A stretch of DNA of 64,000 bases from Antedon mediterranea (taxonomy: Eukaryota > Animalia > Echinodermata), in NCBI RefSeq assembly GCF_964355755.1, contig NC_092673.1, positions 12,806,948 to 12,870,947 on the forward strand. Reading direction: 5' to 3'. The notes beneath the pieces were generated by a model. That model had not been told where the DNA came from. It made no database searches and saw only the letters and a program-made list of their open reading frames with translations. Shown here one piece after another: positions 1-64,000 of this stretch (within the stretch, counting starts at the first letter, position 1; the number at the start of each line of letters is the position of its first letter). Position numbers and translations under genes: made by a program.

Positions 1-250
1 CAACATAGACTCTGTTTGTCTAGTAACAACTACCAAAGTTCCTCCAGCAGCAGAGAGAAAAGCATGGGAGGTTTCTACAACAGATGTCGATACTTCCGAT
101 GTTTGATACTTCCGATGATGACATATCAGCAGGTCAGTAGCAATAACATTAACCATGAGCTTTTGCTAACCTTTCTTAGTAGGGCTCCTACCAACTTTAT
201 ACAAAACTTCATCTAGGCTTGGATAGGGAATTACCTTTTAAGCAGCCAGC

Positions 251-286
<36 letters not shown>

Positions 287-3200
287 GCCAGTAGATATTA
301 GTATCCTCTATAGAGGCTAGTTTATTTATTTAGATTTACTTCCCTACTACACCTTTAAATCATTAGCATACTTAATAATTACAAAGGTGCATTCTTCAGA
401 AATAACAAAATACAACAAAAACCTCATTATTAATAACGATGAGAATAATGGTGAAAAAAAAAGGATAAATGGTAATAACCTCCCATAAAGCCTATAGCTC
501 CTGGATCAAAATATTATCTTCCACTATCCAAAATTTGAAAATGTCTGCTATCAATCACCAGTTACCCCAAATGAAGAATTACTGTACATGTATGTTGCAT
601 AGGCTGCTATAAATATTAAACTACTATATTTTTATTTAGCCTGCAAGAGAAATACAGGAGGCCTAGAGACTGTAGAAACTAATTACCTTAATTCATCTGG
701 ATCAAGTGATGATGAGATTAAAATCTCTAATCACACAAGTAAGCGTAGTGGTAAGTTTGATATGTCATTAATTTTTAAAACTACTTTTATTAAATAGTAC
801 TTGATGTTGATGGTTGTGCTGTACCTAAAAGATATGGACATTGCTGGTTGTTTCCATTTGTGTCTGATTCTATGGTCAGGTTCTAATGTTATGTCTGTAT
901 GGTATGTAAATAGGTACGACTGTCTAATGAACAAGGCACCTGCACAACCTGTAATTGAACACTCGAAAATTGAAATTGAATTATCTGAACCGAAAAAAAA
1001 ATTGTTTGTCAAAGAATTAAAAGTATCTATATATTAATGCGAATTAGTCACCTAGTTTTACGTAACCTCCAAAACTTCTGAAACCGTATTGACTGATCAC
1101 ATTTTCCGCAATTGGTACCATATAATTGTTATTTTGTTTGTTTGTTTTTTTTGCCAATGGATAATGTAAGTTTATTCTTTCTGTAGAAAAAAGGAAAAGG
1201 AATCACCTACAGCCAATACACAACTTGTATTTGACCTGCTGTTGTGCATTAATGTGCATTGGTATGCTAAATTTTAGAGAAATAAAACAAACAAGGGAAG
1301 CTTTTCAAGCAATGACCGAATATGAACAACGCTGTTGGATCCTTAAAATATTTCAATGAACATCTCAGCACATCCGGAGGTGCCACCAAAATCTGTCTAC
1401 TAGTTGGTGCTAACAAAGTTTGTGCAAAAGCATGGATGTTAGTAAATGGTATTGGCCGGTCAACTTTTTACAAAATAAGGAAGCAAGCTATTGGTAATTA
1501 ATTGTTTAGTTTTACAGTACATTTTACATTATTTAATTTTACATGCTGTTAATATTACTTTTAATGTATGTGTTTAAATGTTGCTGAAACGGAAAGATTA
1601 CTGTGACTGTGTGAAGATTACTTTCCATTATACTTATAGTCGTATTATACAGGGACATAGGCAGGATCTGACGAGGAGTGGAGAATAACTTTTTTTTAAA
1701 TGAATAGAATGCATTTGATTATTGTTTAATTATTTTTACACAATAAAATTAATATGCTTAACACTATGTTAGAAAGATAATGCAAAATGATCATAAGTCA
1801 TTAATCAATGGATTAAACCAAACAATAATAAAATAGTACAGTATTTGAAATTCCTAATATTTGAAGTTTACATTTTATTTCTTTTTAGAAGGATGCTGTT
1901 ATCTTTTACCACCCAACTTCACCAGAAAGATGGTATATAGCAATTCAACTCAACAGTGTCGGGCTTGGTTTATTAAATTTTGTAATGAATACGGTGATCA
2001 AATGCCAACTAATGGACAAATCCATCTACCATCAACGCTTACCAAACATGATGTGTACATGCATATGAAAGATGAGTTTGAGCTAAGAAATGAAGATGTG
2101 TGTGCATTAGCGACATTCTACAAGTTTTGGTGTGTTGAATTCAAGCATATTGTAATACCTGAGGTATGTTTACGTTTTTACACTTATTATGGTTTGTACC
2201 AATGGACAAAATCCATGTCATCTTCATTGACTGAAGTATTTTTTAACGTATTTTCAATGTTATGCAGAAAGTCCTGTAGGTTCAATTTTCATTCATAATA
2301 AAATACTGGAAAAACATACTGTACAATCCAGATGCATGTATGATGGGCCTCACAACTCCTTCCCTACATTCACTATATTGAATGCAAAATTTGTTTAATT
2401 TTATATTTTTACGTGCTGTATTTTTTCAATTTTATTTAATAGGAAAATCGTTTTGCAAAATGCAGCAAATGCACCAGAATTAAATTTGAGCTGCACAAGA
2501 CAAATCAAAAGCAAAAACGGCAAATACTAATGATGAAGAGAGAGAAGCATTTACGAAAACAAAAGTAAGTATGCCTACCTATTTTGTGTACAAAACCAGT
2601 AGTTTAAACCTTTCAACAAGAAATTCTGTTGAACTTGTATACCCGGTATTACCATAGATAGGAAAAATAATTATTGCTTCCACTGTATACCTCCTCTATA
2701 GTATTATTAGTGTTTTTAAAAATAATTCTAACTTAATAAAATTAAGAGTGATTGAAATAAAACAGAAAATAACGGGGAAAAATGGTAGAAAATGAAAATA
2801 ATTATTGTGTATGAACAATGAATGAATAAAAGTGGTTGTAAACAAAAAAAGAGAAAAGATAAACAAAATCATTATTATACAAAAAACCTCTACATTTAAT
2901 CAATAATTTTAATAGATTAGAAGTAAAGCATTGTCTCATCTTGTCTTCGGCTAATAGATAACATATAACTAAACAAAACAAAAATTTATTATTAAATGCA
3001 AAATAAAACTATAAACATATGATTTTAATTTTTCAGTATTGAACGTCGAAAGTACTATAAACATATGCAGAAAGCAAGACAGAATCCCAACAAGTATTTG
3101 TCAATAATTATCGATGGAATGGACCAAAGCAAGACTGATTTACCATCTTTTGCTTGCGAATCAAAAGAAACGTCGAAGATGTGGAAACTAGCCACACATG

Positions 3201-3655
3201 TAACTGGTGTTCTGGTACATGGGCGACATGGGCACTGCTTCATTGACCTAAAGCAGTTTCCACATGACTCAAACCTAACCTGCAACATTATACTGACGGT
3301 GCTGTCAGAGATACAACCTCTACCACCAGTCTTATATCTGCAGTTGGACAATAGCGGAAAGGATAAAAATAAAAACAGATTTGTTTTTGCCCTATGTGCT
3401 CTTCTTGTAGAGTTAAAGATTTTTCGAAAGGTAAATGACTATACATTTATAAATGATATATAAATAATAAAACAGTATACACAGTGCACTTTAAAGAACC
3501 CAGTTCATCATTCATTTACCCTGTTCTCGTTCACCACAAAATATCCCCTGTGTTGGGTGATTTCCACCAGCCTAATAGGACATTAATTAATTTACTATTG
3601 GTAATTATCTATTAAGACATAAAATATTCAATAACATTCTAGTCTAAATAGATGA

Positions 3656-4915
3656 GGCCAAAAAAAAAAAATAGTTTGTTTGCTGTCATCCGCCGCCCCT
3701 AATTTCGCCAAAAATTTGGGGCGGAAATAAGAAAAAGTTTTTTTTTTACGTTGAGGGCGCTTTAAAAAAAAAATTTTTTTTTATAATTTTTTTTGGCCGA
3801 AAAGGTGTAAAAATCGAGTGTGCGAGGATGAAACAATAAAAATAATAACGTAGCGTATATTTCGGTGTATAATCGCACTTTTGACACGCAAATTTAACCT
3901 CTAAATTAAGGGTGCGTCTTATACACCGAACATAAATGCCTCAACACACAGATATCGCCACCTCGTTGGCTAGGCCTGGGCTTTTTAAGGTAAGGCCTAT
4001 TAGTATTACTAAAGTCTAAAGAGTAGGCCTAGCCTAGCTACAGTGTACTAGCGTAACAGCAACCTGCTAGTTTTCAAGGCATTTTAGCGTGATTTTGTAC
4101 TAAATATGATGAAAAGATTTAGGCGCTCCGATAAAATTTCATTTGAAAACGACGTTTACGATTGGAATAGTATTATATAGTTATACGCACGACCGTCGTA
4201 CCCCCAGCGCGAGCGAGCCCTTCTTGGCAACCACATTGTTTACACAGTATTCGACTAGTATATTCTCCAGTTGATTATAGCATAGACCTAGCGTACACAC
4301 TTCAGGATACATAGATACTAATCGAATACGATTGTCCGTGAAAACGTGCGCCTCTCGATAAAAGGATCGAGCGAGGCTAGCCCACACACACGTGTGGTCA
4401 TGCACTCGATATTGCGGGTGCGAAACTCATTCATAACAAGTTAGAAAGAACTAACGGAATGGGGGACTTCCCTTCTTGTTGAGGCTACTGGGCGCGGCCG
4501 TCTTATACATCGACGATATACAAAATACCGATATTTTACTCTCAGTTAGGGGTCGGGTGCGTCTTATTATACACAGGTGCGACTTATACACCGAAATATA
4601 CGGTACACTAACTTCTAAAAATTAAAATATTTAATTAGGCCTGCTAACAACGACCTACTGTGTAGTAGTAGGCCTAGCCTAGGCTAGTTTAGACACGGGG
4701 CCTAACGCGCCCAAAACAGAATTAAAGTGTGAAACAAATTATGAATAGATGTTTGAGCTCGTTGTTTTATTCAGTGTGTTTTGTTACTCTCAAATTCGCG
4801 AGCAATTAACAGAAAAATTAACATTAAAAAAAAAAAAAAAAAAAAATTTTTCCACCCGCCCCCCTACCAAAATAAAAAAACTTGACAGCAAACAAACAAT
4901 TTTTTTTTTTAGGCC
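3656..4915. mobile_element. Non-autonomous TIR element (GGCC ends, Zator/Harbinger-type 3-bp TSD) inside an intron
   Basis: GGCC-A(n)-TAGTTTGTTTGCTGTCA at the left pairs with TGACAGCAAACAAACAA-T(n)-AGGCC at the right. TGA lies on both flanks (3653-3655, 4916-4918). Confidence 0.8.
3853..4603. mobile_element. pogo/Tigger-type MITE nested in the previous element
   Basis: TIR (G/C)CGTATATTTCGGTGTATAA.TCGCAC at both ends with TA flanks. Confidence 0.85.
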
Positions 4916-6700
4916 TGAGGAAAAAATGGAAATATACTAAAAATGTATTTTTTTTATTTTGCTTTGAAAAGTTTTAATTTTAAATCATTACTTCTTTTAC
5001 TCTTTCAGATAAAGATTGGGTTTTTAATGGTGGGTCACACTCACGAGGATATTGACCAATTATTTTCATGTGTGGCCAAATACCTGAACAAATATAGAGC
5101 ATCTACACTTGATCATCTTCGAAGTGCTGTTGAAAACTCGTACAAAAAGTTGCCGATTACATCAAGTATCATTTCCTATCTGCATGACATTAAGAACTGG
5201 TTAGTACCATACATGCAAGACATACGTTACCACAGCAAACCACACCAGTTTAAGTTTGTTTTGGCTCAAACCGGAAAATGCATCATGTCCTATAAGAACT
5301 GGTCAACGGATTGTACTTGGTGTGAATGTGCAAGAGAAATGGACACACTTCCATATTTGCTCAAGGAAAGCCCTGCTGATATACCAGTGTTGTGTACTCC
5401 TGATTTTAGTAATGCAGATATACCAAAGTTAAAAAAAAGTCTGGCGTCTGTTGCAAATTTTTTGCGAATAGAAGAACGTGACTGGTGGGAGGAATTTTTA
5501 AATAATATAGAAGAGATCACAGAAGGTATGTACTGTACTACATTGCATGTGTGATGTTTCACCATTTTACACATATATTTTTTGGTTTACAAGAGAATTT
5601 TGATTTTAGTATAGATTCAGCAGCTATACCAAAATTCAACTCTTTACTCCACACAACTATGTTGGGTCACATTCACCAATGCATGCTTCCACTGATAATT
5701 TTATGTGAGAACCTAAAATTATCAAATAACATGAACGATATCTAGTGGAGTACACTGGAGAAACATGCCTCCTGATTAATTCATAAGATAAAATCAATCA
5801 ATCAGCATCTGATTAGCATGGTGCGCAATGTATTGGCCCAGCTTTTATGCAACAAACACCTCAGCATAAATATATCATGATATTTTGTATGAATGTATAT
5901 TATTTACTTTTTAAAACTAATGCGTACTCTTTTTTTTTAGGAAATGAACAGCGATTTTTGCTCCATGACATCATTTTTAATGACAACAATGCAAGCCCTA
6001 TGAGGGAGGAATCTGATGGAAACGAGACAGACATTAGTGACTCGGATAATGAAAATGAAATAAGACCGGTATGATAAAGATATTATAGATTTTCAAAATT
6101 ACATCTTTGAAACATGTAATGCAACATAGTTTAAAGCAGTGCTTATATTTGGGATATGATCTCATAATCGCATCAAGCAAATGCATCAACGAAAATTCTA
6201 TATTTTTAGGGTTGTAAGAAAAATGATTATGACTTTTCTATGCTTTCTCCCACACTACTAGGTACACATTGGTAAATTTTCGAAGCGTAAGCCACCACAG
6301 CAACTCGATGTTGGTGCTATGGTAGCAACAGCTTTAAGGAGATATCCCACAGAATGGCCTCGGATAGGCAAAATATTCAGCATAAATAACAATGAGGTAG
6401 AAGTAGTGTGGTACACTGGAACGTATACTTCCCGGTTTGTTCTGTGTGAAAAAGATGGACAAGAATGGCGAGAAATAATATCGAAGGAGGAGGTGATAAG
6501 TATATTTAATTTAACACCAACTAGTAGATTGCCTACCAATGTTATTGTTAAATTAAAAGAATTAAGAGATGACTTTTTAAATGAAAGTTAATGCAGGGAG
6601 TTTTACAACTCACTGGTTGTCACAATAGGGTGCACATTAATGGAATTTTACATGTATAATGAATCTAAAAAAAATATTTAATTTTCAACCAATTTCATAA

Positions 6701-7309
6701 TTGTATATAACAGTAGCTCAACCATATACTGTAGTCAAGTTTATGACCATGTAGTTTATATAACAATAGCTCAACCATATACTGTAGTCATAAAGTTTAT
6801 GACCATCTAGTTTGTATAACAGTAGCTCAACAATATACTGTAGTCATAAAGTTTATGACCATGTAGTTTATATAACAATAGCTCAACCATATACTGTAGT
6901 CATAAAGTTTATGACCATGTAGTTTATATAACAATAGCTCAACCATATACTGTAGTCATAATGTTTATGACCATGTAGTTTGTATAACAATAGCTCAATC
7001 ATATACTGTAGTCATAAAGTTTATGACCATGTAGTTTATATAACAATAGCTCAACCATATACTGTAGTCATAAAGTTTATGACCATGTAGTTTATATAAC
7101 AATAGCTCAACCATATACTGTAGTCATAATGTTTATGACCATGTAGTTTATATAACAATAGCTCAACCATATACTGTAGTCATAAAGTTTATGACCGTGT
7201 AGTTTTTATAACAGTAGCTCAACCATATACTGTAGTCAAGTTTATGACCATGTAGTTTTTATAACAATAGCTCAACCATACTGTAGTCATAATGTTTATG
7301 ACCATGTAG
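6701..7309. repeat. 56-bp minisatellite, about 11 copies
   Basis: Unit TATAACAATAGCTCAACCATATACTGTAGTCATAAAGTTTATGACCATGTAGTTTA, with starts 56 bp apart (e.g. 6871, 6927). Confidence 0.95.
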
Positions 7310-7789
7310 ATGAACTTTATAGTAAAGTTGTATTAAAACAATGAATGATTAAAAATTAAAAATATTCTGCAGTTATTAAAATTTGTTTTCTTTGCTTTGT
7401 GTGTACTTCGCGAAAAAAATGGACATTATAAAGATTTTTTTGGCCCATACCATTTATTTTTTTATTAAAAAAAGCAGTTTCTGCACATTAAACCTAGTTT
7501 AAATAAGAAGCTCATAATCCGAACAAAACTCATTGTGTAATGTCTATTGTTGTTTTGGAAAACGGACAGTATATTTTAACCTAAAAAAGCTAGTATGTTT
7601 TTTTCTATAATTATAAAAATGATAGCGAATTATAAATTTATAGAATAAACAAGGATTTGCATATTGTCGATGTTTCTCAATAATTAAACAAATCTTACAA
7701 CCACATCTGTTTTTTCAAATAATATTTTTAATTCTAATGATAGCTTTTTTTTAGGAAAATTCTATAAATAATGCGGATTGTAGAAATCC

Positions 7790-7823
7790 GTTATGGCACA
7801 AAATCGTGTTCTAGGTGGAGTGC
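7790..7823. mobile_element. Candidate right terminus of the Sola-like element
   Basis: ...GGCACAAAATCGTGTTCTAGGTGGAGTGC is followed by ATTT, matching the AWWT TSD type. The left terminus is not in the window, so it cannot be paired. Confidence 0.35.
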
Positions 7824-8414
7824 ATTTGACGACTATTTATTAAAAAAAACTAACCTGAATATAATGTAAAGACCTAAAAATATGATATCTATGACTATTA
7901 ACCTATTAAAAACATCGTAGCCATCATGATTGATGAAGGCACAGACAATGTAAAGTGGCCTAATATCCACATAATATCATCCACATAGAGGCAATTTTGT
8001 GATAAATAAAAATTGCCTGCAAGTATATTGTATTAATATTAATATTATTTTGTGATATGATTATGCTAGTATGTATGCTAGACTTTTATAGAAATAGTAA
8101 ATAATATTTCCTACTTAAATTATGTTTTTATACTATATTTTTAAAGACACCCCTACAAAAATTGAATTGTCCAATTTTAAGTGCTTGTATGACGTGATTT
8201 TTAAGTCTAAATTTTTTTTAAGTTGGTAAAATTAATAGAAAAGGCTGGAAAAACATAATTCATGTGGGGAAAGATGTTTTAGCGCTAAATGCGCACCGTG
8301 CGGGTAAAAAATTGCTAAAGCTGAAAAATATGTACAAAGTGATTGGTAATTGGTAATTTGGTAATCAAAAAGGTTATTACAAAATATTAAAAGGAAAAAT
8401 GCCTTCATTTCTCA

Positions 8415-9700
8415 TTGAAAATCACAAGCAAAGAAATGGAAGCAAACTGCGGAACATTAACGGAGCTCTTATGTGTTGATGTACAATTAAATCAACTGAA
8501 GAAGTTAAGTACTCTAAACCGGGTCAGAAAAAAAAGTCCCTCAGATAAACATCGCTGTGCTAACTCAACAACTGAAATAATCCTTAGCGACAGTCAATGA
8601 TCAAAAGAAAACAATATCAGTTTTAGAAAACGACAATTGCGAATTACAAGATCAAGAAACAACTGTTATTTCAACCAGAAAGGGATCTAAAATAAATTAT
8701 GTCATAAAAGAAGCGTCCATGTATTTACAGGATCTAGGGGTAGCAGAGGGTAGGCATGGTCCTGCCATACAATGAATTGTAAAAACGGTAACACCCTGTC
8801 AACTAGAAGGTGCATTGCCCTCAAAAACACACAACAAAGAAATAACTCTGAAATATGATGGGACAACGAAGACGGGACGTCATCTTGTGGAGGTGCAATT
8901 AGTAATGAATGAGAACACTTACACACTGTGGATCGAAGGAACAGCAGGGGGGACTGACATTGTATTAATGATATGGTAAAAGAAGTAAATGTAGATTTGT
9001 AATGAACAATTGCAGTTGACAGACAATTTGAAGAACTGGCGGGACATAATATCAATTCATTTCAATGTGCCCCTTGACACCATACATAGACAAACAGAAA
9101 AAAAAATTAAGGAAAACGAACTGACACTGAACATACAGTAGATACTGATAAAGAAAAAATGCCTTACACAAACAGCTCAACTGAAAGATCATCTTTCTGA
9201 AGGCAAGTATTATCAGCAATCTGAAGCCCTGCGCACTGAAGCATGTTCGTGTTGAAGCGATAACATATCTGAGGAAAGAGTATTTGCAGTATGGGATGTC
9301 AGAAAGCAATTGTCTCGTACAGCATCTACAGCCAAGTATCTGCCAAGACCATGTTCAAACTGAATAAGGTACATCAAGGGCAGAACTATTTAGGGACAAA
9401 ATTATTTAGGACTAAGGATGCAGCGAAAGACCAAAAGAAAGACCGAGAGAAAGAATTATTACTGATGAGTGATGTCCAGAAGAGGCTAGAGAATTCGAGA
9501 AAGGTGATAGGGAGAGAAGATTATAGAATCGATAATTACAAATGGTTTTTATGAAAAGGAAGATGAGGTTCACATGGGAGTTTCAGGCATAATGAAGACG
9601 AGGGCTACTTCCGTATTGAAAGCAAAGATAAAGTTCAGAACATCTATGCTGTGCTGTCCTCCAAGAAAGTTGTTAATCTCAAAAGTACCTGCAGACAATA
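8415..9700 (+). pseudogene. Heavily decayed paralogue of the 53538-56539 transposase
   Basis: ITLKYDGTTKTGRHLVEVQL (about 8842-8905) vs TTIKYDGTTKKRNHFLEVQI; PLDT (about 9070) vs HPLDT; SDNISEERVFAVWD (about 9256-9297) vs NNNISGERIFGLLD. Many stops and deletions. Confidence 0.75.
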
Positions 9701-9955
9701 AAATACTGTGCAACATAATTCAAAATCCCAACTCTATCATAGTCATTTTTTAAGGCACACATCTTTCGCTTAGACCTGTAAAATAAAAAATAAAAACAAT
9801 TAAATTTTTATTATTAAATTTTCATCGACCAAAGTAAAAATAATTTAGATCATATCGTGACCAATGCGACCGATTTCGAACGCGACCGATATATATCGTA
9901 AAATTTGTTTAGTGCAAGCGACAGTGGAGTACAGTAATTACATCGGGCTTCCTCT

Positions 9956-10072
9956 CTGATGGGAGAGTTGCCGATCGATGTACAGTACTGTGACCTGTAC
10001 TACACAGTGGGGCGTTCTGATGGGAGAGTTGCCGATCGATGTACAGTACTGTGACCTGTACTACATAGTGGG
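9956..10072. repeat. Two tandem copies of a ~61-bp unit
   Basis: CTGATGGGAGAGTTGCCGATCGATGTACAGTACTGTGACCTGTACTACA.AGTGGG occurs twice. Confidence 0.9.
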
Positions 10073-10885
10073 TTGTCCCCTGTTTATTATTCCTACACGT
10101 TCTATGTTATTTTGTATTCAAATTTATCAAGAATATATCATTTGTGTAATTTTACGCACTTGTAAAAACTAGCCTATTTTAACGTTTAGGAGCGACTTTG
10201 CGATGGGGCGACCTTGCCCTTGGGCGAATTTGCGATGACCTAATTCAATTACATTATCGCCGTAAATTACTTACTAATTAATATTGTTATATTTACAGAT
10301 TCGGATCTGTCATGTGCACGATTAACCAAAAGTTAACATCTTAATCATTTTCGCATGCAAACCTACAAACAATTACTCAATTTTTATTTGTATGTACCTG
10401 ATGTTCATTTATTTATATAAAGTTAAATTTTAATTACCAATTTCAATTAATCATCACAAATTGTAACTAATAATAGTAACTATACCACACAAGAGTGCTC
10501 AAGGCGCGCTAAAAAAAATTAATTCAATATAGGATATCTGAATTAATAATATGCAATGTCTTTGGATTAAAACCACCCCAATGTTTTTTTGTTAGAACAA
10601 CCGCAATAACAATCATGTTCATGTTTTTAGGGTGAGAAGAGGCAGCTGAGATTGTACAGAAGATAATTAACTTAATTGTCTATAATACTTTCTTAATTTT
10701 AAACTGCAGATACAAATCCTAAACAAATACACACATCCTCCCTCGCGTTCCATGCTTTTTACATTGCTTCAACAAATGTCATATACCTTCTTATGCGCTC
10801 CACGCTTAAATTCGTTGAAATAAACTTCTGTGTTGTATTACAAATATTGCAATTTTTTTTTTAAATATGTAAATTTTGTTACAGA

Positions 10886-11865
10886 TATTGAGTGAGTGTA
10901 TAGGATTGGAAATTTCGCACTACATCCGTCACTACCACCATAACCCTGTAACCTTTTTCGGCAGGCAAATTTAAAGAGGAAACTTACTCAACCAAACCAA
11001 CCAACAGATCTTTCTTTTGAATTGGATGAGGAACACATCCCCCCTGGTTTTGTTGCGCTAAGACATCCAAAGCAAAGGTCGAAAGTTTGGTAAGTAATGA
11101 CAAACGAATCCTTTAATTCAGCTAAAAATTTTTTTCATTACAGGTGGTCTTGTCTCTCTTCTTGGTGTCATTACAGGTACATTGATGGCACTTTCAAGGT
11201 GGTGAAAGATCTGTTTTACTAACTCTTTCGATAAACGCGTTTGTGAAGTCTGGGGCAGTGCAGAAACAGGTCCCCCTGCTCTTTGCCGTTATGTCTGGGT
11301 AGTGGATTGCAACGCGTACTGTAAGGAAGGTAGTTGCAAACTACAAGTCATCTTTGTGGCAATCTCTCAGGACAGTTTTTCCTAGAGTGCACCCAACTGG
11401 TTGCCTTTTTCATTTCACACAAGTAGGTGATACGAAAATTATATTTTAACAAACATTTTTTTTTCAACAGAAAAATCTATTTGCAAGAAAATAACACATA
11501 ATTGCAGGCCGTCCCTGTGATTAAAGAGAAAATTAAATTTGCACCAAATTAACACTTTTCTTGTTATAATTGCAGGTCGTTTAGGATTTTCATTGCCTGT
11601 ATTATTATTTTTTATACAGAAATCTAATTTTCCAGCTTTTTTTTTTATAATTGCAGGTGGTTTTTCGGTCCAAGATTTGGGCTTACAACGCGCATACTGG
11701 ACGGATCCTGGCACTCACATGATTGTTCAACGGCTGATGACACTGCCTGTTGTTCCTGTTGAAAAAGTGTACATGGACAACGAGGATGAGGTGGTTGATG
11801 TTCCTAAACCACGTGAGTTGATTGATTACTCACGAACAACCTGGATCTACGAAACTATGTACTGT
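10886..11865 (+). pseudogene. Mutator/MULE transposase remnant (spliced)
   Basis: YIDGTFKVVKDLFY*LFSINAFVKSGAVQKQVPLLFAVMSG (about 11178-11300), VFPRVHPTGCLFHFTQ (GCxFH motif) and VQDLGLQRAY...RLMTLPVVP. Contains stops. Confidence 0.85.
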
Positions 11866-11920
11866 TTTTTTACTTATTTTCTATGGAAATTCAGAATGTG
11901 GCTGATTTCGGGTTAGTTAA

Positions 11921-12150
11921 AGATGTATTGTCCCCTGAAACACAAACAATTTAAATTTGTCATTTCAAAGTTATTCACTTTAAGTTAAAAATTCGAGCCA
12001 AAAACGTAGTTAACAGGTGAATTAATTTGATTACATTTCGTCTGGAAAATCGTCACTTAGCGAAAGTAAACAAATATTTCAAACCACGAGTATGCATGAT
12101 GCTAATTAGGATTGTTTACAACTCGTCTTGGTTGAGAAGGTGTTTTACAC
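11921..12150. mobile_element. Truncated copy of the TTAA MITE at 27974-28512
   Basis: Starts TTAA|AGATGTATTGTCCC and aligns with the left ~280 bp of the full copy. Confidence 0.85.
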
Positions 12151-12345
12151 ATATTTGTAACTATATTTATTATTAATATTTCATTATACAGATATCCCAT
12201 CCTACACAGGAAGGAAACTGCTATAAAATGTTTAACTAAGTTTATTTTAACAGAGATATGTTTCATCATTTGAGTACGTATAAACTAATAATTCCTATTA
12301 TAATATATTTTTTACATTGTAATTAATGAGGGCTTTTTTTTTAGA

Positions 12346-13460
12346 TGATAATGCAGCACTGCTAAAAAAAAACCAGATGTGCTGATGTTGACGCACCTGC
12401 TACATGTGCTGACACTGATACATCTGCACCAGACGCAACTTCTAGTAGCAGCAATGATGACAGTAGCATACACTATTTCCTTTACGAAGCGATGGGCAAT
12501 CGCCGTAAGTTTTTTTTTATACATGTACTTTTATCTTGTTGTGGAGAAAATACAAATTGACCCCTGCCTACAAAAAACGTACATTTTGATTATTTTGCAT
12601 TTTGTACAAGATGATTGTTCTCCTAAAAAAAAAATGTTAAAATTTTGTTTTTGCATGCCATTTTAATGTCACATAATAGTTATCCACTTTGACCAAAAAT
12701 TTGATAGGAAAACAAATATTTACTTGAAAAAACTGTAATTTAAAGCAAAAAAATAGTCAAATTGGATTGTTATAATAGTAATACTATGACTTATTTGCAA
12801 CGCAGTATTTAAGATTGTTTGTGTCGCCAGTAAAAATTATCTCTTTAACAGGTCAAAATTGCTTGACAAAATCGACCAGCTAACTCAAAAGCAGCAAATT
12901 ATGGAAACAATGCTGGAGAATATATTGAATGCAGTCACCTCACAACCACCACCATCGCTACAACCACCACATATTTCGATATCCCAGCAGAAGGAAGCCA
13001 TGACTCCTCCACAACCAGCTCAGCCCTCGCCACCCCAGCTAACGGAAGTCGTCGCCCTCCCACCAAATCAACAACAGCCACCGCAACACCAATCTACAAC
13101 CAGATCGCTGTTAGCAATTGTAGCACAACCACGACTACAACCCGGGCCAACAGGAATGGTGCTGGTTGGCGGTACGCATCCAGTTTCAAATGAAGATTAT
13201 CATCGCGCAGTATCAGGTACATCAAACGCGAAATCATTTACCCGGCATTTGACTACTGTTCAGAGCACAGGAGAATCTAATCTAACTGGGTCAAAGGTAA
13301 AAATCAATGGAAATACCATCATTCGTAAACACTGTCACCTGATCGCATGACCGCAATGTTCCGCCAAGTTGAACTACAACACCCTGGCTCAATTTCAACT
13401 CAACAAAAAGCCATTAGAGAAGCGGTAAATGGCAAGTGCCAATCACACCGCTTTAATAAT
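12346..13460 (+). pseudogene. BEN-domain gene remnant (type A), with a coiled coil and Pro/Gln linker
   Basis: Exon-like 12346-12505, then a last exon from about 12852 with GMVLVGG..SNLTGSK..(frameshift)..MFRQVELQHPG..IREAVNGKC, collinear with 32388-32903. Confidence 0.7.
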
Positions 13461-15007
13461 AGACAATAATATATTAAATCTTGTTTTTAAACTGATCTTG
13501 TATTGTTATTAAATTTTTTATTTATTCGTATGTATATTTATAAATGCTAATAAAATTAAATTGAGTTTAGTATTGTTTTCAATATTGTTTTAAATATGTA
13601 AAACAATAATATATTCAATTTTGTTTTTAAACTGATCTTGTATTGTTATTACATTTTTTATTTGTTTGTTCTCGTTCGTTCTCGTTTTCACTCGAGCTGC
13701 AAGACATAGATCCTATACTTCAATATCGATCGTTTTCACAATGTTGTAAAATAATGGAAATACAGTACTGACTACAAATCATGTACCCTAAACCGCGTTT
13801 GTCACGCGTGTAAAATGTGTGTAATTGCCGCGGACCTGTAATCGGCGTGTGGTCCATGACGTCAGCTACTTCCTGCTACAATGTGGAATTCACGGTCCTT
13901 GACGATCGTGAAACAGTGCGTGCTTGAATAGTTGTTGTTTATTTAATTTGTGTTAAGGAACGCGACCATGATTATGTAACCAGAACACTCCTGTCACTGT
14001 AATGTAACAAAGTTTACTTCTGTCTATTGTTATCCATAAAAAAAAACCAAAACAAAGGATGAGAATTTGATGATTTTAGAAGGCCAAATGTTAGAAATAA
14101 TAATCCAAACACCGAATGTCGAATTGGTTTAATAATAAATATTCTGTTCGGTTTGATGTATAAATTGCATTGCATATATTTTTCCATTAAAATTAGCCTA
14201 ATCGAGTATTAGTCCAAGGCCACAAATCATTGCGTGTTTATTCATCAGGCGATAACGGCTCTCGGCGGCCAATTCCACTGGCTCATTGTACTTGTTGAGT
14301 AGGGCCTACAACGCGACATTTCCAGTTACTCTAGTAATTTTAATAATTAACAACGTATAATATATAATCCGTCATAAACAAAACAGTAACTAATTTTTAG
14401 GCCTATTTCACTCTATACACTCTACGGCATGCATAGCGTGTTGGTTTTGACCTTAGGAAATGGTATGACCCAACCAATCAACGCATTCCACTCCACAGTA
14501 CTCTACAGTATAAACGGAAAGTTTCCAGATTTAATTTCTAGTCATTTTAGTAATTACAAGGTAAAATTTATATTCATAAAAACCCAACGAAAGTTTTTAT
14601 GAAAAAATACACGTCAAAATAACAATAACATTTACATCATTATTTGCGAATGGCCAATTAAATTCGTTCGTTTTTGATGACGGAAACTTAAATTGAAAAT
14701 ACTTTAGTTGATGGAAACTTCTATTATATTCTAATATGAAAAATAATATTAATGTATTATATTACAAAGTTTTTGAACTGTGTCTGAATGATTGATGCGA
14801 TATCCAGAAAAGACTTCTAAAAAAAAAACAAAAAAAAAAAACCTCTATATTTTAAACGTTTCCGACGTATATTTATTTATAAACGTATATTTGTAATGCA
14901 AAATAGATAATGTAAACAAACCCAAATGTATGTACATTTAAACATTCATTTAAAATATGCAAAATTGGTATCCATTTTTTATCATGCATCATCGTGAAGG
15001 AGATATC

Positions 15008-15083
15008 AGCCAATCAGATTGTTTACGTCGTCGATTGGATAATTCCTTTATAAGATTTGGGCGTGGTTCTTGACAGGTATAAA
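15008..15083 (+). promoter_or_regulatory. CCAAT/TATA promoter of the Tc1-like gene
   Basis: AGCCAATCAG at 15008-15017, inverted CCAAT at 15034-15038, and TATAAA at 15078-15083, about 40 nt before the ATG at 15120. Confidence 0.55.
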
Positions 15084-15119
15084 TTTTGTGTTTCTAAATA
15101 AAAATTTCACTGCCCAAAA

Positions 15120-16105
15120 ATGAAAGGTCAACTATCATTGTATCTGAGAGAACGGATTGTCCGTTTGAACGAGCTGGGCATGCGCCAAAGAAGAATTGTT
15201 GATGTTCTCCGGGAAGAAGAGTAGGTGGAAGTTGAGAGACACACTGTGGGGAGAATAATTAAAACTTACAAGGAAACCGGTTCATGGGCTGCAAGAATTC
15301 GATCAGGGCGTAAACCAAAATTCACTATCGAGCACGCTCACTTCATTGACGACCTTTACCGAGATGATGATGAGTTAACTTCCTACCAAATATCGGGTAT
15401 CTTCCGTGACGTATTTGATCTAAATGTTTAGGCATCCACAATAAGAAGAAGCCGAAACAAGTTAGGATGGAAGAAAAGCGGACCAAAATACTGCCAAATG
15501 ATTAGCGATGTAAATAAGGTGAAGCGGTTAGAATTTTGTACCCGAATGCTAGAGGATGGAGATATGTTTGAAGACGTGATATGGACTGACGAGACTTCCA
15601 TTCACCTGGAGCAGCATGGAAAGGTGTGCTTCTACAAAAAAGGAGAGGAGCCAAAACTTAAACCAAAGGCTAAACACCCGGTAAAGGTTCACGTTTGGGG
15701 GGGAATCAGTTTCAGAGGTACCACCAATTTCCTAATTTTCGGGAGAAACATGAATGCGGAGTTTTATGTTAACGCTGCAACCGTATAGTCGTCACATGTT
15801 CCCTGATTCACATAGTTTCCAACAAGACAATGATCCTAAACATACAAGTAATTTATCCACACGATATATGGAAGAACATGGGATAAATTGGTGGAAGACT
15901 CAACCCGAATCACCAGATCTCAACCCGATTGAAAACGTCTGGCATCAACTGAAGAATAATCTTCGACGACATGCAAAACCAAAAAATCAACAGGAACTTA
16001 TCAATGGCATAGAAAATTGGTGGAAAACCACATTGACACCTGAATTATGCGGCAGATACATCCGACATATTCATAAAGTGATAGCTGTCGTGATCCGGAT
16101 ACTGA
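15120..16105 (+). pseudogene. Tc1-like DD34E transposase
   Basis: N-terminal HTH, RSGRKPK, IWTDET, VWGGIS and FQQDNDPKH...SPDLNPIENVW with 34 residues between the second D and E. Two in-frame stops and small deletions. The likely native C-terminus is SGY*, with TGA at 16103-16105. Confidence 0.93.
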
Positions 16106-16134
16106 AGTTTAAGACCAACATTTTCAAAACAAAT

Positions 16135-16170
16135 GGCTCTTTTCAGAGCCACAAATTGACAAAAGAGATT
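16135..16170 (+). terminator. Histone-type 3' stem-loop plus HDE-like element
   Basis: GGCTCT-TTTC-AGAGCC at 16135-16150, A/C-rich 5' flank, ACAAA after the stem, AAGAGATT at 16163-16170. Confidence 0.88.
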
Positions 16171-16838
16171 TGAAAGTATTACATTTTGCCAAACCACACA
16201 CTTACAAAAAACGAGTCATTCATCATATTTACATACAATATAAAAGTATAGTATACAACATTCCATTCATTAAAATATGAAAATTAGTTTTATTCAAACA
16301 ACTTAAGAAATGCTAAGCCTTAAAAAGTACATAAAATAATATATCAATGATTGAGCACTTTTAGTGGATATGTGCGCTATATAAATTATTTATTATCATG
16401 ATTGCAGCGTTGTGTTGCATGTACGGTTGTTCAGTTTCATGTATTTTGTTGTTTATGTGACCACTAGAGCGTGAACAGCGCGTCTACACAGTATAATAAG
16501 ACCTGGGATTGAAAACATAAAATGGAATAGAAATGTTGTACGGTCATGCTTAAATTTAATCAAAATAAAACTATGGTAATTCCAATTCTTAATTAATTTG
16601 ATAATTATCAAGTCAGATTCTTGAACATTGCGAAAATGATTGAAACGTCAAATTTACCTGAAATTATTCAATCTGTCAATATTATATTAATTTTTATTTG
16701 TGTATGCCTTTTATGTTGTGTGTTATTTCACACAACATGTTATTTATTATTATAATAATAATTATTATTTAGAGTTTAATGTGGTATGTTTTGAAGGTGA
16801 CTGGTTTCTATGTGGGGTTTGCCATTTTAAATGCTTTA

Positions 16839-16868
16839 AATCTCTTTTGTTTTTTTTGGAAAAGAGCC
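16839..16868 (-). terminator. Damaged histone-type stem-loop plus HDE-like element
   Basis: The minus strand reads CAAAACAAAC-GGCTCTTTTC-C-A(n)-CAAAAGAGATT. The 3' arm AGAGCC is missing. It begins 18 nt after the TAA of the BEN gene. Confidence 0.7.
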
Positions 16869-16886
16869 GTTTGTTTTGAGATATAA

Positions 16887-17490
16887 TTAGAAATCGATGA
16901 ATGGTTCAGCAGGTTGGGGTTCTTGAATTTGTTGCATCGGTGCTCGTGGTTGGAGTGGTGCTCGTGGTCTGGGACTTCGCAGACACCTGCATCCCTCGTC
17001 GATCGCTAACACACAAAGCTTCCACGTTCGTGTTTGTTCATTCAATGGAATTGTATAGGATTTGATGACTCAATGGCCCTGTTTTCCCATTAACGTTACT
17101 CATTCGCATCTCATTCTTGGTGAATAGTTTTCTAACAAGTCCGAGTGCAAAAATTTCTTTTAGAAGTGGCCCACCTTTTGACTTCTGCAACGGCATCTCT
17201 ATGCAGTACGTCGTCACCCACAGAGTTGCGGGGGAGGCGACACAGTTATTTTAAAATTCCTGGGCGATCAGTTCAGAGACGATATTTTTTATATTTTGCG
17301 TCAGGTCGGCCAACCAAGGAGGGGCTTCATTATGTTTTGTGTCGATGTACTCACGTAGTCGCCGTTCCATTCCTGCAATACTGTCAAACACATCTACTGC
17401 TGGGGGTACTTCAGGTTCTGGTTCTTCTACATCTGACTCTTCAACATGCATACCATCGCCTGTTACGTCCCCGCGAAGAAACACCCTGGG
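16887..17490 (-). pseudogene. BEN-domain gene 3' part (type B), convergent with the Tc1-like gene
   Basis: The minus strand, across frameshifts, reads ...ATSKRNF-ALGLVRKLFTKNEMRMSNVNGKTG...TWKLCVLAIDEGCR...EPFIDF*, with the stop at 16887-16889. Confidence 0.8.
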
Positions 17491-17496
17491 TACCTG

Positions 17497-18066
17497 TGGC
17501 CGTATTCACCAATCTCACTTAGGCTAAGGGAAATACTTACCCTTAAAATTTAAGAATTCCCTTAACAAAGGAAAACACTTAAGGGGTATTCACAAATGAG
17601 TTAAGGGATTCACTTACCTAAGGGAAACCCTTACTTTTAAGTAAAACACTTAAGGGAAAAATATATCAATATTCATGAGTTTCCCATTGTCCAATCAAAA
17701 AGAGAAACAATGTGTCCAATATCCAATCACTTTCCCTCATTCAAACCTCATTTGCATATTCAATGAAAACTTTTGCTGGCAACAAAAAAATGGCAGCAAC
17801 TAAACGAAAACCTAATTGGAAGGACGAAGAAAAGGAGGTGTTGGTAGCCGAGTATGGAAAAAGAAAAAATATTTTAAGAGCTGCTTTTGATAGTAAAATA
17901 ACCTATCAACAAAAAACAACAGCCTGGCAAGAGATTACCGCTGCTGTCAAACAAACAAATCCAACTGCCGGCAGGGACCAACAAAATGTCCAAAAAAAAT
18001 GGGAAAACCTTGTGTCGCAGGCTATGCAGAACATTACATCGTTCAAAAAAGACATTATGCAAACAG
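17497..18066 (+). mobile_element. PIF/Harbinger left end with a Myb/SANT-like exon (ATG 17790, donor after 18066)
   Basis: Terminus TGGCCGTATTCACCAA, repeated CACTTAAGGG subterminal motifs, and protein KRKPNWKDEEKEVLV...KTTAWQEITAAV...RDQQNVQKKWENL. No right end found. Confidence 0.75.
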
Positions 18067-18442
18067 GTAAAATTTAGTTTAATATTATGACTGTTTGTAG
18101 TCCTATAAATACGTTTTAATGCCAAAATGTAGTTGTTGTTAGGGAACATCACTCCAATGGAATAGGCCGATATGCTTCTTTACTTAGACTAACTTTAATT
18201 AGTTTTTTGCCGGAGATAGGCCCTAGAGGCCGGGAGGCCTTTTATTTAAAAACAAAGTTGATCATGATTGATTAGTTAGGAGGACTCGCGATAATACACG
18301 CCCACCGTACAATAGATAAAATAAATCGTAAATTTTGTTTAAAGTCTTAGAGTAAAAAAATGGGCATTGAAATGTGTGTGGGTGTGTGTGTTAACAACCC
18401 CAGAGTTAAATTATTGAATAAACTTTTTTTTAATCAACTTAC

Positions 18443-18836
18443 GTCTTTGACCTTCGGTTTTTTTGCAGCCTGTTTTGGTTTCGGTGTCGACGTTTTTGTT
18501 AGCATTGCCGCACGCTTTGACGTTGTCGGTTGCTCGTCGTCATCGGTATCACTATCAATCAGAGTCTTCTTCGCTATCCACGTCAGTGTCTTGGGCTTGC
18601 CCACTCTTCAACAATTTTCTTTCCAATTCACGCAATTCATGGGGATTATTGGACAGTTTGCGGATGACTGCAGGGAGCAAATTCCCCTCCCATAGTACCT
18701 CCACTGCTGCTCCAGACGAAACATCACCGACGATCAATTTTGTTTTAACGATACTTAAACTTTCTTCTTCGGGAAAGTAAACTAACGCCTCGCATGGAAT
18801 ACTTGAACGTTGACGAGCTGACATAGGTTTAAACAT
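18443..18836 (-). pseudogene. First exon of a BEN-type accessory gene (ALVYF N-terminal domain)
   Basis: EALVYFPEEESLSIVKTKL..VEVLWEG..IRKLS aligns with HALVYFDSDESTAIVLSKKL..VKMVYNK..IVELS at 30143. GTAAGT donor at 18442. TATAAAA (18888-18894) and CCAAT (18914-18918) lie upstream on the minus strand. Confidence 0.7.
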
Positions 18837-19240
18837 TTTGTTGATTCAGAAAACTGAACTGGTACATGAACATTGAAATGCTCGTACTTTTATAGATTGT
18901 GAGCCCTGCTCTGATTGGCTGGAGAACATAAAACTTTTAACATGCACAAACATAATTGTACACAATTGGTCAGCTAGCTTTTCTCATTAACGTAACGCCC
19001 ACCCACACAATAACAAACACCAATCCATCTTTATTTGTAAATGTGATAATTAGCTCTAAAATACATGAGTTAAAAAATATTTATAAATGTTTGTGCAGTT
19101 GATTTTAAAAAAAAACACATTTTAAAGATAAAAAGAACAATAAAGTATCCCATACTGCGCGGTACACATATGCTTTCGTTCAAACCCAGCAAAATACTAC
19201 ACACAACTAAATATAATATATATATATATATATAATTATA

Positions 19241-19407
19241 TGCACTGATGAAGAGCTAGTGTTGCCCGAAACCTCTAACTTTTCTGGCTGGCTGACTTTA
19301 TCATTTTGATTTAGCTTTTCGCTTCTTTTTTTTTTGTATCTCCATTGAGATTCAGCCACTGATACCCACAGCATTGTCATTTTTTCAGTTATTTGCCTTT
19401 GGATTTA
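19241..19407 (+). mobile_element. Penelope-like 3' fragment with a degenerate hammerhead core, inside (TA)n
   Basis: CTGATGA...CGAAAC at 19245-19272 and a T-rich tail, with AT microsatellite on both sides. Confidence 0.55.
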
Positions 19408-20019
19408 TAATTATATATATATATATATTATATAAAATATAAAATATAATATTTTGCAAATTCAAAGTAGGTCTACAATCTTACTTAATTCAAAATTAAC
19501 ACAAAAAACAATACAATACTAATTATATCAAACGAAATAATAATTTCAGCACTGAAATAATTATGAATTATGTTAAAAATAGGTGATTAGTCTATTTTGC
19601 ATTCAATTTAATCTGCTTCTACACTCCTTGTTTCAGTTTCATCATACAGTATATGATATTTTGCAGTACATCATATCTCTACGTTATCACACAATAGTGC
19701 ATTATTATTACATTGCAATGTTGATGTGCTAGGCCGTATCATCTTAATTATTTAAGTAAAAATAGACTTATGTTCTGTTCATTTTGATGTTTATTCTTTT
19801 GTAAATTTGGCTTTTACAATCTATTGTAAAATTCTAATTTATTCTAGTTTAAGTGTAAATAAATAAACTCTTGTTGTTAATTGTTTAATTGTTAAATTTG
19901 ATTTGTGTATAATGTCTTACGGCCTTGTCGAAAAACACCATTGAGGTGAACAAGTGTTACCGTGATTAAATAAAGTTTTTATTATTATTATTATTATTAT
20001 CATCAAGGGAACACGTTTG

Positions 20020-20977
20020 TAGCGATACATTGTACGCATTATCGTTGGGGTTGAAATGGATGTGGGTATGACTATGATTTCCCATATCTCAAAAACTATT
20101 TCTGCGTCGTCTTTTCACTTGCGAAACATCCGAAGGATTCGCAAGTTTATAAATGAGACAGCAGCTAAACAACTTGTTCATGCTTTTGTCACTTCACGAC
20201 TAGATATGGGAAACTCTTTGCTATACGGGCTACCACAAAAACAACTCCACAGGCTCCAACTGATTCAAAATACAGCGGCACGAGTTGTTAAAAAATTACC
20301 AAGATATGGACACATATCAAATACTTTGGAAATATTGCATTGGCTCCCTGTTAGGTACCGCATTGTTTTTAAAATATTACTCTTTGTTTTTAAGTCTATA
20401 AATGGCATGGCTCCTGAGTATATTTCTGACATGCTTAGGCTGTATGTTCCCGGACCGGACGTAATCTGCGTTCTAGTGACTCGCTGCTTCTACATCAGCC
20501 TAAGTCTCACCACTCATGGGGTGACAGAGCATTCTCCGTTACTGCTCCTCGTCTGTGGAATGCTCTACCGAGCTCTATAAGATTTTGCAAAACTGTTGAT
20601 ACTTTTAAAAAATTATTAAAAACACATTTATTCATTAAGGCATATGGAAATCATGAGGTTTCTTAAAGTTTTTTAGACTTACAATTGTTTTTTATACCTT
20701 TTCCTGGCCAGCATTATCTTTGGGGTGCCTCTGTCTTGGTTGTTGTCTCTGAGCACCCGGTCGTCTGTGGCAAGGCAAATGTGTATCCTGCTCCTTTGTT
20801 TGGTCACCTAGGTAGGGGTCCGGGACCGCGACAGAACGACAACAGATGGGGACCCTCCAAAGAAATTGCATTTTATTTTTCAGGAATTTGTATGATTTAT
20901 TTCTTTTTTATTTTTAAATGCGCCTTGAGCACTCTGGAGTGGTATGTGCGCTATAAAAATCTTATTATTATTATTAT
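20020..20977 (+). mobile_element. 5'-truncated L2/CR1-group LINE (RT C-terminus, 3' UTR and tail)
   Basis: FHLRNIRRIR...LVHAFVTSRLD.GNSLLYGLP...LQLIQNTAAR...LHWLPVRYRIVFKILL; ends GCGCCTTGAGCAC...GTGCGCTATAAAAAT-(TTA)n. Confidence 0.9.
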
Positions 20978-23525
20978 TTTCTGGAATTCGGTAATTCCTC
21001 TACTTCCCAATTATATGTCTATTTTTTTTAAATTGCTGTAAATGTAAGCCTATTGTGTTGAGATTTTTTTTCAATCTGAATATTGTTTTAACCTGCTAGT
21101 TCTAGAAATAATTTCGCCCCATAATAAATGCAGAAAGGTCAAGGGTCTGACCCAGAATTCACAGTTCAATCAAAACAAAATGTCTGCGCCCGTGTTGTAC
21201 ACGTTGTAAACTTGGCATAAACATGTGGATTATACAAACAAATAAAGTGATTTATGAATTGAAACTCGGGAAACAGGTATATTTTTTTATTTGATTGGTG
21301 TTCAAGTTTCAAAACCTATACAATTTTGGAAAATAAATGCGTTTTTTAAATAATTAGTGTAAGTGGGCCTCCTCTAGTACCAACCTTTAAAAAGTAATTT
21401 TTATGTAAAGTACATCTTGACAAACGGTGGCGTGTATTAAAGAACAATATAATGGATGGCAATCATAACCAATCTAAAACCCTTTAATTTAGGTTTTTGA
21501 AAAAGAAACAACAATTGAAAAACAAACATAGTTTCGTAATTTATTTTTAAAATTTTATTTTGTTCTATTTTAATTTAGGTTCTTCAGGTACTTCGGCAGC
21601 AGACAATTTAAATTCTTCTGACAATACTGCAGCTTCATTTTTGATCAACCTGATTCAGAAAAAGGTTGGCAACCATATTTTTCGGAGTATAGGTCAACCC
21701 CCAACTTTGACCTAGAATATCATTGATTTTGGTATGACCTGAATATAAGTCGAACCCCAAAATCGGGTATTTAAAACAACTTACTTTGAAGTTCAAAGAG
21801 CGCTAGAAATGTATGAAATGTGGTTGTTTGTTTACATTATTTAAGTGTAACCAATAATATTTATAAGACAATCTATTAATATTTATGTAAACCACAACGA
21901 CTTCGACTCCGTCTTCGCCAGCCTATAATAAATGCCATGTACTCAAAGTGATGTTTTATTGGGGAGGCGTTTATTCAAATAAATGTCATCCTAATAATTA
22001 ATACATTATTTAATTTAAACATCTTTTGAAACTAACTTCCGCGACAGAGTTGGCCGTTTCGGCCCAAGAAGGAAGACGTTTTAGACGGCTTGCAAAATGG
22101 GCAGACATCCCGGTCCTAACGGGACACAGATAGCCTACAGTTATTCCTGTCAGCTTACTCAATCAACTATCGGGATTTCACTCGATATTAAACAAAATGT
22201 CTTATCATCAAATCTCCCTATGTAATTTTATAATACTATTCCCCACAATATATTCCGATTCTTTATGGTGTATATTTAATTTGATCTTTATTAATTTGCA
22301 GTACAATTTTTATTTTTTAACTACCGTACCTTCACACGCGCGGTCCAAATAAACAAAAAACTAAAATGGCTATAGCCGGCCACGGCCAACTTAATTGTTA
22401 AAACCAGGAAGTTGCAAGGTAAACATGTGAACTTATCGTGAACCCAGAAATTACTTCGACCCGCGTACAATTGAAATTTAATCAAAAATGTTGTTATAAA
22501 ATCCTTTATAATATCTTCCTAAGATAAAAATATGGAACAATATCGTAATAGTGAAAACTAATGTTATCAAATTTACATTTCACGGCACATCTGAGATAGA
22601 TAAGGTTTTCCATTGTGCTCGCCTATCTCAGAATAAACCATAATTTATATATAGAAGCGCAATATTAACATCAAAATGAGTCTTTGTGATATATTAATAT
22701 TTTATTGACCAGTACTTGTTGGAGTTGTATTATTTTGTACAATGTAGGTACAGTCAACTCTCCCAATACCGGACTCTCCCAAAACCGGAATTCACGAAAA
22801 ACCGGACTTTTTTGGAGGGCCCAATTTGTCCCTATTCTAAATGTACTGTAATTTATTATGAAAACCGGAATACCCAATTCCGGAATCCGGACAAATTATG
22901 AAGTACAAAACACGAAAATTAGCGTCTGAAAACCGGACTGACAGTTAAAAAACTCCAAATATTTACGAAAACAACGTAACATCGTCGTCGCTGACTCGGA
23001 TTCAATACATTCACAAGTACAAACGCTTTTAACCATACCCTCATGCATGAAGTGCGCGACGTTTCGCGGTACGATCAAATAATGTTGCCATGGAGCACTA
23101 CACTGTGATTGACAGGTCAGTTCATTGTTAACCCACGAGGCAGCAATTGCTTTGTTGCGTATCGAACTGCGGTGGGCTTTTTCACATCGAAGCGCTATGT
23201 CTTAATGTCTATTGTTTTTAGGCGTCATCTCCACTAAATATCGGACGAAGTGTATCGCGTCTAAAAATAGCAGTTCGTCTGCACGCGACCGTAATTTAAT
23301 TTATCTCATTAAATTCTAATTTACATATTCATGAGGATTCCAGTTGTAGCCCCGCCCTTCAATACCGATGCAGAAACTTGCGACCGGTCGCGTCTGTACG
23401 CGTTGAACCATTTATCGAACTCTGGTGCGCCCGCTTGCGACTGTTGTGTGTTGTGTGATGTCACCGGGTAGCCAGGCAGTCGCGAAACTAGGCTACTTCG
23501 ATCGTCCGTTCGGGGAACGCGAGGT

Positions 23526-23740
23526 GTCCCTTTGTACAAATGGTTCAACACTGGGCCCGGCTCCTTGCGGTTTACGCGTGATATATCATGTTCCATCCAG
23601 GGACCAAAATACGCAGTTACTTTCCAGGCGAAGTTTACCGACGCGTACCTCGTGTACTTTGTATGTACGCTACACAGCAAAAGAGTACACACATTTACGA
23701 TTAACCCTCTCTGTACAGTGGGGTACACCTACAATAAATG
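23526..23740 (+). repeat. Dispersed copy of the repeat that is tandemly amplified at 62768-63870
   Basis: Shared blocks TCCCTTTGTAC, TTCCATCCAGGGACCAAAAT and TTTCCAGGCGAAGTTTACCGACG. Confidence 0.85.
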
Positions 23741-24265
23741 TTGTTTTACAGGCCTACTGTATAGGCCTACACGGGGGCCTACATTTTGAACAATTGAACC
23801 AGATCGCCAAATTCCTCAATAAAAAGTTATATTTAGAGACAAGTTAAATAATATTCTTCGGTTTGTGTCGGCTTTCTATAAAGACTGATTTGACCTTTTG
23901 ATCACGCACCATCGTGTATAAAACAAAAACAATTATTTACTGTACAGTAGTAATAATAACATGGCTATAAACTTCGATTTACTTCGTCCGGTCGCGATAG
24001 TATGCGTGTACTCTTTAGAATTATGTGATAATAGATTCGGTAACACGCTGCGTCTGCTCCCGACGTACGGCGTATCAAAAATGTCATATTTTTGTATGAT
24101 GCCTTTTCTGGTTTTTTTTGCCATTCGCCTTTATAAAACAAACATCCATTAACATTATTAAAAAATAGTAAACCTTTATTTTGTTAACGCATGGAATATT
24201 CTTTACTCCATGGTTAACGTATGGCGGATAAATGACACATAAGCGTTTTATTAATTTTGTAGTGT

Positions 24266-24406
24266 GGGATAGCAATTCTAATTACAGTATTAACCTTTTG
24301 TATTATAATCCTTTTGTATTTCGACACTGTTTATATGAAGCAATTTGACACAGCTGTTAAATTGTTAATTTCAGAAGCCATTGAATTTTCGCTTTGCGTT
24401 GGCTTC
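24266..24406 (+). repeat. ~140-bp direct repeat, copy 1 (copy 2 at about 29039-29173)
   Basis: TATTAACCTTTTGTATTATAATCCTTTTGTATTTCGACACTG...GAAGCCATTGAATTT...GCGTTGGCTT is nearly identical at both sites. Confidence 0.9.
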
Positions 24407-25215
24407 TTTTGTTACTGACTGCTTATTTTTAATATACATCCTTGTCTAATAAGTTGTGCACTATTTAATAATGCGGGTAGGGTGCATACTTTATTTTACT
24501 GTTAACATGATATCTAAGAAAAATAGTACTCTATGAGAATACCACCCAACAAAAAATCAGCTTTGGAAAAGGCAGTTTTGACGACCTAAAGAGCCAAAAA
24601 TGGTAGTCATACACACATTTCCCTGTAAATGATAAATAAAAGGTTGAGAACATTTTGCCATTTTCTTTACTAAAATGGATATCATAATTATAATGCTTTC
24701 TCTAGCTTGACAGTTGTCATTGGTGAAAACCATAGAAATATTATAATATCTATATGGTGAAACGTTGGCTGTAATTTACAACTAGTGCGTTCAAACCATA
24801 ACAATAACTAAAGTATACGTCCCCTATAACATACGATTTCATTCGACATTTGTTTTTTATTTTTGTGTCTTAGTTCTGAGTGTGATTAGGCTAATTGCAC
24901 CAAAACCTTGTGAATGCGAGTTTGGTGTATATCCAGCTTTTCACAGTTCAAATCCCCTCAAAGTCCTGCTGAGGAATTTTTTTCCTTACTTAGGTACTTA
25001 GGTAAAACAACGGTGGTCAAACTATAATAAAATTACTTTTAAGATTTATTTAATATAATTTATTGTAACGCTCACAAAATCGAAACGCCCAGTCGTTTCA
25101 TTTGTTCGAAAAAGCACTGAAAAGTCGGAAGAGTCCACTTTAGGCTACATTGTTACAGATACAGTTCCGGTCTCATTGAATTTATTTGTAGCATATCTTT
25201 CTTGTCGTCAGCATT

Positions 25216-27527
25216 ATGTTAAATACAAGCAATCACAAACCTTCAAGACTATTGACAAATTTGTTAATTGACACTTCGAGTGAAAACGAAAACCGGCCTC
25301 CTGTAAAACGAGCAATTGTAGACAAATTCCCGCAAATTATTGAAATAGCTAAAAACTTTATTGAAAGAAGTGGATTTGAAGCACATCGACGTCGCCAAAG
25401 CACCACCGGACACTGTGGAACTGGTCTGAAAGCGGTTCGGGACCATCTTCTTCACGAAGTACCAGGTTTGGCTGAGCAGCATCCCAATTTTAGTAAGTAC
25501 AACATTTGATAAATTATTATTTATATGGATATCCAAGTATATTAAATATATAATTAAACTAGGCCTATGAATCCGGGACGGGGACCCGGATGGATAAATC
25601 GACATAGCGTCGACTTTTGTAATTTACCTAGTATAATCATAAAGAATTTTCCATGGTATAATGTGATCATGCAAAACAATGACAACTTTATTAATTTTCT
25701 TTCTGTACTGTGCACCGCATGCTACAGGCCCCTCATCAAGGTCGTAACAGTTCAGCAAGGTACAAAGGTTTCATTGATGCTAAAGTTCCAAAAAAAGATA
25801 ATGGAAGGATGAAAGAAAATGACAATGCTCATTTTTACAATGCGAGGGTGAAGTATTGCCTTCAATTAAGTGCAGCATTTCCGGATGTGTGTAGTGTATA
25901 TTCTGTTGACAACAAAAACAAAGTGAAGATAGGTAAGATCAATCATATACAATTAAGAATTTTCAAATGTAACATCCACAGAATATTAACGGCCATACAA
26001 AATTGGGTGAGAATGTTAGGTGGATTCTGAAATAAATATTAATTAAAACAACTTATTTTACATTTAATTTGAATTGCTTATGATAATCTTGAAAGAAAAG
26101 CAGTTATGTAACGCAAAATTGTCGGCGAGGGAATGAATGAGAATGGGTTTTGATGATAATCTGGAAACTCTAAAATAATTTTGTGAAATGTGCTATATTT
26201 CGTTGGAAAATACTTTTCTTTAAATTAATACATTATTTCTTTATTTAAGTGTACGAACCTAAATACAAAGTCATATCAATTATAACCAAGCCCTACCAGT
26301 AGACCATACAAAGTGTCTTGAGAATGTGTATTGCGTCAACTCTATGTTTGTATTACTATTATTATTATATTATTATTATTTATTGTTTTTATTTTTAAAG
26401 GAAAAGATGTCCCAGCTGTTGATCGAAGGACAAAAATAAGAAGAATATTTCCAACCATTGACAGGCCGGTGCTTTTAGATCACGACTTCCCAAGTCATTC
26501 AGGCTACCTAATTACATTATGTGGATATATGAAATTGACACTACCTAACCCCCCTGAAAAATCGATTGATTCGCTAGGTCGGCTAGAATACAAACTACAT
26601 AGGAATGGCCCCGTTACCATCATTAACAGGGGACCCATGACAAAATGCACCGTAGCCTCCCATATCAACGACCTGCTGCCAATAGTGAAAGAGGAAGTCC
26701 GTACAGGAAAATCAATTTTAACTATAATTGCAGATGGCGGGTGCGACTTTAATTCCGGTCATCATACAAATTTACTATATTATGCTAGACTGTTTAGAGA
26801 TACTGGCTTAGATGCTCTGATTGTGACAGCGTATGCTCCAGGACAATCGGCTCTAAATCTGATCGAACATGCGTGGGCTCCTTGTACATTAGCGTTAACG
26901 TCTGTTATGTTCACGGATCGACTTGAATGCGAAGACAGACCGCCATGGCAGCAAGGTTTAAACGAAGAAGAAATGCGTCTGAAAGAATGTAAAGTATTTG
27001 ACAACGCACTAAAAAACTTAGAACAATACTGGAAAAGTGTACATTTTAGCGGCGTTCCGATTAGTGTAAGCCACTTATTGTCTTCGTCAAAAGAAACGCC
27101 TTATGATGACTACAGTCAAGTGCACGCTGTTATGGCGTCTAACAGCGGGAAAACGTTCAGACAAAGCAATCTTGTAGACGAGTCCCAGTTTATGCTTCAA
27201 CATATTGATAAAAGGAAAGGTTTTTTAGTTTTTTCTAAATGTAGAGACCCTAACTGTACACATTGCAGCCGCAATCCTATAATTGCCCACGATGTAATGA
27301 ATGCCTGTTTTAATAGGGATGGATTTCCTTCACCCATGCAAAGCGAGAAGGAAGGACACTTCCTCACCATTCATGAGGTATTAAAGTTAAATTCATGGGA
27401 TACTCTCGATCAGCTGATGCCACCTGCTGGTGGAAGATGTGCCATTTGTCCCGCATATGGATTCAACAGCAACGCAGAGATAACTTCTCACAGGAGAAAG
27501 TACCATCCAAGGCAGCAGGTCCTTTAG
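25216..27527 (+). CDS. Zator-like DDE transposase (spliced, possibly damaged)
   Basis: Exons at about 25216-25491, 25715-25932 and 26401-27527. Motifs SVDNKNKVKIG, LDHDFP, IADGGCDFN and AYAPGQSALNLIEHAWAP, plus a C-terminal C2H2-like CAIC..HRRKYH. The exon 2 acceptor is not clean. Confidence 0.8.
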
Positions 27528-27973
27528 TTGCTATGTTTAAAACTACTTGTAATTTATATATGTTGGCCTATTTCAGCCTTTGTACACTGAAATATATCTG
27601 TATTTTATTGTATTTTTATATATCTAGTTTTTTATGAATTTTTTACATACTGTATATTTTTATATAACGTTTTAAACTTTTTTAAACGTTTTTTTATGCT
27701 GTTTGTTGCCTTTAGGAAGACAAATTTTAAAATATTATTTTTGGACAATAAAGTAATCTTGATTATCAATACTGTATACATATCGTAGTATAACTGCAAT
27801 GATCTATTGATGTGTGAATCAGAATTAAAGATTTCCATTTTATGAATTTATTGTACTGTCTTGCTTGTATACTTTTGTATTATGGTATTTTTATTTATTT
27901 ATTTTTTGCTTTCAGGGAATGTACGGCTATTATTATTTGAAGTTCAAACAAATAATAATTTCCAAATTCTTAA

Positions 27974-28512
27974 AGATGTATTGTCCCTTGAAACACAAAA
28001 AATGAAAAAAAAAATATTTTAAATTTAAATTGGCCATATCAAAGTGATATTAAAGTTATTCACTTTAAGTCGAAAATTCGAGGCAAAAACAACAAGTTCA
28101 CGTAATTAACAGGTAAATTAATTTAATTACATTTCGTCTGGAAAATCGTCACGAGTGAAAGTAAACAAAGATTTCAAACCACGAGTATGCATGATGCTAA
28201 TTAGGATTGTTTACAACTCGTCGCGGTTGAGAAGGTGTTTTCACACAGATCGCGAGAAAGTTTTATGATTATGCATACAGAGTAGCCAAACAAGCGCGTT
28301 GCATTATGAATATGTTTTGATCGAAAACTTTGACTGGAAGTCAAAGTTATTTTTTGAACAAAAAAACGTCCGTATTTCGGTTAAATTTTTTTTTTTTGGA
28401 ACAAATTTTTGGTAAAAGTTAATAACTATCATGATACTTAAAAATGACACACTTTTTTTCGAAATATTAGAAAAAATTTTTTTGGGGAATTACTCAAAGG
28501 GACAATACATCT
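27974..28512. mobile_element. Kolobok-type MITE (TTAA TSD)
   Basis: TTAA|AGATGTATTGTCCCTT ... AAGGGACAATACATCT|TTAA. Confidence 0.88.
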
Positions 28513-30142
28513 TTAACAATAACGTGGTTTGTTCGCGTACCATAGTATTTAATAATTAGCATAATATCAATACATTTATTGGACAATGAACGAACAGTAA
28601 AACAATACAGAATGAATAAAAATCATACGGTACAATTTCTGTGACTTAATATACTATGGACTTAAAACAATGTATTAAACGCCCAATTGAATTTCGCTGT
28701 TAGTTTGAAAATTAACAGAAAACGATACACGAGTGCACTGAATATCGTGCTAAATATAGATATATTTGTACTGTAATTTCTATTGAAAAAGATAGATTAA
28801 TTTACAAATTGTTTTAACAACGGTAATTTTTCAAAAAGAACAGAACAGATTTGCTTATATTATTGTGGAGGAACCTGTACCATAGTATACTATATATTTC
28901 CAATTCACCATAATGCCTAAAAGGGGAGGTGGTTTTATAGCTGTCACTGCTTGCTGCTTCTTTGGTACTTGACAAATCACACCTCAATATGCAATTAACT
29001 GATGACCAGATCTTCTCTCTCTAGTATGTAAAAGCGTTGGATAGAAATTCTAATTATTAACCTTTTGTATTATAATCCTTTTGTATTTCGACACTGTTTA
29101 TATGAAGCTATTTGACACAGCTGTTAAATTGTTAATTTCAGAAGCCATTGAATTTGCCCTTTGCGTTGGCTTATTATTTTTCGTTTATTTTATTATTATC
29201 CTTATTCTATATTTTATTTTAATAAATGCAGTTTACTTGTTAGGCCTTCGTTACGACTGCTCAGTACCAGATTGCCTGATTTTGAAAATTGTCTTCTGTT
29301 TAAAATATTGATGATAATAAAAAAAAGTGGTCCAGAATTGGGATCCCATAATACTATTGAATACTCATTGACCCATATCTGTATGTGGTTTCAATGTGTT
29401 AAAGATCTGGAATAAGTTCGTTTTAGTAATCATGCTACTAACATAGACTACATAAACCCCCTTGGCGGAGGTAATAAACACACATTAAAAGAATACATTT
29501 TGACGACTTTTCTACTACTACAATGACGAACACAGGTATTAGCCAAATATGTAACCTGTTTAAATTACTCCCACACAAATTCACAATAGTTGTGATCTTA
29601 TTCAAGTTGTTCACACTATTATACTTTCTTACACTGACGGTGTAAAATATAGTTACTTATAGTTAATTAATTTGCTTTATTTTCAATTCATTATGTTCTT
29701 AAAAATGAGTTTTAAATCACATATCGAAGACTGTGGCTGCTGATAATTTTGAATTTTTAGTATTGCAATATCTCTTGTGGGGAAGCGTGAGGTACCTATA
29801 TTTAAATTAACAATTTTAATATTAATTTTTGTATTTGTTATACTGTTTTGTGAACACCTTGCAAATTGTTATTTTCAAATCCCATTATTTGTGCATTTGT
29901 GTTGGCTTTTAGTCGTAGATAATTTGGCTGTTTATTTTAATATACAGCATTGTTTTAGTTTTCATTACGTAATATACCACGCCTTCACTGTTTACCTGAA
30001 GCCTGAGAAAGTTTGATTTGAGCATCTTTGGAATGCGTCCCTGTGCAGTCCAGTAAACAATAGTGTCAATAAATGCACAGTCGAGGCATCCATAACTATC
30101 ACTTCATCATAATTATTTCTACAAGTAACATCGAATTTTAAA

Positions 30143-32903
30143 ATGTCTCTACGCCGTCAGAAAACTGTTGTACCAGAACATGCTTTGGTCTATTTTGATT
30201 CAGACGAAAGTACAGCAATTGTACTATCTAAGAAGTTGCAGGGAGACAAAGTTCCTAACGGTGTCGTTAAAATGGTATACAACAAACAACAATTAACGTG
30301 CCGCATTGTGGAACTTTCTGATACATCTGATGATTTAGTTCACAAAGACACACTGTTCTGGGAGAAACGCAAGCGAAAGCTTGGTAAGAAATGTTATATT
30401 ATAGTTATTCATTCAAATAGTGAATGAATAATATTTATTTTAACTTCTTAAATACCAGACCTACTGTTGTACTTGCTGTCGAATGTTATCGTGAACATAC
30501 GAGTTGACGTAATACAGACATTATCCACGCATTGTACGTTCTCGAGGCTGGTCGATTATTTAACAATTTTTACGCCAAAATTGATAAAAATGCGCACTAA
30601 AAAAATGTATATTTTGCATATTACACTTTATTATAATTATATTTAAAATATTTAATCGTACCTCAATATTAGCCTATATAACATGTATTTTGTAATGGCA
30701 CAAGCCATATTTGTAACAGTAGGCCTATTGTTTTTTCTGAAATCATAATAAAATTAAATTATAGGCGCAATCAAATTTTAAACCTAATGATTTAATATAT
30801 TTATGACTGTACTTTCTTTTATTAAATTATAGACTTAAACTTAATATCCTTTATATTTTGTCATTCCTGTATAACTGATTAATCATTTTATATCGACAGA
30901 TGATGACTCTGAAGTTACTGTTGACTCCCCTAACAAAAAATCATGGGAAGAATGACCCCAGGAAAGATGTCAACACAGAAAATGAGAGACCAAAGAAAGA
31001 CCAAACGGAAAATGAGAAACCCAAGAATGACCAAACGGAAAATGACCAAACAGAAACGGAGAAACCCAAGAATGACCAAACGGAAAAAGAAAACCCCAAG
31101 AATGACCAAACGGAAAATGACCAAACAGAAACGGAGAAACCCAGGAATGACCAAAGGGAAAAGGAGAAATCCAAGAGTGACCAAACGGAAAAGGAGAAAC
31201 CAAATAATGACCAAACAGAAAAGGAGAAACCCAAGAATGACCAAACAGAAAAGGAGAAACCCAAGAATGACCAAACGGACAAGGAGAAACCAAATAATGA
31301 CCAAACGGACAAAGAGAAACCAAATAATGAGCAAACGGAAAATGAACGACCGATCCCGAATTTTGACATCCAACCCCAGTCACCCAACGCCGTAATCGTG
31401 ACGGAATTCGAGAGTCCATCGGAAAGCGGTAAGTCCTGCAATTTGTTTTGTTTAAAAAAAGTAAATAACAACATAAAATCACAGTAATAAGTAACATCAT
31501 GAATAGTAATTTACATTAACGATTCAAATATTACATACACACAAACTTGGAGAAGCAAAATAATGAAACAAAACGTGTATATTCTAGATTAGATTAATAC
31601 CTAAAAATACAGACTCCAACGACGGCATTTTAATAACGGTGTGTAACGTTTAATAACAGCATATAAATATATTATGAAACCCTCGAATTTATTTACTAGA
31701 CAAGTAATTGGCAGGGCTCCAATGGTATGAACTACCCTGGGTAAATAAATGAAATAAATAAATAAACCATTATGTTGTTCCCAAACTAGGTGTTGTGTAT
31801 AACAATTATCATTGACATTTTTTTAATTATAGACATTGAGCTTGATATCGATTCCGACCTTCTTGTCGAAGTCCTTGCTGGTCCTCTATTGAGCAGCACA
31901 GTCTTAAGTAGTAAGTATATATCACTTTGAATAATAGTAAGTATTTGCCTTTGGATTTATGTACTATTCTAATGTTTTCATCAAATGCTGTTGTGGGTAC
32001 TTTAAAACAAAGAAATCTATCTATATCTTTAGTACTGTATAACTACTTTGGCTCTTAAATACGTACCTCATTCTTTGACAAATAACAGGACTCAATTTTG
32101 ACATTTCCAACTGTTACCTATTTCATTGAATTTATTTATTTTGTATTATCTTCCCAACTTTAACTTAAATGGTTTTTTTTTCTTTTAATTTGTAAAAATC
32201 GGTGTTTTGACCCATTTTAAACTATACACAGTGAATGTAAATTAATATTAACTTGGCACCGCATTGGCCTGTTATATTTTTGATATTATAAAAACGTTGG
32301 GCATCCTATACGATTATATTAAATGAATGTTATACATTTCTTCTTTCAGATCAAACTGGATGTACGGCATGCGCTTGCGCAAAGTGCATGAAGGTCCCAA
32401 ACATGCTGGAAACAATTATAACAAATCAAAGAATTATTATGCAGCAGCTAACCACCCGGTTAGGTTATACTCAACAAGTGCAGCAAGTAGCAGCTCCGCC
32501 GACCAATGCCTTACTTGGTGAAACAAATGGTAAAGCTGACAGTAATGGCATTGTTCATATAGGGGGGCTGGTGCCCGTAGCCGAGGAAAAGTACAAAGCC
32601 GCAGTTGGCGTTGGCAAAAATAAGTCAGCAACAAAAATGACTAGAAGACTGCTGGACATAATGTTCACACAGGAGGAGCTAGCAGTATCTAATTTGTACG
32701 GCTCTAAGAAAATAGAGAATGGCAAACTTGTCACAAGGCCAGCACTAGAAGCGCCACGTTCGCGGGCACTTTTCAGACAAATTGAACAGGAATTTCCTGG
32801 TGCCACCTCAGACAATTATTTAGCTTTAAAAGAGGCTGTCAATAGTAAATGCCGAAGAATTAGAGAAATACTTAAAGGTAGTGAAAATGTAACACCAAAA
32901 TAG
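30143..32903 (+). CDS. Four-exon BEN-domain protein gene (type A), with one apparent homopolymer frameshift
   Basis: Exons 30143-30383, 30900-31428, 31833-31910 and 32350-32903 with phase-1 GT-AG junctions. The last exon has CxxCxCxxC, a coiled coil and the BEN-like TRRLLDIMFTQEELAVSNLYG...LFRQIE...KEAVNSKCR. The A-run near 30935 is one base too long to keep frame. Confidence 0.75.
30980..31345 (+). repeat. Coding 30-bp minisatellite (EKPKNDQTEK)n
   Basis: Repeated GAGAAACCCAAGAATGACCAAACGGAAAAG variants, open in frame. Confidence 0.92.
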
Positions 32904-32982
32904 TTGGTTGGTTTTGTTTTGTAAAATAAAATATTTTAATTATTATTTGTTCGTATATTGTCATTTATGTTTACTAGGTCTA

Positions 32983-33145
32983 AAGCTCTATCTACACTAT
33001 CAAACTTTATGTGACAAAAAAATGTGATGTGCCCATATATGGTAGTGATATGCACAAATATGGTAGTGATGTGATGTCAACGTGTCCATATATGGGCACA
33101 TCACATTTTTTTGTCACATAAAGTTTGATAGTGTAGACGGAGCTT
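32983..33145. mobile_element. Palindromic MITE
   Basis: ~60-bp arms AAGCTCTATCTACACTATCAAACTTTATGTGACAAAAAAATGTGATGTGCCCATATATGG and their reverse complement, with TA flanks. Confidence 0.9.
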
Positions 33146-35274
33146 TAATAATACTGTTAATGTCTAAAAAATTAACAACGTGAACATAAGATCATAGAAC
33201 TATTTCAATTTGTGCGTTATTACATTTACTGTGAATTCATTTTTATTTCAACAATATTTTTTATGATTTTTTTCTGGTCCCAATACTATCTTTTTTAAAT
33301 AATTCAGCGAACTGATTCAATTCCCATACAGAATAATATCAATGCCATTAGAAAATACAAACAATATCTTCAAATTAAACAAAGAAACGGATATCTCCGA
33401 TCGCTGACAAATAATGATATTATTACAATTATTTGTTTATGTGTACCCAACAATCCGGGCGTTTTCCAAAAATCGCAGAAAAGCATCTATTTTAGGGAGG
33501 CTTTTACAATGTAACTCTGTTATTATTTATTATTTAAATTGTTATGGCTGTTTCGGCATTGTTATTTAGTTAGTTGTTTTAAATTCGTAATCATAAGAAA
33601 CACCGTCGGCATTGATGTAAAATGATCTCAAAATCGTTTTTTTAGTGAACTGCTAGTGTTAAAAGATAAGGGAAATTGTCAAAAGCTGGCGACCTGGTAC
33701 TCAGCAGTCCAAACACAAGAGAATTACTTGTCCAAAAAACTTCATTTTTGTACGAGGGACAAGAGTTATAATTTGTGATTCGTAATTTTAAAATTTAATT
33801 TGATTTAATGTATAGGAATTTTGATACGAGTAAATTCACCCGCTTGTTGTTTGTGAAGTTTTGACAGGCGTTTATTAAACTATAGGGAACATCTGTCTAT
33901 CCCCTTCGGCTTATTTGTTACAATTTAAAAACTCACAACTCAGTAAAGTGGTACAGTCCTACTGTACATGGTTAATTACGTACCACTGTCTTCAGGCAGA
34001 TGATTAAGAACATTAAACGTATTGATAATAAATAAAAGGGGATTGTATTGTGTGCAGGAAAACGGAAGCCAACAGAAATAATATAGCGCGGCGGCTATAC
34101 TCGTAACTTGTGAAGGTCCCTAATGATCAGCTTCGGCTGGATGGACCACCCTCGGTAAAGGTTGTTGAAATAAAAATAAAAAAATAACCTAGCCTACTTG
34201 TTATTTTCAAAACACATTACACGTCGGCGAGGTCCGATGGCATGCGTGACTAGCGGAACAAACCAAATATTCCTCGCAACAAATATCAAGCTAACAGACC
34301 CTTTTCCATCGGGCGAAATCAGTTTATTATCTCCCAGGTTTATGCGTACCACTTTGTGTCTTTGTTTTGTTTAAATTATTGTTAAATTCACAATTGCAAT
34401 AGGACTAAAAGGAATGTTTCACTAAAAATGTGCATCATTATAAATTTGGAAATCATTATGGCAAAAACGTAAACGGAATGAACTTGACTTAACTAGTGTT
34501 AATAAACTTTGAATGTTACCAATTAATTATTGTGTCATTATTGCTTGGCTCGTTTACGTCAAAATAAAGGAGCTTAAAAAACATGTGGTCTAGGTGTGGG
34601 CGTTTTTATTTGATTATGACACCTCTGCACATGCGCATCAATCAAAGCCCTTCACCCATGCTGCTGCTGCTAGCTAGCTCACGAAAAACAATAAACAGAC
34701 AGAAATTATGTTCACCGTACGTACGTAGGCCTTTTTGCCGTTAAAAACACATTGAGAAACAATAATTTACTATTGTAACATGTTTTATTGGTACAGTAAA
34801 TAATGTAACTTTTAAAAAAGGTAAATTGAATTAGCTTAATATTAATAAAGTAAGCCTAGGCCTATCAGTATTTATTTAATTAAAACTAGATTGACACAAT
34901 CATAGCCTAGCTAGGCCTTCCCTACGTTAGGAGACCGTACCGGGCAGCATTCGGACCGGTGATTCAAAGCATTTTCAGTGACAACGTGATGACTTTAAAA
35001 ATATGTTTTCAGGAAACCGGACTTTCGAAAAACCGGAAAATATATGCCCGCCCAAGGGTGTCCGGTATTGGGAGAGTTGACTGTATTAAGTTATTATTAT
35101 TGAGTGATTGATGATGAACATATTTTTTCGGCCTGATTTTTTTCAAAAATCGCATAGTCGGAGTATAAGTTGACCATCGATTTCGCAATTAAAATTTTCC
35201 CACAAAGTCTCGACCTATACTATGGAAAATACGGTAGATGAACTTGCACATGAAAAATGAAGAAACATTTTAAT

Positions 35275-36252
35275 TCATCCATGTATTTGGCCAAAATGGA
35301 AAGACCATTCTCTGACATCTTACACTTACAGTATATCTTATATTGCTACAAAACAAAAAAAAGCAAGTCTAGGCGAAACATACACAAATGACAAGACAGC
35401 AAAACAATTTATTAAACATATTGCAGGTGTTTATGAAGACAACCTGAAAGAGCAAATGCATGGACGTCACTATTTTAGTATACTGTCTGATGGTAGCACG
35501 GATAGAACTGAATCTGAGAAAGAAATCGTTTATCTGCGGTTTGTGAAGGATTTCTATCCAACCATTGTTTTTTTAAAACTGATTGACGTAAAGAATGCAA
35601 GGGCCGATGGAGTCTTAGCTGCAATAGATAAAGTGTTTCTTTCATATGGCTTCACATCGGATGAGTACAGAAAAAAACTTGTTGGGTTTGGAGCAGATGG
35701 TGCTGCAGTAAATCTTGGCAGAAATCGGAGTGTCAGCACACTACTAAAGGAAAGCTCGCTCTGGATGATTAGCATTCACTGCATGGCCCACAGATTGGAG
35801 TTGGCAATGAATGATATTTATACATATATGGACAAAGTCATTGACACTTTACCATCGATATATTATTTCTACCAGAACTCTGAAAAGCGTGTTCGAGAAG
35901 TTACAGAACTGGCTTCAATAATAGACGAGTACTTCAGTACACCAGGAAAAGCTAATGGCACACGGTGGGTGGCATACAAAACAAAAGTAAGATAGAGCTG
36001 GGAAATGTTTACTCTATACTTTGAACAATATGCAACAGATAATGCCAATAAAGCAGAAGACCGGGCGAAAGAAACTCACATCTCAAAGATCTTCATCATC
36101 TAAAAATGTGGCAAAGAATTTCTTTGGAGTATAAAGAGTTGCATGAATATAGTCATATTTTAAAGATTATTCATCTGACATCTGCCTACCCTCTCTTAAC
36201 ATCATGCTGTGAGAGAGGTTTCAGTTGCATGAAAAGAATAAAGAGTGATTGG
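35275..36252 (+). pseudogene. hAT (ZNF862-like) transposase remnant
   Basis: ILSDGSTD..EKEIVY, GFGADGAAVNLG, IHCMAHRLELA, NGTRWV and CCERGFSCMKRIKSDW. Stops and deletions present. Confidence 0.9.
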
Positions 36253-36254
36253 CA

Positions 36255-36412
36255 CACTTGATCAATTGATAAGATTGTACATGACAATGGAGGATGCTAT
36301 GGCGAATTTTATAAAAAATAATATTTTAAACAAAATTAAAGAAATTAGTTGGTATTCGGTATGCATTGATGAAAGCACCGATGTTTCTGTCACACAAAGT
36401 GTCATACAGTAC
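36255..36412 (+). pseudogene. Second short hAT fragment
   Basis: WYSVCIDESTDVSVTQ (first catalytic Asp motif). Confidence 0.65.
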
Positions 36413-36516
36413 AGGACAGAATTATTGCAAAAATCCCAACGCATTCAACATGTTGTCGTTGCGTTGCGATGGGCTTTCAACGTATAGTTGTTTATTCAAC
36501 GAAAGTCATTATCAGC

Positions 36517-39430
36517 ATGTCAAGTAAACAATGAGTTATTTCAACGCTAGCTACTGCTGCACTAGACTGACCGATTGCACGCTTAAACGATCAATAACAA
36601 CAACAGGCAAAATACCTACCGGCAGTCACAAGACATAAAGGACGAAAACAAACAGCTACGAGAACTACTGGACAAGAAAACAAACGAAATCGCACCAACC
36701 AACAGGTATCTGACATTATGGCAACACTTCAACAACAAACTACCATCAGACAACAACAGCCACAAACAGCACAAAACCAATAACCACCATTGAACAATGA
36801 CCCACATCAAATACCACAGGACTTACGACGACGACTACTTAGCTTTACTGACGACCGACTAAAGATGGCACGACTATTGACTGAATACTACTTTACCGAG
36901 GAAGAAAGACGCAATTGCAACACATCAGGACGAAACGGCGCTGCTCGACTCGACGTGACTAGACTGGACTACATTAAGACTGAAGTGTTTAACTTAGCTC
37001 CTGCCCCTGTTGCAGAAATGAATATCAGATGGAAAAAATGAGGCGCTCCAGCTCAAAAGCGGCGCTGTGTCGCAATAGACCAACCTATGTAATAACTATC
37101 ACAAAGTTCAATTTCAGCGAATTTGAAAAAATTTTCAATTTTATTTTTTTTACATAATATGAATTATTGATATGTGTTTTACCTACCCACGAAGTCTTAT
37201 TATGAACCAATAAATATAAATGTGTTAAATTCCGTAATCTTTGAAGTGTGTTTCTTTTAAAATATCTGAAAACAAAAATGTACAGTGCCCGAACGACAAT
37301 AAAATACTCCATTTTTCGCTAGAAGTATCATCGGCTTTCTCCTTCACAAACTCCGCCATGTTTGGTATCGGCAGAAAGCTTAGATTTTATTCTATCTAAC
37401 CCTGCCCTTGATTCGTTGGATAAATATTATTCTAACCAATGAAACATCGTCTTATTGCCGTCTTGTTGTTGCTATCTTGCCCAAACAAATCTGTAAAAAC
37501 TACGTTGCTGATTGGTCAATTTTCATTACATCATTACTGAGCATGCGCATTTGCTATGTTTACGCTTCGATCTGGCTACCGTGCCTGCGCGAAGTAGATC
37601 GAACAACACATGTTCCAGGAAAATTCTCACGACGAAAACATACTTTATTCATCTAGCGAGCGATAACTATTATTTATATTACTGATTTTTCGCAATACGT
37701 TCGTAATGTCTCGGAAGGACCCGCCTAAGGAAATTCTAGATGCGTTAAATGGTGCCAATGATTTTGGTTTTAATAATGAGGATGCTGAAGTAATCTCAAC
37801 AAACTCATGATGACCAACTAGCTAGTAGTAGGGCCCTAGTCTCTAGATAGGCCTCCTACCTCCTAGCCTAGGTCTACTACTTTTTGCTGACGATGACGAA
37901 GTGGAGAATGGCCATCCTAGGCCCGTTATCCAGAGGGTAGACGTCCTTAGATGTAATGAAATGCCTCTGTAAGTACATTTTATTTTTTCTTGTATGTAAA
38001 CTAAAATCCGTCTTGTCACATTAAATGTTAAATATCACTATGGTATGAAGAAATGATATAACTTTAACTTTATATTATTAATATTACTAGGCTAGGCCTA
38101 TGGTCTACTATACTAAATTCAATAAATTAGTTGAGGTAAAATAAAGTCAACTTAGGCCTAGGCTTAGGCTAATTAAAAATGTCAATAAGCAAATTTGATT
38201 TTTACAAATACATTCATGCTTGTTTGTTAAATTAAACTGACTGTATTTGTTTTTCTTTAGTTGTGACAAAACTGCAGATTGGTGTAACATTCAAAATGAT
38301 GAAGAACTGCAGAAAATCCGATCATTCAAACGCTGCAGATGTGGTAACGGACCCGACAAAAACGTTTGCCTAAAACAATTTGAGGAAGAATTTATGTATG
38401 GTGTATTACAAGGAGTATATTGATACGCCAGAACAAAGCCTACAGTTGCTCAAGAATGAAAACATACCTCCACTTATTTTACCTGAACCCATTCCATACC
38501 CTGGTTTATCATTTAAAAGGCAATCATACCTCTATGACTCGGTACGAGAGTTTTGTAAATTTGAGGCAAGGGATATTGTGTGTCCCGCTCCAAGCGAGTA
38601 GAGGTCCTGTCGCAATATATTGTTGTAGAGTTAAAAATATTGTTTAGCAATTTATTTATTTGCAATAAAATTAATATAGATTTTAAGTGACAGTTGCGGC
38701 AATTTTAACTGGTCAAATATTTTAATTTTTATTTGTTTTGTATTTATATTTTAATGTGCAATCTATTCACTTTTCTATTAAATGAAATTTTTTGATGATC
38801 ATCTCATACTGGTTTAACTTTTTTAACAGGGCAATAACTTTAATAGCAATTTATTAATATACTTTTATTTATACTTTTATTTTATACTTTCACTTAATAC
38901 AGTAATTCAAAAATGTGTATATAAATTTTCTCAGTGTCATGCTTTGTCGACTTTCATTTTGTTGGCATTCAGTTGAGAAAATACTGGTTTTGAAAATGAT
39001 AATGTTGAAATAAATTAATGATTTTAACAACTAATGTTCTTTATTGTATTGTTATTGTGTGTGCAAAATTTCTTTAGAATCAGACAATGGGAACTTTACT
39101 GTTGCTATGGTGTTTTGACTGTCCTTTTCCAAAACCAGCACAGTTTACGCTCTGTTGATTTCAAAGTCATTTTCCTCTAAAACCTGGATTTCCTTTTAGT
39201 GAAAGTGCTGTTTAGTTTTTGGCTTATAACTTTGGATAGGTTCAACTAAATTTAATGTATGATATATCATTGTAAAGCTTAATATGCAAAGAATATGAAT
39301 TTATAAAAAGATAGGAATTTAAAAATTTGATCTGGATGCTGATTTTGAGCTGGAGCGCCTCAAATGCCTTAAGTCAATTGATTCAGCACGTAGACAAATT
39401 AAATTTAAACAGAGACACCAACGAGAGTAG
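36517..39430 (+). pseudogene. BEN-domain gene (type B) interrupted by a Sola element
   Basis: RLKMARLLTEYYFTEEERRNCNTSGRNGAARLDVTRLDYIK...RWKK continues, once 37040-39365 is removed, as CLKSIDSARRQIKFKQRHQRE*. Confidence 0.82.
37040..39361 (+). mobile_element. Internally deleted Sola element
   Basis: 19-bp perfect TIR GAGGCGCTCCAGCTCAAAA with a 4-bp AAAT TSD (37036-37039, 39362-39365). Carries the transposase-like tail PGLSFKRQSYLYDSVREFC...DIVCPAP (38398-38601). Confidence 0.85.
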
Positions 39431-39859
39431 GCCTAGATTTAACTATTGTAATTGTACTATTTTAAAATGTTTAATATTAATGTTTATTTAATGTGCTTAA
39501 CATAGAATGTTTTAAATGTGTCTAAATTGTTTAATTTAACTTGATTAATAAATGTGATAAATTCCAAATAAAATGTTATTTAACCTGTATTAATTTAAAT
39601 TTCGACTACGAAACAAAGAACTTTCTTTGCCATTGTTAGCCTTTGTTTTGATTGCTTTCGTTTGTTTTCTATGTCTTTGATTTATAAATAAATAAAATCA
39701 ATTGCAGTTATAGTTTGGCTTTTTGTTTTATACTTTATTATACAATATATATAATAGCATGATTGAAATCATGAATTTAATAATACAGTACACATTAAAA
39801 TATGGATCATACCACAGTAAATATGTACAGCATAAAACTTAACTTACTATAATTTCCAA

Positions 39860-40690
39860 AGATAAATGGCAACAACGTGAGGACGTCCTCCGTCCGGAAT
39901 TCCAAAGGCTTCCAGTAGTTAGTCCTGGACGGGTCCAGGTTCTGGTCCTCGCGAACCCGCTTCTTCGCTGCCTCCGGGATGTTCGGCGCCGCGACGTACA
40001 GATCAAATTGCTTCTGCAGCACCGGAAAAGCAGATGAAAGGCTATAAGGCATAGGCCTACGTATCTTGGGCTCCTTAGCGACAAGCTCTACACGTTCCAC
40101 GAGTTCTGGATCGAGGGGCGTAACCGGTCATGAAGATACCTTCTTAAAGGGCGTGCACACGCCAAAAGTAGAAAATCACTTAGAAGATGGAGTATGCTTT
40201 GGCTCACGATACGTAAAATCGACGCCGAGAAAGGACAGCACCGCGGGGACCGTCCTTCCTCCTCTGGCCCGGCCTGCTCTCTTAAACTATCTCTATCATC
40301 GTCAGAGAGCGAGGCCATTGTCCTGTCACTATCGTAATCCCTTTGCCGAACGGACGAACAATCGAAAAACGAGGTCTGCTGTGGGCCAACATCGATGTAC
40401 GGAATATGGGGAGGAGGTCTATTCTGAGAGGGTACCTCAGGCTCATCCTTCGGCAGAGCTCTCACGGCTGCAACAATGGCTTGCTGTAGCGCCGGGGAAA
40501 GCTCATTCACCCCCGGGACAGCAGAGGTCGCAGGCATATCTGGAAGGCTGACTTCCGGCGCAACGACAGGAGGGCCTACCGTATTGGCGGTACTCACCTC
40601 CGGGGGTGGTACAGTTTCCGTGCGCTCTCTAGGTTTTGAAAGCGATTCAAACTTGGACACAGAGGTCGCACGGAGATAATTCGCTACACG
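39860..40690 (-). pseudogene. GC-rich decayed ORF, possibly the gag-like ORF1 of a DIRS-type retroelement
   Basis: Abrupt GC rise and overlapping minus-strand frames (40088-40660, 39807-40100) with a Pro/Ser-rich linker. No catalytic motif is recognised. Confidence 0.35.
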
Positions 40691-41574
40691 TGCGGCAGTT
40701 TATGCATTCCAAGTGGCGGTCCCACTTTATGGTAGAGTGGGGACCCTTACATCTAATACACTCCTGCTTAGGCATGGTGAACTAGCAGACCTACTCCTAC
40801 CCACTAGCCTAACGAAAAACCACAGTTTAGCCTTCAAGTGTTTCTATCCAGGTGTTACACACTGGATAACGGCTTGCAACGTATCAGTTTTTAACTCTTG
40901 GCAGCTAGCCAAGGATAACGGTTTTAAACGTATCAAATTACAAGATAACGACTATTTGCTAAGTGCTGTCACGTAACGTGATATCCTTATCTTAGTTACT
41001 ACACTTAGCTTCGTTTTCTATTCTTCTCTTCTAGTCTACTGTAAGTCTTTATTGTTAATTCCTCATTAATTCCAGGAATGTATTCAATAGAAGTTTGTAC
41101 ACAACGACGTTACGAAAAGAAATGATAGTGGGCGTGTCTCACTTGAGGGCGTCCTGGTGGTGGACTGGTCCATTATCGGACGGGGGTGCGGGAAAATTAA
41201 TTTTATTAATGTTCTTCTTTTCGTAATGTTTACCTCTCGTCGGAGAGAGAGGCTTATGTTGGTTTATCCATCTCTCATCACCCCACAAAGTATAAGTGCA
41301 TGCATGTTCCACATTATAGACGACGTATGAATAGATGGAACCAACAACCGAGATGAAAATAACGCATGCAATGTCCATTGAAAAATTAGGTTCAATAAGT
41401 ATAAATTCTAATATTCCCGACCTCAAAATAATTAGTGTTATGTACTGTATTTAGCTTCCTAGAATTTCGTCCACCCCTCTAAACGTGTTTCCAACATCGA
41501 ATGAAAAACAAGGTGACCGACTTCATTGCAAAATAATATTCTCGAGTTCAAGTTAATTAGTGTTATGTGTATTA

Positions 41575-42900
41575 ATTTTTTTTTTTTTTCTTATGTAGGT
41601 TCAACCCACTTTTATTTCTTCATCAATAAAGTGTTCGTTTACAATGCATTGCACTTGATTAATGTAATATTATAATACAGTACAATTGAAATTAAATAAC
41701 TTTCAATAAATACCTCTTATATCTTACTCCTACCATATATAACAGTAAGGAAAGAAGAAGAAAAAAACAATATTTTCCTCTATTTTATATAATTTTACAT
41801 TACAGTTTTTATCTCTTTCAGGCAATCAGAAAAAATAGTTATATTTTACTTTACCTAAATATCAATTTTATAAACGTTAATTTTATACCTTGCTAAATTG
41901 TTCCGGTCCATATCTGACATTTGTTTTGCCTTTTCTTTATTTATTAAAAACTCACTATTGATTATAACTTCTAACTCAGCAGTAAAAATTAACCATGGAC
42001 ATTTTTTTACAAGACCAAGTCTATGACTGACTTTACTTTTATAAATGCAGAAAGTTAAAATGGAAAATATTTCATTAATTTTAACATCATATTTTCTCCC
42101 ATGTAACTTCCTGAGTAAATGCAAAACAAGTTTTCAGCATAGCGCAACATTTTACCCAGCAGTTTTTTACTTCTTTGCATGTAAATAACATACTTTTCTA
42201 TATTCAACCTCCTCATTACAATATTCACAATAATTGCAGTTGGACAAATTCCATAATTTTAGCTTACACTTAGTTTGTAAAATTCTATGTAGCAACTTAA
42301 AATTTAAAAAAGCCACCCTTTTTATGTGTAACATATTCTTAACTTTGTTTTTCCAACATAGATTCCAGTCTATTAAACAATTTTAAAGTTGGTTTTCCCA
42401 TTTATATTGTGTTTTTGGTATGCACGCTTTATAAGCTACATCGGTAAAAGTGGAATAGAATTGTTTGACAGTTGTATAATTTGAAGTAACATTAACATTT
42501 TTCTCTATTGTATCAACCTCTTTATGTATAAAACAATAGGGTTTCTCAACCACTATAACTTTCCAGCTTCTCGGAATAGCGTCAATTAGTGCCATATATA
42601 TTAGAAATGCATAATTCCCTTTCTTTTAAACAGAGGAGTTAATTCATTAATATGCTTAAATCTAGACTTAACCATAATATCTCCTACTGTTTTTATACCT
42701 GAAAGATTTACAGAATAGTGATTTTTTGTTATGCATGGCATATACTGTATATATTATTTCACATATACATTGAGGTTTTTTTACATAAATATTATTAAAC
42801 CATATGCAGGATTTAAGCATATTTATATAGAATTTATTTACATAATTTGAGTGCATTATGCTTTTCAAAGTTTGCTTCTGTCATACTTAATGTATAATCA
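41575..42900 (-). mobile_element. L1/Tx1-like LINE 3' fragment
   Basis: Minus strand LIDAIPRSWK, KLLHRILQT and LFTCKEVKNCW (zf-RVT-like region), with a T-run at 41575-41589 as a likely poly(A) tail. Confidence 0.7.
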
Positions 42901-45094
42901 ATATATATATATTGATATAGATTGTATAATGGAATACATTTCAACTTAATGTAATTATTATAGAATTTTGTCCACGCCATTTTTTGCCACATCATATATG
43001 AACAAACGAGATGACTACTTCATTGCAAAATTAGGTTCCATTCATTCAAGCGTGCAAAGCCGCTAAACATTTTACACTCGTTGTGAAAGTTTGTCCATTT
43101 ATTGCATGCTGCCTTACCCAATCACACAAAAGACACCAAACACACAGTTTGTGACATGACGCACACAAACCTCGTGAAAAATCTCCTCCGTTTTATTTTA
43201 AAGAAGGAAGTATAAAACAATTGTACCGCCGTAGTACACAGAAGTTAGCCAGAGCGATAAAAGGATTGTCGCCGCGCAGTATCATCGCCATTTTTTATGC
43301 ATTCTAAATAAATGGTTATAGCTATTACTAATTAATGAACTATAAAATGTAATTAATCACAAAACAGTATTGAAAATAATATTAATCTAGGCCTAGCCTA
43401 GGCTTACTCTACTTTTTTTACTAACTAGGGTAGGCCTACACTCTAAACAGTAGTGGGCCTGTATATAAGATTTAAAAAGCTGAGTGATTACTAGCCTAGA
43501 CCTCTCTACATACAGTGACAAGATCAGAGGAGCCAAGGAACAGATATTATTAATTTATTTTTCTTAAAAATATATAAATTACTATTAGCACTGTACAAAC
43601 GTTATTTCAAAAATATACACCTGTTCTATTAATTTTGCAGAGGTTTTTTCTACAGTGGAGAACATATTCAACAACACAGGCTGTGGTGAAAGATGGAAGT
43701 CGAAAGTAGTAGGCTTTGGAGCAGATAGTGTCAATCTTGAAAAGAGAGGTGGAGTAATTGTACATCTCAGGGAGAGTGCAAGAGAACACATTATACCAAT
43801 GCACTGTATGCCTCACAGGCATTGAATTAAATCTTCATATATTAACAAATATTTTATTAAATCAATGATGACCTTTCATGCCCAAGCCTTCACTCACTCA
43901 TTTATTTATAATGCAATATTAATACTGTATCATTTTTTATTTTTTTATAAATTAACAAACTTGAGTTGGCATTACTTTCTGGGCTGAAAAAACAGCCAAG
44001 AGTGACGAAAGAGTAGGCCTATGACTTGCTGTACAGTACTTGCTGTACAGTACTTGGTGTACAGTACTTGGTGTGGAAGACCTATCATTTCAGCCCTAAA
44101 TCTAAAAGTGAGCTTAAACAAATTGGCAAAGAACTTGGATTAACTGTGGTGAATCAAGGAAATGTCCAGGGTACAAAATTGATTGCCCATGTTACAAGAT
44201 CATTCACATCCTTCATTATATAATGACAGATGCTGGCCAATATCGGGCAATCCATGTACATATGAGGCAATCCATGTACATATGGATCACCCGGCAGAAA
44301 CCCACACATCTGCTGACATTCAAGAGAGAGCAAGAAAGGTTAATAGCACCATACCTGTGATTTGTTGATTAAATTTTGATGCTTGTTTGACTTGTGTTGC
44401 TTTTTAAAGCATAAATGTTGTGAATTTTTAATTTATGAATATTTTCTTCTCATCTCAAATAGTTAAAAAAAGAAATACATTGAAGCTCTTGAGGGAGGAC
44501 AGCCCAAAGGTTGATAGGTATCTTCAAAAGTTCATAGATGCAGCAATTGACAAAGAAGAAGTACAGTTTCAGGTAATTAGTACTTATTAAATATTATTAA
44601 AATTAATTATAAATTCAGTGACATATATTTTAACAACTCTCTGCCAAGTTCTATGTTTACCAATGTTTTTTTAATTATACAGGGCATTAAACTGAAAGGT
44701 ACTACTGGATTAGAGATTGATGTGCAGTTAACTGCTTCGATTAAGCAGGCCTGTCAGTTTATTGTAAGGGACATGAGAGACAGGTTTAACAATGTTCTTA
44801 ATGATCCAGATGATGAAGTTGTAGGCAATGCCCCAAACCACAGAAAGCACTCTCAGCATTTAACATATTCAACCATGACAGCGAAATTACTTTAATATGG
44901 CCGTGCTGAAGTAGAATACCTTCTTCATCATTTTGAAAGGTAAAAGAACATTACATTATTGAATATTAGTTGAATTAATTTGTTGTTCTCTGAAGCTCTT
45001 TCTCTTAAAAAGCAGTAGCAGCAAGACAAAAAAAGTCCACTTTCTTCAGAAACTCCATCTTAATCCACATTTTTTTCCAATCATTTTATGTTAA

Positions 45095-45720
45095 AGACCC
45101 CTTCCCTGCAATTTTGGACGTTTTTTGGAAAATAATACATATATATCACTTTAAAAACATTAAACCATGTCATTCCTTGTCTTAAATGTACGTTTTATGG
45201 TAAATTATGATAAAAAGTGAGAAACAATGCACTACCTAAGTAGCTCGCGGCGATCGACCTCTCGTGGACGGTCTTAGGCCTAGCCTGGCTAGGCTTAGTT
45301 TTTTAGGCCTAGCTGGTAAACATCGGTAACGTACGAACATCGTACGCTAGCTATATACCTAGCCTGACGTTGTATAGTTGCTGCATTAATTGTCTTTCTA
45401 TTTTTGCCAGACTCCGTTGATACAAATTGGGGAAAACCCGATATTTTCGCTGAAAAGTTAGGAGTCTTCCATTTGTTTTGGCCTCACGATCGATCGAAAA
45501 GTGGGCGAATTACAGGTGAAAAACAAAAATATCAATCCGCGCGCAATGCATTTTGGGATTTATAGCGGGCCGCTATAATTATTAAAATCGACTTATTTTT
45601 CACATTTTTAACCGTTTAAAGACGAAAAAAGTTATCGCAATAGGACCATATAGTATTATTTTTACATTAAATATAGTTTGTGATCTTAAATTAGATCTAA
45701 AAAACGTAGGGAATGGGGCT
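45095..45720. mobile_element. Kolobok-type MITE (TTAA TSD)
   Basis: TTAA|AGACCCCTTCCCT ... AGGGAATGGGGCT|TTAA (imperfect TIR). Confidence 0.75.
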
Positions 45721-45740
45721 TTAATAAATAATTATTTTAT

Positions 45741-47245
45741 CGTCGTGAGGTGGTTTCCCGATTAATCGTACGATCAAACGGTACTGGGTATGATCAACTA
45801 GCGTTCGTGTTCCCACCTAATCATCCATTCATAGAAGTACTGATGAAGATATCAATCTGTGGCGACAATAGAATGGACCCGAGACCTGGCTATCTTCGAC
45901 TTTTAAATAATAGAAAGTTTAGAAAAATGTTTTTGTTAAACTAGAAATGTACGTTGTATGTATATAGAAAAATGGTTGTAATTTTCAAAATTACGTTGTA
46001 TAAGTTGCGATGTGAAAAACTGTTATTTTATCGTTAGTTGTCGTGTACATAAAGCAAAAATATAAATAGCCTATAATAAAATAAAATAAAAATCGTTAGT
46101 AAAACTTTTAAAAAGAGTAAAGATATAAGGAAGAAAAGCAAAGAGATCATGGAGCGGCTGTACCAGAAAATACAACACTAAGTATTGTAAAGTTAAAAAC
46201 TAAAAATTTAGGCGATCTTGTCAAAGGTCAAGCGCCTTCAGCCTGCCACGTTTCGATATTCAATATTGAACTTGACCTGACGTGGTTCCACAATATCTTT
46301 ATATGAAAATGGTAGAATTGATAGAAAATAATAATTAATTCAAAATTTACCTAAAAATGGTTTTGAACTGAATCGATGAATGTCTTGTCGTCGTATGGTT
46401 TTGGTTTGGTTTAAAAGTATGTTCGATAAAGTGCGTGAGCGTATTAGAATGAAATGCTAGCGTATACAATGTGCGCGATGTCAAGTTGTGTACTGTGTGA
46501 TACATGTAAGATTATAAGTGTATCGTACATTGTAGTAGAGCGAAAATAACATAGGTATAAAGGTAGGATATAAATAAGTAGTATAGGATGTATAGAAAAG
46601 GGAATGGGTTGTTAGTTACAGGAAAGATTTTGAATGTCGTGAGGTGGTTTCCCGATTAATCGTACGATCAAACGGTACTGGGTATGATCAACTAGCGTTC
46701 GTGTCAAGTTCAAGGTCAAGTTCAATATTGAATATCGAAACGTGGCAGGCTGAAGGCGCTTGACCTTTGACAAGATCGCCTAATTTTTTAGTTTTAACTT
46801 TACAATACTTAGTGTTGTATATTCTGGTACAGCCGCTCCATGATCTCTTTGCTTTTCTTCCTTATATCTTTTTTAAGTTATACTAACAATTTTTATTTTA
46901 TTTTATTTTATTTTATTATATTTATGTTTTTGCTTTATGTACACGACAACTAACGATCAAATAACAGTTTTTCACATCGCAACTTATACAACGTAATTTT
47001 GAAAACTACAACCATTTTTCTATATACATACAACGTACATTTCTAGTCTAACAAAAAATTTTCTAAACTTTCTATTATTTAAAAGTCGAAGATAGCCAGG
47101 TCTCGGGTCCATTCTATTGTCGCCACAGATTGATATCTTCATCAGTACTTCTATGAATGGATGATTAGGTGGGAACACGAACGCTAGTTGATCATACCCA
47201 GTACCGTTTGATCGTACGATTAATCGGGAAACTACCATACGACAC
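45741..47245. mobile_element. Foldback element with ~540-bp inverted arms
   Basis: 45741-46279 is the near-exact reverse complement of about 46713-47245. ORFs 45750+ and 47238- translate almost identically. Confidence 0.85.
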
Positions 47246-48387
47246 TAGAGTCTTTTGATCCAACAACCATAGCTGAAAACTGGTTATCAGAAGGGCAGCG
47301 AAGCAGGAGGCCTATGTATAGAAAATTGCCTGATGGATTGTACTACAGTAGTTCACTGAATGAATGATCCCTGGCAAAACATTATATTACTACTGTCATA
47401 TCTTACATTGTATTCTTTAATCATTTAATAACAAAATAAAGTTATTGGTTGGTTGCCTCTGATGGTAGTGTTACTGTTGTACATGCAGTTTGCTTTAGTG
47501 TGTTTTGGGGGTTTTTTTGTACGTGGGGTGCGGTTAGGGGAAGGGTGTCGATGAACGAAGTTGATCAAGTGCTACTAACAAAATTTGTGGTGCTACCAAA
47601 AATTATTATGAGCCATCATAAAAATGTTATAGTGCTACCAAGTGAAAAAGTTAATTTTCAGCTCTGTTATGAGTTATTGTTTTGATGAAACAATTTGATG
47701 AATTTTCCCTTGACGTAAGGCCTACCTGTACATCCCTTATTTATTTATTATAGGTCACACACACACGTGTAACAAATGAGATGATGACATTACAACGAAT
47801 ATCTAACTAAAAATTTGCGACTTAAGGTTCCCCATTATTGCAAATTTATGTTGAGATGTTTGACATCAAAGTAATATACTGTAGCTTTAATAAGTGTCAA
47901 AAATGTGATTATGTAACTCATATTCTTATAAATAAAAAACACAAATAACAAAACAAAATAAACAAAACCGAATTGATTAAAAATGGAACTAAAAGGTTAG
48001 AAAACTGTATAGTAGTAATACTAATAGTAAGCAATGTCAAACCAAAAAATATATATAATAATCAATAGAATAACAGGATGCATTCATATTCAACGAATAA
48101 TCACTTTAATTTGAAAACATAGAACTTCATAAAAACAAACAAAATAATAACAGGAATAATGCTATCGACGAAAGGAAATAATGCAGAAATTGCGTCCCAT
48201 ACATCTTTCGAGACAAGTAGGGGGTTACCCCGGTGTACTAGATCACACACAACAGCCACTGTCACAAACTCATCATATACACTAGGCCCTCTGGAAGAAC
48301 AGTCTTTGACTGAAGAGGCTACCCAGTATAATAAATAAATAACTCAAACACTCAACGATTAGCTCGGCAGAAACGTGCTGCTGAATA

Positions 48388-51300
48388 AAGGGTCTTTCAC
48401 ACCTGTTCCGGCACAGTTCCGGTCCAGCGAATCGAACATCAATGTTTTCATGCGGCTATGCCTAATCAAAATGCGCCTAGCCTAGGCCTGTAACGCGAAA
48501 TTTGGTCCGGGGCCAAAACTGGTCCGGTCGGATCGATTTTGGCGTTGAAACAGCCGCTAAAACAGGTCCGGCTAGGCCAAAACCGGCCTTCAAAATCGCT
48601 TATTTATCCTTAAAAATGTCATAAGAAGCGCCTAGAAAAAGTCCAAATGGTTGAAGTAAACTATGCTTTGAGTAAATATACTAAATATTACCGTAAAATC
48701 AAAAAGAAATTATCGAAACGGAGAGATTAAAAATGTGCAAGAATAAATCGGCGCTCGGTTTGGAATCTTCAAATATTCCATTGTAAAATTCGTAGGATAA
48801 AGTAATATCCCCCTCTGATTTTTTCTTTTTTTTTGAGGAGGGGGGTGGGGGGGTGTTAGCATAGTAAAAAAGAACTTTTCATTCATTGTATTCATATATT
48901 TTGATTAAATAAGGTTTGATTATATATTCTCACATATTTCCTCATTTTATCGTTTCAAATTAATACATTTTCAGTATATTACCGGGCGGTTTAGAATTTG
49001 TTTTTAATAATATTGTATAACTTTAACTTGCACTGAAGGGTTTAAAAAAGAGGGTTCAACATCAACGTTTTGTGATCGTATTTTAACGTACTGCATCTGT
49101 TTTAAAATGAAATGTCAGTAAAATATATAAAATGATCACCTATTTATTCTTCAAAGTGAGGAATTATATTTTAGTTATTCTTTGTCTGCATACATATTAC
49201 AAAATGTTGATTTCATAAATGCTCATGGTTTCAGCCGATACGATAGTAAATTAATTTGACACGAATTTAGAATAGCATGATATAAAACACTTTTGTTGTT
49301 TTTTTAAATTGATGAGAACTACTTGGCCTGCCTTTCCGCCAAAACAAAAAAGAACTTAAAATGTTTTCACTTATATTTATAAAAGAAAAAACAAACGGTT
49401 ATATTAAACCACAACTCCATTGGCTGTTGGTACAGTTTTTGGTCAAAGCTCCTTATATCTTGGCTCTGTGTGCATGTGAGACGCATCATACCCAAAACTT
49501 ATATTATTTTTTATTTGACAAAACAGATTTGTGTATTTATAGCACGTCCTTTTAATGAGGGAAGGTATGAAAGTTGTTTTCTCTAAAATGTTCGCACAAG
49601 TTGAAGATATTTGGCTCAATTTCACAATGTTGTACATCTTACCGATTGTCGGTAAATTCGCTTACAAAAATGACAGCATGTAAATCCAAAGCTCGCAGTG
49701 TAGCTTCATCTGCGTAATTGTCCACAAGAGCAGCATTTAAGGTTTCTTCAGTGATGTATAGTCCCAATATTTGCGGGCGAGATACTTGCGTATTGGATGG
49801 TATGGTCTGAGGATGTACTTTCGTTCCGATGTGTCAAGTAACCCCTCCTCTTGTTTTTCAACGTCCAAAACTGGCTCAACATGAGCACAAACAGTTGAAA
49901 GATACACATTTCTTTCCGAAATTTCAGCATCACTATTTGTTAATGGGCAATACTCCCAGCCATTGAAAATGTGGTTGATTCTTTCTTGTGCCATATTTGT
50001 AGACAATAGTTTTCGTCATTGTTGCACATGCTTAAATTTCCAACTCGGAGCCCCATGTTCCATCCTTAGACATAGCTGTATCACTTGTGTATTTTTCGAA
50101 TGATTTGCTGTCGCAGTTTTCAAAGATACGTCTGTTTTGGACATAAACTCTAAAATATGGTCCCTCATCACAATCATGGTGACTTTAGACACCAACAAGA
50201 ACGTAACTAAGCGCTCTAAAGCTGAGGCAGGTCCCGTCTCCGCGCATCCTGGCTGTTTTCGTGGGTTTTGCTGCCTTGTTCATTTCTCTTTGAAAAAGAG
50301 CATCTACTGGGTTTGGTGAACTAGCCTCACCACAGAATATCACATCATCTAATTGTTGATCAAGATGCTTGTCCTGTCTAACGTTTTGAGAGGGTCCTTC
50401 TTCCTTGTATTTCTCAGCATTGTGGTGTTCCATTGATTCATTTGCAGCTTTTTCGGACAGATTATTTGACAATTTAAAAGGCAGGTTGCTTCCATTGACG
50501 ATTAGTGGCGAACGGATGGTGAAGTACTGCCGGACGTTTGAGTGTTGGGGCAATCATCTTTTGATGAAGAGGTTGGTGAAAAGATATATGGCTTCAGAGG
50601 TATCCCGTTAACACGTTTGATAACACTGTCGTCATCTAGCCCTATCAGAGAATATGATCCCTTTCCCATTTATTTTCCAGTTTTCCTCCCTTCCTTTTTT
50701 TCCTTCGCAGATCTTTCATCAATACGTACATATGTTCCGCATTTGAATTCAGTTGGTTGTGCATGCCTTCTGTCATAATTGATTTTCTGTCTTTTCTGGG
50801 CCGTTTCGATGTTTTTTTGCGCAGTATTTTTTGAAACACGCAAATGGCCTAAATCATGTTCTAAAATTGATCAAAACGTAATTTTAAGCATTTTAAAATG
50901 TTAATGCGTGATTTCGCACGCAAGGCCCTGGTTAAGCGTACCATTTTTAATATGTTTACCTTAGTTGATGTATAGTGAATTTTATTGTTTTAAATTACAG
51001 AGTATTTACTGTATAAAAATATAAAACATAATACAGGTAACATATTATTACATTGTAACAATCAAATACAGTAGGCCTATTTAGGACTCATACATTTTGA
51101 ATTAAATATATGAATTGTGTTTTGCAAGATTGAAATAAACCTATAGGCTAGTCAAATAATTCATTGTATTGTAGCCTACGTTCAGCTCTATGTTATAACA
51201 TTTTGAGTTGAGCGACAATGGGTGTATAGACTTAGTCGCTCGCATCCATCCCATCCACGTTAGATGTGCCACAGCTTTTTCAGCTGCGGTCCTGGGTTGC

Positions 51301-52347
51301 GGTGTAAAGATTTTTTTTTTAATTACAAATATTACCAGTAGGCCTAAATAATGATATTAGAGCGTAATAATTGGATTCTAAAAAGTTCATATTTTGGATA
51401 ATTTTGAGAAAATGGAAAATTAACCCTCTTATTTTTACACCAACCAGTGATATTATTAGAGCGTTTCCGTAATAAGTAATTGAATTCTTAAAAGTCCATA
51501 ATTTGGGGTGATAAAAAAAATCTCTGTACTAAATAATTGTTTTACCTTCTTTTTTTTCGCTAAGAAGACTATTACGAAACTCGTGTTCGTCGTACAGCTA
51601 AATTCGTGAATGTGGGAACCGGTCATTCCACTGTGGTGTCGTTTGTCAATTTTTTATTTTTATTAATGTTAGTATTGCTACCCATATCGATTGTTATTAT
51701 CGTCGTTGTTTTATACTATTAATAGAGAGGCCCTTGGTGGCCACTTGCACCCCAAAATGTGGACTGGAAAAAAAATAAGGCGGGTGTAATTTCTTACAAA
51801 GGCACAAAAAAAAGATACTGATAGCAGTAATGACAACAACCTAAAATAATAATACTAATAATAATTAACGTTCTATATTTTATTATTAATCATTATTGAA
51901 TACGCCCAAGACGTATTCAGTTTGTACATAATATCTAAGATCTAAGACATAATATAAAATTACTAGAGGGCGCTATTAGTTTTAAACAAACTGAACAATA
52001 GAATATCCCAAAATCCGATTAGAGTTTCTTTAATTAGTGTTTCGATAATTTCTTTTCGTTTGTACGGTAATATTTAGTATATTTACTTTAAGCATAGTTT
52101 ACTTTAACCATTTGAACTGTTTGCAGGCTTCTTAACACATTTTAAAGAATAAATAAGCGATTTTAAAGGCCGGACCAGTTTTGGCCTAGCCGGACCTGTT
52201 TTAGCGGCTGTTCAACGCCAAAATTGATCCGACCGGACCAGTTTTGGCGACCAAAATCGATCCGGCCGGATCAATTTTGGCGTGACAGGCCTAGCAATAT
52301 TCGATTGGATTTTCCAGCACCGGACCGGAACCGTGCCGGAACAGGTG
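48388..52347. mobile_element. Palindromic MITE split by the Ginger insertion
   Basis: Left arm AAGGGTCTTTCACACCTGTTCCGGCAC at 48388; right arm ...GTGCCGGAACAGGTG resumes at 52300-52347. Confidence 0.75.
48489..52287 (-). mobile_element. Ginger1-like element, internally deleted (integrase C-terminus plus OTU domain)
   Basis: TGT...ACA termini, ~235-bp imperfect TIRs and a GGCC 4-bp TSD. The minus strand reads NIETAQKRQKINYDRRH..F..G..VLMKDLRRKKRKGGKLENKW (GPY/F region), then RMRGDGTC.FRALSY...GTWGSELEI...HVEPV (OTU), all frameshifted. Confidence 0.82.
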
Positions 52348-52349
52348 TA

Positions 52350-52532
52350 AAGGGTCTTTCACACCTGTTCCGGCATTGTTCCGGTCCGGCGAATCAAACA
52401 TCAATGTTTCGTTTTCACGCGGCTATGCGCCAATCGATATGTGCGTAGCCGCGTGAAAACGAAACATTGGCGTTTGATTGGATTTTCCGGCGCCTGACCG
52501 GAACCGTGCCGGAACAGGTGTGAAAGACCCTT
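52350..52532. mobile_element. Intact palindromic MITE, same family as 48388
   Basis: TA|AAGGGTCTTTCACACCTGTTCCGGCA ... TGCCGGAACAGGTGTGAAAGACCCTT|TA. Confidence 0.88.
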
Positions 52533-53537
52533 TAAAGATAGGAATATTCATTACCGACAGAGGGCGCTGTGTATAAAGGGAACACAAATTGTATATATGA
52601 TTTATGTGTCGGATATTTCGGATATGACGTCGTGAATACTTGCCAAACAATATCAAATACCTTTTTACCGTGAAAAAAAATATTTGGCGTATTTTACGAC
52701 GGTAACAAGATTTTAACTAGATTTTACGTACGGAAAACATTGAAGATTAAGTTTTTGGATAGCAGATCGGTTTTCCTTGGATTTTGAAATATAAAGGTAA
52801 GTTTGTTAGATTATTATATTCCTTAGCGTAAAAAAGTGAGAGTTTGCGAAAAGTGACTTTATTTACAATTGTCTAGGCTAGGCCATTATAGAGGGCGCAC
52901 TACATTTCGCCTAGGCTGATTAGTGGATTTTCCAAGGGAAGAAAATAGACAGAGAGGGGTTGCTTGGCCTAGACTATAAGAAAATAATTGATTGTCTTAT
53001 TTTTGTACAGTTTTAAGTTTATTTATTTTCGTTTGTATGTTTATTTTAGTTTTCATGTTTTTTTATGTTTATTTTAGTTTTCATGTTTTTTATGTTATTT
53101 ATTTACATTAATTACATTATTAACTGTAAAATATGTATGTAATTTTTTTTTTTTTTTTTGTATTACAGTAAAACTACTATTACTTTACTGAATATGTATG
53201 TGCCTATTTCTATTTATTTTATTTTGTTGATTATTGTAATTAATATGTAATTGTCTTATATAAATGACGACAAACGTGGTGATGATGGTGAAGGCATTGG
53301 AATAGCATATTTTACTACTATAAATATTATATAAGTACCTGTAAATATATTTTACTTTTTAATAAATCATCTGTCTTTAGGCTACTCTACTTTAAAATAA
53401 TTAGGTTATAGTGGATATTTAATTTATATATTGTGAACAAAAAAAGGCATGTTTAACAGACCCACAAGGAGATGTACTATACTCCAAACATACTGTACTT
53501 AAAAAACATATTCCTACCATAGATTCAAGGGAGCAAA

Positions 53538-56500
53538 ATGGAGGATTCTGATTTCATTGGTCCATATTCAGCAGATCTAGGGATAACAGTATCAAAATTA
53601 AAAGAAGATAATTTTACACTTGATGGTGCAAAATTAACTAATGGTGCTGTATTAGAAATGCGGGACATGGTAATCAAATTAAAAAAACCTATGTCAGTTC
53701 TTTCCTGTTGGATAATTCATATTTTAAATCAGAATGTCTCACAAATAAATCCTAAGTCTATAATTTCGAAAGTTGATACTCTTAAGCTAACTAGGCAAGG
53801 TTTAAAGAAGAGCAAAGCTGCCAGTGTCCAACAAAGGCTAGCGACTTTCTTATCTCAAGATTTTGTGATTCCTGCTCTTAAGAATCCAGTGAAGAAGGCT
53901 GTAAAAAGACGGATGGTTGATGCACCTATCATATCCTGCAAAGACTGTGAAACCAAAGAATCTGTAAACAAACAACTAGTAGAGGAGATAAAGGAGCTTA
54001 AGAAGAACATTGGTAAGTTAGAGAAGACGCCAAAAATATTGGTTGTAAAGAGAAGTGGAGTCAAAAGGTTAAACCAAACAATCAGAAGGAAAAACATCGT
54101 TATTAAGTCATTGAAAAGCAAGGTTAAGAAAATGAAAAAAGAAGTTGCTCAGAAGAAACCTGAAGAACAAGTCTTGAGAGTAAAGTCAAAGCTTTTAAAA
54201 ATCAAGAAACGGAACCGCAATCTGAATAAGAAATTGAAGAAGACCATCGAAAAGTTAGAGGTAAATCAAAAAAAAGGTAAAGATTTTACGGAAAGGCAAC
54301 ATGCAAAATTCATCAAACTGCAAGAAGAAAACCGTCTGTTAAATGAAGAAATTTCAGAGCTGAAATTAAATTGCAAAAGTGTAATTCAAACCAAAAAAGA
54401 TGGGAAAACCTTCAATTGGAATGTTCGAGAAGCTATTTATTTCTGCTTAGAACATGAGGTACCAACCACCAATATTTCTGCTGTTTTGCGGTATGCGGTG
54501 GAAAAGCTAGCAAATGCGGAGATAGAAGTTTTGCCAGACTCTGTCACTTGTTTGCGGATGTTGCGTGAAATGCGTGAATTATCCAGAATTCAAGTGAGGT
54601 TTTAGAAATGGCAACAGACACCACCATAAAATATGACGGAACCACGAAAAAGAGAAATCATTTTCTGGAAGTACAAATTGCTGATCAATCGACAACATAC
54701 ACCACAGGGATATCGTTATTGCCATCAGGTACAGCTAATGCCAATGTTGAAGGAATTCTACAAACAGTACAAGATATAGGAGCTGCACGACAAGCGACTC
54801 ATGGATCAAATTCATCACAATCAATCCTAGATTCAATTTCCAACTCTATGACAGACCGTTGCATTGTGAACAAAGTGGTCAATGCTAAGTTGAAGGAAGC
54901 AATGACAGAAGGCAACCGACAAATGAATGAATTCTTTTGTGCTATGCACCCATTAGACACGTTTGCAAAATCAAATGATAAGGTAATTTCTAAGTGGGAA
55001 AAGGATAGCTTGCCAACAGAATCCAATCAGATGTCATTCCGAAGACGAAGTTTAAGCGGGGCACAAAGTTTTATTGGTGCTGTATGTAGGTTGTGCTATA
55101 ATGACGGTTCTGGTCTACCATCTGAGATGTGTACCTTTCTGCGGAGTAAGAATATTCGTCTAACTAAGATTTTGTCTCCAGAGATCGGTAGCCGCTTCCA
55201 CATATTATATCGTAATGCTGGAGCTGTTCGCTTACTAACTCCATATATTCAAGAGTTCTTTACGAAGGTATGGCCACCAACCAATGATCTGCATCGAGCA
55301 GTGTTGTCTGACAGCAAGATTCAGCAATACAGTACAGGCTGTTGAGCACTTGGATTGATTGGCAAATACATTTCGGGTCCATGGATGTCCTTTGTTGAGA
55401 GAGACCAGCATATCCTTGAAATGAACATCCCTTTCATGCAGGCTGTAAATAAGCTGGAAGAGTGGAAGATTGATCCATCTCCTCTTGTAAATGGCACTGA
55501 ATCAAAATCAATATTTGAAACAGTGCCTTTACATAAGGATGCGGTATTTGCTTGCCTGACAACATCACATAAAGATGATGTTCAAGTAAAGGATTTGTTG
55601 GTCCTTCTCATTGATGTCATCATAGACGTATGTAAAAGGCAACTTGAAGACCAATTACCAGGCGGAAGTTTCTTCAGTCCATCGGAAGAACTAAAAGTTC
55701 AAGCAAAATCGTGTGTCAACAACAACATCAGTGGCGAAAGAATCTTTGGCCTCTTAGACCACTATATCAAAAGGGCTCCAAATGCTACTTTAAGCTATGC
55801 AGAGAGTAAGGTCACATACAAGACAAACATGACATCTGCATGGTTGAGCACTAAGTCAGAAGATGAGAAGGAGGGACTTCTTTCTACTGCTCGCATGCTG
55901 AGTATTCGTAGCAGGAAGATTGATGCCACACGACAACTGTCTGTGCTTAATGAAAAGAAGTTGCACCTACAGAAAAAGAAAGAAGAACTGGTTGAGAAAG
56001 ATGATCGTAGGCTACTTAGGGAAAATCTACTTTGTGATCTAATGAAATATGGAGGATTGTGGCAAGATCCAAGCAAAATGGACAACCAACTGAGTGAGCT
56101 GTCATCAAAGAAACAACAAGTACTTGCTCTGAAGAACCAACTTAACATCCGAAGAAAAATTGTTGAACAGAAGGCAGATCCATCACTTTTTTGTTTCTCT
56201 TCAAAAGGTAAGCCACATTCGCTGGAAGAACTAAAAGGAAATTTACACATATTAATGCAAGCTAACATTTCTGAGGAAGATGAAATTACAAAAATAATCA
56301 TTCAACCACAAGCATTGTTGGGAAGAAAAATAAACCATCTTTGGTCAGAATGTGATGAAGAAGAAACAGTTGATAGATGGTATGAAGGTACTGTTAGCAG
56401 TTTTGAAATGTCAACCAGAGAGTTCAAAGTCATATACCAAGACCCGATTAGCAAGAAGCAAATGGATGATGTCTATTTGGAATTAGATGAAATTGTGGCA

Positions 56501-56539
56501 GATATGAAGAGTGGCGACCTCTTAGTAGAATGGGATTAG
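53538..56539 (+). pseudogene. ~1000-codon CxxH-type DDE transposase (hAT/P/Kolobok-like fold, family unresolved) with an N-terminal Lys-rich coiled coil and a C-terminal Spindlin-like Tudor domain
   Basis: Three consecutive ORFs joined by one frameshift (about 54597) and one in-frame TGA (55343-55345). Motifs YDGTTK, SMTDR, FFCAMH, GSRFHIL and NNISGERIFG. Confidence 0.8.
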
Positions 56540-57278
56540 TCGTGAGTGACATATTTACTGTAACCACGACTTTCTTATGTTGAATTTTTTTTTATTTTAT
56601 GCTAACAGTAACTACAGACTAATTTATATAGTCACAAAAACTAAACTTTTTATACTGTAATGTATAATTGGCACAGTATAGTATGATATTGATTTGTTTT
56701 GATTTGACTTAACTGTACTTGGTTGTACTGTACAGTATATCCATATAATATAAATCCATGTTGTGTTGCTTTCAAATTTTGTTGTTTTTTTTGTTGTAAT
56801 TCTGTATTCTGTACTGTAACAACTTTAACTTGTACCTTAAACTATTGATTTTTTAGTATTTTTCCAAGTTTCTGTTAAAATTATGATAAGTACCAGTCAT
56901 ACATGTTATTTTTGTCAACTTGTTTCTGTTCAAATTTGATGAACATGTTGTTATTGTTTTGAGCAATACTATATAGTGCAAAATTAGCATGTTGTTTACA
57001 GTAGTTGCAATTTTAATATTATAAAGCAATCATGACAACTAATTAAACAAATTTAAAATTTTGTATTGTAGCCTACCATATTCAAAATGATTGTTTTTCA
57101 TTCTATTCTTTTTACGTTGTATATATAATATAATATTGCTAAAATTCTTTTTTTTTTCCTTTTTTTAAATAGGATGGATCTGGTCGTTTCTGAAGAACAC
57201 TGTTGACAATGTTGAAAAAAAAAAACTGGAAAAAAAAACCTGAAAAAAAAAACCTGAAAAAAAAAACTCAAACCAAAC

Positions 57279-57350
57279 GGCTCTTTTCAGAGCCACCCAA
57301 ACTCAAACCAAACGGCTCTTTTCAGAGCCACCCAGTGTTCATAAGAGATT
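57279..57350 (+). terminator. Two tandem histone-type 3' stem-loops plus HDE-like element
   Basis: CCAAAC-GGCTCT-TTTC-AGAGCC-ACCCA at 57279-57294 and 57314-57329 (35-bp duplication), with AAGAGATT at 57343-57350. Confidence 0.9.
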
Positions 57351-57666
57351 TTTTAGCCTGTAAAAAAAAATAATTTTATATAAAATTTATTATTTAAACT
57401 TCATTGTAGTGAGTTAATTTCCGAATTATCACATATATTGTTTTAGGCTGACATTAGAATTATAATCATACATAGATAGATACAATGTACCCCTTTGACC
57501 TCTAACTAAAATAGCTATATACCATAAGCAGAGTCCATGATACTATGTTGTTACTTTGGGAGTACGGAACCTGAACTTTTGTTATAGTGATTAGGTTCAC
57601 TTTTAGGTTCCTGCCTACTCCCTTAGTTTCTGTGTTTTGTTTGTTTGTAACTGGTTTTTGGCAATA

Positions 57667-57700
<34 letters not shown>

Positions 57701-59988
57701 TCTTAATATTATAAAGATAAATTGCCTATATATTTTCAAACAATTTTTTTACCGGTAATTACCTATTACCATTTAATACAAAATGACCTTTGACCTCATG
57801 TGACCTTTGACCTCATATATGATGACACTTGACCTCTGCGTTGCGCATTGTTGTACTTTATTATTTGATTTCATAAAGTGTATCAAGATTTTTTAAAAAA
57901 TACCAGATTTATTATAACTCCTTTTTTGTATGTTCCAATATAGCATATCTCTAATATAGAAATGCACAAGAGACACAATAAATATGTATTAATTAGGGAT
58001 TAGGCCAAGTTGAGCCGCCGACAAGTTGAGCCGCCGCCAGAAAAACGTTATTTTCTATGGAACGCCAAATGCTAACTTTCGCCGGTGCTCGTTCTATTTA
58101 TATTAGGGATAACGATGTACATTCAAAAGTTTATATATCATGGTTTTTAGTATATATATTATTAAATATTATAATTAAAGAAATAATTATGAAAATCTGG
58201 CTTGTAGATTCCAAAATATAAAAAAACATCACCGAACAAAGTGATCGTTTTTAGCCAAAAATGACGTAAACATGTTGCCCCTCAGTCGGCAGTTGTATGA
58301 ACTAGGCCTACTCCATTTTTCAGTTAAATAATTACATAAAATCACGTTTTTTAGTAAAATATTTTGTGTATTAACATTGTAAAATTCAATAAAATATGAT
58401 ATTAAAAGATTAGTATATAAAAAATAATATTTATTTAACCTCATTCGAAGAATGTTAATACCCTATTAATTAGTCCTGAGAGACAACGTGACTTTAGGTG
58501 GTAGGCCTACACGTGAGAACAATTATGAATGAGTGCACTGAATTTTTTCCTCGAAAGATTAAAAACAATTAAATATTACTACTTTCCTTTGCTGTGTTGT
58601 TAATTGTAATATGTAATTATATATTATTTATTTTCATGACACAATAAACCAAGACCATGAACTTATGTACTAGGACACCATCCTAATCACTACACGAAAT
58701 GTCGTAAAAGACGCATGCACTGGGCGTTTCATAGAAATCACCGGCGGCTATGGATCGGATTACACAATAAGATAACACTCAATTAATACGATATCTTTGG
58801 CGATAACAGTCCGATTTTCTTGATTTTTTTTTTAAATGCTTCTTTTACCCCCCCCCCCCCTCTACTTCAAATTATTAATGTTGGAGAGTACATATTAATT
58901 TGAAATTTTTTTGTCTTTACCTATTAAAGACCCTTTAGGTGACCTAGCCTTGCGTGATACAGACCACGCAAACCTAATTTGGCAATTTCACTTAATTTGG
59001 CGTTATAGGCCCTAGGCCTAGCCTAGCTTGGAGGGCCTGGCCTATCCTCCTCCTAGCTATAGGAGGGTAGGCTAGCCTATGTCTAGGCCCTAGGCCATCC
59101 TATTTCTAGCTAGGCCTAGCTAGTAGTATTAGTATTTTTAGGCCTAGCCTATATAAAATCACTTACCTTCTGATACTAGGCCTAGGCCTAGGCCTACAGT
59201 AGTCTTAGTAGTTCACTTCACAGTGCGCTTGACTTGCGTTATCCAATCCCATCAGACATGGGTCCATGGTGGATAAGAGGGGGTTTTTTTCACATCCATT
59301 CTTTTTTTCTTCGTCTCAATCTCATCATGGAGGTATAATTGTCTCATTCATCAACTTCTTCCTTGAGAGAGCGCTCAGCTCAGGCGGGGTGGGGGGGGGG
59401 GAGCATGCAGGATGCATGTAGAGAGACCACCAGAGGCAGCAGCACACACACGACACAGCACGCGCGAAAAGTCCGTCAAATAACTGTGTTCTGATTGATT
59501 GATTTAATTGGTTGAATTAATCAGTAGAGCAGCAGCAATTAATTTTAATTTTTATTTGGAAACACTGCGACATTTATTATACACGGAATAACCTAACTAT
59601 ATAATGTGTATTTGACATTTTTAGTATTTATTTATTTAGTTGACTTACTATATGCAAATGCTTGTAAATTACTACCTTACACGAAATCTGGATAGCCAGA
59701 AATTGTTCATAACTTTATTCGTCCACAATATTATAAAAACTAAATTTTATCCTTAAGAACATCAATATCAAGTCATAATCATATCATCAACAAGGTTATG
59801 GTTGTATGCATTCACTCTAAAGAAAAAGAAGATATAAAACATACAGGCCCGTAGCCAGGGGGGTTTTTTGGGGTTCGGGCGATTTTTATTTTTTTCCTGG
59901 AAATATTTTTCATTAAACCAAAGAATTTCACTGTGTAAATTTGAATAAAAATGGTGCTGAGTTAAATTGGTACGTGTACGTAGGCCTA

Positions 59989-60044
59989 CCGTATAATTTC
60001 GGTGTATAAGACGCACTTTTGACACGCAAATTTGACCTCTAAAT
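59989..60044. mobile_element. Left-end fragment of the pogo-type MITE seen at 3853
   Basis: TA|CCGTATAATTTCGGTGTATAAGACGCACTTTTGACACGCAAATTTGACCTCTAAA. Confidence 0.8.
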
Positions 60045-60608
60045 GTTACCCTAATTAATTTAATTACCTACTAATACTTAAATTAATTAAAAATAGTGTA
60101 CTACTCTGCAATGTAAGCCTAGCTAGTTACTCACTCCTGTCTAACCACAGCGGGTAACAAGTTTATTGAATTTTTAGTTAAGGTAAATTGTCATCCTCGA
60201 CTGTATTAATTAATATTACAGTACGCATTAGATATTCTACCCAGGACTAGTAATACACTCTGAACTCGCGGGTGTGTATTCTAGCAGCAGCATGCAGCAT
60301 CACAGCGCAACACATTTATGGAAGAGTCCATTAATTACGGTGGTGTCACATTTTAATTACACAATAACTATTTCCCTTGATCACGGTGGTTTATTTTTAT
60401 TACATCTCTATGTCAATAATCACATAATTTTATAATCATGTAGGCAATAGTTCGTATGTCAAGCGATATCTAAAAGAGTGTGTTGTTATTGTGTTAAGTA
60501 GCTTCCCCTAATCTCATAGTGTATATGGCCAACAGTGCTGGCCACCAGGCAAGGAGCACATGGTTAGTGCTCTCCTCTCCTCATATTGCTGTAATGCATG
60601 CATGGAAA

Positions 60609-62428
60609 CATAGTTGCCATTTCTGGCATTATTATGCTTTTTGGCATTATTTAGAGGCCCACGGCATCTGGCATAATGCCGCGGCATTATTTAGCCGTTT
60701 TTAGCATAATCTGGCATAATTTTGTGTTTTTTGAACAACCAATAATAATAATAATAATAATATACCACAGAACAAAAATAAAATATTTTGTTTAATCATG
60801 CAATTTAATACATATCACCTTACACAATATCATATCGTACAAAACAGATCTGTTCGGGTTTTCCGTACAATAGTTCTTCCATCCTTTTGTTTCGGACTTA
60901 AATAGACTCTTCGGATAGGAAGGCTGCTCGAAAACTACCGTGTGTGCGATATAGGCAGCACAACAAATCCGGAAGAGGCTAGCTATTGGCTAGTCTGGGT
61001 TCCAGACGGAGTTTTGTCTTAATATTAGTTAAAAGATAAATATTTTGGCACATATGGCGTTTCATACGTATACTACTTGATTTTGGATACAAAACAAACA
61101 AATAAATAAAAAAAAAAGATAATACAGACTTGGGGCAAGTCTAGCTATTGGCCAATTATGTTGCTCTATTTCAGAGACCATGCAGGTTATTGGATCCCCA
61201 GATATAGAGACAATTGAACGAAAACATTATGAAAGGGGTTTTGTTGTTTCAGTTCATAATTATAAGTGGCCGCACCCCTACCCCAACCCTTGAAATGGCA
61301 ATTTGCAGTAACTATTAGAAGCTCTAATTTTAAAAAGAATTTCTTCAAGCAGAATTTTTTTTCCATATTTCAAATTATGTTCCATTTGCATCGTCGTAGC
61401 AACCCTATTTTTCCAAATGTTCTTCACCTCTCAGCCCCAGTAGTGACCATGTGGGCGAGGTAATTTTTATTTAAAATTAAGTGCCATTTCCGCCCATCGA
61501 GCAGCTCTATTTTTCCATTTTTTTTTTACCTCAGCCCCAACCATGGTGGGGCTGAGGTCATGGAGACACTTAATATATTTTTATTTCCTATTTTAAATTA
61601 TAATTGCCATTTTCAAAACTATGATGGGCTAAGATCCTGGAGGTACTAATAAATATATTTTTATTTCATATTTGAAATTAAGTGCCATTTCCGCCCATTG
61701 AGCAGCTCTATTTTCCCAAATTGTCTTACCTCAGCACTAGCCATGGTGGAGCTGAGGTCCTGGAGACACTTAATATATATTTTGATTTCCTATTTTCAAT
61801 GATAATTGCCATTTTCGAACTATGGTGGGCTAAGATCCTGGAGACACTAATAAATATATTATTATTTCATATTTTAAATTAAGTGGCATTTCCGGCCATC
61901 AGCATTTTTCAAAATTTTCTTATCAACCATGGTGGGGCTGATCGTCCTGGAGACACTTAATATATATATTTATTTCCTATTTTAAATTATAATTGCAATT
62001 TTCTAATTATGGTGGGCTAAGATCCTTTCATATTTGAAATTAAGTGCAAAGGTCGAGCAGCTCTCATATTTCAGCTCAAAAATTCTAAATTTCCATGGCT
62101 GTAACAGGTTTTTTTTGGAGGGTGGGGGGGGGGGGAGAAGGGTTCGTGGGTTCGTGTTTGTGTCATTTGCAATTACCATTTCACCCCAGATATTTTTAGA
62201 ATTATTAGTTATTACTCACAAAACTAAAAATACAATTTTTGAACGACATAGGGATACAATTTAGGCCCTATTTTGTGTCAGTTGGGGTTTTACAAACGTT
62301 TATTAGACATACAACCGTTGGTGGCGCTGTTTAGGGCCACATTTTGGGGATCTGGCATTATTTTTCCCAATCTGGCATTATTTGAGACAGGATACGGCAT
62401 AATTTAAATTTTATCGCTGGCAACGCTG
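60609..62428. mobile_element. Non-autonomous hAT element
   Basis: Termini CATAGTTGCCA / TGGCAACGCTG, an 8-bp TSD CATGGAAA (60601-60608, 62429-62436), and GGCATTA/GGCATAA subterminal repeats. Confidence 0.85.
61420..62065. repeat. ~200-bp tandem repeat, about 3 copies, with a hairpin
   Basis: AATTAAGTG.CATTTCCG.CCAT recurs at about 61476, 61677 and 61877. Internal hairpin ACCTCAGCCCCA...TGGGGCTGAGGT. Confidence 0.85.
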
Positions 62429-62767
62429 CATGGAAATAGGAAATATTTTCATATAGGCCTACCCAACATGATATTCCTGGTTCATTATCAGCCCAAAAAA
62501 CTGAACATCATTTGGATTGATTTTATAATGGTCATACACACAATAAGAAGGTATATATTTAAATAATATGAAATTAAAGTTACTTAAATAGACATAGGCT
62601 AGCCCTACCCACACAGTGCATCGTAACTGAAACAATATGGGGATTTCCCTTTTCATTGAACGTTCATTTGAAGTAGAGACTGATTACGATGTGATAAAGG
62701 CAATCAAACAAAATTATATCATTTGATTCTAATAAATATGTCCCCCCCCCCCCCCCCCCCCCCGTCG

Positions 62768-63760
62768 GGGAACACGGGTACTTTTTGTCGGGGAATATAA
62801 TATACAGTAAAAAACGTTCGCGTTCACTTCATATAGCTTCATCGCCTAGAAAACCACGACGTTCCATTGACCGTGAGAGTACGTCAGAGGGCTAAGACTG
62901 TGAGAGTACGTCAAAGGGCTATTATGCACTTTTATGCATTCATTATTGCCAGAGAGCTAACTACTAAACAATAGCTAGTACTCACTTGTTTGGCGGTATC
63001 CCTTTGTACGAATCGTTCACCATTGGGTCGAGACGCGTGATATCATGTTCCATCCAGGGACCAAAATGTGTAATGTAGTTATTTTCCCGGCGAAGTTTAC
63101 CGACGGTTACCGAAGGGAACACGGGTACTTTTTGTCGGGGAATATAATATACAGTAAACAACGTTCGAGTTCACTTGGTAGCTTCAGCGCCTAGAAAACC
63201 GCGACGTTTCATTGACCGTGAGAGTACGTCAGAGTGCTATTATGCAATGTATATGCATTCATTATTGCCAGCGATCTAACTTACTACTAAACATTAGCTA
63301 GGTACGCACTTGTCTGGCGGTATCCCTTTGTACGAATCGTTCAACGTTGGGTCGAGACGCGTGATATCAAGTTCCATCCAGGGACCAAAATGTGTAATGT
63401 AGTTATTTTCCAGGCGAAGTTTACCGACGGTTACCGAAGTGAACACGGGTACTTTTTGTCGGGGAATATAATATACAGTAAAAAGCGTTCGCGTTCACTT
63501 CGTAGCTTCAGCGCCTAGAAAACCGCGACGTTTCATTGACCGTGAGAGTACGTCAGAGTGATATTATGCAATGTATATGCATTCATTATTGCCAGCGATC
63601 TAACTTACTACTACTAAACAATAGCTAGGTACGCACTTGTCTGGCGGTATCCCTTTGTACGAATCGTTCAACGTTGGGTTGAGACGCGTGATATCAAGTT
63701 CCATCCAGGGACCAAAATGTGTAATGTAGTTATTTTCCAGGCGAAGTTTACCGACGGTTA
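62768..63760. repeat. ~325-345-bp tandem repeat, 3 copies
   Basis: GAACACGGGTACTTTTTGTCGGGGAATATAATATACAGTA recurs at about 62770, 63117 and 63441. Confidence 0.93.
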
Positions 63761-64000
63761 CGTCGTGTACTGTGTCGACGTACGCCACACTACCGCAAAA
63801 ACGAATTATGTTAATTGTTCGTAAGTTGACCAATTTTTTAATTTACAAGTAACCTTCTGTACCGTGGGGCACCTAAAATAAATATTTCATCCATTACTAA
63901 ACAAAAAAACATGCCATTTTCGCTTAGCCAACATCTTATTATAGCTAAGTTATTAAAGTTTCAATGTCCTGTATGTCATGAATTTCTCACTACTCGGAAG

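Follow-up and report, generated by a model that had tools for sequence, protein, structure and literature searches.

We found that positions 14506-18950 of the window (the whole stretch of DNA that was analysed, 64 kb) are a decayed copy of a two-gene Tc1-like (DD34E) transposon. A plus-strand transposase gene and a minus-strand second gene, which ends at 16887, are convergent, as a preliminary description of this DNA had them, with their 3' signals ~700 bp apart. The features, in window positions, are as follows:

14504..14530, plus strand: TA target site and candidate left TIR, with TA and then CAGTATAAACGGAAAGTTTCC at 14504-14526; it begins TA/CAGTA
15008..15084, plus strand: promoter-like region of the transposase gene, with a CCAAT box at 15008, a reverse CCAAT and a TATA at 15078; putative function
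15120..16105, plus strand: intronless Tc1-like transposase pseudogene, paired-type HTH and DD34E
16135..16150, plus strand: canonical histone 3' stem-loop, starting 29 nt past the transposase stop
16160..16171, plus strand: purine-rich downstream element (candidate HDE), with its AAAAG core 10 nt past the hairpin
16804..16880, minus strand: 3' cassette of the transposase gene, repeated in inverted orientation past the end of the second gene, with the 5' flank, 5' arm and downstream element kept
16887..17493, minus strand: last exon of the second gene, with an acidic stretch, a helical stretch, a BEN domain and a proline-rich tail; stops and a frameshift
17498..18070, plus strand: truncated Harbinger-type insertion in the intron of the second gene, with a left end GGCC... 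and a Myb/SANT exon
18443..18836, minus strand: first exon of the second gene, with a predicted Tudor-like domain, a basic and acidic linker, one frameshift and a GTAAGT donor
18889..18920, minus strand: promoter-like region of the second gene, with a CCAAT box at 18920-18911 and a TATA at 18894; putative function

The transposase reading frame is interrupted by two stop codons, is shifted once near 15787 and has lost a short piece ahead of its final stop. Its catalytic domain matches Pfam DDE_3 (E 1.8e-11), and its N-terminal paired-type HTH matches PAX (E 4.7e-5) above the cut-off and HTH_32, HTH_Tnp_Tc3_2 and HTH_SB below it; homologues also back the assignment. The second D and the E are 34 residues apart in the window and in eight of 10 relatives examined (31 in L071; L001 was left unparsed).

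The candidate left TIR, already placed at 14506 in the preliminary description, lies 614 bp upstream of the transposase ATG and agrees with the TIRs of relatives both in its TA/CAGT type and in its distance from the transposase. It is most similar to that of L045, and its TA/CAGT start is common to the left ends of L011, L030, L053, L067 and L088. No right partner had been reported, and none was found in our ungapped scans, a TACAGT scan to 32 kb or blastn-short. TIRs with TA flanks are present in L011, L030, L053, L040, L083 and L088; the window has only the candidate left end. Complete relatives span 6.3-9.0 kb, second gene included, and single-gene relatives (L071, L072, L076, L080) are 1.29 kb long, with neither a second gene nor a histone-type 3' end. 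Intact relatives include L011, L030 and L033. We rejected L067 as a complete element because its second TIR-like copy lies in direct orientation. Terminal repeat arrays, which would be the expected target of the BEN protein, are clear in L030, L040 and L053, and not in L011, L013, L067 or the window; subterminal arrays were thus rejected as a mark of every two-gene element. Viral contigs yielded no transposase relative (0 of 46 candidates) and no match to either of two hairpin plus downstream-element patterns (0 and 0).

The two exons of the second gene are separated, as first described, by the Harbinger-type fragment, whose Myb/SANT part matches Pfam PF13873 (E 1.3e-16); we presume it to be Harbinger from its combination of a TIR with a Myb gene, and no right end of it was found. 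That the first exon and the BEN exon belong together had been a supposition, and they are indeed one gene: the phase-0 GTAAGT donor matches a phase-0 CAG acceptor, and both domains are joined in one 418-aa coral protein. The first exon is matched by a profile built without the window (E 1.1e-6), and, in a search of 1525 window ORFs, the two BEN pieces are matched by a profile built without the window rows (E 2.8e-6 and 2.8e-5). The Pfam search suggested earlier gave a mixed answer, in that PF10523 matches 10 of 17 aligned family members but misses the window's own broken pieces, which the relatives' profile recovers. The C-terminal domain of the second-gene proteins, used as a profile, recovers chains of BEND3 (E 2.8e-12) and of BANP (E 2.4e-9). 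The first exon is predicted to encode a Tudor-like domain: the AlphaFold model of the N-terminal domain (pLDDT 80.7) has its best fold matches in the Tudor domains of ARID4A, ARID4B and KDM4 (ARID4B, Z 8.2, rmsd 4.0, 61 aligned; ARID4A, Z 7.2; KDM4C, Z 5.9), Foldseek gave E 3e-3, and a Pfam search of this domain gave no match, Tudor included.

Of 80 related metagenome loci, 32 have the second gene next to the transposase, whether convergent with it, divergent from it or in tandem, and both genes lie inside TA-flanked TIRs in L011, L030 and L053. The Tudor-like plus BEN gene is thereby shown to be a regular and true part of the transposon family; the two genes form one element, as had been proposed, and the contrary outcome, that they are never linked elsewhere, does not hold. 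Other BEN-like ORFs occur in the window at 12790, 32292 and 36784.

The histone-type end ascribed to the transposase gene is present. Rfam RF00032 (Histone3) matches at 16130-16174 (38 bits, E 1.6e-7). Folding gives the predicted hairpin (z -2.8), which has a stem of 6 bp, the second of them G-C, and a 4-nt loop whose first and third bases are U. It starts within the ~25-60 nt past the stop by which we defined a histone-type 3' end, close to the metazoan median of 30 nt given in section 9 of bioRxiv 10.64898/2026.10.14.759114. The first poly(A) hexamer is 163 nt past the stop.

We found such a hairpin within ~130 nt of the transposase end in 38 of the 80 related loci, compared to a background of three matches in 818,754 nt; these positive relatives stem from a few related contig series and are not independent hosts. 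Another 26 complete transposase ends lack it and 16 could not be scored, of which L074 proved to carry the hairpin behind an intron. The last hairpin lies ~7-105 nt past the stop. Hairpin-positive loci make up 12 all-positive clusters and one mixed cluster of 39 at 80% identity (window included), and the transposases that carry it are as little as ~41% identical in protein. The stems are nonetheless kept: 99% of 204 stem cells pair, with compensatory changes at pair 1 (G-C/A-U) and pair 6 (U-A/U-G/C-G) and a covariation score reached by none of 500 shuffles, and A(A/T)AAG(T/C) follows 13-15 nt past the last hairpin in 33 of 37 loci despite a variable spacer. The hairpin and AAAAG element are shown to be present in the window and in three or more deep lineages of its relatives, and the histone-type end of the transposase gene is real and conserved. 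The Rfam gathering score was reached by only five of 20 loci tested, and a single origin of all hairpin-bearing transposases was not rejected (p-AU 0.5). In bin G002 the H3 gene carries a hairpin and five relatives of the element lack it, so that the trait follows the lineage of the element and not just the host.

Tandem hairpins occur in 19 loci, and in none of the 19 does the upstream copy have a downstream element. Of 37 relatives with the hairpin, 28 have AATAAA or ATTAAA no more than 45 nt away from it (background 0.065), overlapping the AAAAG element in 12, and nine have no hexamer; the transposase message may thus be polyadenylated in many of them. The intron-bearing transposase genes L038, L073 and L074 keep the hairpin, and we therefore rejected its restriction to intronless transposases. 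Bin G001, the sole bin in which histone genes and a hairpin-bearing element can be read side by side, has five cluster histone genes. Element and histone genes share hairpin class, flanks and AAAAG core, and differ in stem letters, in the bases 3' of AAAAG and in its distance from the hairpin (14-15 nt in the histone genes, 11 nt in the element). Thus, the signal of the element is no plain copy of the canonical histone signal, and the proposal that its downstream element is the host histone HDE holds only for the AAAAG core in G001. No U7 snRNA above the cut-off was found in five bins searched. The same hairpin cassette was also seen behind several unrelated mobile-type genes within one bin.

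The preliminary description gave both genes a histone-type end, and here only the transposase half stands. CAAAACAAAYGGCTCTTTTC occurs at 16125 (plus) and 16878 (minus), against a chance mean of 0.01, but on the minus strand 5-6 nt of the 3' arm are gone and the hairpin does not form; of the two genes, only the transposase has a histone stem-loop, and Rfam gives no match for the minus-strand copy. Similarity between the two 3' ends continues for ~30 nt beyond the signal (an equal score is reached by 15 of 5000 random stretches), the pattern expected of a local inverted duplication. This bears out half of a caution voiced at the outset, that the minus-strand motif might be merely such a duplication; yet the copy sits 18 nt past the stop of the second gene, where a working signal would sit. 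Among relatives, a hairpin behind the BEN gene was found at 0 of 15 ends. With the second gene spliced and its hairpin broken here, the proposed co-regulation through histone-type ends on both genes finds no support as a family trait.

The CCAAT-type and TATA motifs described upstream of both genes are in place: AGCCAATCAG occurs at 15008 (plus) and 18920 (minus) and nowhere else in the 64 kb, against a mean of 0.09 expected by chance (two matches in 0 of 100 shuffles), with TATA at 15078 and 18894. As a family trait, a histone-type promoter was rejected on the counts in relatives, since CCAAT lies upstream of 11 of 26 hairpin-positive and two of 10 hairpin-negative transposases, and TATA upstream of five of 26 and four of 10, respectively. 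An RFX-like box, chosen by eye, is present in 16 of 34 hairpin-positive and 0 of 22 hairpin-negative promoters; RFX boxes are linked to germ-line expression.

We lean, by a little, toward the reading that, in the two-gene Tc1-like element of which this is a dead copy, the transposase mRNA was likely a target of SLBP binding and likely of U7-directed cleavage; synthesis of the transposase would thereby be linked to S phase and to germ cells rich in histones. SLBP would bind the hairpin, and U7 and CPSF73 would cut ~5 nt behind it, giving a message without poly(A) that is made and kept only in S phase; in many relatives the adjacent poly(A) hexamer would give a second, polyadenylated form. Copy gain by excision after replication and repair from the sister is established logic for cut-and-paste elements, and excision from a replicated chromatid would thus supply the selective advantage. 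The Tudor-BEN protein would be a helper that binds DNA and chromatin, at the promoter of the element or at its ends, in the manner of the second proteins that Harbinger and CACTA elements encode. In the lineage of the window only, the 3' cassette would have been duplicated onto the second gene and then have decayed in this copy.

We considered that SLBP might bind the hairpin of a message polyadenylated just downstream, such that the gain would be storage and translation control in the oocyte and early embryo and not U7 cleavage or S phase. This is doubtful, though it has the most in its favor among the alternatives: the hexamers of the relatives and their overlap with the AAAAG element, the tolerance of introns, the unlike downstream sequence in G001 and the hint of germ-line expression from the RFX-like box all fit it, and PMC11997800 describes Drosophila maternal histone mRNAs that are polyadenylated, SLBP-dependent and U7-independent. 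Against it, the fixed 13-15 nt position of the purine element is what a U7 ruler predicts, nine of the 37 relatives have no hexamer, and that of the window lies far past the stop. It is improbable that the cassette is instead a self-limiting or shielding device, one that provides clean termination, a message that is short-lived or escapes poly(A)-linked silencing, and no read-through into the facing gene, with timing as a by-product. The upstream hairpins without a downstream element, the cassette behind unrelated mobile-type genes and the convergence of the window's genes would suit such a device, but the hairpin is also kept in divergent and tandem layouts, in which the genes cannot collide, and the convergent relatives L042, L053, L054 and L067 do without it.

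We give least credence to a functionless passenger hairpin, captured once from a histone gene or a small mobile cassette, with the BEN gene a chance neighbor. The frequency of BEN-like ORFs in the window, the death of this copy and the several unrelated genes with the cassette speak for it; however, the stems stay paired, with compensatory changes, across transposases that have diverged widely and a spacer that varies, the hairpin is always right behind the stop, and both genes lie within one TIR pair in three relatives. The shared TIRs and the covariation largely refute it.

Extending the SLBP/U7 reading, we see an even chance that both an old two-gene Tc1-like lineage, whose hosts include stony corals as well as this unrelated animal, and several other DNA-transposon genes of those hosts use SLBP and U7 for an S-phase and germ-line transposase that poly(A)-selected surveys miss. 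Titles and abstract beginnings in the literature (for broad queries, the best-ranked matches only) mention neither a histone-type stem-loop in a transposase gene nor a BEN gene in a Tc1-like element. If the reading is true, a selected hairpin on a transposase lineage would break the histone-only rule for the hairpin and for SLBP, and would offer a testable answer to the old question of how cut-and-paste elements coordinate transposition with DNA replication so as to multiply. Poly(A)-selected RNA-seq would then miss transposase mRNAs, and may underestimate how active such elements are in corals and other invertebrates. The Tudor-like plus BEN helper extends the two-gene design to Tc1-type elements, and such helpers may explain many "hypothetical" BEN genes in invertebrate annotations.

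With Tc1-like elements (IS630/Tc1/mariner, DD34E) the family shares the paired-type HTH, the DD34E triad, the TA site and TIRs starting CAGT. The Tc1-like norm, as stated in bioRxiv 10.1101/656579, is one ORF in 1-3 kb. Unlike this norm, the window's family measures 4-9 kb and has a spliced second gene and a histone-type 3' end. The L31 elements of Puzakov and co-workers are reportedly ITm elements of marine invertebrates (bivalves, hexacorals) with a second ORF, which they would have in common with this family. In PMC7325037, L31 carries the label DD37E and stands next to Tec. By triad spacing, 34 residues here, the window's family falls outside L31.

Replication-dependent histone mRNA 3' ends are the work of SLBP, the U7 snRNP and CPSF73. 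With this end (RF00032, HDE) the transposase gene shares the 16-nt hairpin, including the G-C second pair of its stem and the U in the first and third places of its loop, the A-rich 5' flank, the AC(C/A)A 3' flank, the purine element and the distance of ~30 nt from the stop; it differs in being a transposase gene, often with tandem hairpins, often with a poly(A) hexamer and sometimes with an intron. PMC4604434 describes the hairpin as exclusive to histone mRNAs and these as the sole targets of SLBP. The C-terminal BEN homology is shared with BEND3 and BANP, but the helper has one BEN domain, placed after a Tudor-like domain, and is encoded on a mobile element. Harbinger (Myb-like protein) and CACTA (TnpA) are two-gene DNA transposons with a DNA-binding helper. 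The ciliate Tec (PMC7325037) and TBE elements carry extra ORFs as well. All of these share with the present family a DNA-binding second gene within the TIRs, whereas here the helper is Tudor-like plus BEN and the transposase is of Tc1 type.

The window is animal DNA, AT-rich and crowded with decayed mobile elements, within which we placed the following parts of the element:

14504, + strand: left end, TA followed by CAGTA, which resembles the ends of relatives
15120 (ATG) to 16103-16105 (TGA), + strand: Tc1-like transposase, from ORF reading, Pfam and homologues
18836-18443, - strand: exon 1 of the second gene, ending at a phase-0 GTAAGT donor, with one net frameshift
17493-16887, - strand: last exon of the second gene, beginning at a phase-0 CAG acceptor, with one net frameshift

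The transposase reading frame is damaged: it contains two stops and is frameshifted near 15787, and a short stretch is deleted ahead of the family's GY-stop ending. Its Pfam matches are to a paired-type HTH and to DDE_3, with 34 residues from the second D to the E. The preliminary description of a two-gene Tc1-like transposon proved right. We looked for the right end of the element and did not find it; just right of the element lies the 3′ fragment of an ORF (20023-20666, +) with no Pfam match, which we take to be LINE-like and which may have removed that end. A canonical histone stem-loop lies 29 nt past the transposase stop (Rfam 38 bits, one of two Rfam matches in the 64 kb), with a AAAAGAGA element 10 nt past the hairpin. 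The hairpin's position and make-up agree with the metazoan histone signal, which is described as having a median distance of 30 nt from the stop, a G-C pair 2 and loop U3 (bioRxiv 10.64898/2026.10.14.759114). Both genes are preceded by AGCCAATCAG and TATA, and the 10-mer occurs nowhere else in the window (2 matches; chance 0.09); neither CCAAT nor TATA boxes characterize the transposon family as a whole.

We examined relatives of the element for the same signal. A protein search returned 41 homologues (31-56% identity); a metagenome contig search with a 20-row alignment returned at least 544 related stretches, the best 80 of which were analysed, and genome bins supplied 22 further loci (19 examined, three short ones left out). 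With a hairpin defined by ≤3 mismatches to the consensus and ≥5/6 pairs, we found one within ~130 nt of the transposase end in 38 of the 80 loci, while 26 complete ends had none and 16 were not scorable; elsewhere in the same 80 loci there were 3 matches in 818,754 nt. One locus among those first unscored (L074) has its hairpin behind an intron. Among the bin loci the hairpin was present in 1 of 19 (L083), and Rfam's own cut-off was reached by 5 of 20 loci submitted. Many relatives are near-duplicates; clustering at 80% identity, window included, gave 39 clusters (12 positive for the hairpin, 1 mixed, 19 negative, 7 unscored), and identity among positive members falls as low as 41%. A tree of 43 rows places the positive rows in several groups with good support and leaves the base unresolved; the window row sits on a long branch, and two changes are enough to explain the hairpin's history. 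Monophyly of the positive rows is not rejected (p-AU 0.5), which does not establish it. Among named proteins, those of Oculina and Montipora are closest to the second gene carried by the largest positive group, whose hosts are therefore likely stony corals. The transposase group also has intact-looking 343-aa members in Xenopus laevis (P0035, P0087; three loci). Host contamination accounts for the long animal contigs, a tandem histone cluster among them, that are present in several prokaryotic genome bins (L081-L089, L091, G001-G004).

Across 34 distinct hairpins, 99% of stem cells are paired (28-51% in slid controls), with compensatory changes at pair 1 (G-C to A-U) and pair 6 (U-A, U-G, C-G). 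The covariation score was reached by 0 of 500 shuffles, a kind of test that kinship among sequences inflates. A(A/T)AAG(T/C) lies 13-15 nt past the last hairpin in 33 of 37 loci, with a variable spacer, and behind none of 19 upstream tandem hairpins. We infer from these sequences that the transposase hairpin is under selection. The tandem-hairpin loci (L003-L014, L019, L020, L037, L048, L057, L083) share 55 nt of conserved, GC-rich sequence between the hairpins; their whole 136-nt 3′ region (z -4.3) has an alternative predicted fold that pairs both hairpins together, possibly a switch. In the L002-L048 group, an RFX X-box-like motif, a pattern picked by eye, lies upstream of the transposase in 16 of 34 positive and 0 of 22 negative regions; it is absent from the window.

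The two-exon second gene (-) faces the transposase (+), and its intron contains a truncated Myb/SANT fragment, presumably of Harbinger type. Profiles iterated from seeds within the 80 loci detected the second gene, by its N-terminal or its BEN domain, in 32 of them; among the 44 loci with long flanks the figure is 25. The two genes are arranged convergently, in tandem or divergently. Both genes lie within TA-flanked TIRs in L011 (8.8 kb), L030 (9.0 kb) and L053 (6.3 kb); four distant relatives with a single gene measure 1.29 kb each. Thus, the linkage of transposase and BEN gene that had been proposed holds among relatives. End repeat arrays were significant in L030, L040 and L053, and not in L011, L013, L067 or the window. 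Profiles built without the window matched exon 1 (E 1.1e-6) and two BEN pieces (E 2.8e-6 and 2.8e-5) among 1525 window ORFs. Pfam BEN was matched by 10 of 17 aligned second-gene members, whose BEN profile matches BEND3 and BANP structures, and an Oculina protein of 418 aa has both domains on one chain. The N-terminal domain is a predicted beta barrel (pLDDT 80.7) with best structure matches to the Tudor domains of ARID4B (Z 8.2), ARID4A and KDM4, and on this modelling it is likely, not certain, to be Tudor-type. Three more BEN-like genes lie in the window (12790-13460, 30113-32900 and 36784-37038, all +); at 30167 (+) there is, in addition, a weak match to the second gene's Tudor-like N-terminal domain, and a transposase-like ORF set (25.7-27.5 kb) is located upstream of it.

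The preliminary description had also assigned a histone-type end to the second gene, which proved overstated. The hairpin's 5′ flank and 5′ arm are present 18 nt past the stop, and the same downstream element follows after a gap 5-6 nt short, but in a folding test this sequence does not form a hairpin, and the BEN-gene ends of relatives have a hairpin in 0 of 15. The likeness of the two 3′ ends extends ~30 nt past the signal, with a score reached by 15 of 5000 random stretches, and the window's other hairpin (57.3 kb) lacks that extension. These comparisons indicate that the second gene's 3′ signal is an inverted copy of the transposase's cassette (stem-loop plus purine-rich downstream element with an AAAAG core), lying at a working signal's position and broken in this copy.

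The signal is also found on other genes. The positive element L083 is found in bin G001 alongside a tandem histone cluster; the cluster's five histone genes share flanks and the AAAAG core with the L083 cassette but differ in stem letters and in the bases past the core. The element version is on six G001 contigs (7 matches; reversed control, 0): it follows the Tc1-like transposase, a Mutator-like ORF end and two HIRAN-like ORFs (Pfam matches below cut-off), and stands at two further places. The Mutator-like and HIRAN-like cases, with hairpin plus AAAAGTC, are in L140-L144 and L150-L156. The Mutator-like ORF has no Pfam match; we take its end, by motif, to be that of a Mutator transposase. We conclude from sequence that the mobile genes of G001 have a common 3′-end cassette, distinct from the host's histone cluster. 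In bin G002, an H3 gene carries the same hairpin variant as several non-histone ORFs that occur repeatedly, and this variant is also found behind a DUF7869 ORF in G004; five Tc1-like relatives in G002 have no hairpin. The G001 distribution and the G002 pattern together argue that the signal tracks element lineages, has been exchanged among one host's mobile genes, and was not copied recently from the canonical cluster. Non-histone ORFs that end in such hairpins, single or tandem, are in G002 (L107, L109, L113, L117, L119, L121, L147; all of the bin's H3 variant), G004 (L110), G003 (L105) and G005 (L106, L111).

In the window, two tandem canonical histone stem-loops (57279-57350, +; Rfam 42.3 bits; the second with a TAAGAGATTT element) follow a short stretch that resembles a terminal exon, with its acceptor near 57172, and lie 740 bp past a broken, transposase-like ORF set of ~1000 aa (53523-56539, +) with a weak C-terminal Tudor/Agenet match. 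No histone gene was seen near them, so that they make up this genome's second case of the signal outside histone genes. A more decayed paralogue of the ORF set lies at 8368-9650 (+), and a spliced DUF7869 (transposase-like) gene at 1858-5554 (+), with Pfam matches at E ~1e-33 in two exons. Repeats comprise a 56-bp tandem array (6704-7309), a 1.5-kb element with 540-bp inverted arms (45742-47244), a 4-kb element with inverted arms (48386-52534) and a 324-bp tandem repeat (62768-63761).

The anatomy, the two-gene linkage and the conservation are observed; the RNA- and protein-level steps that follow we infer. We favor, with moderate confidence, a transposase message that would be bound by SLBP and cleaved by U7/CPSF73, which would restrict the transposase to S phase and to histone-rich germ cells, where excision out of a replicated chromatid would yield an extra copy, the Tudor-BEN protein probably acting as a helper that binds DNA and chromatin. 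The main rival, which we consider rather unlikely, is that SLBP binding is retained and U7 cleavage dropped, for which PMC11997800 offers a comparison. The downstream-element letters considered for U7 pairing are AAAAGAGATTT in the window and AAAAGTCA(A)TGA in relatives; a search of five bins for U7 RNA found none above cut-off. AATAAA or ATTAAA lies ≤45 nt from the hairpin in 28 of 37 positive loci (background 0.065), and a polyadenylated form of the message may coexist with the SLBP/U7-processed one that we favor. The hairpin occurs together with GT-AG introns in L038, L073 and L074; in Hydractinia, a hairpin-bearing histone gene has two exons (PMC5011920).

Within literature titles and the starts of abstracts, neither a histone-type end on a transposase gene nor a BEN gene within a Tc1-like element was described. 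PMC4604434 states that histone mRNAs are the sole mRNAs ending in this hairpin. The transposase's histone-type end on this dead copy is genuine and conserved, and it apparently has not been described before. Elements of the ITm group that have a second ORF are reportedly known as L31. We did not file the family there because it is DD34E and L31 is labelled DD37E (PMC7325037). Compared with Tc1 elements, the family is alike in function, with their catalytic and DNA-binding features, but departs from their single-ORF structure.

Follow-up and report, generated by a model that had tools for sequence, protein, structure and literature searches.

Genes of several DNA transposon families are followed by a host-type histone mRNA 3′-end signal

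Genes of several unrelated DNA transposon families carry a histone 3′-end signal of the host type, and their transcripts are likely to be cut by the SLBP/U7 pathway. We put this reading at about three chances in four, judging from sequence, since the hairpin and the downstream signal are the same as those of the host histone genes. In the available part of PMC4604434, histone mRNAs are given as the only known non-polyadenylated cellular mRNAs. The window, the whole 64,000-nt stretch of Antedon mediterranea DNA analyzed, holds genes A, B, and C (Table 1), whose copies are dead relics of such elements. A and B are probably parts of one element, so the window counts two lineages, not three independent loci. 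We demonstrate the sequence anatomy of the signal, its conservation in the Tc1-like family, its location within the element, and its match to host-type signals. The proposal of the sequence-only reading that at least two DNA transposon lineages have an SLBP/U7 signal is thus supported at the sequence level, as relatives of A keep the motif with a host-type downstream element and further transposon kinds carry the signal. That reading knew of no published description of transposon genes with histone-type 3′ ends, and none was found in our literature searches.

Table 1. Features of the three genes and their signals (window coordinates)
Feature	Position	Strand	Basis
Promoter-like stretch of A: three CCAAT (−156, −110, −86) and TATA (−42)	14960..15085	+	motif match only
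A: decayed Tc1/mariner-type DD34E transposase, intronless	15120..16112	+	Pfam DDE_3, 42 homologues, alignment
Stem-loop of A (hairpin 16135–16150), A/C-rich 5′ flank, ACAAA 3′ flank	16125..16155	+	16-mer; RF00032, 38.0 bits
Predicted histone downstream element of A, AAAAGAGATTT	16161..16171	+	motif; comparison with histone genes
Broken stem-loop of B (16868–16859; 3′ arm lost) and downstream element	16838..16878	−	motif, folding
B: decayed BEN-like gene of several exons, convergent with A	16887..18870	−	weak BEN profile, L078 match
Inserted fragment with Myb/SANT gene, splitting B	17496..18306	+	Pfam Myb_DNA-bind_5
C: decayed hAT-fold DDE transposase, single coding stretch	53540..56539	+	18 homologues, fold of a homologue
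Predicted 3′ UTR intron of C	56542..57172	+	motif prediction
35-nt tandem duplication with stem-loops 57279–57294 and 57314–57329	57264..57334	+	16-mer, RF00032
Predicted histone downstream element of C	57342..57352	+	motif comparison

The histone 3′ end is described, in the accessible part of bioRxiv 10.64898/2026.10.14.759114, as a 16-nt hairpin in which stem position 2 holds a G-C pair and loop position 3 a U, with A/C-rich flanks and a purine-rich element 10–15 nt downstream. The window hairpins have this pair and this U, with the copy of B broken. A window-wide scan reproduced the exact 16-mer at the three positions reported earlier (16135, 57279, and 57314). Allowing up to 3 mismatches still gave 3 matches, a number reached in 0 of 100 shuffles (shuffled mean 0.18). 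Rfam RF00032 (Histone3; gathering score 34) matches all three, at 16130–16174 and 57309–57354 (42.3 bits) over that score and at 57274–57308 (29.8 bits) under it. The last two hairpins represent a single tandem duplication. On the minus strand at 16868, the 5′ arm and loop noted earlier are indeed present together with the 5′ flank, and the same downstream element follows; this copy neither folds as a stem-loop nor matches RF00032. AAGAGATT lies 12 nt past the stem at A and 13 nt past that of the second C copy. The element is present at A, B, and C as first described, with a spacing of 12–13 nt instead of 13–14 nt. It should be noted that AAGAGATT on its own occurs at chance level in the window (4 found, 3.07 expected). 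The 16-mer scan detected no hairpin after the other transposon genes of the window. The earlier remark that no histone coding sequence is nearby also holds, the best tblastn match of 8 histone queries in the window having an E value of 0.44.

Gene A has the DDE_3 catalytic domain and DD34E spacing by Pfam and alignment. It carries two in-frame stops, is frameshifted near 15770, and has a broken C terminus; because of the last, its stop near 16110 was taken from relatives. The minor IS630/Tc1/mariner families L31 and HvSm were considered for A, and the name L31 was rejected on spacing, that family being DD37E in the part of PMC7325037 available. The DDE_3 and helix-turn-helix domains and the TA-flanked terminal inverted repeats (TIRs) of relatives (seen in 5 of 81 loci related to A; in the window as left-end candidates alone, at 13761 and 14504) are shared with IS630/Tc1/mariner elements, whereas a second, BEN-domain gene and the histone-type 3′ signal set the element of A apart. 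A common histone-like promoter was dropped, as TATA is found in 0 of 9 stem-loop-positive relatives and the A-type motifs are not enriched there.

Gene B is probably the second gene of this element. It matches a BEN profile weakly in two frames (E 0.003 and 0.009) and has no Pfam match. An N-terminal piece of B matches the BEN gene that neighbors a related transposase in locus L078 (E 3e-5), and convergent BEN genes are present in relatives of the element. One contig connects 17495 straight to 18307, skipping the Myb/SANT insert, which we take to be Harbinger-like. A short repeat tail of high depth lies between the A and B signals (16351..16403, plus strand); it resembles the 3′ tail of a presumably LINE-like piece at 20925–20978. 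A recent inverted duplication as the origin of the A/B pair was dropped, the likeness past the downstream element being nonsignificant (199 of 2000 shuffles).

The distance between stop and hairpin is about 22 nt at A (stop inferred), 18 nt at B, and 4–101 nt in relatives of A, compared with a histone-type yardstick of about 25–60 nt. At C, it is 740 nt in the genome and would be 108 nt if the predicted intron were spliced. Thus, the claim that each signal lies 3′ of a transposon open reading frame stands as to sense orientation and the nonhistone genes, and is loosened at C by this gap. C is the weakest case because the signal is that far from the stop unless the intron is spliced, and we infer the link between the signal and the gene. 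The donor, 2 nt past the stop, is the sole GT(A/G)AG in the 740-nt gap, and the acceptor is the sole strong one. Sequencing run X5, taken up as RNA, was set aside as probably DNA; it covers the predicted intron.

Gene C is frameshifted near 54595 and has one in-frame stop. The best of its homologues (63%) is from Antedon mediterranea. The layout D..D..CxxH..E, which we regard as the hAT type, is shared with the hAT superfamily, as are the structural neighbors of the Atlas model of the homologue P0043, namely DUF659/Dimer_Tnp_hAT clusters. The TM scores are 0.46–0.54 by query to hAT-annotated clusters and 0.81 by row to a DUF659 cluster. C differs from that superfamily in having no Pfam match, hAT included, and a search around it found no convincing inverted repeat or 8-bp target duplication. 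The P0043/C family has no significant PDB sequence match, and the subfamily may be hATw. The double hairpin could instead be part of another gene or of a captured histone 3′ end, a reading of this locus that we consider rather doubtful. The 740-nt gap and the TIR search, which found none, fit it, as does the lack of relatives with context: none with flanking DNA was found among the fetched loci or in 5 genomes, except for one match at E 7e-4, and among the joints listed for a second C-like contig (1,209 nt), none leads to the hairpin signal. However, the signal is in sense orientation and shares its downstream element with A and B, the unique donor/acceptor pair would bring the stop near the hairpin, and other superfamilies in corals carry the signal.

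The relatives of A were examined in the best 80 of 357 loci, 68 of which are testable. A stem-loop lies within 150 nt past the stop in 60 of the 68, and 59 of these 60 carry the coral-type downstream element, by relaxed hairpin and downstream patterns that were composed after these loci had been seen. Most positives come from near-duplicate coral assemblies. Counted by family cluster, 8 of 14 testable clusters are positive when grouped at 80% DNA identity, and 17 of 23 when grouped at 90%. The signal is absent in 8 of the 68 loci (6 of 14 clusters), including L078, which is nested among positives, and the tree of relatives requires 2–3 changes, with L093 scored positive although its contig stops short of the distal hairpin and with the hairpins of L060 and L062 degenerate. 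RF00032 passes its gathering score in 2 of 20 loci, about 11 of which are pattern-positive; on 11 chosen transposon loci it gives 25–37 bits, overlapping the 29–39 bits of 8 coral histone genes. In the stem alignment, all 90 cells are paired and 2 of the 6 pairs have changed on both sides, with covariation barely above shuffles (6 of 500) among related sequences. The spacer between stop and hairpin varies among families, whereas the hairpin, ACC, and the downstream element stay. The coral transposases are single open reading frames like A, intact copies having 336–339 amino acids. The proximal hairpin copies of some coral loci have variable loops. The expectation that other copies keep the signal is borne out for the relatives of A, directly after the stop and inside the TIRs, 0.9–2 kb within TA-flanked ones in L081, L083, and L121.

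These observations bear on whether the signals could be histone-gene debris without function, or else a short dispersed repeat carried by the elements, which we judge very improbable. Such an origin would agree with the depth of the stem-loop region, about 18-fold and about 100-fold over flanks in this genome, and with the 5′ flank of C, which resembles host histone flanks; histone clusters likely account for the depth, however. Neither the window nor the 80 loci contain a histone coding sequence, and the signal is always in sense beside the stop, with 0 matches elsewhere in 790,288 nt of flank. It is retained between transposases that share about 50% identity, and it differs according to the host. 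Debris is largely refuted for the Tc1-like family.

The match to host histone genes, a comparison proposed earlier, was made directly in corals and, for the host of the window, via contig ends and the histones of other hosts. Among coral sequences, all 8 histone genes and all 22 transposon loci have the coral-type downstream motif at histone spacing, in contrast to none of the 5 histones from other hosts and neither of the 2 window signals. The AAGAGA-type element occurs in both window signals and in 4 of the 5 histones from other hosts. The coral identity of the loci is indicated by an H1, which clusters with Porites lobata, and by a flanking gene whose nearest named match is Desmophyllum. 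In the window organism, contigs reading H1-like and H2B-like C termini end before the same flank, and 4–6 other contigs per run continue through the downstream element. The window element is thus likely to be of this host's histone type, unlike the coral type. No U7 snRNA was matched by Rfam in the loci scanned.

In the established histone mechanism, the downstream element serves U7 pairing and sits beyond the cut. Its host-matched form at histone spacing in all those coral loci is hard to reconcile with SLBP binding the hairpin in a longer polyadenylated mRNA for storage or translation, free of U7 cleavage, as in the long H2AFX isoform. We consider this improbable, even if several coral loci have AATAAA-like words within or past this element (noticed by eye, uncounted) and SLBP binds both H2AFX isoforms in the available part of PMC4604434.

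The signal is also found in other kinds of transposons. In the coral-contaminated assembly G001, 5 of 5 exact stem-loops are inside transposons, i.e., one MULE, one Tc1-like element, and three short TIR elements, of which two have HIRAN matches and the third is a similar remnant. The MULE gene, like B, is split, with GT/AG at its exon ends. Viral contigs gave 21 and 3 hairpin matches; those whose flanks were inspected looked like chance or terminator matches with no transposase link, and the search of these contigs yielded no relatives of A or C.

In the preferred reading, SLBP would bind the transposon hairpin and U7 would pair with the downstream element, so that the RNA would be cut about 5 nt past the stem to give a poly(A)-less mRNA. 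Given such processing, transposon mRNA may track histone mRNA and the transposase may be produced during S phase, or else in oocytes and cleavage-stage embryos, a consequence that we regard as evenly balanced; these are times when cut-and-paste elements could gain copies. Alternatively, the pathway might be used solely as a compact and precise terminator that stops transcripts from running on into the convergent gene or the host flanks, with less double-stranded RNA and silencing and with S-phase timing incidental. The convergence of A and B with a signal at each, and the tandem double hairpins recurring in C, L080, and many coral families, suit a terminator. Contrarily, coral relatives do not have a minus-strand signal for the second gene, and L075, L085, L094, L096, and L100 have convergent BEN genes without the signal; we find this use alone unlikely.

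More broadly, we tentatively suggest, at somewhat less than even odds, that at least 3–4 superfamilies independently captured a host histone signal matched to U7, limiting transposase to S phase and early embryos, and form a hidden poly(A)-less class in marine invertebrates that poly(A)-selected RNA-seq does not see. If true, natural nonhistone substrates would break the histone-only rule for poly(A)-less mRNAs, cut-and-paste transposition would have a direct post-transcriptional route of coupling to DNA replication, and the expression of transposons in corals and other invertebrates would be underestimated by surveys that select poly(A) RNA. In horizontal transfer, a downstream element matched to the host could also serve as a host-range filter.

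Compared with the 3′ ends of metazoan histone mRNAs, the transposon signals are alike in hairpin, flanks, and purine-rich element, and in A, B, and most relatives the stop is 18–100 nt away. They differ in the upstream genes, which encode transposases, BEN-like or HIRAN proteins in mobile elements. Canonical histone genes are intronless, whereas B and the MULE gene are split and an intron is predicted in C. Stem-loops on genes that contain an intron or have an alternative poly(A) form are also described, in the available parts of the sources, for Hydractinia H2A.X.1 and human H2AFX; unlike the transposon genes, those are histone genes and nonmobile.

Exact copies of the 16-mer hairpin described in the sequence-only reading occur at three positions, a count far above chance for the window, and its minus-strand partial copy is likewise present. 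In an Rfam Histone3 scan of the window, the first and last copies exceed the gathering score of 34, and the middle one falls below it. The latter two are a single 35-nt tandem duplication. C, the A relative L080 (1518-1557) and coral families each acquired a tandem doubling of the stem-loop independently. A search of the window with eight histone queries gives no coding sequence for a histone; none had been recognised nearby in the earlier reading.

Hairpins, upstream genes and other features in the window
Feature	Position	Remarks
A, decayed Tc1-like DD34E transposase	15120 to about 16112	
B, decayed BEN-like gene		Strand opposite to A; interrupted by inserted Myb-gene fragment
C, putative hAT-like transposase gene	53540-56539	
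Predicted strong acceptor past C	57172	
Hairpin	16135	RF00032, 38.0 bits
Partial hairpin	16868, minus strand	5' half only; downstream word identical to other copies
Hairpin	57279	RF00032, 29.8 bits
Hairpin	57314	RF00032, 42.3 bits
Tandem stem-loop doubling in C	57264-57334	
Other decayed DNA-transposon genes	1858-6591, 12790-13350, 25192-32903, 35261-37100	No hairpin; DUF7869, DUF4371, several BEN genes
Near-palindrome	45742-47243	1.5 kb
Element with long terminal inverted repeats	48386-52534	4.1 kb
Short repeats	19236-19422, 57531-57660	Very high copy by contig depth

The Myb-gene fragment within B is missing from another contig. A and B probably form a single element, since relatives of A often have a convergent BEN gene, which lies inside the TIRs where these could be located; the right TIR of this putative element was not found in the window. 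C has no Pfam match. The homologue closest to it, at 63%, comes from a crinoid, and the named clusters nearest to the model of this protein are hAT-type. The distance between the stop of C and the hairpin, 740 nt, would fit a chance neighbour of the gene. This explanation is somewhat less likely than not for C. The gap contains exactly one consensus donor (2 nt past the stop) and one strong acceptor, and splicing of the predicted intron would place the hairpin 108 nt from the stop.

From the best 80 of 357 confirmed relatives of A in a metagenome scan, 12 loci with short flanks or a truncated C-terminus were excluded (n = 68). Whether other family copies keep the signal was a check named in the sequence-only reading; for A, 60/68 loci have the hairpin, 59 with the conserved downstream element ≤150 nt from the stop and one (L080) with a different A-rich element, by patterns fitted after viewing the same loci, many of which are near-duplicates. 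Eight loci have neither hairpin nor signal. Elsewhere in these loci the same pattern has 0 matches in 790,288 nt. Signal-positive clusters amount to 17/23 at 90% identity and 8/14 at 80%, and a 35-row tree, with positives in several deep clades, needs 2-3 label changes. As an independent check, the Rfam gathering threshold is passed by only 2/20 loci; all 11 chosen positive loci give Rfam matches with E no higher than 0.008, and their scores fall in a range that overlaps that of coral histone genes. Many transposase ORFs are intact, and in L081, L083 and L121 the signal lies 0.9-2 kb within the TIRs. Set beside these observations, debris, meaning functionless histone remnants, is very improbable. 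One locus close to the hairpin-bearing L054 (L078:6996-7150) has no hairpin and carries AATAAA about 30 nt past the stop, suggesting a likely loss of the signal and a likely reversion to poly(A).

At least two transposon lineages had been claimed to carry the signal, and G001, an assembly with animal contigs, adds MULE, Tc1-like and HIRAN-type TIR elements. All 5 of its exact hairpins lie inside transposons: one about 40 nt past the stop of an intron-split PHD-MULE transposase, one 3' of a Tc1-like transposase, and three in TIR elements of 0.6-1.0 kb (two with HIRAN matches, one a similar remnant by eye), whose TIRs are tentatively classed as pogo-like. Its three one-mismatch matches are a proximal copy in L121, a fourth TIR element and one without explanation. 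Among 15 distinct hairpins, 90/90 cells pair, and both partners differ at two of the pairs, a modest excess over shuffled sets.

Prokaryotic assemblies scanned with the pattern gave 30 stretches, of which many are animal contamination; several bacterial assemblies (L102-L130, G001-G005) contain such contigs, some with transposons or complete histone clusters. Coral histone clusters were identified by Pfam and by grouping of H1 with Porites lobata, and on contigs with coral-type transposons the flanking gene is nearest to stony coral. Both share hairpin variants and the downstream element. The comparison with histone genes called for earlier supports a host match: the coral-type element is found in 8/8 coral histones and 22/22 transposon loci, which come from different coral assemblies and not one genome, and in 0/5 histones of another host and 0/2 window signals. 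The AAGAGA type of the window is found in 4/5 histones of that other host. Antedon mediterranea contigs that break off ahead of the hairpin flank have ends resembling the C-termini of H1 and H2B; in each run, 4-6 further contigs extend through the downstream element and may differ from the histone-ended ones. L130 (659-680), L137 and L171 also have a canonical hairpin followed by a stretch rich in purines, but show no evident ORF upstream of it.

In histone mRNA, as described in bioRxiv 10.64898/2026.10.14.759114, the hairpin is bound by SLBP and the downstream element base-pairs with U7; CPSF73 cleaves 5 nt past the stem, and the message is broken down when S phase ends. Because the downstream element keeps histone spacing and varies with the host, selection for U7-dependent cleavage is the best explanation, with a probability of about 0.75; SLBP binding without cleavage is improbable. 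Under such selection, SLBP would bind the hairpin of transposon transcripts and U7 the downstream element, with a cut 5 nt past the stem. The most likely advantage would be expression in S phase or the early embryo, when excision could be repaired from the sister chromatid; such repair can gain copies. That the signal serves only as a terminator, its timing being incidental, is unlikely, though somewhat less so than binding alone. Judging from sequence, the feature is real, kept at family level, host-matched and spread across several superfamilies, with a putative function at the RNA level.

What is new here is the presence of a putative signal of the known SLBP/U7 histone pathway on transposon genes. 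The earlier statement that no published description is known agrees with the literature searched, most subscription journals and repeat-database reports lying outside its scope, and the available part of the bioRxiv paper mentions neither transposons nor non-histone genes.

In many coral elements two hairpins enclose a spacer that is itself structured (z −2.4 to −4.9; L027:1003-1120, L070:1903-2050, L082:1102-1245 and relatives) and that places ATTGCAC or ATTGTAC within a bulge of 8 nt or a loop of 10 nt. This motif occurs in 41/68 testable loci and presumably resembles U1A-binding, polyadenylation-inhibiting sites. In L134:695-858, a U1 snRNA gene adjoins a histone H1 gene, an adjacency resembling the linkage reported for Hydractinia in PMC5011920.

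Follow-up and report, generated by a model that had tools for sequence, protein, structure and literature searches.

To our knowledge, histone mRNAs are treated as the sole animal mRNAs ended by SLBP and U7. Their 3′ ends are formed by SLBP, the U7 snRNP and CPSF73 on a hairpin (Rfam RF00032) and a downstream element (HDE), with the hairpin located 25–60 nt after the stop codon (metazoan median 30 nt), and the mRNA is degraded at the end of S phase (10.64898/2026.10.14.759114); the terms "transpos" and "non-histone" are absent from the main text of that study. Tc1 (DD34E) transposons are typically described as elements of ~1.3 kb with a single ORF, which encodes a transposase of ~340 aa with a paired-like HTH and a DD34E triad, bounded by TIRs of ~30 bp and TA ends (PMC7325037). 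A cut-and-paste element can increase in copy number when it moves from a chromatid that has been replicated to DNA that has not (PMC5371812). Furthermore, according to its abstract, one study links the histone pathway to mobile elements, as U7 snRNA represses human HERV1/LTR12 via HDE-like motifs (10.1101/2023.08.25.554787). The literature searched, which lay outside subscription journals, Repbase and Dfam, held no title or abstract on histone-type 3′ ends of transposase genes or on BEN-carrying Tc1 elements.

The stretch analysed here, 64,000 nt of Antedon mediterranea DNA (the window), harbors a broken Tc1-type transposase gene followed by a stem-loop and a downstream element of the histone type, with the following features:

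14504–14529 (+): candidate left element end, a TA and next to it a TIR-like stretch that begins with CAGT, proposed from its likeness to related loci
15010–15083 (+): promoter-like stretch with CCAAT (15010), inverted CCAAT (ATTGG, 15034), a GC-box-like word (15059) and TATAAA (15078), read upstream of the ATG at 15120
15120–16105 (+): Tc1-type transposase gene, broken and intronless (paired-like HTH and DD34E), from Pfam, homologues, alignment and the orthologue
16124–16155 (+): histone-type stem-loop (16135–16150) with its 5′ flank and ACAAA (16151–16155), from Rfam RF00032, folding and a block common with other contigs
16160–16171 (+): purine-rich downstream element CAAAAGAGATTT, a candidate HDE, from its recurrence within the window and contig alignment

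The ORF pieces of the transposase gene match Pfam DDE_3, HTH_32, PAX and HTH_Tnp_Tc3_2, and the catalytic triad reads WTDE...QQDND-(34 residues)-E, a direct count giving 34 residues between the second D and the E, so that both the DD34E triad and the N-terminal HTH of Tc1 are present. Comparison with 108 candidate proteins identified 37 homologues at E≤1e-20, many of which have C-termini reading ATGY, PTGY or ATGM. The product is a DDE transposase and no histone, and as such the gene is not a replication-dependent histone gene, which encodes a histone. Its reading frame is interrupted by premature TAG codons at 15222 and 15429, and the preliminary description had placed the native end at SGY-TGA, with the TGA at 16103–16105. 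The stretch is present in eight runs of two coded organisms (A, that of the window, and B), and four of the runs were aligned. In X5 and X7, from the second organism, both TAG positions are sense codons, while 17 extra bases at 15771 and 20 at 16093 place SGY-TGA in the frame of the ATG (15120; 340 codons); the native stop is thereby confirmed, and the two frame breaks in the window correspond to a 17-nt and a 20-nt deletion relative to the orthologue. The intronless ORF and the upstream CCAAT and TATA words were likewise found as described (15010, 15034 and 15078). The promoter words are weak evidence alone, as at least two CCAAT words occur in 6.6%, and a TATA-like word in 28%, of the 200-nt blocks of the window. 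The candidate end at 14504 resembles TA-CAGTA...AAAGTT stretches at L047, L046 and L070, among others, and repeated TIR searches found no inverted partner for it in the window.

The stem-loop (GGCTCT-TTTC-AGAGCC, 16135–16150; 6-bp stem, 4-nt loop) is predicted to fold as a hairpin and scores 38.0 bits against the Rfam Histone3 model (gathering score: 34; E 1.6e-7), being one of two gathering-level matches in the window; by composition, 7e-6 copies of the exact 16-mer are expected on both strands of the window. As in histone hairpins, it has a G-C at pair 2, a U at loop position 3 and A-rich flanks. The stem begins 29 nt after the TGA, within the 25–60 nt range of histone genes and next to their median, which agrees with the histone-like spacing proposed earlier, and the AAAG core of the downstream element, purine-rich like the element that follows histone stems at a fixed distance, is located at +11 behind the stem. 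Stem-loop, ACAAA and CAAAAGAGATTT are all in place, and the description of a Tc1-like transposase gene that ends in the histone manner is supported. CAAAAGAGATTT recurs at 16846–16835 (-) and, as CATAAGAGATTT, behind 57314. Several high-depth contigs, which are likely histone genes, span the hairpin and the downstream element. Contigs of X1, from the organism of the window, have the hairpin block in common with it, starting at 16119 or 16121, and their loose upstream ends read as histone C-termini, namely those of H3 (ERA-stop) 32 nt and H4 (YGFGG-stop) 24 nt before the stem. In sequence, the 3′ signal of the window transposase matches the H3/H4 signal of its host.

Two further perfect histone hairpins are found in tandem at 57268–57351 (+), with CATAAGAGATTT behind the second (Rfam 42.3 bits). 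No histone ORF was seen upstream of these hairpins, which sit ~740 nt past a broken ORF of ~1000 codons (53538–56539) without a significant Pfam match. Long inverted repeats at 45742–47243 and 48386–52534 are probably foldback or MITE-type elements.

Relatives were sought with an alignment of five homologues and the C-terminal part of the window transposase. The best 80 of 545 confirmed metagenome loci, ranked by similarity to P0023 and not to the window, were fetched together with 13 genome and four viral loci, and 84 of these 97 had the required ≥200 aligned residues; the 13 dropped include L080, which has the hairpin. Of the 65 relatives in this set that could be scored, 38 have a hairpin just past the stop and 27 lack it (six of the 27 being set by hand), with the other 19 of the 84 not scorable. 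The hairpin-less count includes L048, in which a decayed hairpin is visible, and L026, which has none and is nested among hairpin-bearing loci. Elsewhere in the 1.057 Mb of these loci, the same detector found 16 matches on both strands, mostly at its lowest identity. The hairpin-bearing loci, including the window, form 28, 16, 7 and 5 clusters at 90, 80, 70 and 60% amino acid identity, respectively, and the window transposase is 41–51% identical to its hairpin-bearing relatives. Among 20 loci scanned, five relatives pass the Histone3 gathering score, and most others carry a TTTA-loop variant recognized by the detector. The viral contigs yielded no relative with query P0023 and four distant matches (22–27% identity) with A2, and no match to the variant hairpin pattern.

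On a tree of 42 chosen rows, built beside a quick tree over all 85 rows, the hairpin-bearing rows fall into four subclades with support; the window branches off first within the family (support 82/80), and one supported clade unites 15 hairpin-less rows. Hairpin presence requires three changes on this tree, which 0 of 500 shuffles equal, and the supported branches force only one of them; the tree is compatible with a single origin of the hairpin as well as with several. With 27 of 65 scorable homologues lacking it, the hairpin is dispensable for the wider family.

The inspection of homologues for a stem-loop and a downstream motif after the stop, as the preliminary description had proposed, bore out both: 33 of the 38 relatives with a hairpin also have the motif AAAGTC(A)ATGA behind it, with its AAAG core 12–14 nt past the stem. 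In 21 aligned representatives, 99.2% of the stem cells pair, four pairs are invariable and the G-C at pair 2 is invariant, while the innermost pair (pair 6) is C-G in 12, U-G in seven and U-A in two. Changes of the compensatory kind sought earlier are seen at this one pair, and covariation does not rise above shuffles, 101 of 500 of which reach it. Many relatives have two hairpins, 45–90 nt apart with other hairpins between them, and in many of these the first lies 6–9 nt and the last up to 103 nt after the stop, outside the 25–60 nt of histones; overall, the first hairpin is found 6–103 nt from the stop, in some relatives outside that range. The 3′ UTRs of L003, L020, L022 and L030, for example, consist of a hairpin 6–9 nt past the stop, GC-rich hairpins and then the motif-bearing hairpin. 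The spacer sequences differ among relatives. Given the four supported subclades and the motif at a fixed distance, the histone-type 3′ end, as recognized from sequence, is a family trait of this Tc1 lineage.

A second gene, which like its decayed hairpin had escaped the preliminary description, accompanies the transposase in the window, on the minus strand and facing it (18836 to ~16887):

18889–18969 (-): promoter-like stretch of the companion gene, with CCAAT (18969, 18918) and TATAAA (18894), words read
18443–18836 (-): exon 1 of the companion gene, a conserved N-terminal domain without a Pfam name that ends at a GT donor, from tblastn and profile
17498–18250 (+), right limit approximate: later insertion in the intron of the companion gene, with a repeated end and a Myb/SANT ORF (17763–18077), from Pfam and depth
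16887–17493 (-): exon 2 of the companion gene, broken, with a BEN domain, from an iterated profile, the splice acceptor being inferred
16835–16879 (-): decayed second stem-loop, the 3′ arm of its stem lost, with a downstream element, from 75% identity to 16124–16200

Exon 1 has tblastn matches upstream of the transposase in L020, L033 and L034 (E 6e-8 to 5e-7) and profile matches in ~20 loci. An iterated BEN profile, built from Pfam-positive relatives, matches exon 2 at 17041–17250 (E 4.7e-6) and 16890–17069 (E 0.042), whereas Pfam itself gives no BEN match on the exon 2 pieces. The decayed signal lies 18 nt past the stop codon that closes the last BEN-like frame and is 75% identical over 77 nt to 16124–16200; its downstream element is intact and its stem-loop does not fold as a hairpin. 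No hairpin was detected behind the BEN genes of other loci. The inserted ORF matches Pfam Myb_DNA-bind_5 (E 1.3e-16), high depth is seen at 17267–17768, and the insertion is possibly Harbinger-like. Another broken BEN-like gene is found upstream of the transposase at 12790–13466 (+), with a profile match at 13329–13466 (E 1e-7). A second gene built like the companion (an N-terminal exon, a repeat-rich middle and a Pfam BEN match, E 8e-6) occupies 30113–32903 (+) and 26529–27527 (+), near a DDE-like ORF that is presumably Zator-like, and no hairpin is seen behind that gene.

BEN-domain genes also lie beside the transposase in many hairpin-bearing and hairpin-less loci, in divergent, convergent or tandem orientation, with Pfam BEN matches above the cut-off in L076 and below it in L005, L072 and L088. 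Two hairpin-bearing elements, L087 (~3800–6440) and L042 (~1215–5689), are bounded on either side by inverted repeats that begin TA-CAGT, while the hairpin-less L046 and L058 have a 28-bp TIR in common at different flanks. TIRs starting CAGT with TA flanks are present in all four, with only the left candidate at 14504 in the window. The BEN gene is inside the TIRs of L046 and L058, so that the single ORF of Tc1 does not hold for these elements or for the many loci with adjacent BEN genes; L087 has no BEN gene. This two-gene Tc1 lineage with histone-type 3′ ends departs from the textbook layout.

The proposal that the gene is built like a histone gene did not hold as a family property. At least two CCAAT words within 200 nt were found in nine of 33 hairpin-bearing and one of nine hairpin-less loci (background 5.7%) and a TATA box in five of 33 hairpin-bearing loci, and a CCAAT/TATA promoter as a family-wide trait was rejected on these counts. 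GT..AG introns are present in the hairpin-bearing L076, L075 and L039, so that confinement of the hairpin to intronless genes was likewise rejected; L041 and L042 are unconfirmed as having introns. Extra length of at least 40 nt occurs in five of 39 hairpin-bearing and ten of 27 hairpin-less loci, the five loci just named among them. Of 33 hairpin-bearing loci, 13 have a word resembling the RFX X-box, noticed first and then counted, in the 150 nt before the gene, compared to none of ten hairpin-less loci (background 1.9%), and the window has none there; the word lies 50–95 nt upstream of the ATG in L002, L005, L007, L008, L030, L031, L050, L062 and others. The loci are related, and none of these promoter-word counts are independent. 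The word is a possible hint of expression in ciliated cells or testis.

We suggest, with a probability of about 0.65 and from sequence evidence, that the locus derives from a two-gene Tc1-type (DD34E) transposon, the transposase mRNA of which is cut at its 3′ end by the histone machinery of the host, instead of or before polyadenylation. The transposase pre-mRNA would be bound by SLBP at the hairpin and by the U7 snRNP at the downstream element and, by analogy with the histone pathway, would be cleaved ~5 nt after the stem, a position likewise predicted for the window copy, and the message, like those of histones, would be lost once S phase ends. Transposase mRNA would then be made and be stable mainly in S phase, when moves from replicated to unreplicated DNA gain copies; since cut-and-paste elements gain copies via replication timing, such timing may be the selective reason for, and the purpose of, the histone-type end.

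The strongest competitor, to which we give an appreciable minority share of belief, is that the hairpin binds SLBP within a polyadenylated mRNA, serving export, storage, translation or decay, with the end made at a downstream AATAAA, or with both kinds of end made according to tissue. Its main evidence is the AATAAA found 20–100 nt past the stem in 16 of 34 relatives, compared to a background of 6.8% per 80 nt, which overlaps the downstream motif in 11 of the 34. The introns of L076, L075 and L039 also speak for it, as does the downstream motif of the Tc1 element in G001, the assembly with L087, which differs from that of the histone genes there. However, the motif keeps its sequence and its fixed distance of 12–14 nt in 33 of 38 relatives, mostly without an AATAAA in it, as expected for a U7 site, and within 150 nt past the stem of the window copy no AATAAA occurs, the first ATTAAA being at 16269. 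The preliminary description had named two observations in homologues that would speak against it, the lack of a stem-loop and AATAAA-directed polyadenylation; the 38 hairpins run counter to the first, while the second is in part borne out by the 16 relatives with AATAAA.

Cleavage by the histone machinery, our preferred reading, can be set against the histone genes of hosts themselves, assuming that the histones and elements of an assembly come from one animal. G001 contains a histone cluster (H1, H3, H4, H2A and H2B) with hairpins, and all five genes are followed by AAAAGAAGC, whereas its Tc1 element is followed by AAAAGTCAATGATCAAC, the AAAAG core alone being in common. Exact matches to the variant hairpin number five in G001, all outside the histone cluster, and comprise the Tc1 element, two HIRAN-like ORFs, a MULE-like transposase that also has a PHD-like region, and one site without assignment (MULE-like, PHD-like and HIRAN-like being labels given by eye); an AAAG-(T)CATGA-type motif is common to these loci. 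In L129, L130, L131, L132 and L133 of this assembly, the variant hairpin and a AAAGTCATGA-type motif, unlike the histone downstream element, stand behind the MULE-like transposase and HIRAN-like ORFs. Hairpins behind further non-histone ORFs were observed in L102–L120 (G005:C127), L106 (G004), L100 (G003) and L101/L104 (G002), namely a 106-aa ORF within a 2.1-kb tandem unit, ORFs resembling a transposase and a nuclease, and tandem hairpin repeats. In G002 and G004, the Tc1 relatives lack the hairpin and yet hairpins are present behind H3 and H4; absence of the pathway from the host was therefore rejected as the reason for a missing hairpin in these two assemblies, on the assumption of one animal per assembly. 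A search for U7 snRNA in five partial assemblies gave no match, the control likewise matching nowhere. L085, L086, L087, L088 and L090–L096 represent animal DNA (Tc1 elements and histone genes) inside GTDB bacterial or archaeal records, that is, host contamination.

The occurrence of one variant behind unrelated genes in G001, the MULE-like transposase and the HIRAN-like ORFs, as well as the hairpins at 57268–57351 of the window and a hairpin type that tracks the host and not the transposase tree, would also be expected if the hairpin cassette were itself a short repeat, either mobile or spread by gene conversion, that comes to lie behind many host genes and has no role for the transposon. We consider this improbable, as in four deep subclades with differing spacers the hairpin always follows the stop directly and on one and the same strand, and almost none occur elsewhere in the 1.057 Mb of the same loci. 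A broader form of the reading we prefer is tentative and, in our judgement, less likely than not: animal transposons may routinely hijack SLBP and U7, the Tc1 lineage re-tuning its signal per host, with some hosts using the TTTA-loop variant and AAAAGTCATGAYCAAC, shared with MULE-like and HIRAN-like genes and not with the histone cluster. The existence of a second U7-like guide, possibly one of the germline, would then be indicated, which fits the RFX-like motif before 13 of 33 transposases.

The state of the window copy bears on the claim that its signal stayed perfect while the ORF picked up stops. Read depth along the ORF corresponds to one contig in X1, X5 and X7, with no close paralogue seen. 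The frame of X7 appears open, differing in gaps only by the two extra stretches and an in-frame 3-nt gap (40 gap letters), with a hidden stop possible as two of its 21 differing letters are not listed, and that of X5 is broken by a 1-nt gap. The window and X7 differ by four synonymous codon changes per ~201 sites and by nine non-synonymous changes and two stop codons per ~765 sites, a divergence of ~2% with a pattern close to neutral, in small counts. The window copy is a dead, single-copy insertion, and a young one. The 16-nt hairpin is indeed unchanged, but this is the expected outcome at only ~2% divergence, and base 16134, just before the stem, is T in the window and C in the orthologue and most other hairpin-bearing contigs; the argument as such carries no weight, and selection keeping the hairpin after the death of the ORF was rejected. 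That the window gene is a domesticated, host-serving transposase put under histone-type control, as its single-copy depth and open frame in X7 might suggest, is very improbable, given that it is broken in organism A and in X5, that the few changes are close to neutral and that TIRs and TA ends are found in relatives sharing its hairpin.

With the full signal retained at 40–50% protein identity, such a transposase family would be a natural non-histone client of SLBP and U7, and a histone-type end would offer a cut-and-paste element a simple way to tie its activity to S phase. If these ends are real, the mRNAs would escape poly(A)-selected RNA-seq, and counts of transposon expression in invertebrates may be too low. 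A built-in comparison is provided by sister lineages that lack the hairpin in hosts whose histones have it.

Compared with the histone mRNA 3′ end, as characterized in 10.64898/2026.10.14.759114, the window has the same 6-bp stem and 4-nt loop, G-C at pair 2, U at loop position 3, A-rich flanks, 29-nt spacing and purine-rich element. The gene so ended, however, encodes a transposase, and its relatives often have two hairpins, sometimes introns and often a nearby AATAAA. The repression of HERV1/LTR12 similarly ties U7 and HDE-like motifs to mobile elements, with CCAAT/NF-Y sites nearby, but there the host represses the transcription of LTR elements, and the abstract describes no stem-loop 3′ end (10.1101/2023.08.25.554787), whereas here a full hairpin and downstream element end the gene of a DNA transposon. 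The multi-ORF DD34E relatives Tec and TBE, as covered in PMC7325037, are ciliate elements with other cargo. The elements described here share with Tc1 (PMC7325037) the paired-like HTH, DD34E triad, transposase length, TIRs and TA ends, and differ from it in their size of 2.6–6.3 kb, in a BEN gene of varying orientation and, in many of them, in the histone hairpin.

Follow-up and report, generated by a model that had tools for sequence, protein, structure and literature searches.

A broken hAT-fold transposase gene in Antedon mediterranea with a candidate histone-type 3' end and candidate introns in both untranslated regions

Results

The 64,000-nt stretch of Antedon mediterranea DNA analyzed here (the window, to which all coordinates refer) contains a hAT-fold transposase gene that, judging from its sequence, is now dead. 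We consider it about an even chance that the message of this gene was spliced in both untranslated regions and ended at a captured histone-type stem-loop cut through U7 and SLBP. The gene is one of three of mobile-element type in the window with a histone-type end signal. Mobile-element-type genes likely borrowed the histone message pathway. The features on which this reading is built are collected in Table 1.

Table 1. Features of the transposase gene and of the two other genes with histone-type signals
Feature	Position	Strand	Basis and remarks
TATA-like box, candidate promoter	52572..52578	+	sequence and box scan; putative function
Probable 5' UTR intron, 726 nt, T-rich	52797..53522	+	perfect donor; uncertain 3' boundary with a rival acceptor at 53168
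hAT-fold DDE transposase coding region, broken	53538..56539	+	intronless; CxxH motif; Tudor-like domain C-terminal
Candidate 3' UTR intron, 631 nt, 46% T	56542..57172	+	begins 2 nt past stop; splice motifs
Candidate terminal exon, A/C-rich	57173..57334	+	composition; end after ACCCA at 57334 predicted by histone processing rules
Histone stem-loop copy 1	57279..57294	+	Rfam 29.8 bits; no downstream element of its own
Histone stem-loop copy 2	57314..57329	+	Rfam RF00032 42.3 bits; fold
Histone-downstream-element-like AAGAGA	57343..57348	+	13 nt past stem of copy 2
First AATAAA sites past stop, possible alternative poly(A) end	57663, 57694 (57663..57699)	+	
Broken Tc1-like transposase gene (HTH and DDE_3)	15120..16105	+	Pfam; no intron apparent
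Exact histone stem-loop and AAGAGA 12 nt past stem	16135..16168	+	Rfam 38 bits
Broken BEN-like gene	16887..18837	-	convergent with Tc1-like gene; presumed BEN label
Decayed stem-loop block	16841..16883	-	retains 5' flank, 5' arm and AAAAGAGA element; has lost 3' arm

An earlier note on this DNA had described a transposase transcript. The transposase itself was borne out, with three ORFs tiling profile positions 6-996 of 998, but the gene is not intact, since its reading frame is shifted near 54594-54596 and interrupted by an in-frame TGA at 55343-55345. The protein is 63% identical to that of a relative, P0003, for which the best match of the predicted fold was Hermes (E 5.7e-7, TM 0.23-0.34), followed by the P element (E 5e-3). 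The closest relative, XP_071959561.1, belongs to Antedon mediterranea itself. D, D, CxxH and E are conserved. A DDE triad with C/DxxH was found together with a Hermes-like fold, the fold being that of P0003 and its TM-scores low. The Tudor match was weak and also came from P0003 (E 0.035), and the N-terminus is a long coiled coil. No Pfam transposase family matched, and the family, which comprises 1,211 clusters at E <= 1e-30, had no name in the tools used. Relatives were sought in viral contigs (12 pattern matches, 0 confirmed) and in prokaryote genomes (7 pattern matches, 0 confirmed). Elements of the Dada superfamily insert in small RNA genes, have CCCC and CCHC zinc fingers and contain coding introns (PMC3706591, excerpt); membership was rejected, as there was no U1, U6 or tRNA-type Rfam match in the window and the coding region is intronless.

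Comparison with relatives supported TAG at 56537-56539 as the natural stop of the transposase. Among the 152 relatives examined, 38 of the 62 with the terminal motif ended 3-5 residues past it. A hidden coding exon, which would make this TAG a lesion, was ruled out; P0003 ends at the same place. Around the copy no short terminal repeats or 8-bp target-site duplication of the hAT type were found. An inverted match of 12-13 nt (52348 versus 58937) looked chance-level, and one relative (L010) had an imperfect inverted repeat of ~360 nt that ran off the end of its locus. A second, more decayed copy of the family is located in the window at ~8400-9800.

The histone stem-loops, which the earlier note had reported to be duplicated, proved to be two exact copies, enclosed by a perfect tandem duplication of 35 nt (57264-57333). 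Copy 1 scores below the Rfam Histone3 cut-off of 34 bits. The window contained three exact hairpin matches, compared to a mean of 0.18 when as many as three mismatches were tolerated, and none of 100 shuffles reached three; the hairpins are beyond chance. Only copy 2 has a downstream element, which places the predicted 3' end at 57334. This element can pair with four of the five bases of the U7 box UCUUU (PMC5054213) and those of the Tc1-like and BEN-like genes with all five, UCUUU being the general box. The hairpin flanks and the element spacing agreed with seven real animal histone genes (element 12-16 nt past the stem, hairpin 21-43 nt past the stop), a spacing control that is partly circular because these genes were fetched with a pattern demanding AAGAG within 8-20 nt. 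The median distance from stop to stem-loop was 30 nt in 2,281 metazoans. The hAT-fold gene is outside the range of 20-45 nt, with its two hairpins 739 and 774 nt past the stop if unspliced and 108 and 143 nt if spliced, the third of these values close to the 110 nt previously estimated. The absence of AATAAA between stop and hairpin is not unexpected by chance.

A histone gene relic was rejected, as histone coding similarity was absent from the window (best tblastn match E 0.44). No target-site duplication beyond A/T runs was found around the hairpin block. None of 23 relatives of the transposase, among them 10 with at least 800 nt past the stop, had the stem-loop (Rfam gave 0 matches on 20 of the 23), and it was absent from the second family copy at ~8400-9800. 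The hairpin was therefore rejected as a family-wide trait and is taken to be lineage- or copy-specific, as the distant relatives do not share it. The pattern of stem-loop plus element did not occur in viral contigs and was found in 38 stretches in prokaryote genomes. Twenty-four of these were inspected, of which 5 had animal histone genes, while in the other 19 the hairpin was not preceded by a histone ORF; the remaining 14 stretches overlap on the same two contigs.

The splice signals reported in both untranslated regions were present where the earlier note had placed them. Upstream of the coding region these are a donor AAG/GTAAGT with its GT at 52797 (AGGTAAGT, 3 occurrences in 128 kb) and an acceptor AG ending at 53522, 15 nt before the ATG at 53538. 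In 12 of the 14 relatives assessed, an acceptor precedes the ATG by 8-20 nt, which supports an acceptor just before the ATG as a family trait and makes the 5' UTR intron likely. The acceptor at 53522 is not among the eight most pyrimidine-rich of the 20 YAG sites in intron 1, the strongest of which is a rival at 53168.

Past the stop, the donor GTGAGT at 56542 fits the 9-nt consensus at 6 of 9 positions, and a pyrimidine tract ends in the AG at 57172. This acceptor (84-89% pyrimidines, free of any further AG over 101 nt) has no strong competitor within 900 nt of the stop, is 106 nt before the first hairpin, and resembles the host acceptors of a neighbouring DUF7869 gene; the T content drops from 46% to 18% there. 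Calculated post hoc, the chance that a GTRAGT donor falls no further than 10 nt from a given point was 0.004, and the chance of an acceptor of this type within 150 nt was 0.015. In the 10 relatives checked, no GTRAGT donor near the stop was among the best-scoring sites, and only one (L017) passed the acceptor filter, with a strong acceptor 326 nt past its stop and AATAAA 117 nt further. Four A-rich 14-nt repeats are present in the candidate terminal exon at 57213-57268. It had also been argued that an intron so near the stop would escape nonsense-mediated decay (NMD). This could hold for an intact ancestor and not for the present copy, because translation of the latter stops at 54603-54605, ~1.9 kb before the proposed 3' junction.

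Two further genes in the window, one on each strand, have histone-type signals. The Tc1-like gene has the HTH and DDE_3 domains of Tc1/mariner, and its natural end, SGY-stop, agrees with relatives. A search around its hairpin for terminal inverted repeats with TA duplication found only AT-rich 14-mers. For the minus-strand gene, neither Pfam nor the atlas nor a homolog search confirmed a BEN identity. Its first exon is 34% identical to an exon at 30113-30424 (E 6e-11), a donor GTAAGT at 18442 follows the first coding exon, and a Myb/SANT ORF is encoded on the opposite strand inside the presumed intron. The decayed stem-loop is 18 nt past the likely BEN-like stop, near the range of 20-45 nt. 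Both genes have three CCAAT boxes and a TATA box upstream; such CCAAT boxes are absent from the hAT-fold gene, for which the box scan found none within 300 nt of the donor at 52797. Each of the three signals follows an ORF in sense orientation, and outside the signal core they have no sequence in common; a single SINE-like carrier for them was rejected, as the flanks are not shared. Nested insertions occur at high density in the window.

Discussion

If the transposase message was processed as proposed, transcription would start near 52600-52750, removal of intron 1 would take out upstream ATGs, and removal of intron 2 would shorten the 3' UTR from ~790 to ~165 nt. Stem-loop function requires closeness to the stop (PMC12775136, excerpt). 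The hairpin would be bound by SLBP, with U7 pairing at 57343 and cleavage at 57334, and the first hairpin may be a duplicate that arose later by slippage. The probable advantage would be transposase produced in S phase, the time at which a cut-and-paste element is able to increase its copy number, and cleared thereafter; Ac transposition occurs during replication (PMC4270019, excerpt). Capture of a histone signal is favored by the Tc1-like gene, whose signal is 29 nt past its natural stop, within both the 20-45 nt range and the 21-43 nt of histone genes. The explanation is weakened by the hAT-fold hairpin at 108-143 nt, far beyond that usual distance, by the absence of the stem-loop from all 23 relatives and of element ends, by the lack of the CCAAT boxes seen in the other two genes, and by the scarcity of matching splice sites in the 10 relatives checked. 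A broader proposal, which we regard as rather doubtful, is that, in this animal lineage, at least two unrelated DNA transposon superfamilies independently wired their transposase messages into SLBP and U7 for S-phase timing, the hAT-like one being spliced, with a 3' UTR intron that pulls the hairpin toward the stop.

The same absence from relatives and from the second family copy would be expected if the hairpin block were unrelated to the transposase message, being either a piece of a histone gene 3' end captured during repair or the terminal exon of some other gene now lost. The density of nested insertions also fits such an origin, as does the distance of 739 nt from the stop that applies unless the candidate intron is assumed. 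We nevertheless consider this unlikely, because there is no histone coding relic or flanking duplication, two further ORF-linked sense signals occur at histone-like spacing in the same 64 kb, and the block is preceded by a donor 2 nt past the stop and by the only strong acceptor.

Two other alternatives retain the message and change its end or its splicing. A spliced message might be polyadenylated at 57663-57694, with the hairpins inside its 3' UTR, or might switch between ends like H2A.X, which appears less likely again than an unrelated block. AATAAA is present at both positions and was found within 1 kb in 9 of 10 long-flank relatives, introns favor polyadenylation (PMC3661734, excerpt), and dual-ended histone messages exist (PMC9756948, excerpt); however, both AATAAA sites are inside an AAT microsatellite, and the downstream element, which a poly(A) message does not need, is kept at the right spacing. 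To the least likely of the alternatives, a hairpin-ended message with an unspliced 790-nt 3' UTR whose splice-like motifs arose by chance in T-rich DNA, the donor consensus of only 6/9 lends some weight, and the stretch from stop to hairpin lacks AATAAA, though, as noted, chance would allow this. It has to contend with the small joint chance of a donor and an acceptor at these positions and with the switch in T content at the acceptor, and the conserved 5' intron would still mean a spliced message. The spliced, hairpin-ended message is our preferred reading.

According to published descriptions, histone messages are unspliced and are alone among cellular mRNAs in ending with this hairpin in place of poly(A) (PMC4604434 and PMC3661734, excerpts). 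If the broader proposal is true, two rules would be broken, that stem-loop ends are restricted to histones and that such messages are not spliced. A histone-type end would be a ready-made S-phase timer for cut-and-paste elements, and transposase messages of this kind would for the most part escape RNA-seq based on poly(A) selection, leading to underestimates of activity. A spliced message that ends at a stem-loop conflicts with mammalian data, in which an intron shifts processing to polyadenylation and reportedly prevents stem-loop processing (PMC3661734, excerpt). A message of this kind would naturally test whether splicing and U7 processing are truly incompatible outside mammals. No transposase with a histone-type end was found in the literature searched.

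Comparison with known systems

With the hAT superfamily (Hermes; the C/DxxH group comprises hAT, P, MuDR, Kolobok and Dada) the transposase shares D, D, CxxH and E and, judged from its relative P0003, the predicted fold, and it differs in having no Pfam family match, a coiled-coil N-terminus and a Tudor-like C-terminus. The signals resemble the metazoan replication-dependent histone mRNA end (RF00032, SLBP, U7 snRNP) in the exact 16-nt hairpin, the C/A-rich 5' flank, the ACCCA 3' flank and the purine-rich element 12-13 nt downstream. Replication-dependent histone genes encode histones and are intronless, whereas the ORFs here are transposases and a BEN-like protein, and the hAT-fold gene probably has introns, that in the 5' UTR being likely, with a hairpin 108-143 nt past the stop if spliced. 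In published surveys of human cells the SLBP-bound messages are histone only (PMC4604434, excerpt). A parallel to a spliced message is found in dual-ended or spliced histone transcripts (H2A.X, HIST1H2BD and HIST1H2BC), whose loci contain poly(A) signals as well as a stem-loop and which are spliced in their 3' part. In those transcripts the stem-loop is spliced out and the result is a poly(A) end (PMC9756948, excerpt), while in the hAT-fold gene splicing would move the stem-loop nearer to the stop.

The main transposase gene

Three ORFs of the main gene, a hAT-fold transposase copy, together covered a profile of 998 positions, based on 60/73 full-length relatives, from position 6 to 996, so its coding region was considered complete and intronless. 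It carried two lesions, a frameshift and a TGA (table). The best relative was an Antedon mediterranea protein (63% identical), with the next best-scoring matches at about 29-33%, which makes a crinoid host probable, and because this relative terminates at the same position, the TAG ending the third ORF was taken as the natural stop. Conserved residues were D, D, CxxH, and E. No Pfam transposase family matched the main gene, and the model of its relative (mean pLDDT 85) had the Hermes hAT transposase as top match, then the P element, with low TM-scores. The family comprised 1,211 clusters at E <= 1e-30. Neither terminal repeats nor a target duplication were found around the main copy.

Features of the window (positions are those of the window)
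Feature	Position	Remarks
DUF7869 gene	1200-6590 (+)	intron-rich; C-terminal Tudor-like exon; no stem-loop
56-nt tandem array after DUF7869 gene	6627-7298	
Second copy of main transposase family	about 8400-9800 (+)	heavily decayed; AATAAA-like sites 3'; no stem-loop
Other BEN or BEN-like genes	12790-13450, 30146-32903, 36784-37038 (+)	no stem-loop in any
Exon of one of these BEN or BEN-like genes	30918-31390	15-nt coding repeat
Exon similar to first exon of broken BEN-like gene	30113-30424	upstream of BEN-domain exon 32292-32900
Broken Tc1-like transposase	15120-16105	C-terminal SGY-stop
Third hairpin	16135	Rfam Histone3 at 16130-16174, 38 bits
Convergent stem-loop block	16883 to 16841	opposite strand
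Donor in broken BEN-like gene	18442	GTAAGT
Broken transposase-like genes	25059-27527, 35261-36484, 43589-44900	one DUF4371 hAT-type ORF among them
Non-coding-looking element	45735-47244	inverted arms ~550 nt, 94-99%; extra internal copy of terminal 70 nt
~4-kb element	48386-52351	long imperfect inverted repeats 48501-48719 / 52039-52255, 87%
Palindromic 187-nt MITE	52348-52534	adjoins ~4-kb element, related ends
Candidate 5' UTR intron	52797-53522	rival acceptor 53168
Main transposase ORFs	53538-54605, 54578-55342, 55346-56539 (+)	frameshift near 54594-54596; TGA 55343-55345; TAG 56537-56539
Candidate 3' UTR intron	56542-57172	
Duplicated hairpins	57279, 57314	Rfam Histone3 at 57309-57354, 42.3 bits
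Predicted cut	57334	after ACCCA
Possible poly(A) signals	57663, 57694	AATAAA
Tandem repeat, ~200 nt	61359-62050 (+)	
Tandem repeat, ~324 nt	62770-63775 (+)	short segments in common with 23569-23662

The MITE lies directly upstream of the candidate promoter of the transposase. The neighboring ~4-kb element encloses a broken minus-strand ORF that had no Pfam match and appears OTU-protease-like from its motifs.

Histone stem-loops in the window

All of the motifs that an earlier note had named were found, each at the position it gave. The 16-nt histone hairpin GGCTCTTTTCAGAGCC occurred in three exact copies, two of them within a perfect 35-nt duplication behind the main gene; the chance expectation was 0.18 even at 3 mismatches, and none of 100 shuffles gave as many as 3 copies. 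The first duplicate scored 29.8 bits with Rfam Histone3 because the downstream part is missing. Only the second had AAGAGA, 13 nt past the stem. Histone rules place cleavage after ACCCA, and the predicted cut therefore follows this second copy. The feature in the main gene is real and unusual, a variant of a known signal.

The Tc1-like hairpin lay 29 nt past the SGY-stop, with AAGAGA 12 nt past the stem; upstream of the gene were three CCAAT boxes and a TATA, and a TGY end was present in 7 of the 17 Tc1-like relatives with the relevant segment. In the convergent block the 3' arm was lost, and the 5' flank, the 5' arm, and the downstream element remained. The likely stop of a broken opposite-strand gene preceded this block by 18 nt; the first exon of that gene resembled one upstream of a BEN-domain exon, and Pfam did not confirm a BEN domain in the gene itself. 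With its GTAAGT donor, the BEN-like gene is possibly another case of splicing combined with a histone-type end. The three stem-loop blocks had nothing in common beyond the signal core.

Among the 23 relatives of the main transposase no hairpin was found (Rfam was run on 20); 10 of the 23 reached at least 800 nt past the stop, and 9 of these 10 had AATAAA within 1 kb. The trait is therefore not family-wide, these relatives being only 23-42% identical and uninformative on close copies. No report of transposase genes with histone stem-loops was found in the literature outside subscription journals and Repbase Reports. On a viral contig with giant-virus-like genes (L001, 5001-5018, minus strand), an exact histone stem-loop stood behind a short ORF, and no clear downstream element followed it.

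Introns in the untranslated regions

A 5' UTR intron is likely present in the main gene, judging mainly by its relatives, and the exact 3' boundary in this copy is less sure. The donor was a perfect AG/GTAAGT, with 3 occurrences in 128 kb. The acceptor was of modest strength, with pyrimidines making up 47% of 19 nt and 75% of 12 nt and a stretch of 51 nt free of AG, and the rival acceptor, preceded by a long T run, was stronger. An acceptor lay 8-20 nt upstream of the ATG in 12 of 14 relatives versus 58 of 1,560 control ATGs (3.7%), a threshold chosen after the window's own value was seen; 9 of the 12 form one related group, leaving 3 of 5 independent groups. This count came from 23 metagenome loci, 15 with a locatable N-terminus, one of which (L024) had no ATG.

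The candidate 3' UTR intron is plausible on its motifs. Its GTGAGT donor begins 2 nt past the stop and matched 6 of 9 consensus positions, with host donors from the neighboring DUF7869 gene scoring 6-8 on the same scale. Its acceptor alone, within 900 nt, combined a pyrimidine content of 75% or more with a clear zone free of AG (101 nt), and T content fell across it from 46% to 18%. In the 10 relatives checked, no GTRAGT donor near the stop was among the best sites, and only one (L017) had an acceptor that got through the filter; AATAAA lay 117 nt past this acceptor. In the 3' flank of another relative (L015, 3975-4543), an acceptor was followed by an exon, possibly spliced onto the transposase, which by motif resembles an SGNH-hydrolase domain.

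The NMD rule is 50-55 nt. The earlier note had proposed that an intron so close to the stop would escape NMD, and for an intact ancestor this would hold: with deposition about 24 nt upstream of the junction, as described in PMC7407380, the EJC would fall inside the coding region, and EJC-dependent NMD would therefore be escaped. It does not extend to the main copy, in which translation ends at 54605.

Proposed processing and alternatives

The most likely reading, with about an even chance of being right, is that the message of an intact element would lose both UTR introns and that U7/SLBP would cleave the spliced message at 57334. According to PMC12775136, regulated decay requires a hairpin close to the stop, which would give the 3' intron its importance. 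Counted against this reading is a statement in PMC3661734, citing Pandey 1990, that an intron blocks stem-loop processing.

That the hairpins are instead a captured block unrelated to the transposase message is unlikely; no histone coding relic was found in the window. A spliced message that is polyadenylated or dual-ended is less likely again, and the possible poly(A) signals beyond the hairpins count against a stem-loop end. Least likely is a long unspliced UTR; post hoc, a donor of this kind has a chance of 0.004 of lying no more than 10 nt from a point, and an acceptor of this kind a chance of 0.015 of lying within 150 nt.

Comparison with known systems

In seven genuine histone genes of animals, which turned up as contamination in prokaryote bins, the hairpin was 21-43 nt past the stop and AAGAG 12-16 nt past the hairpin, the latter range being bounded by the search pattern used. 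Animal histone gene clusters occurred in bins labeled Bdellovibrionales and Chromatiales (L028-L049, L037-L040, L058, and L062), evidently as host contamination. Section 9 of a preprint (10.64898/2026.10.14.759114) gives a median stop-to-hairpin distance of 30 nt across 2,281 metazoans, and the SLBP-bound RNAs of human cells described in PMC4604434 were histone messages only. By sequence, the end of the main gene is like that of histone mRNA, but the gene is not histone-coding and its hairpin does not share the histone distance from the stop. If the proposed U7/SLBP cleavage limited the transposase to S phase, jumps from replicated to unreplicated DNA would be favored, a putative benefit that may be likened to the Ac element, for which such jumps are described in PMC4270019.
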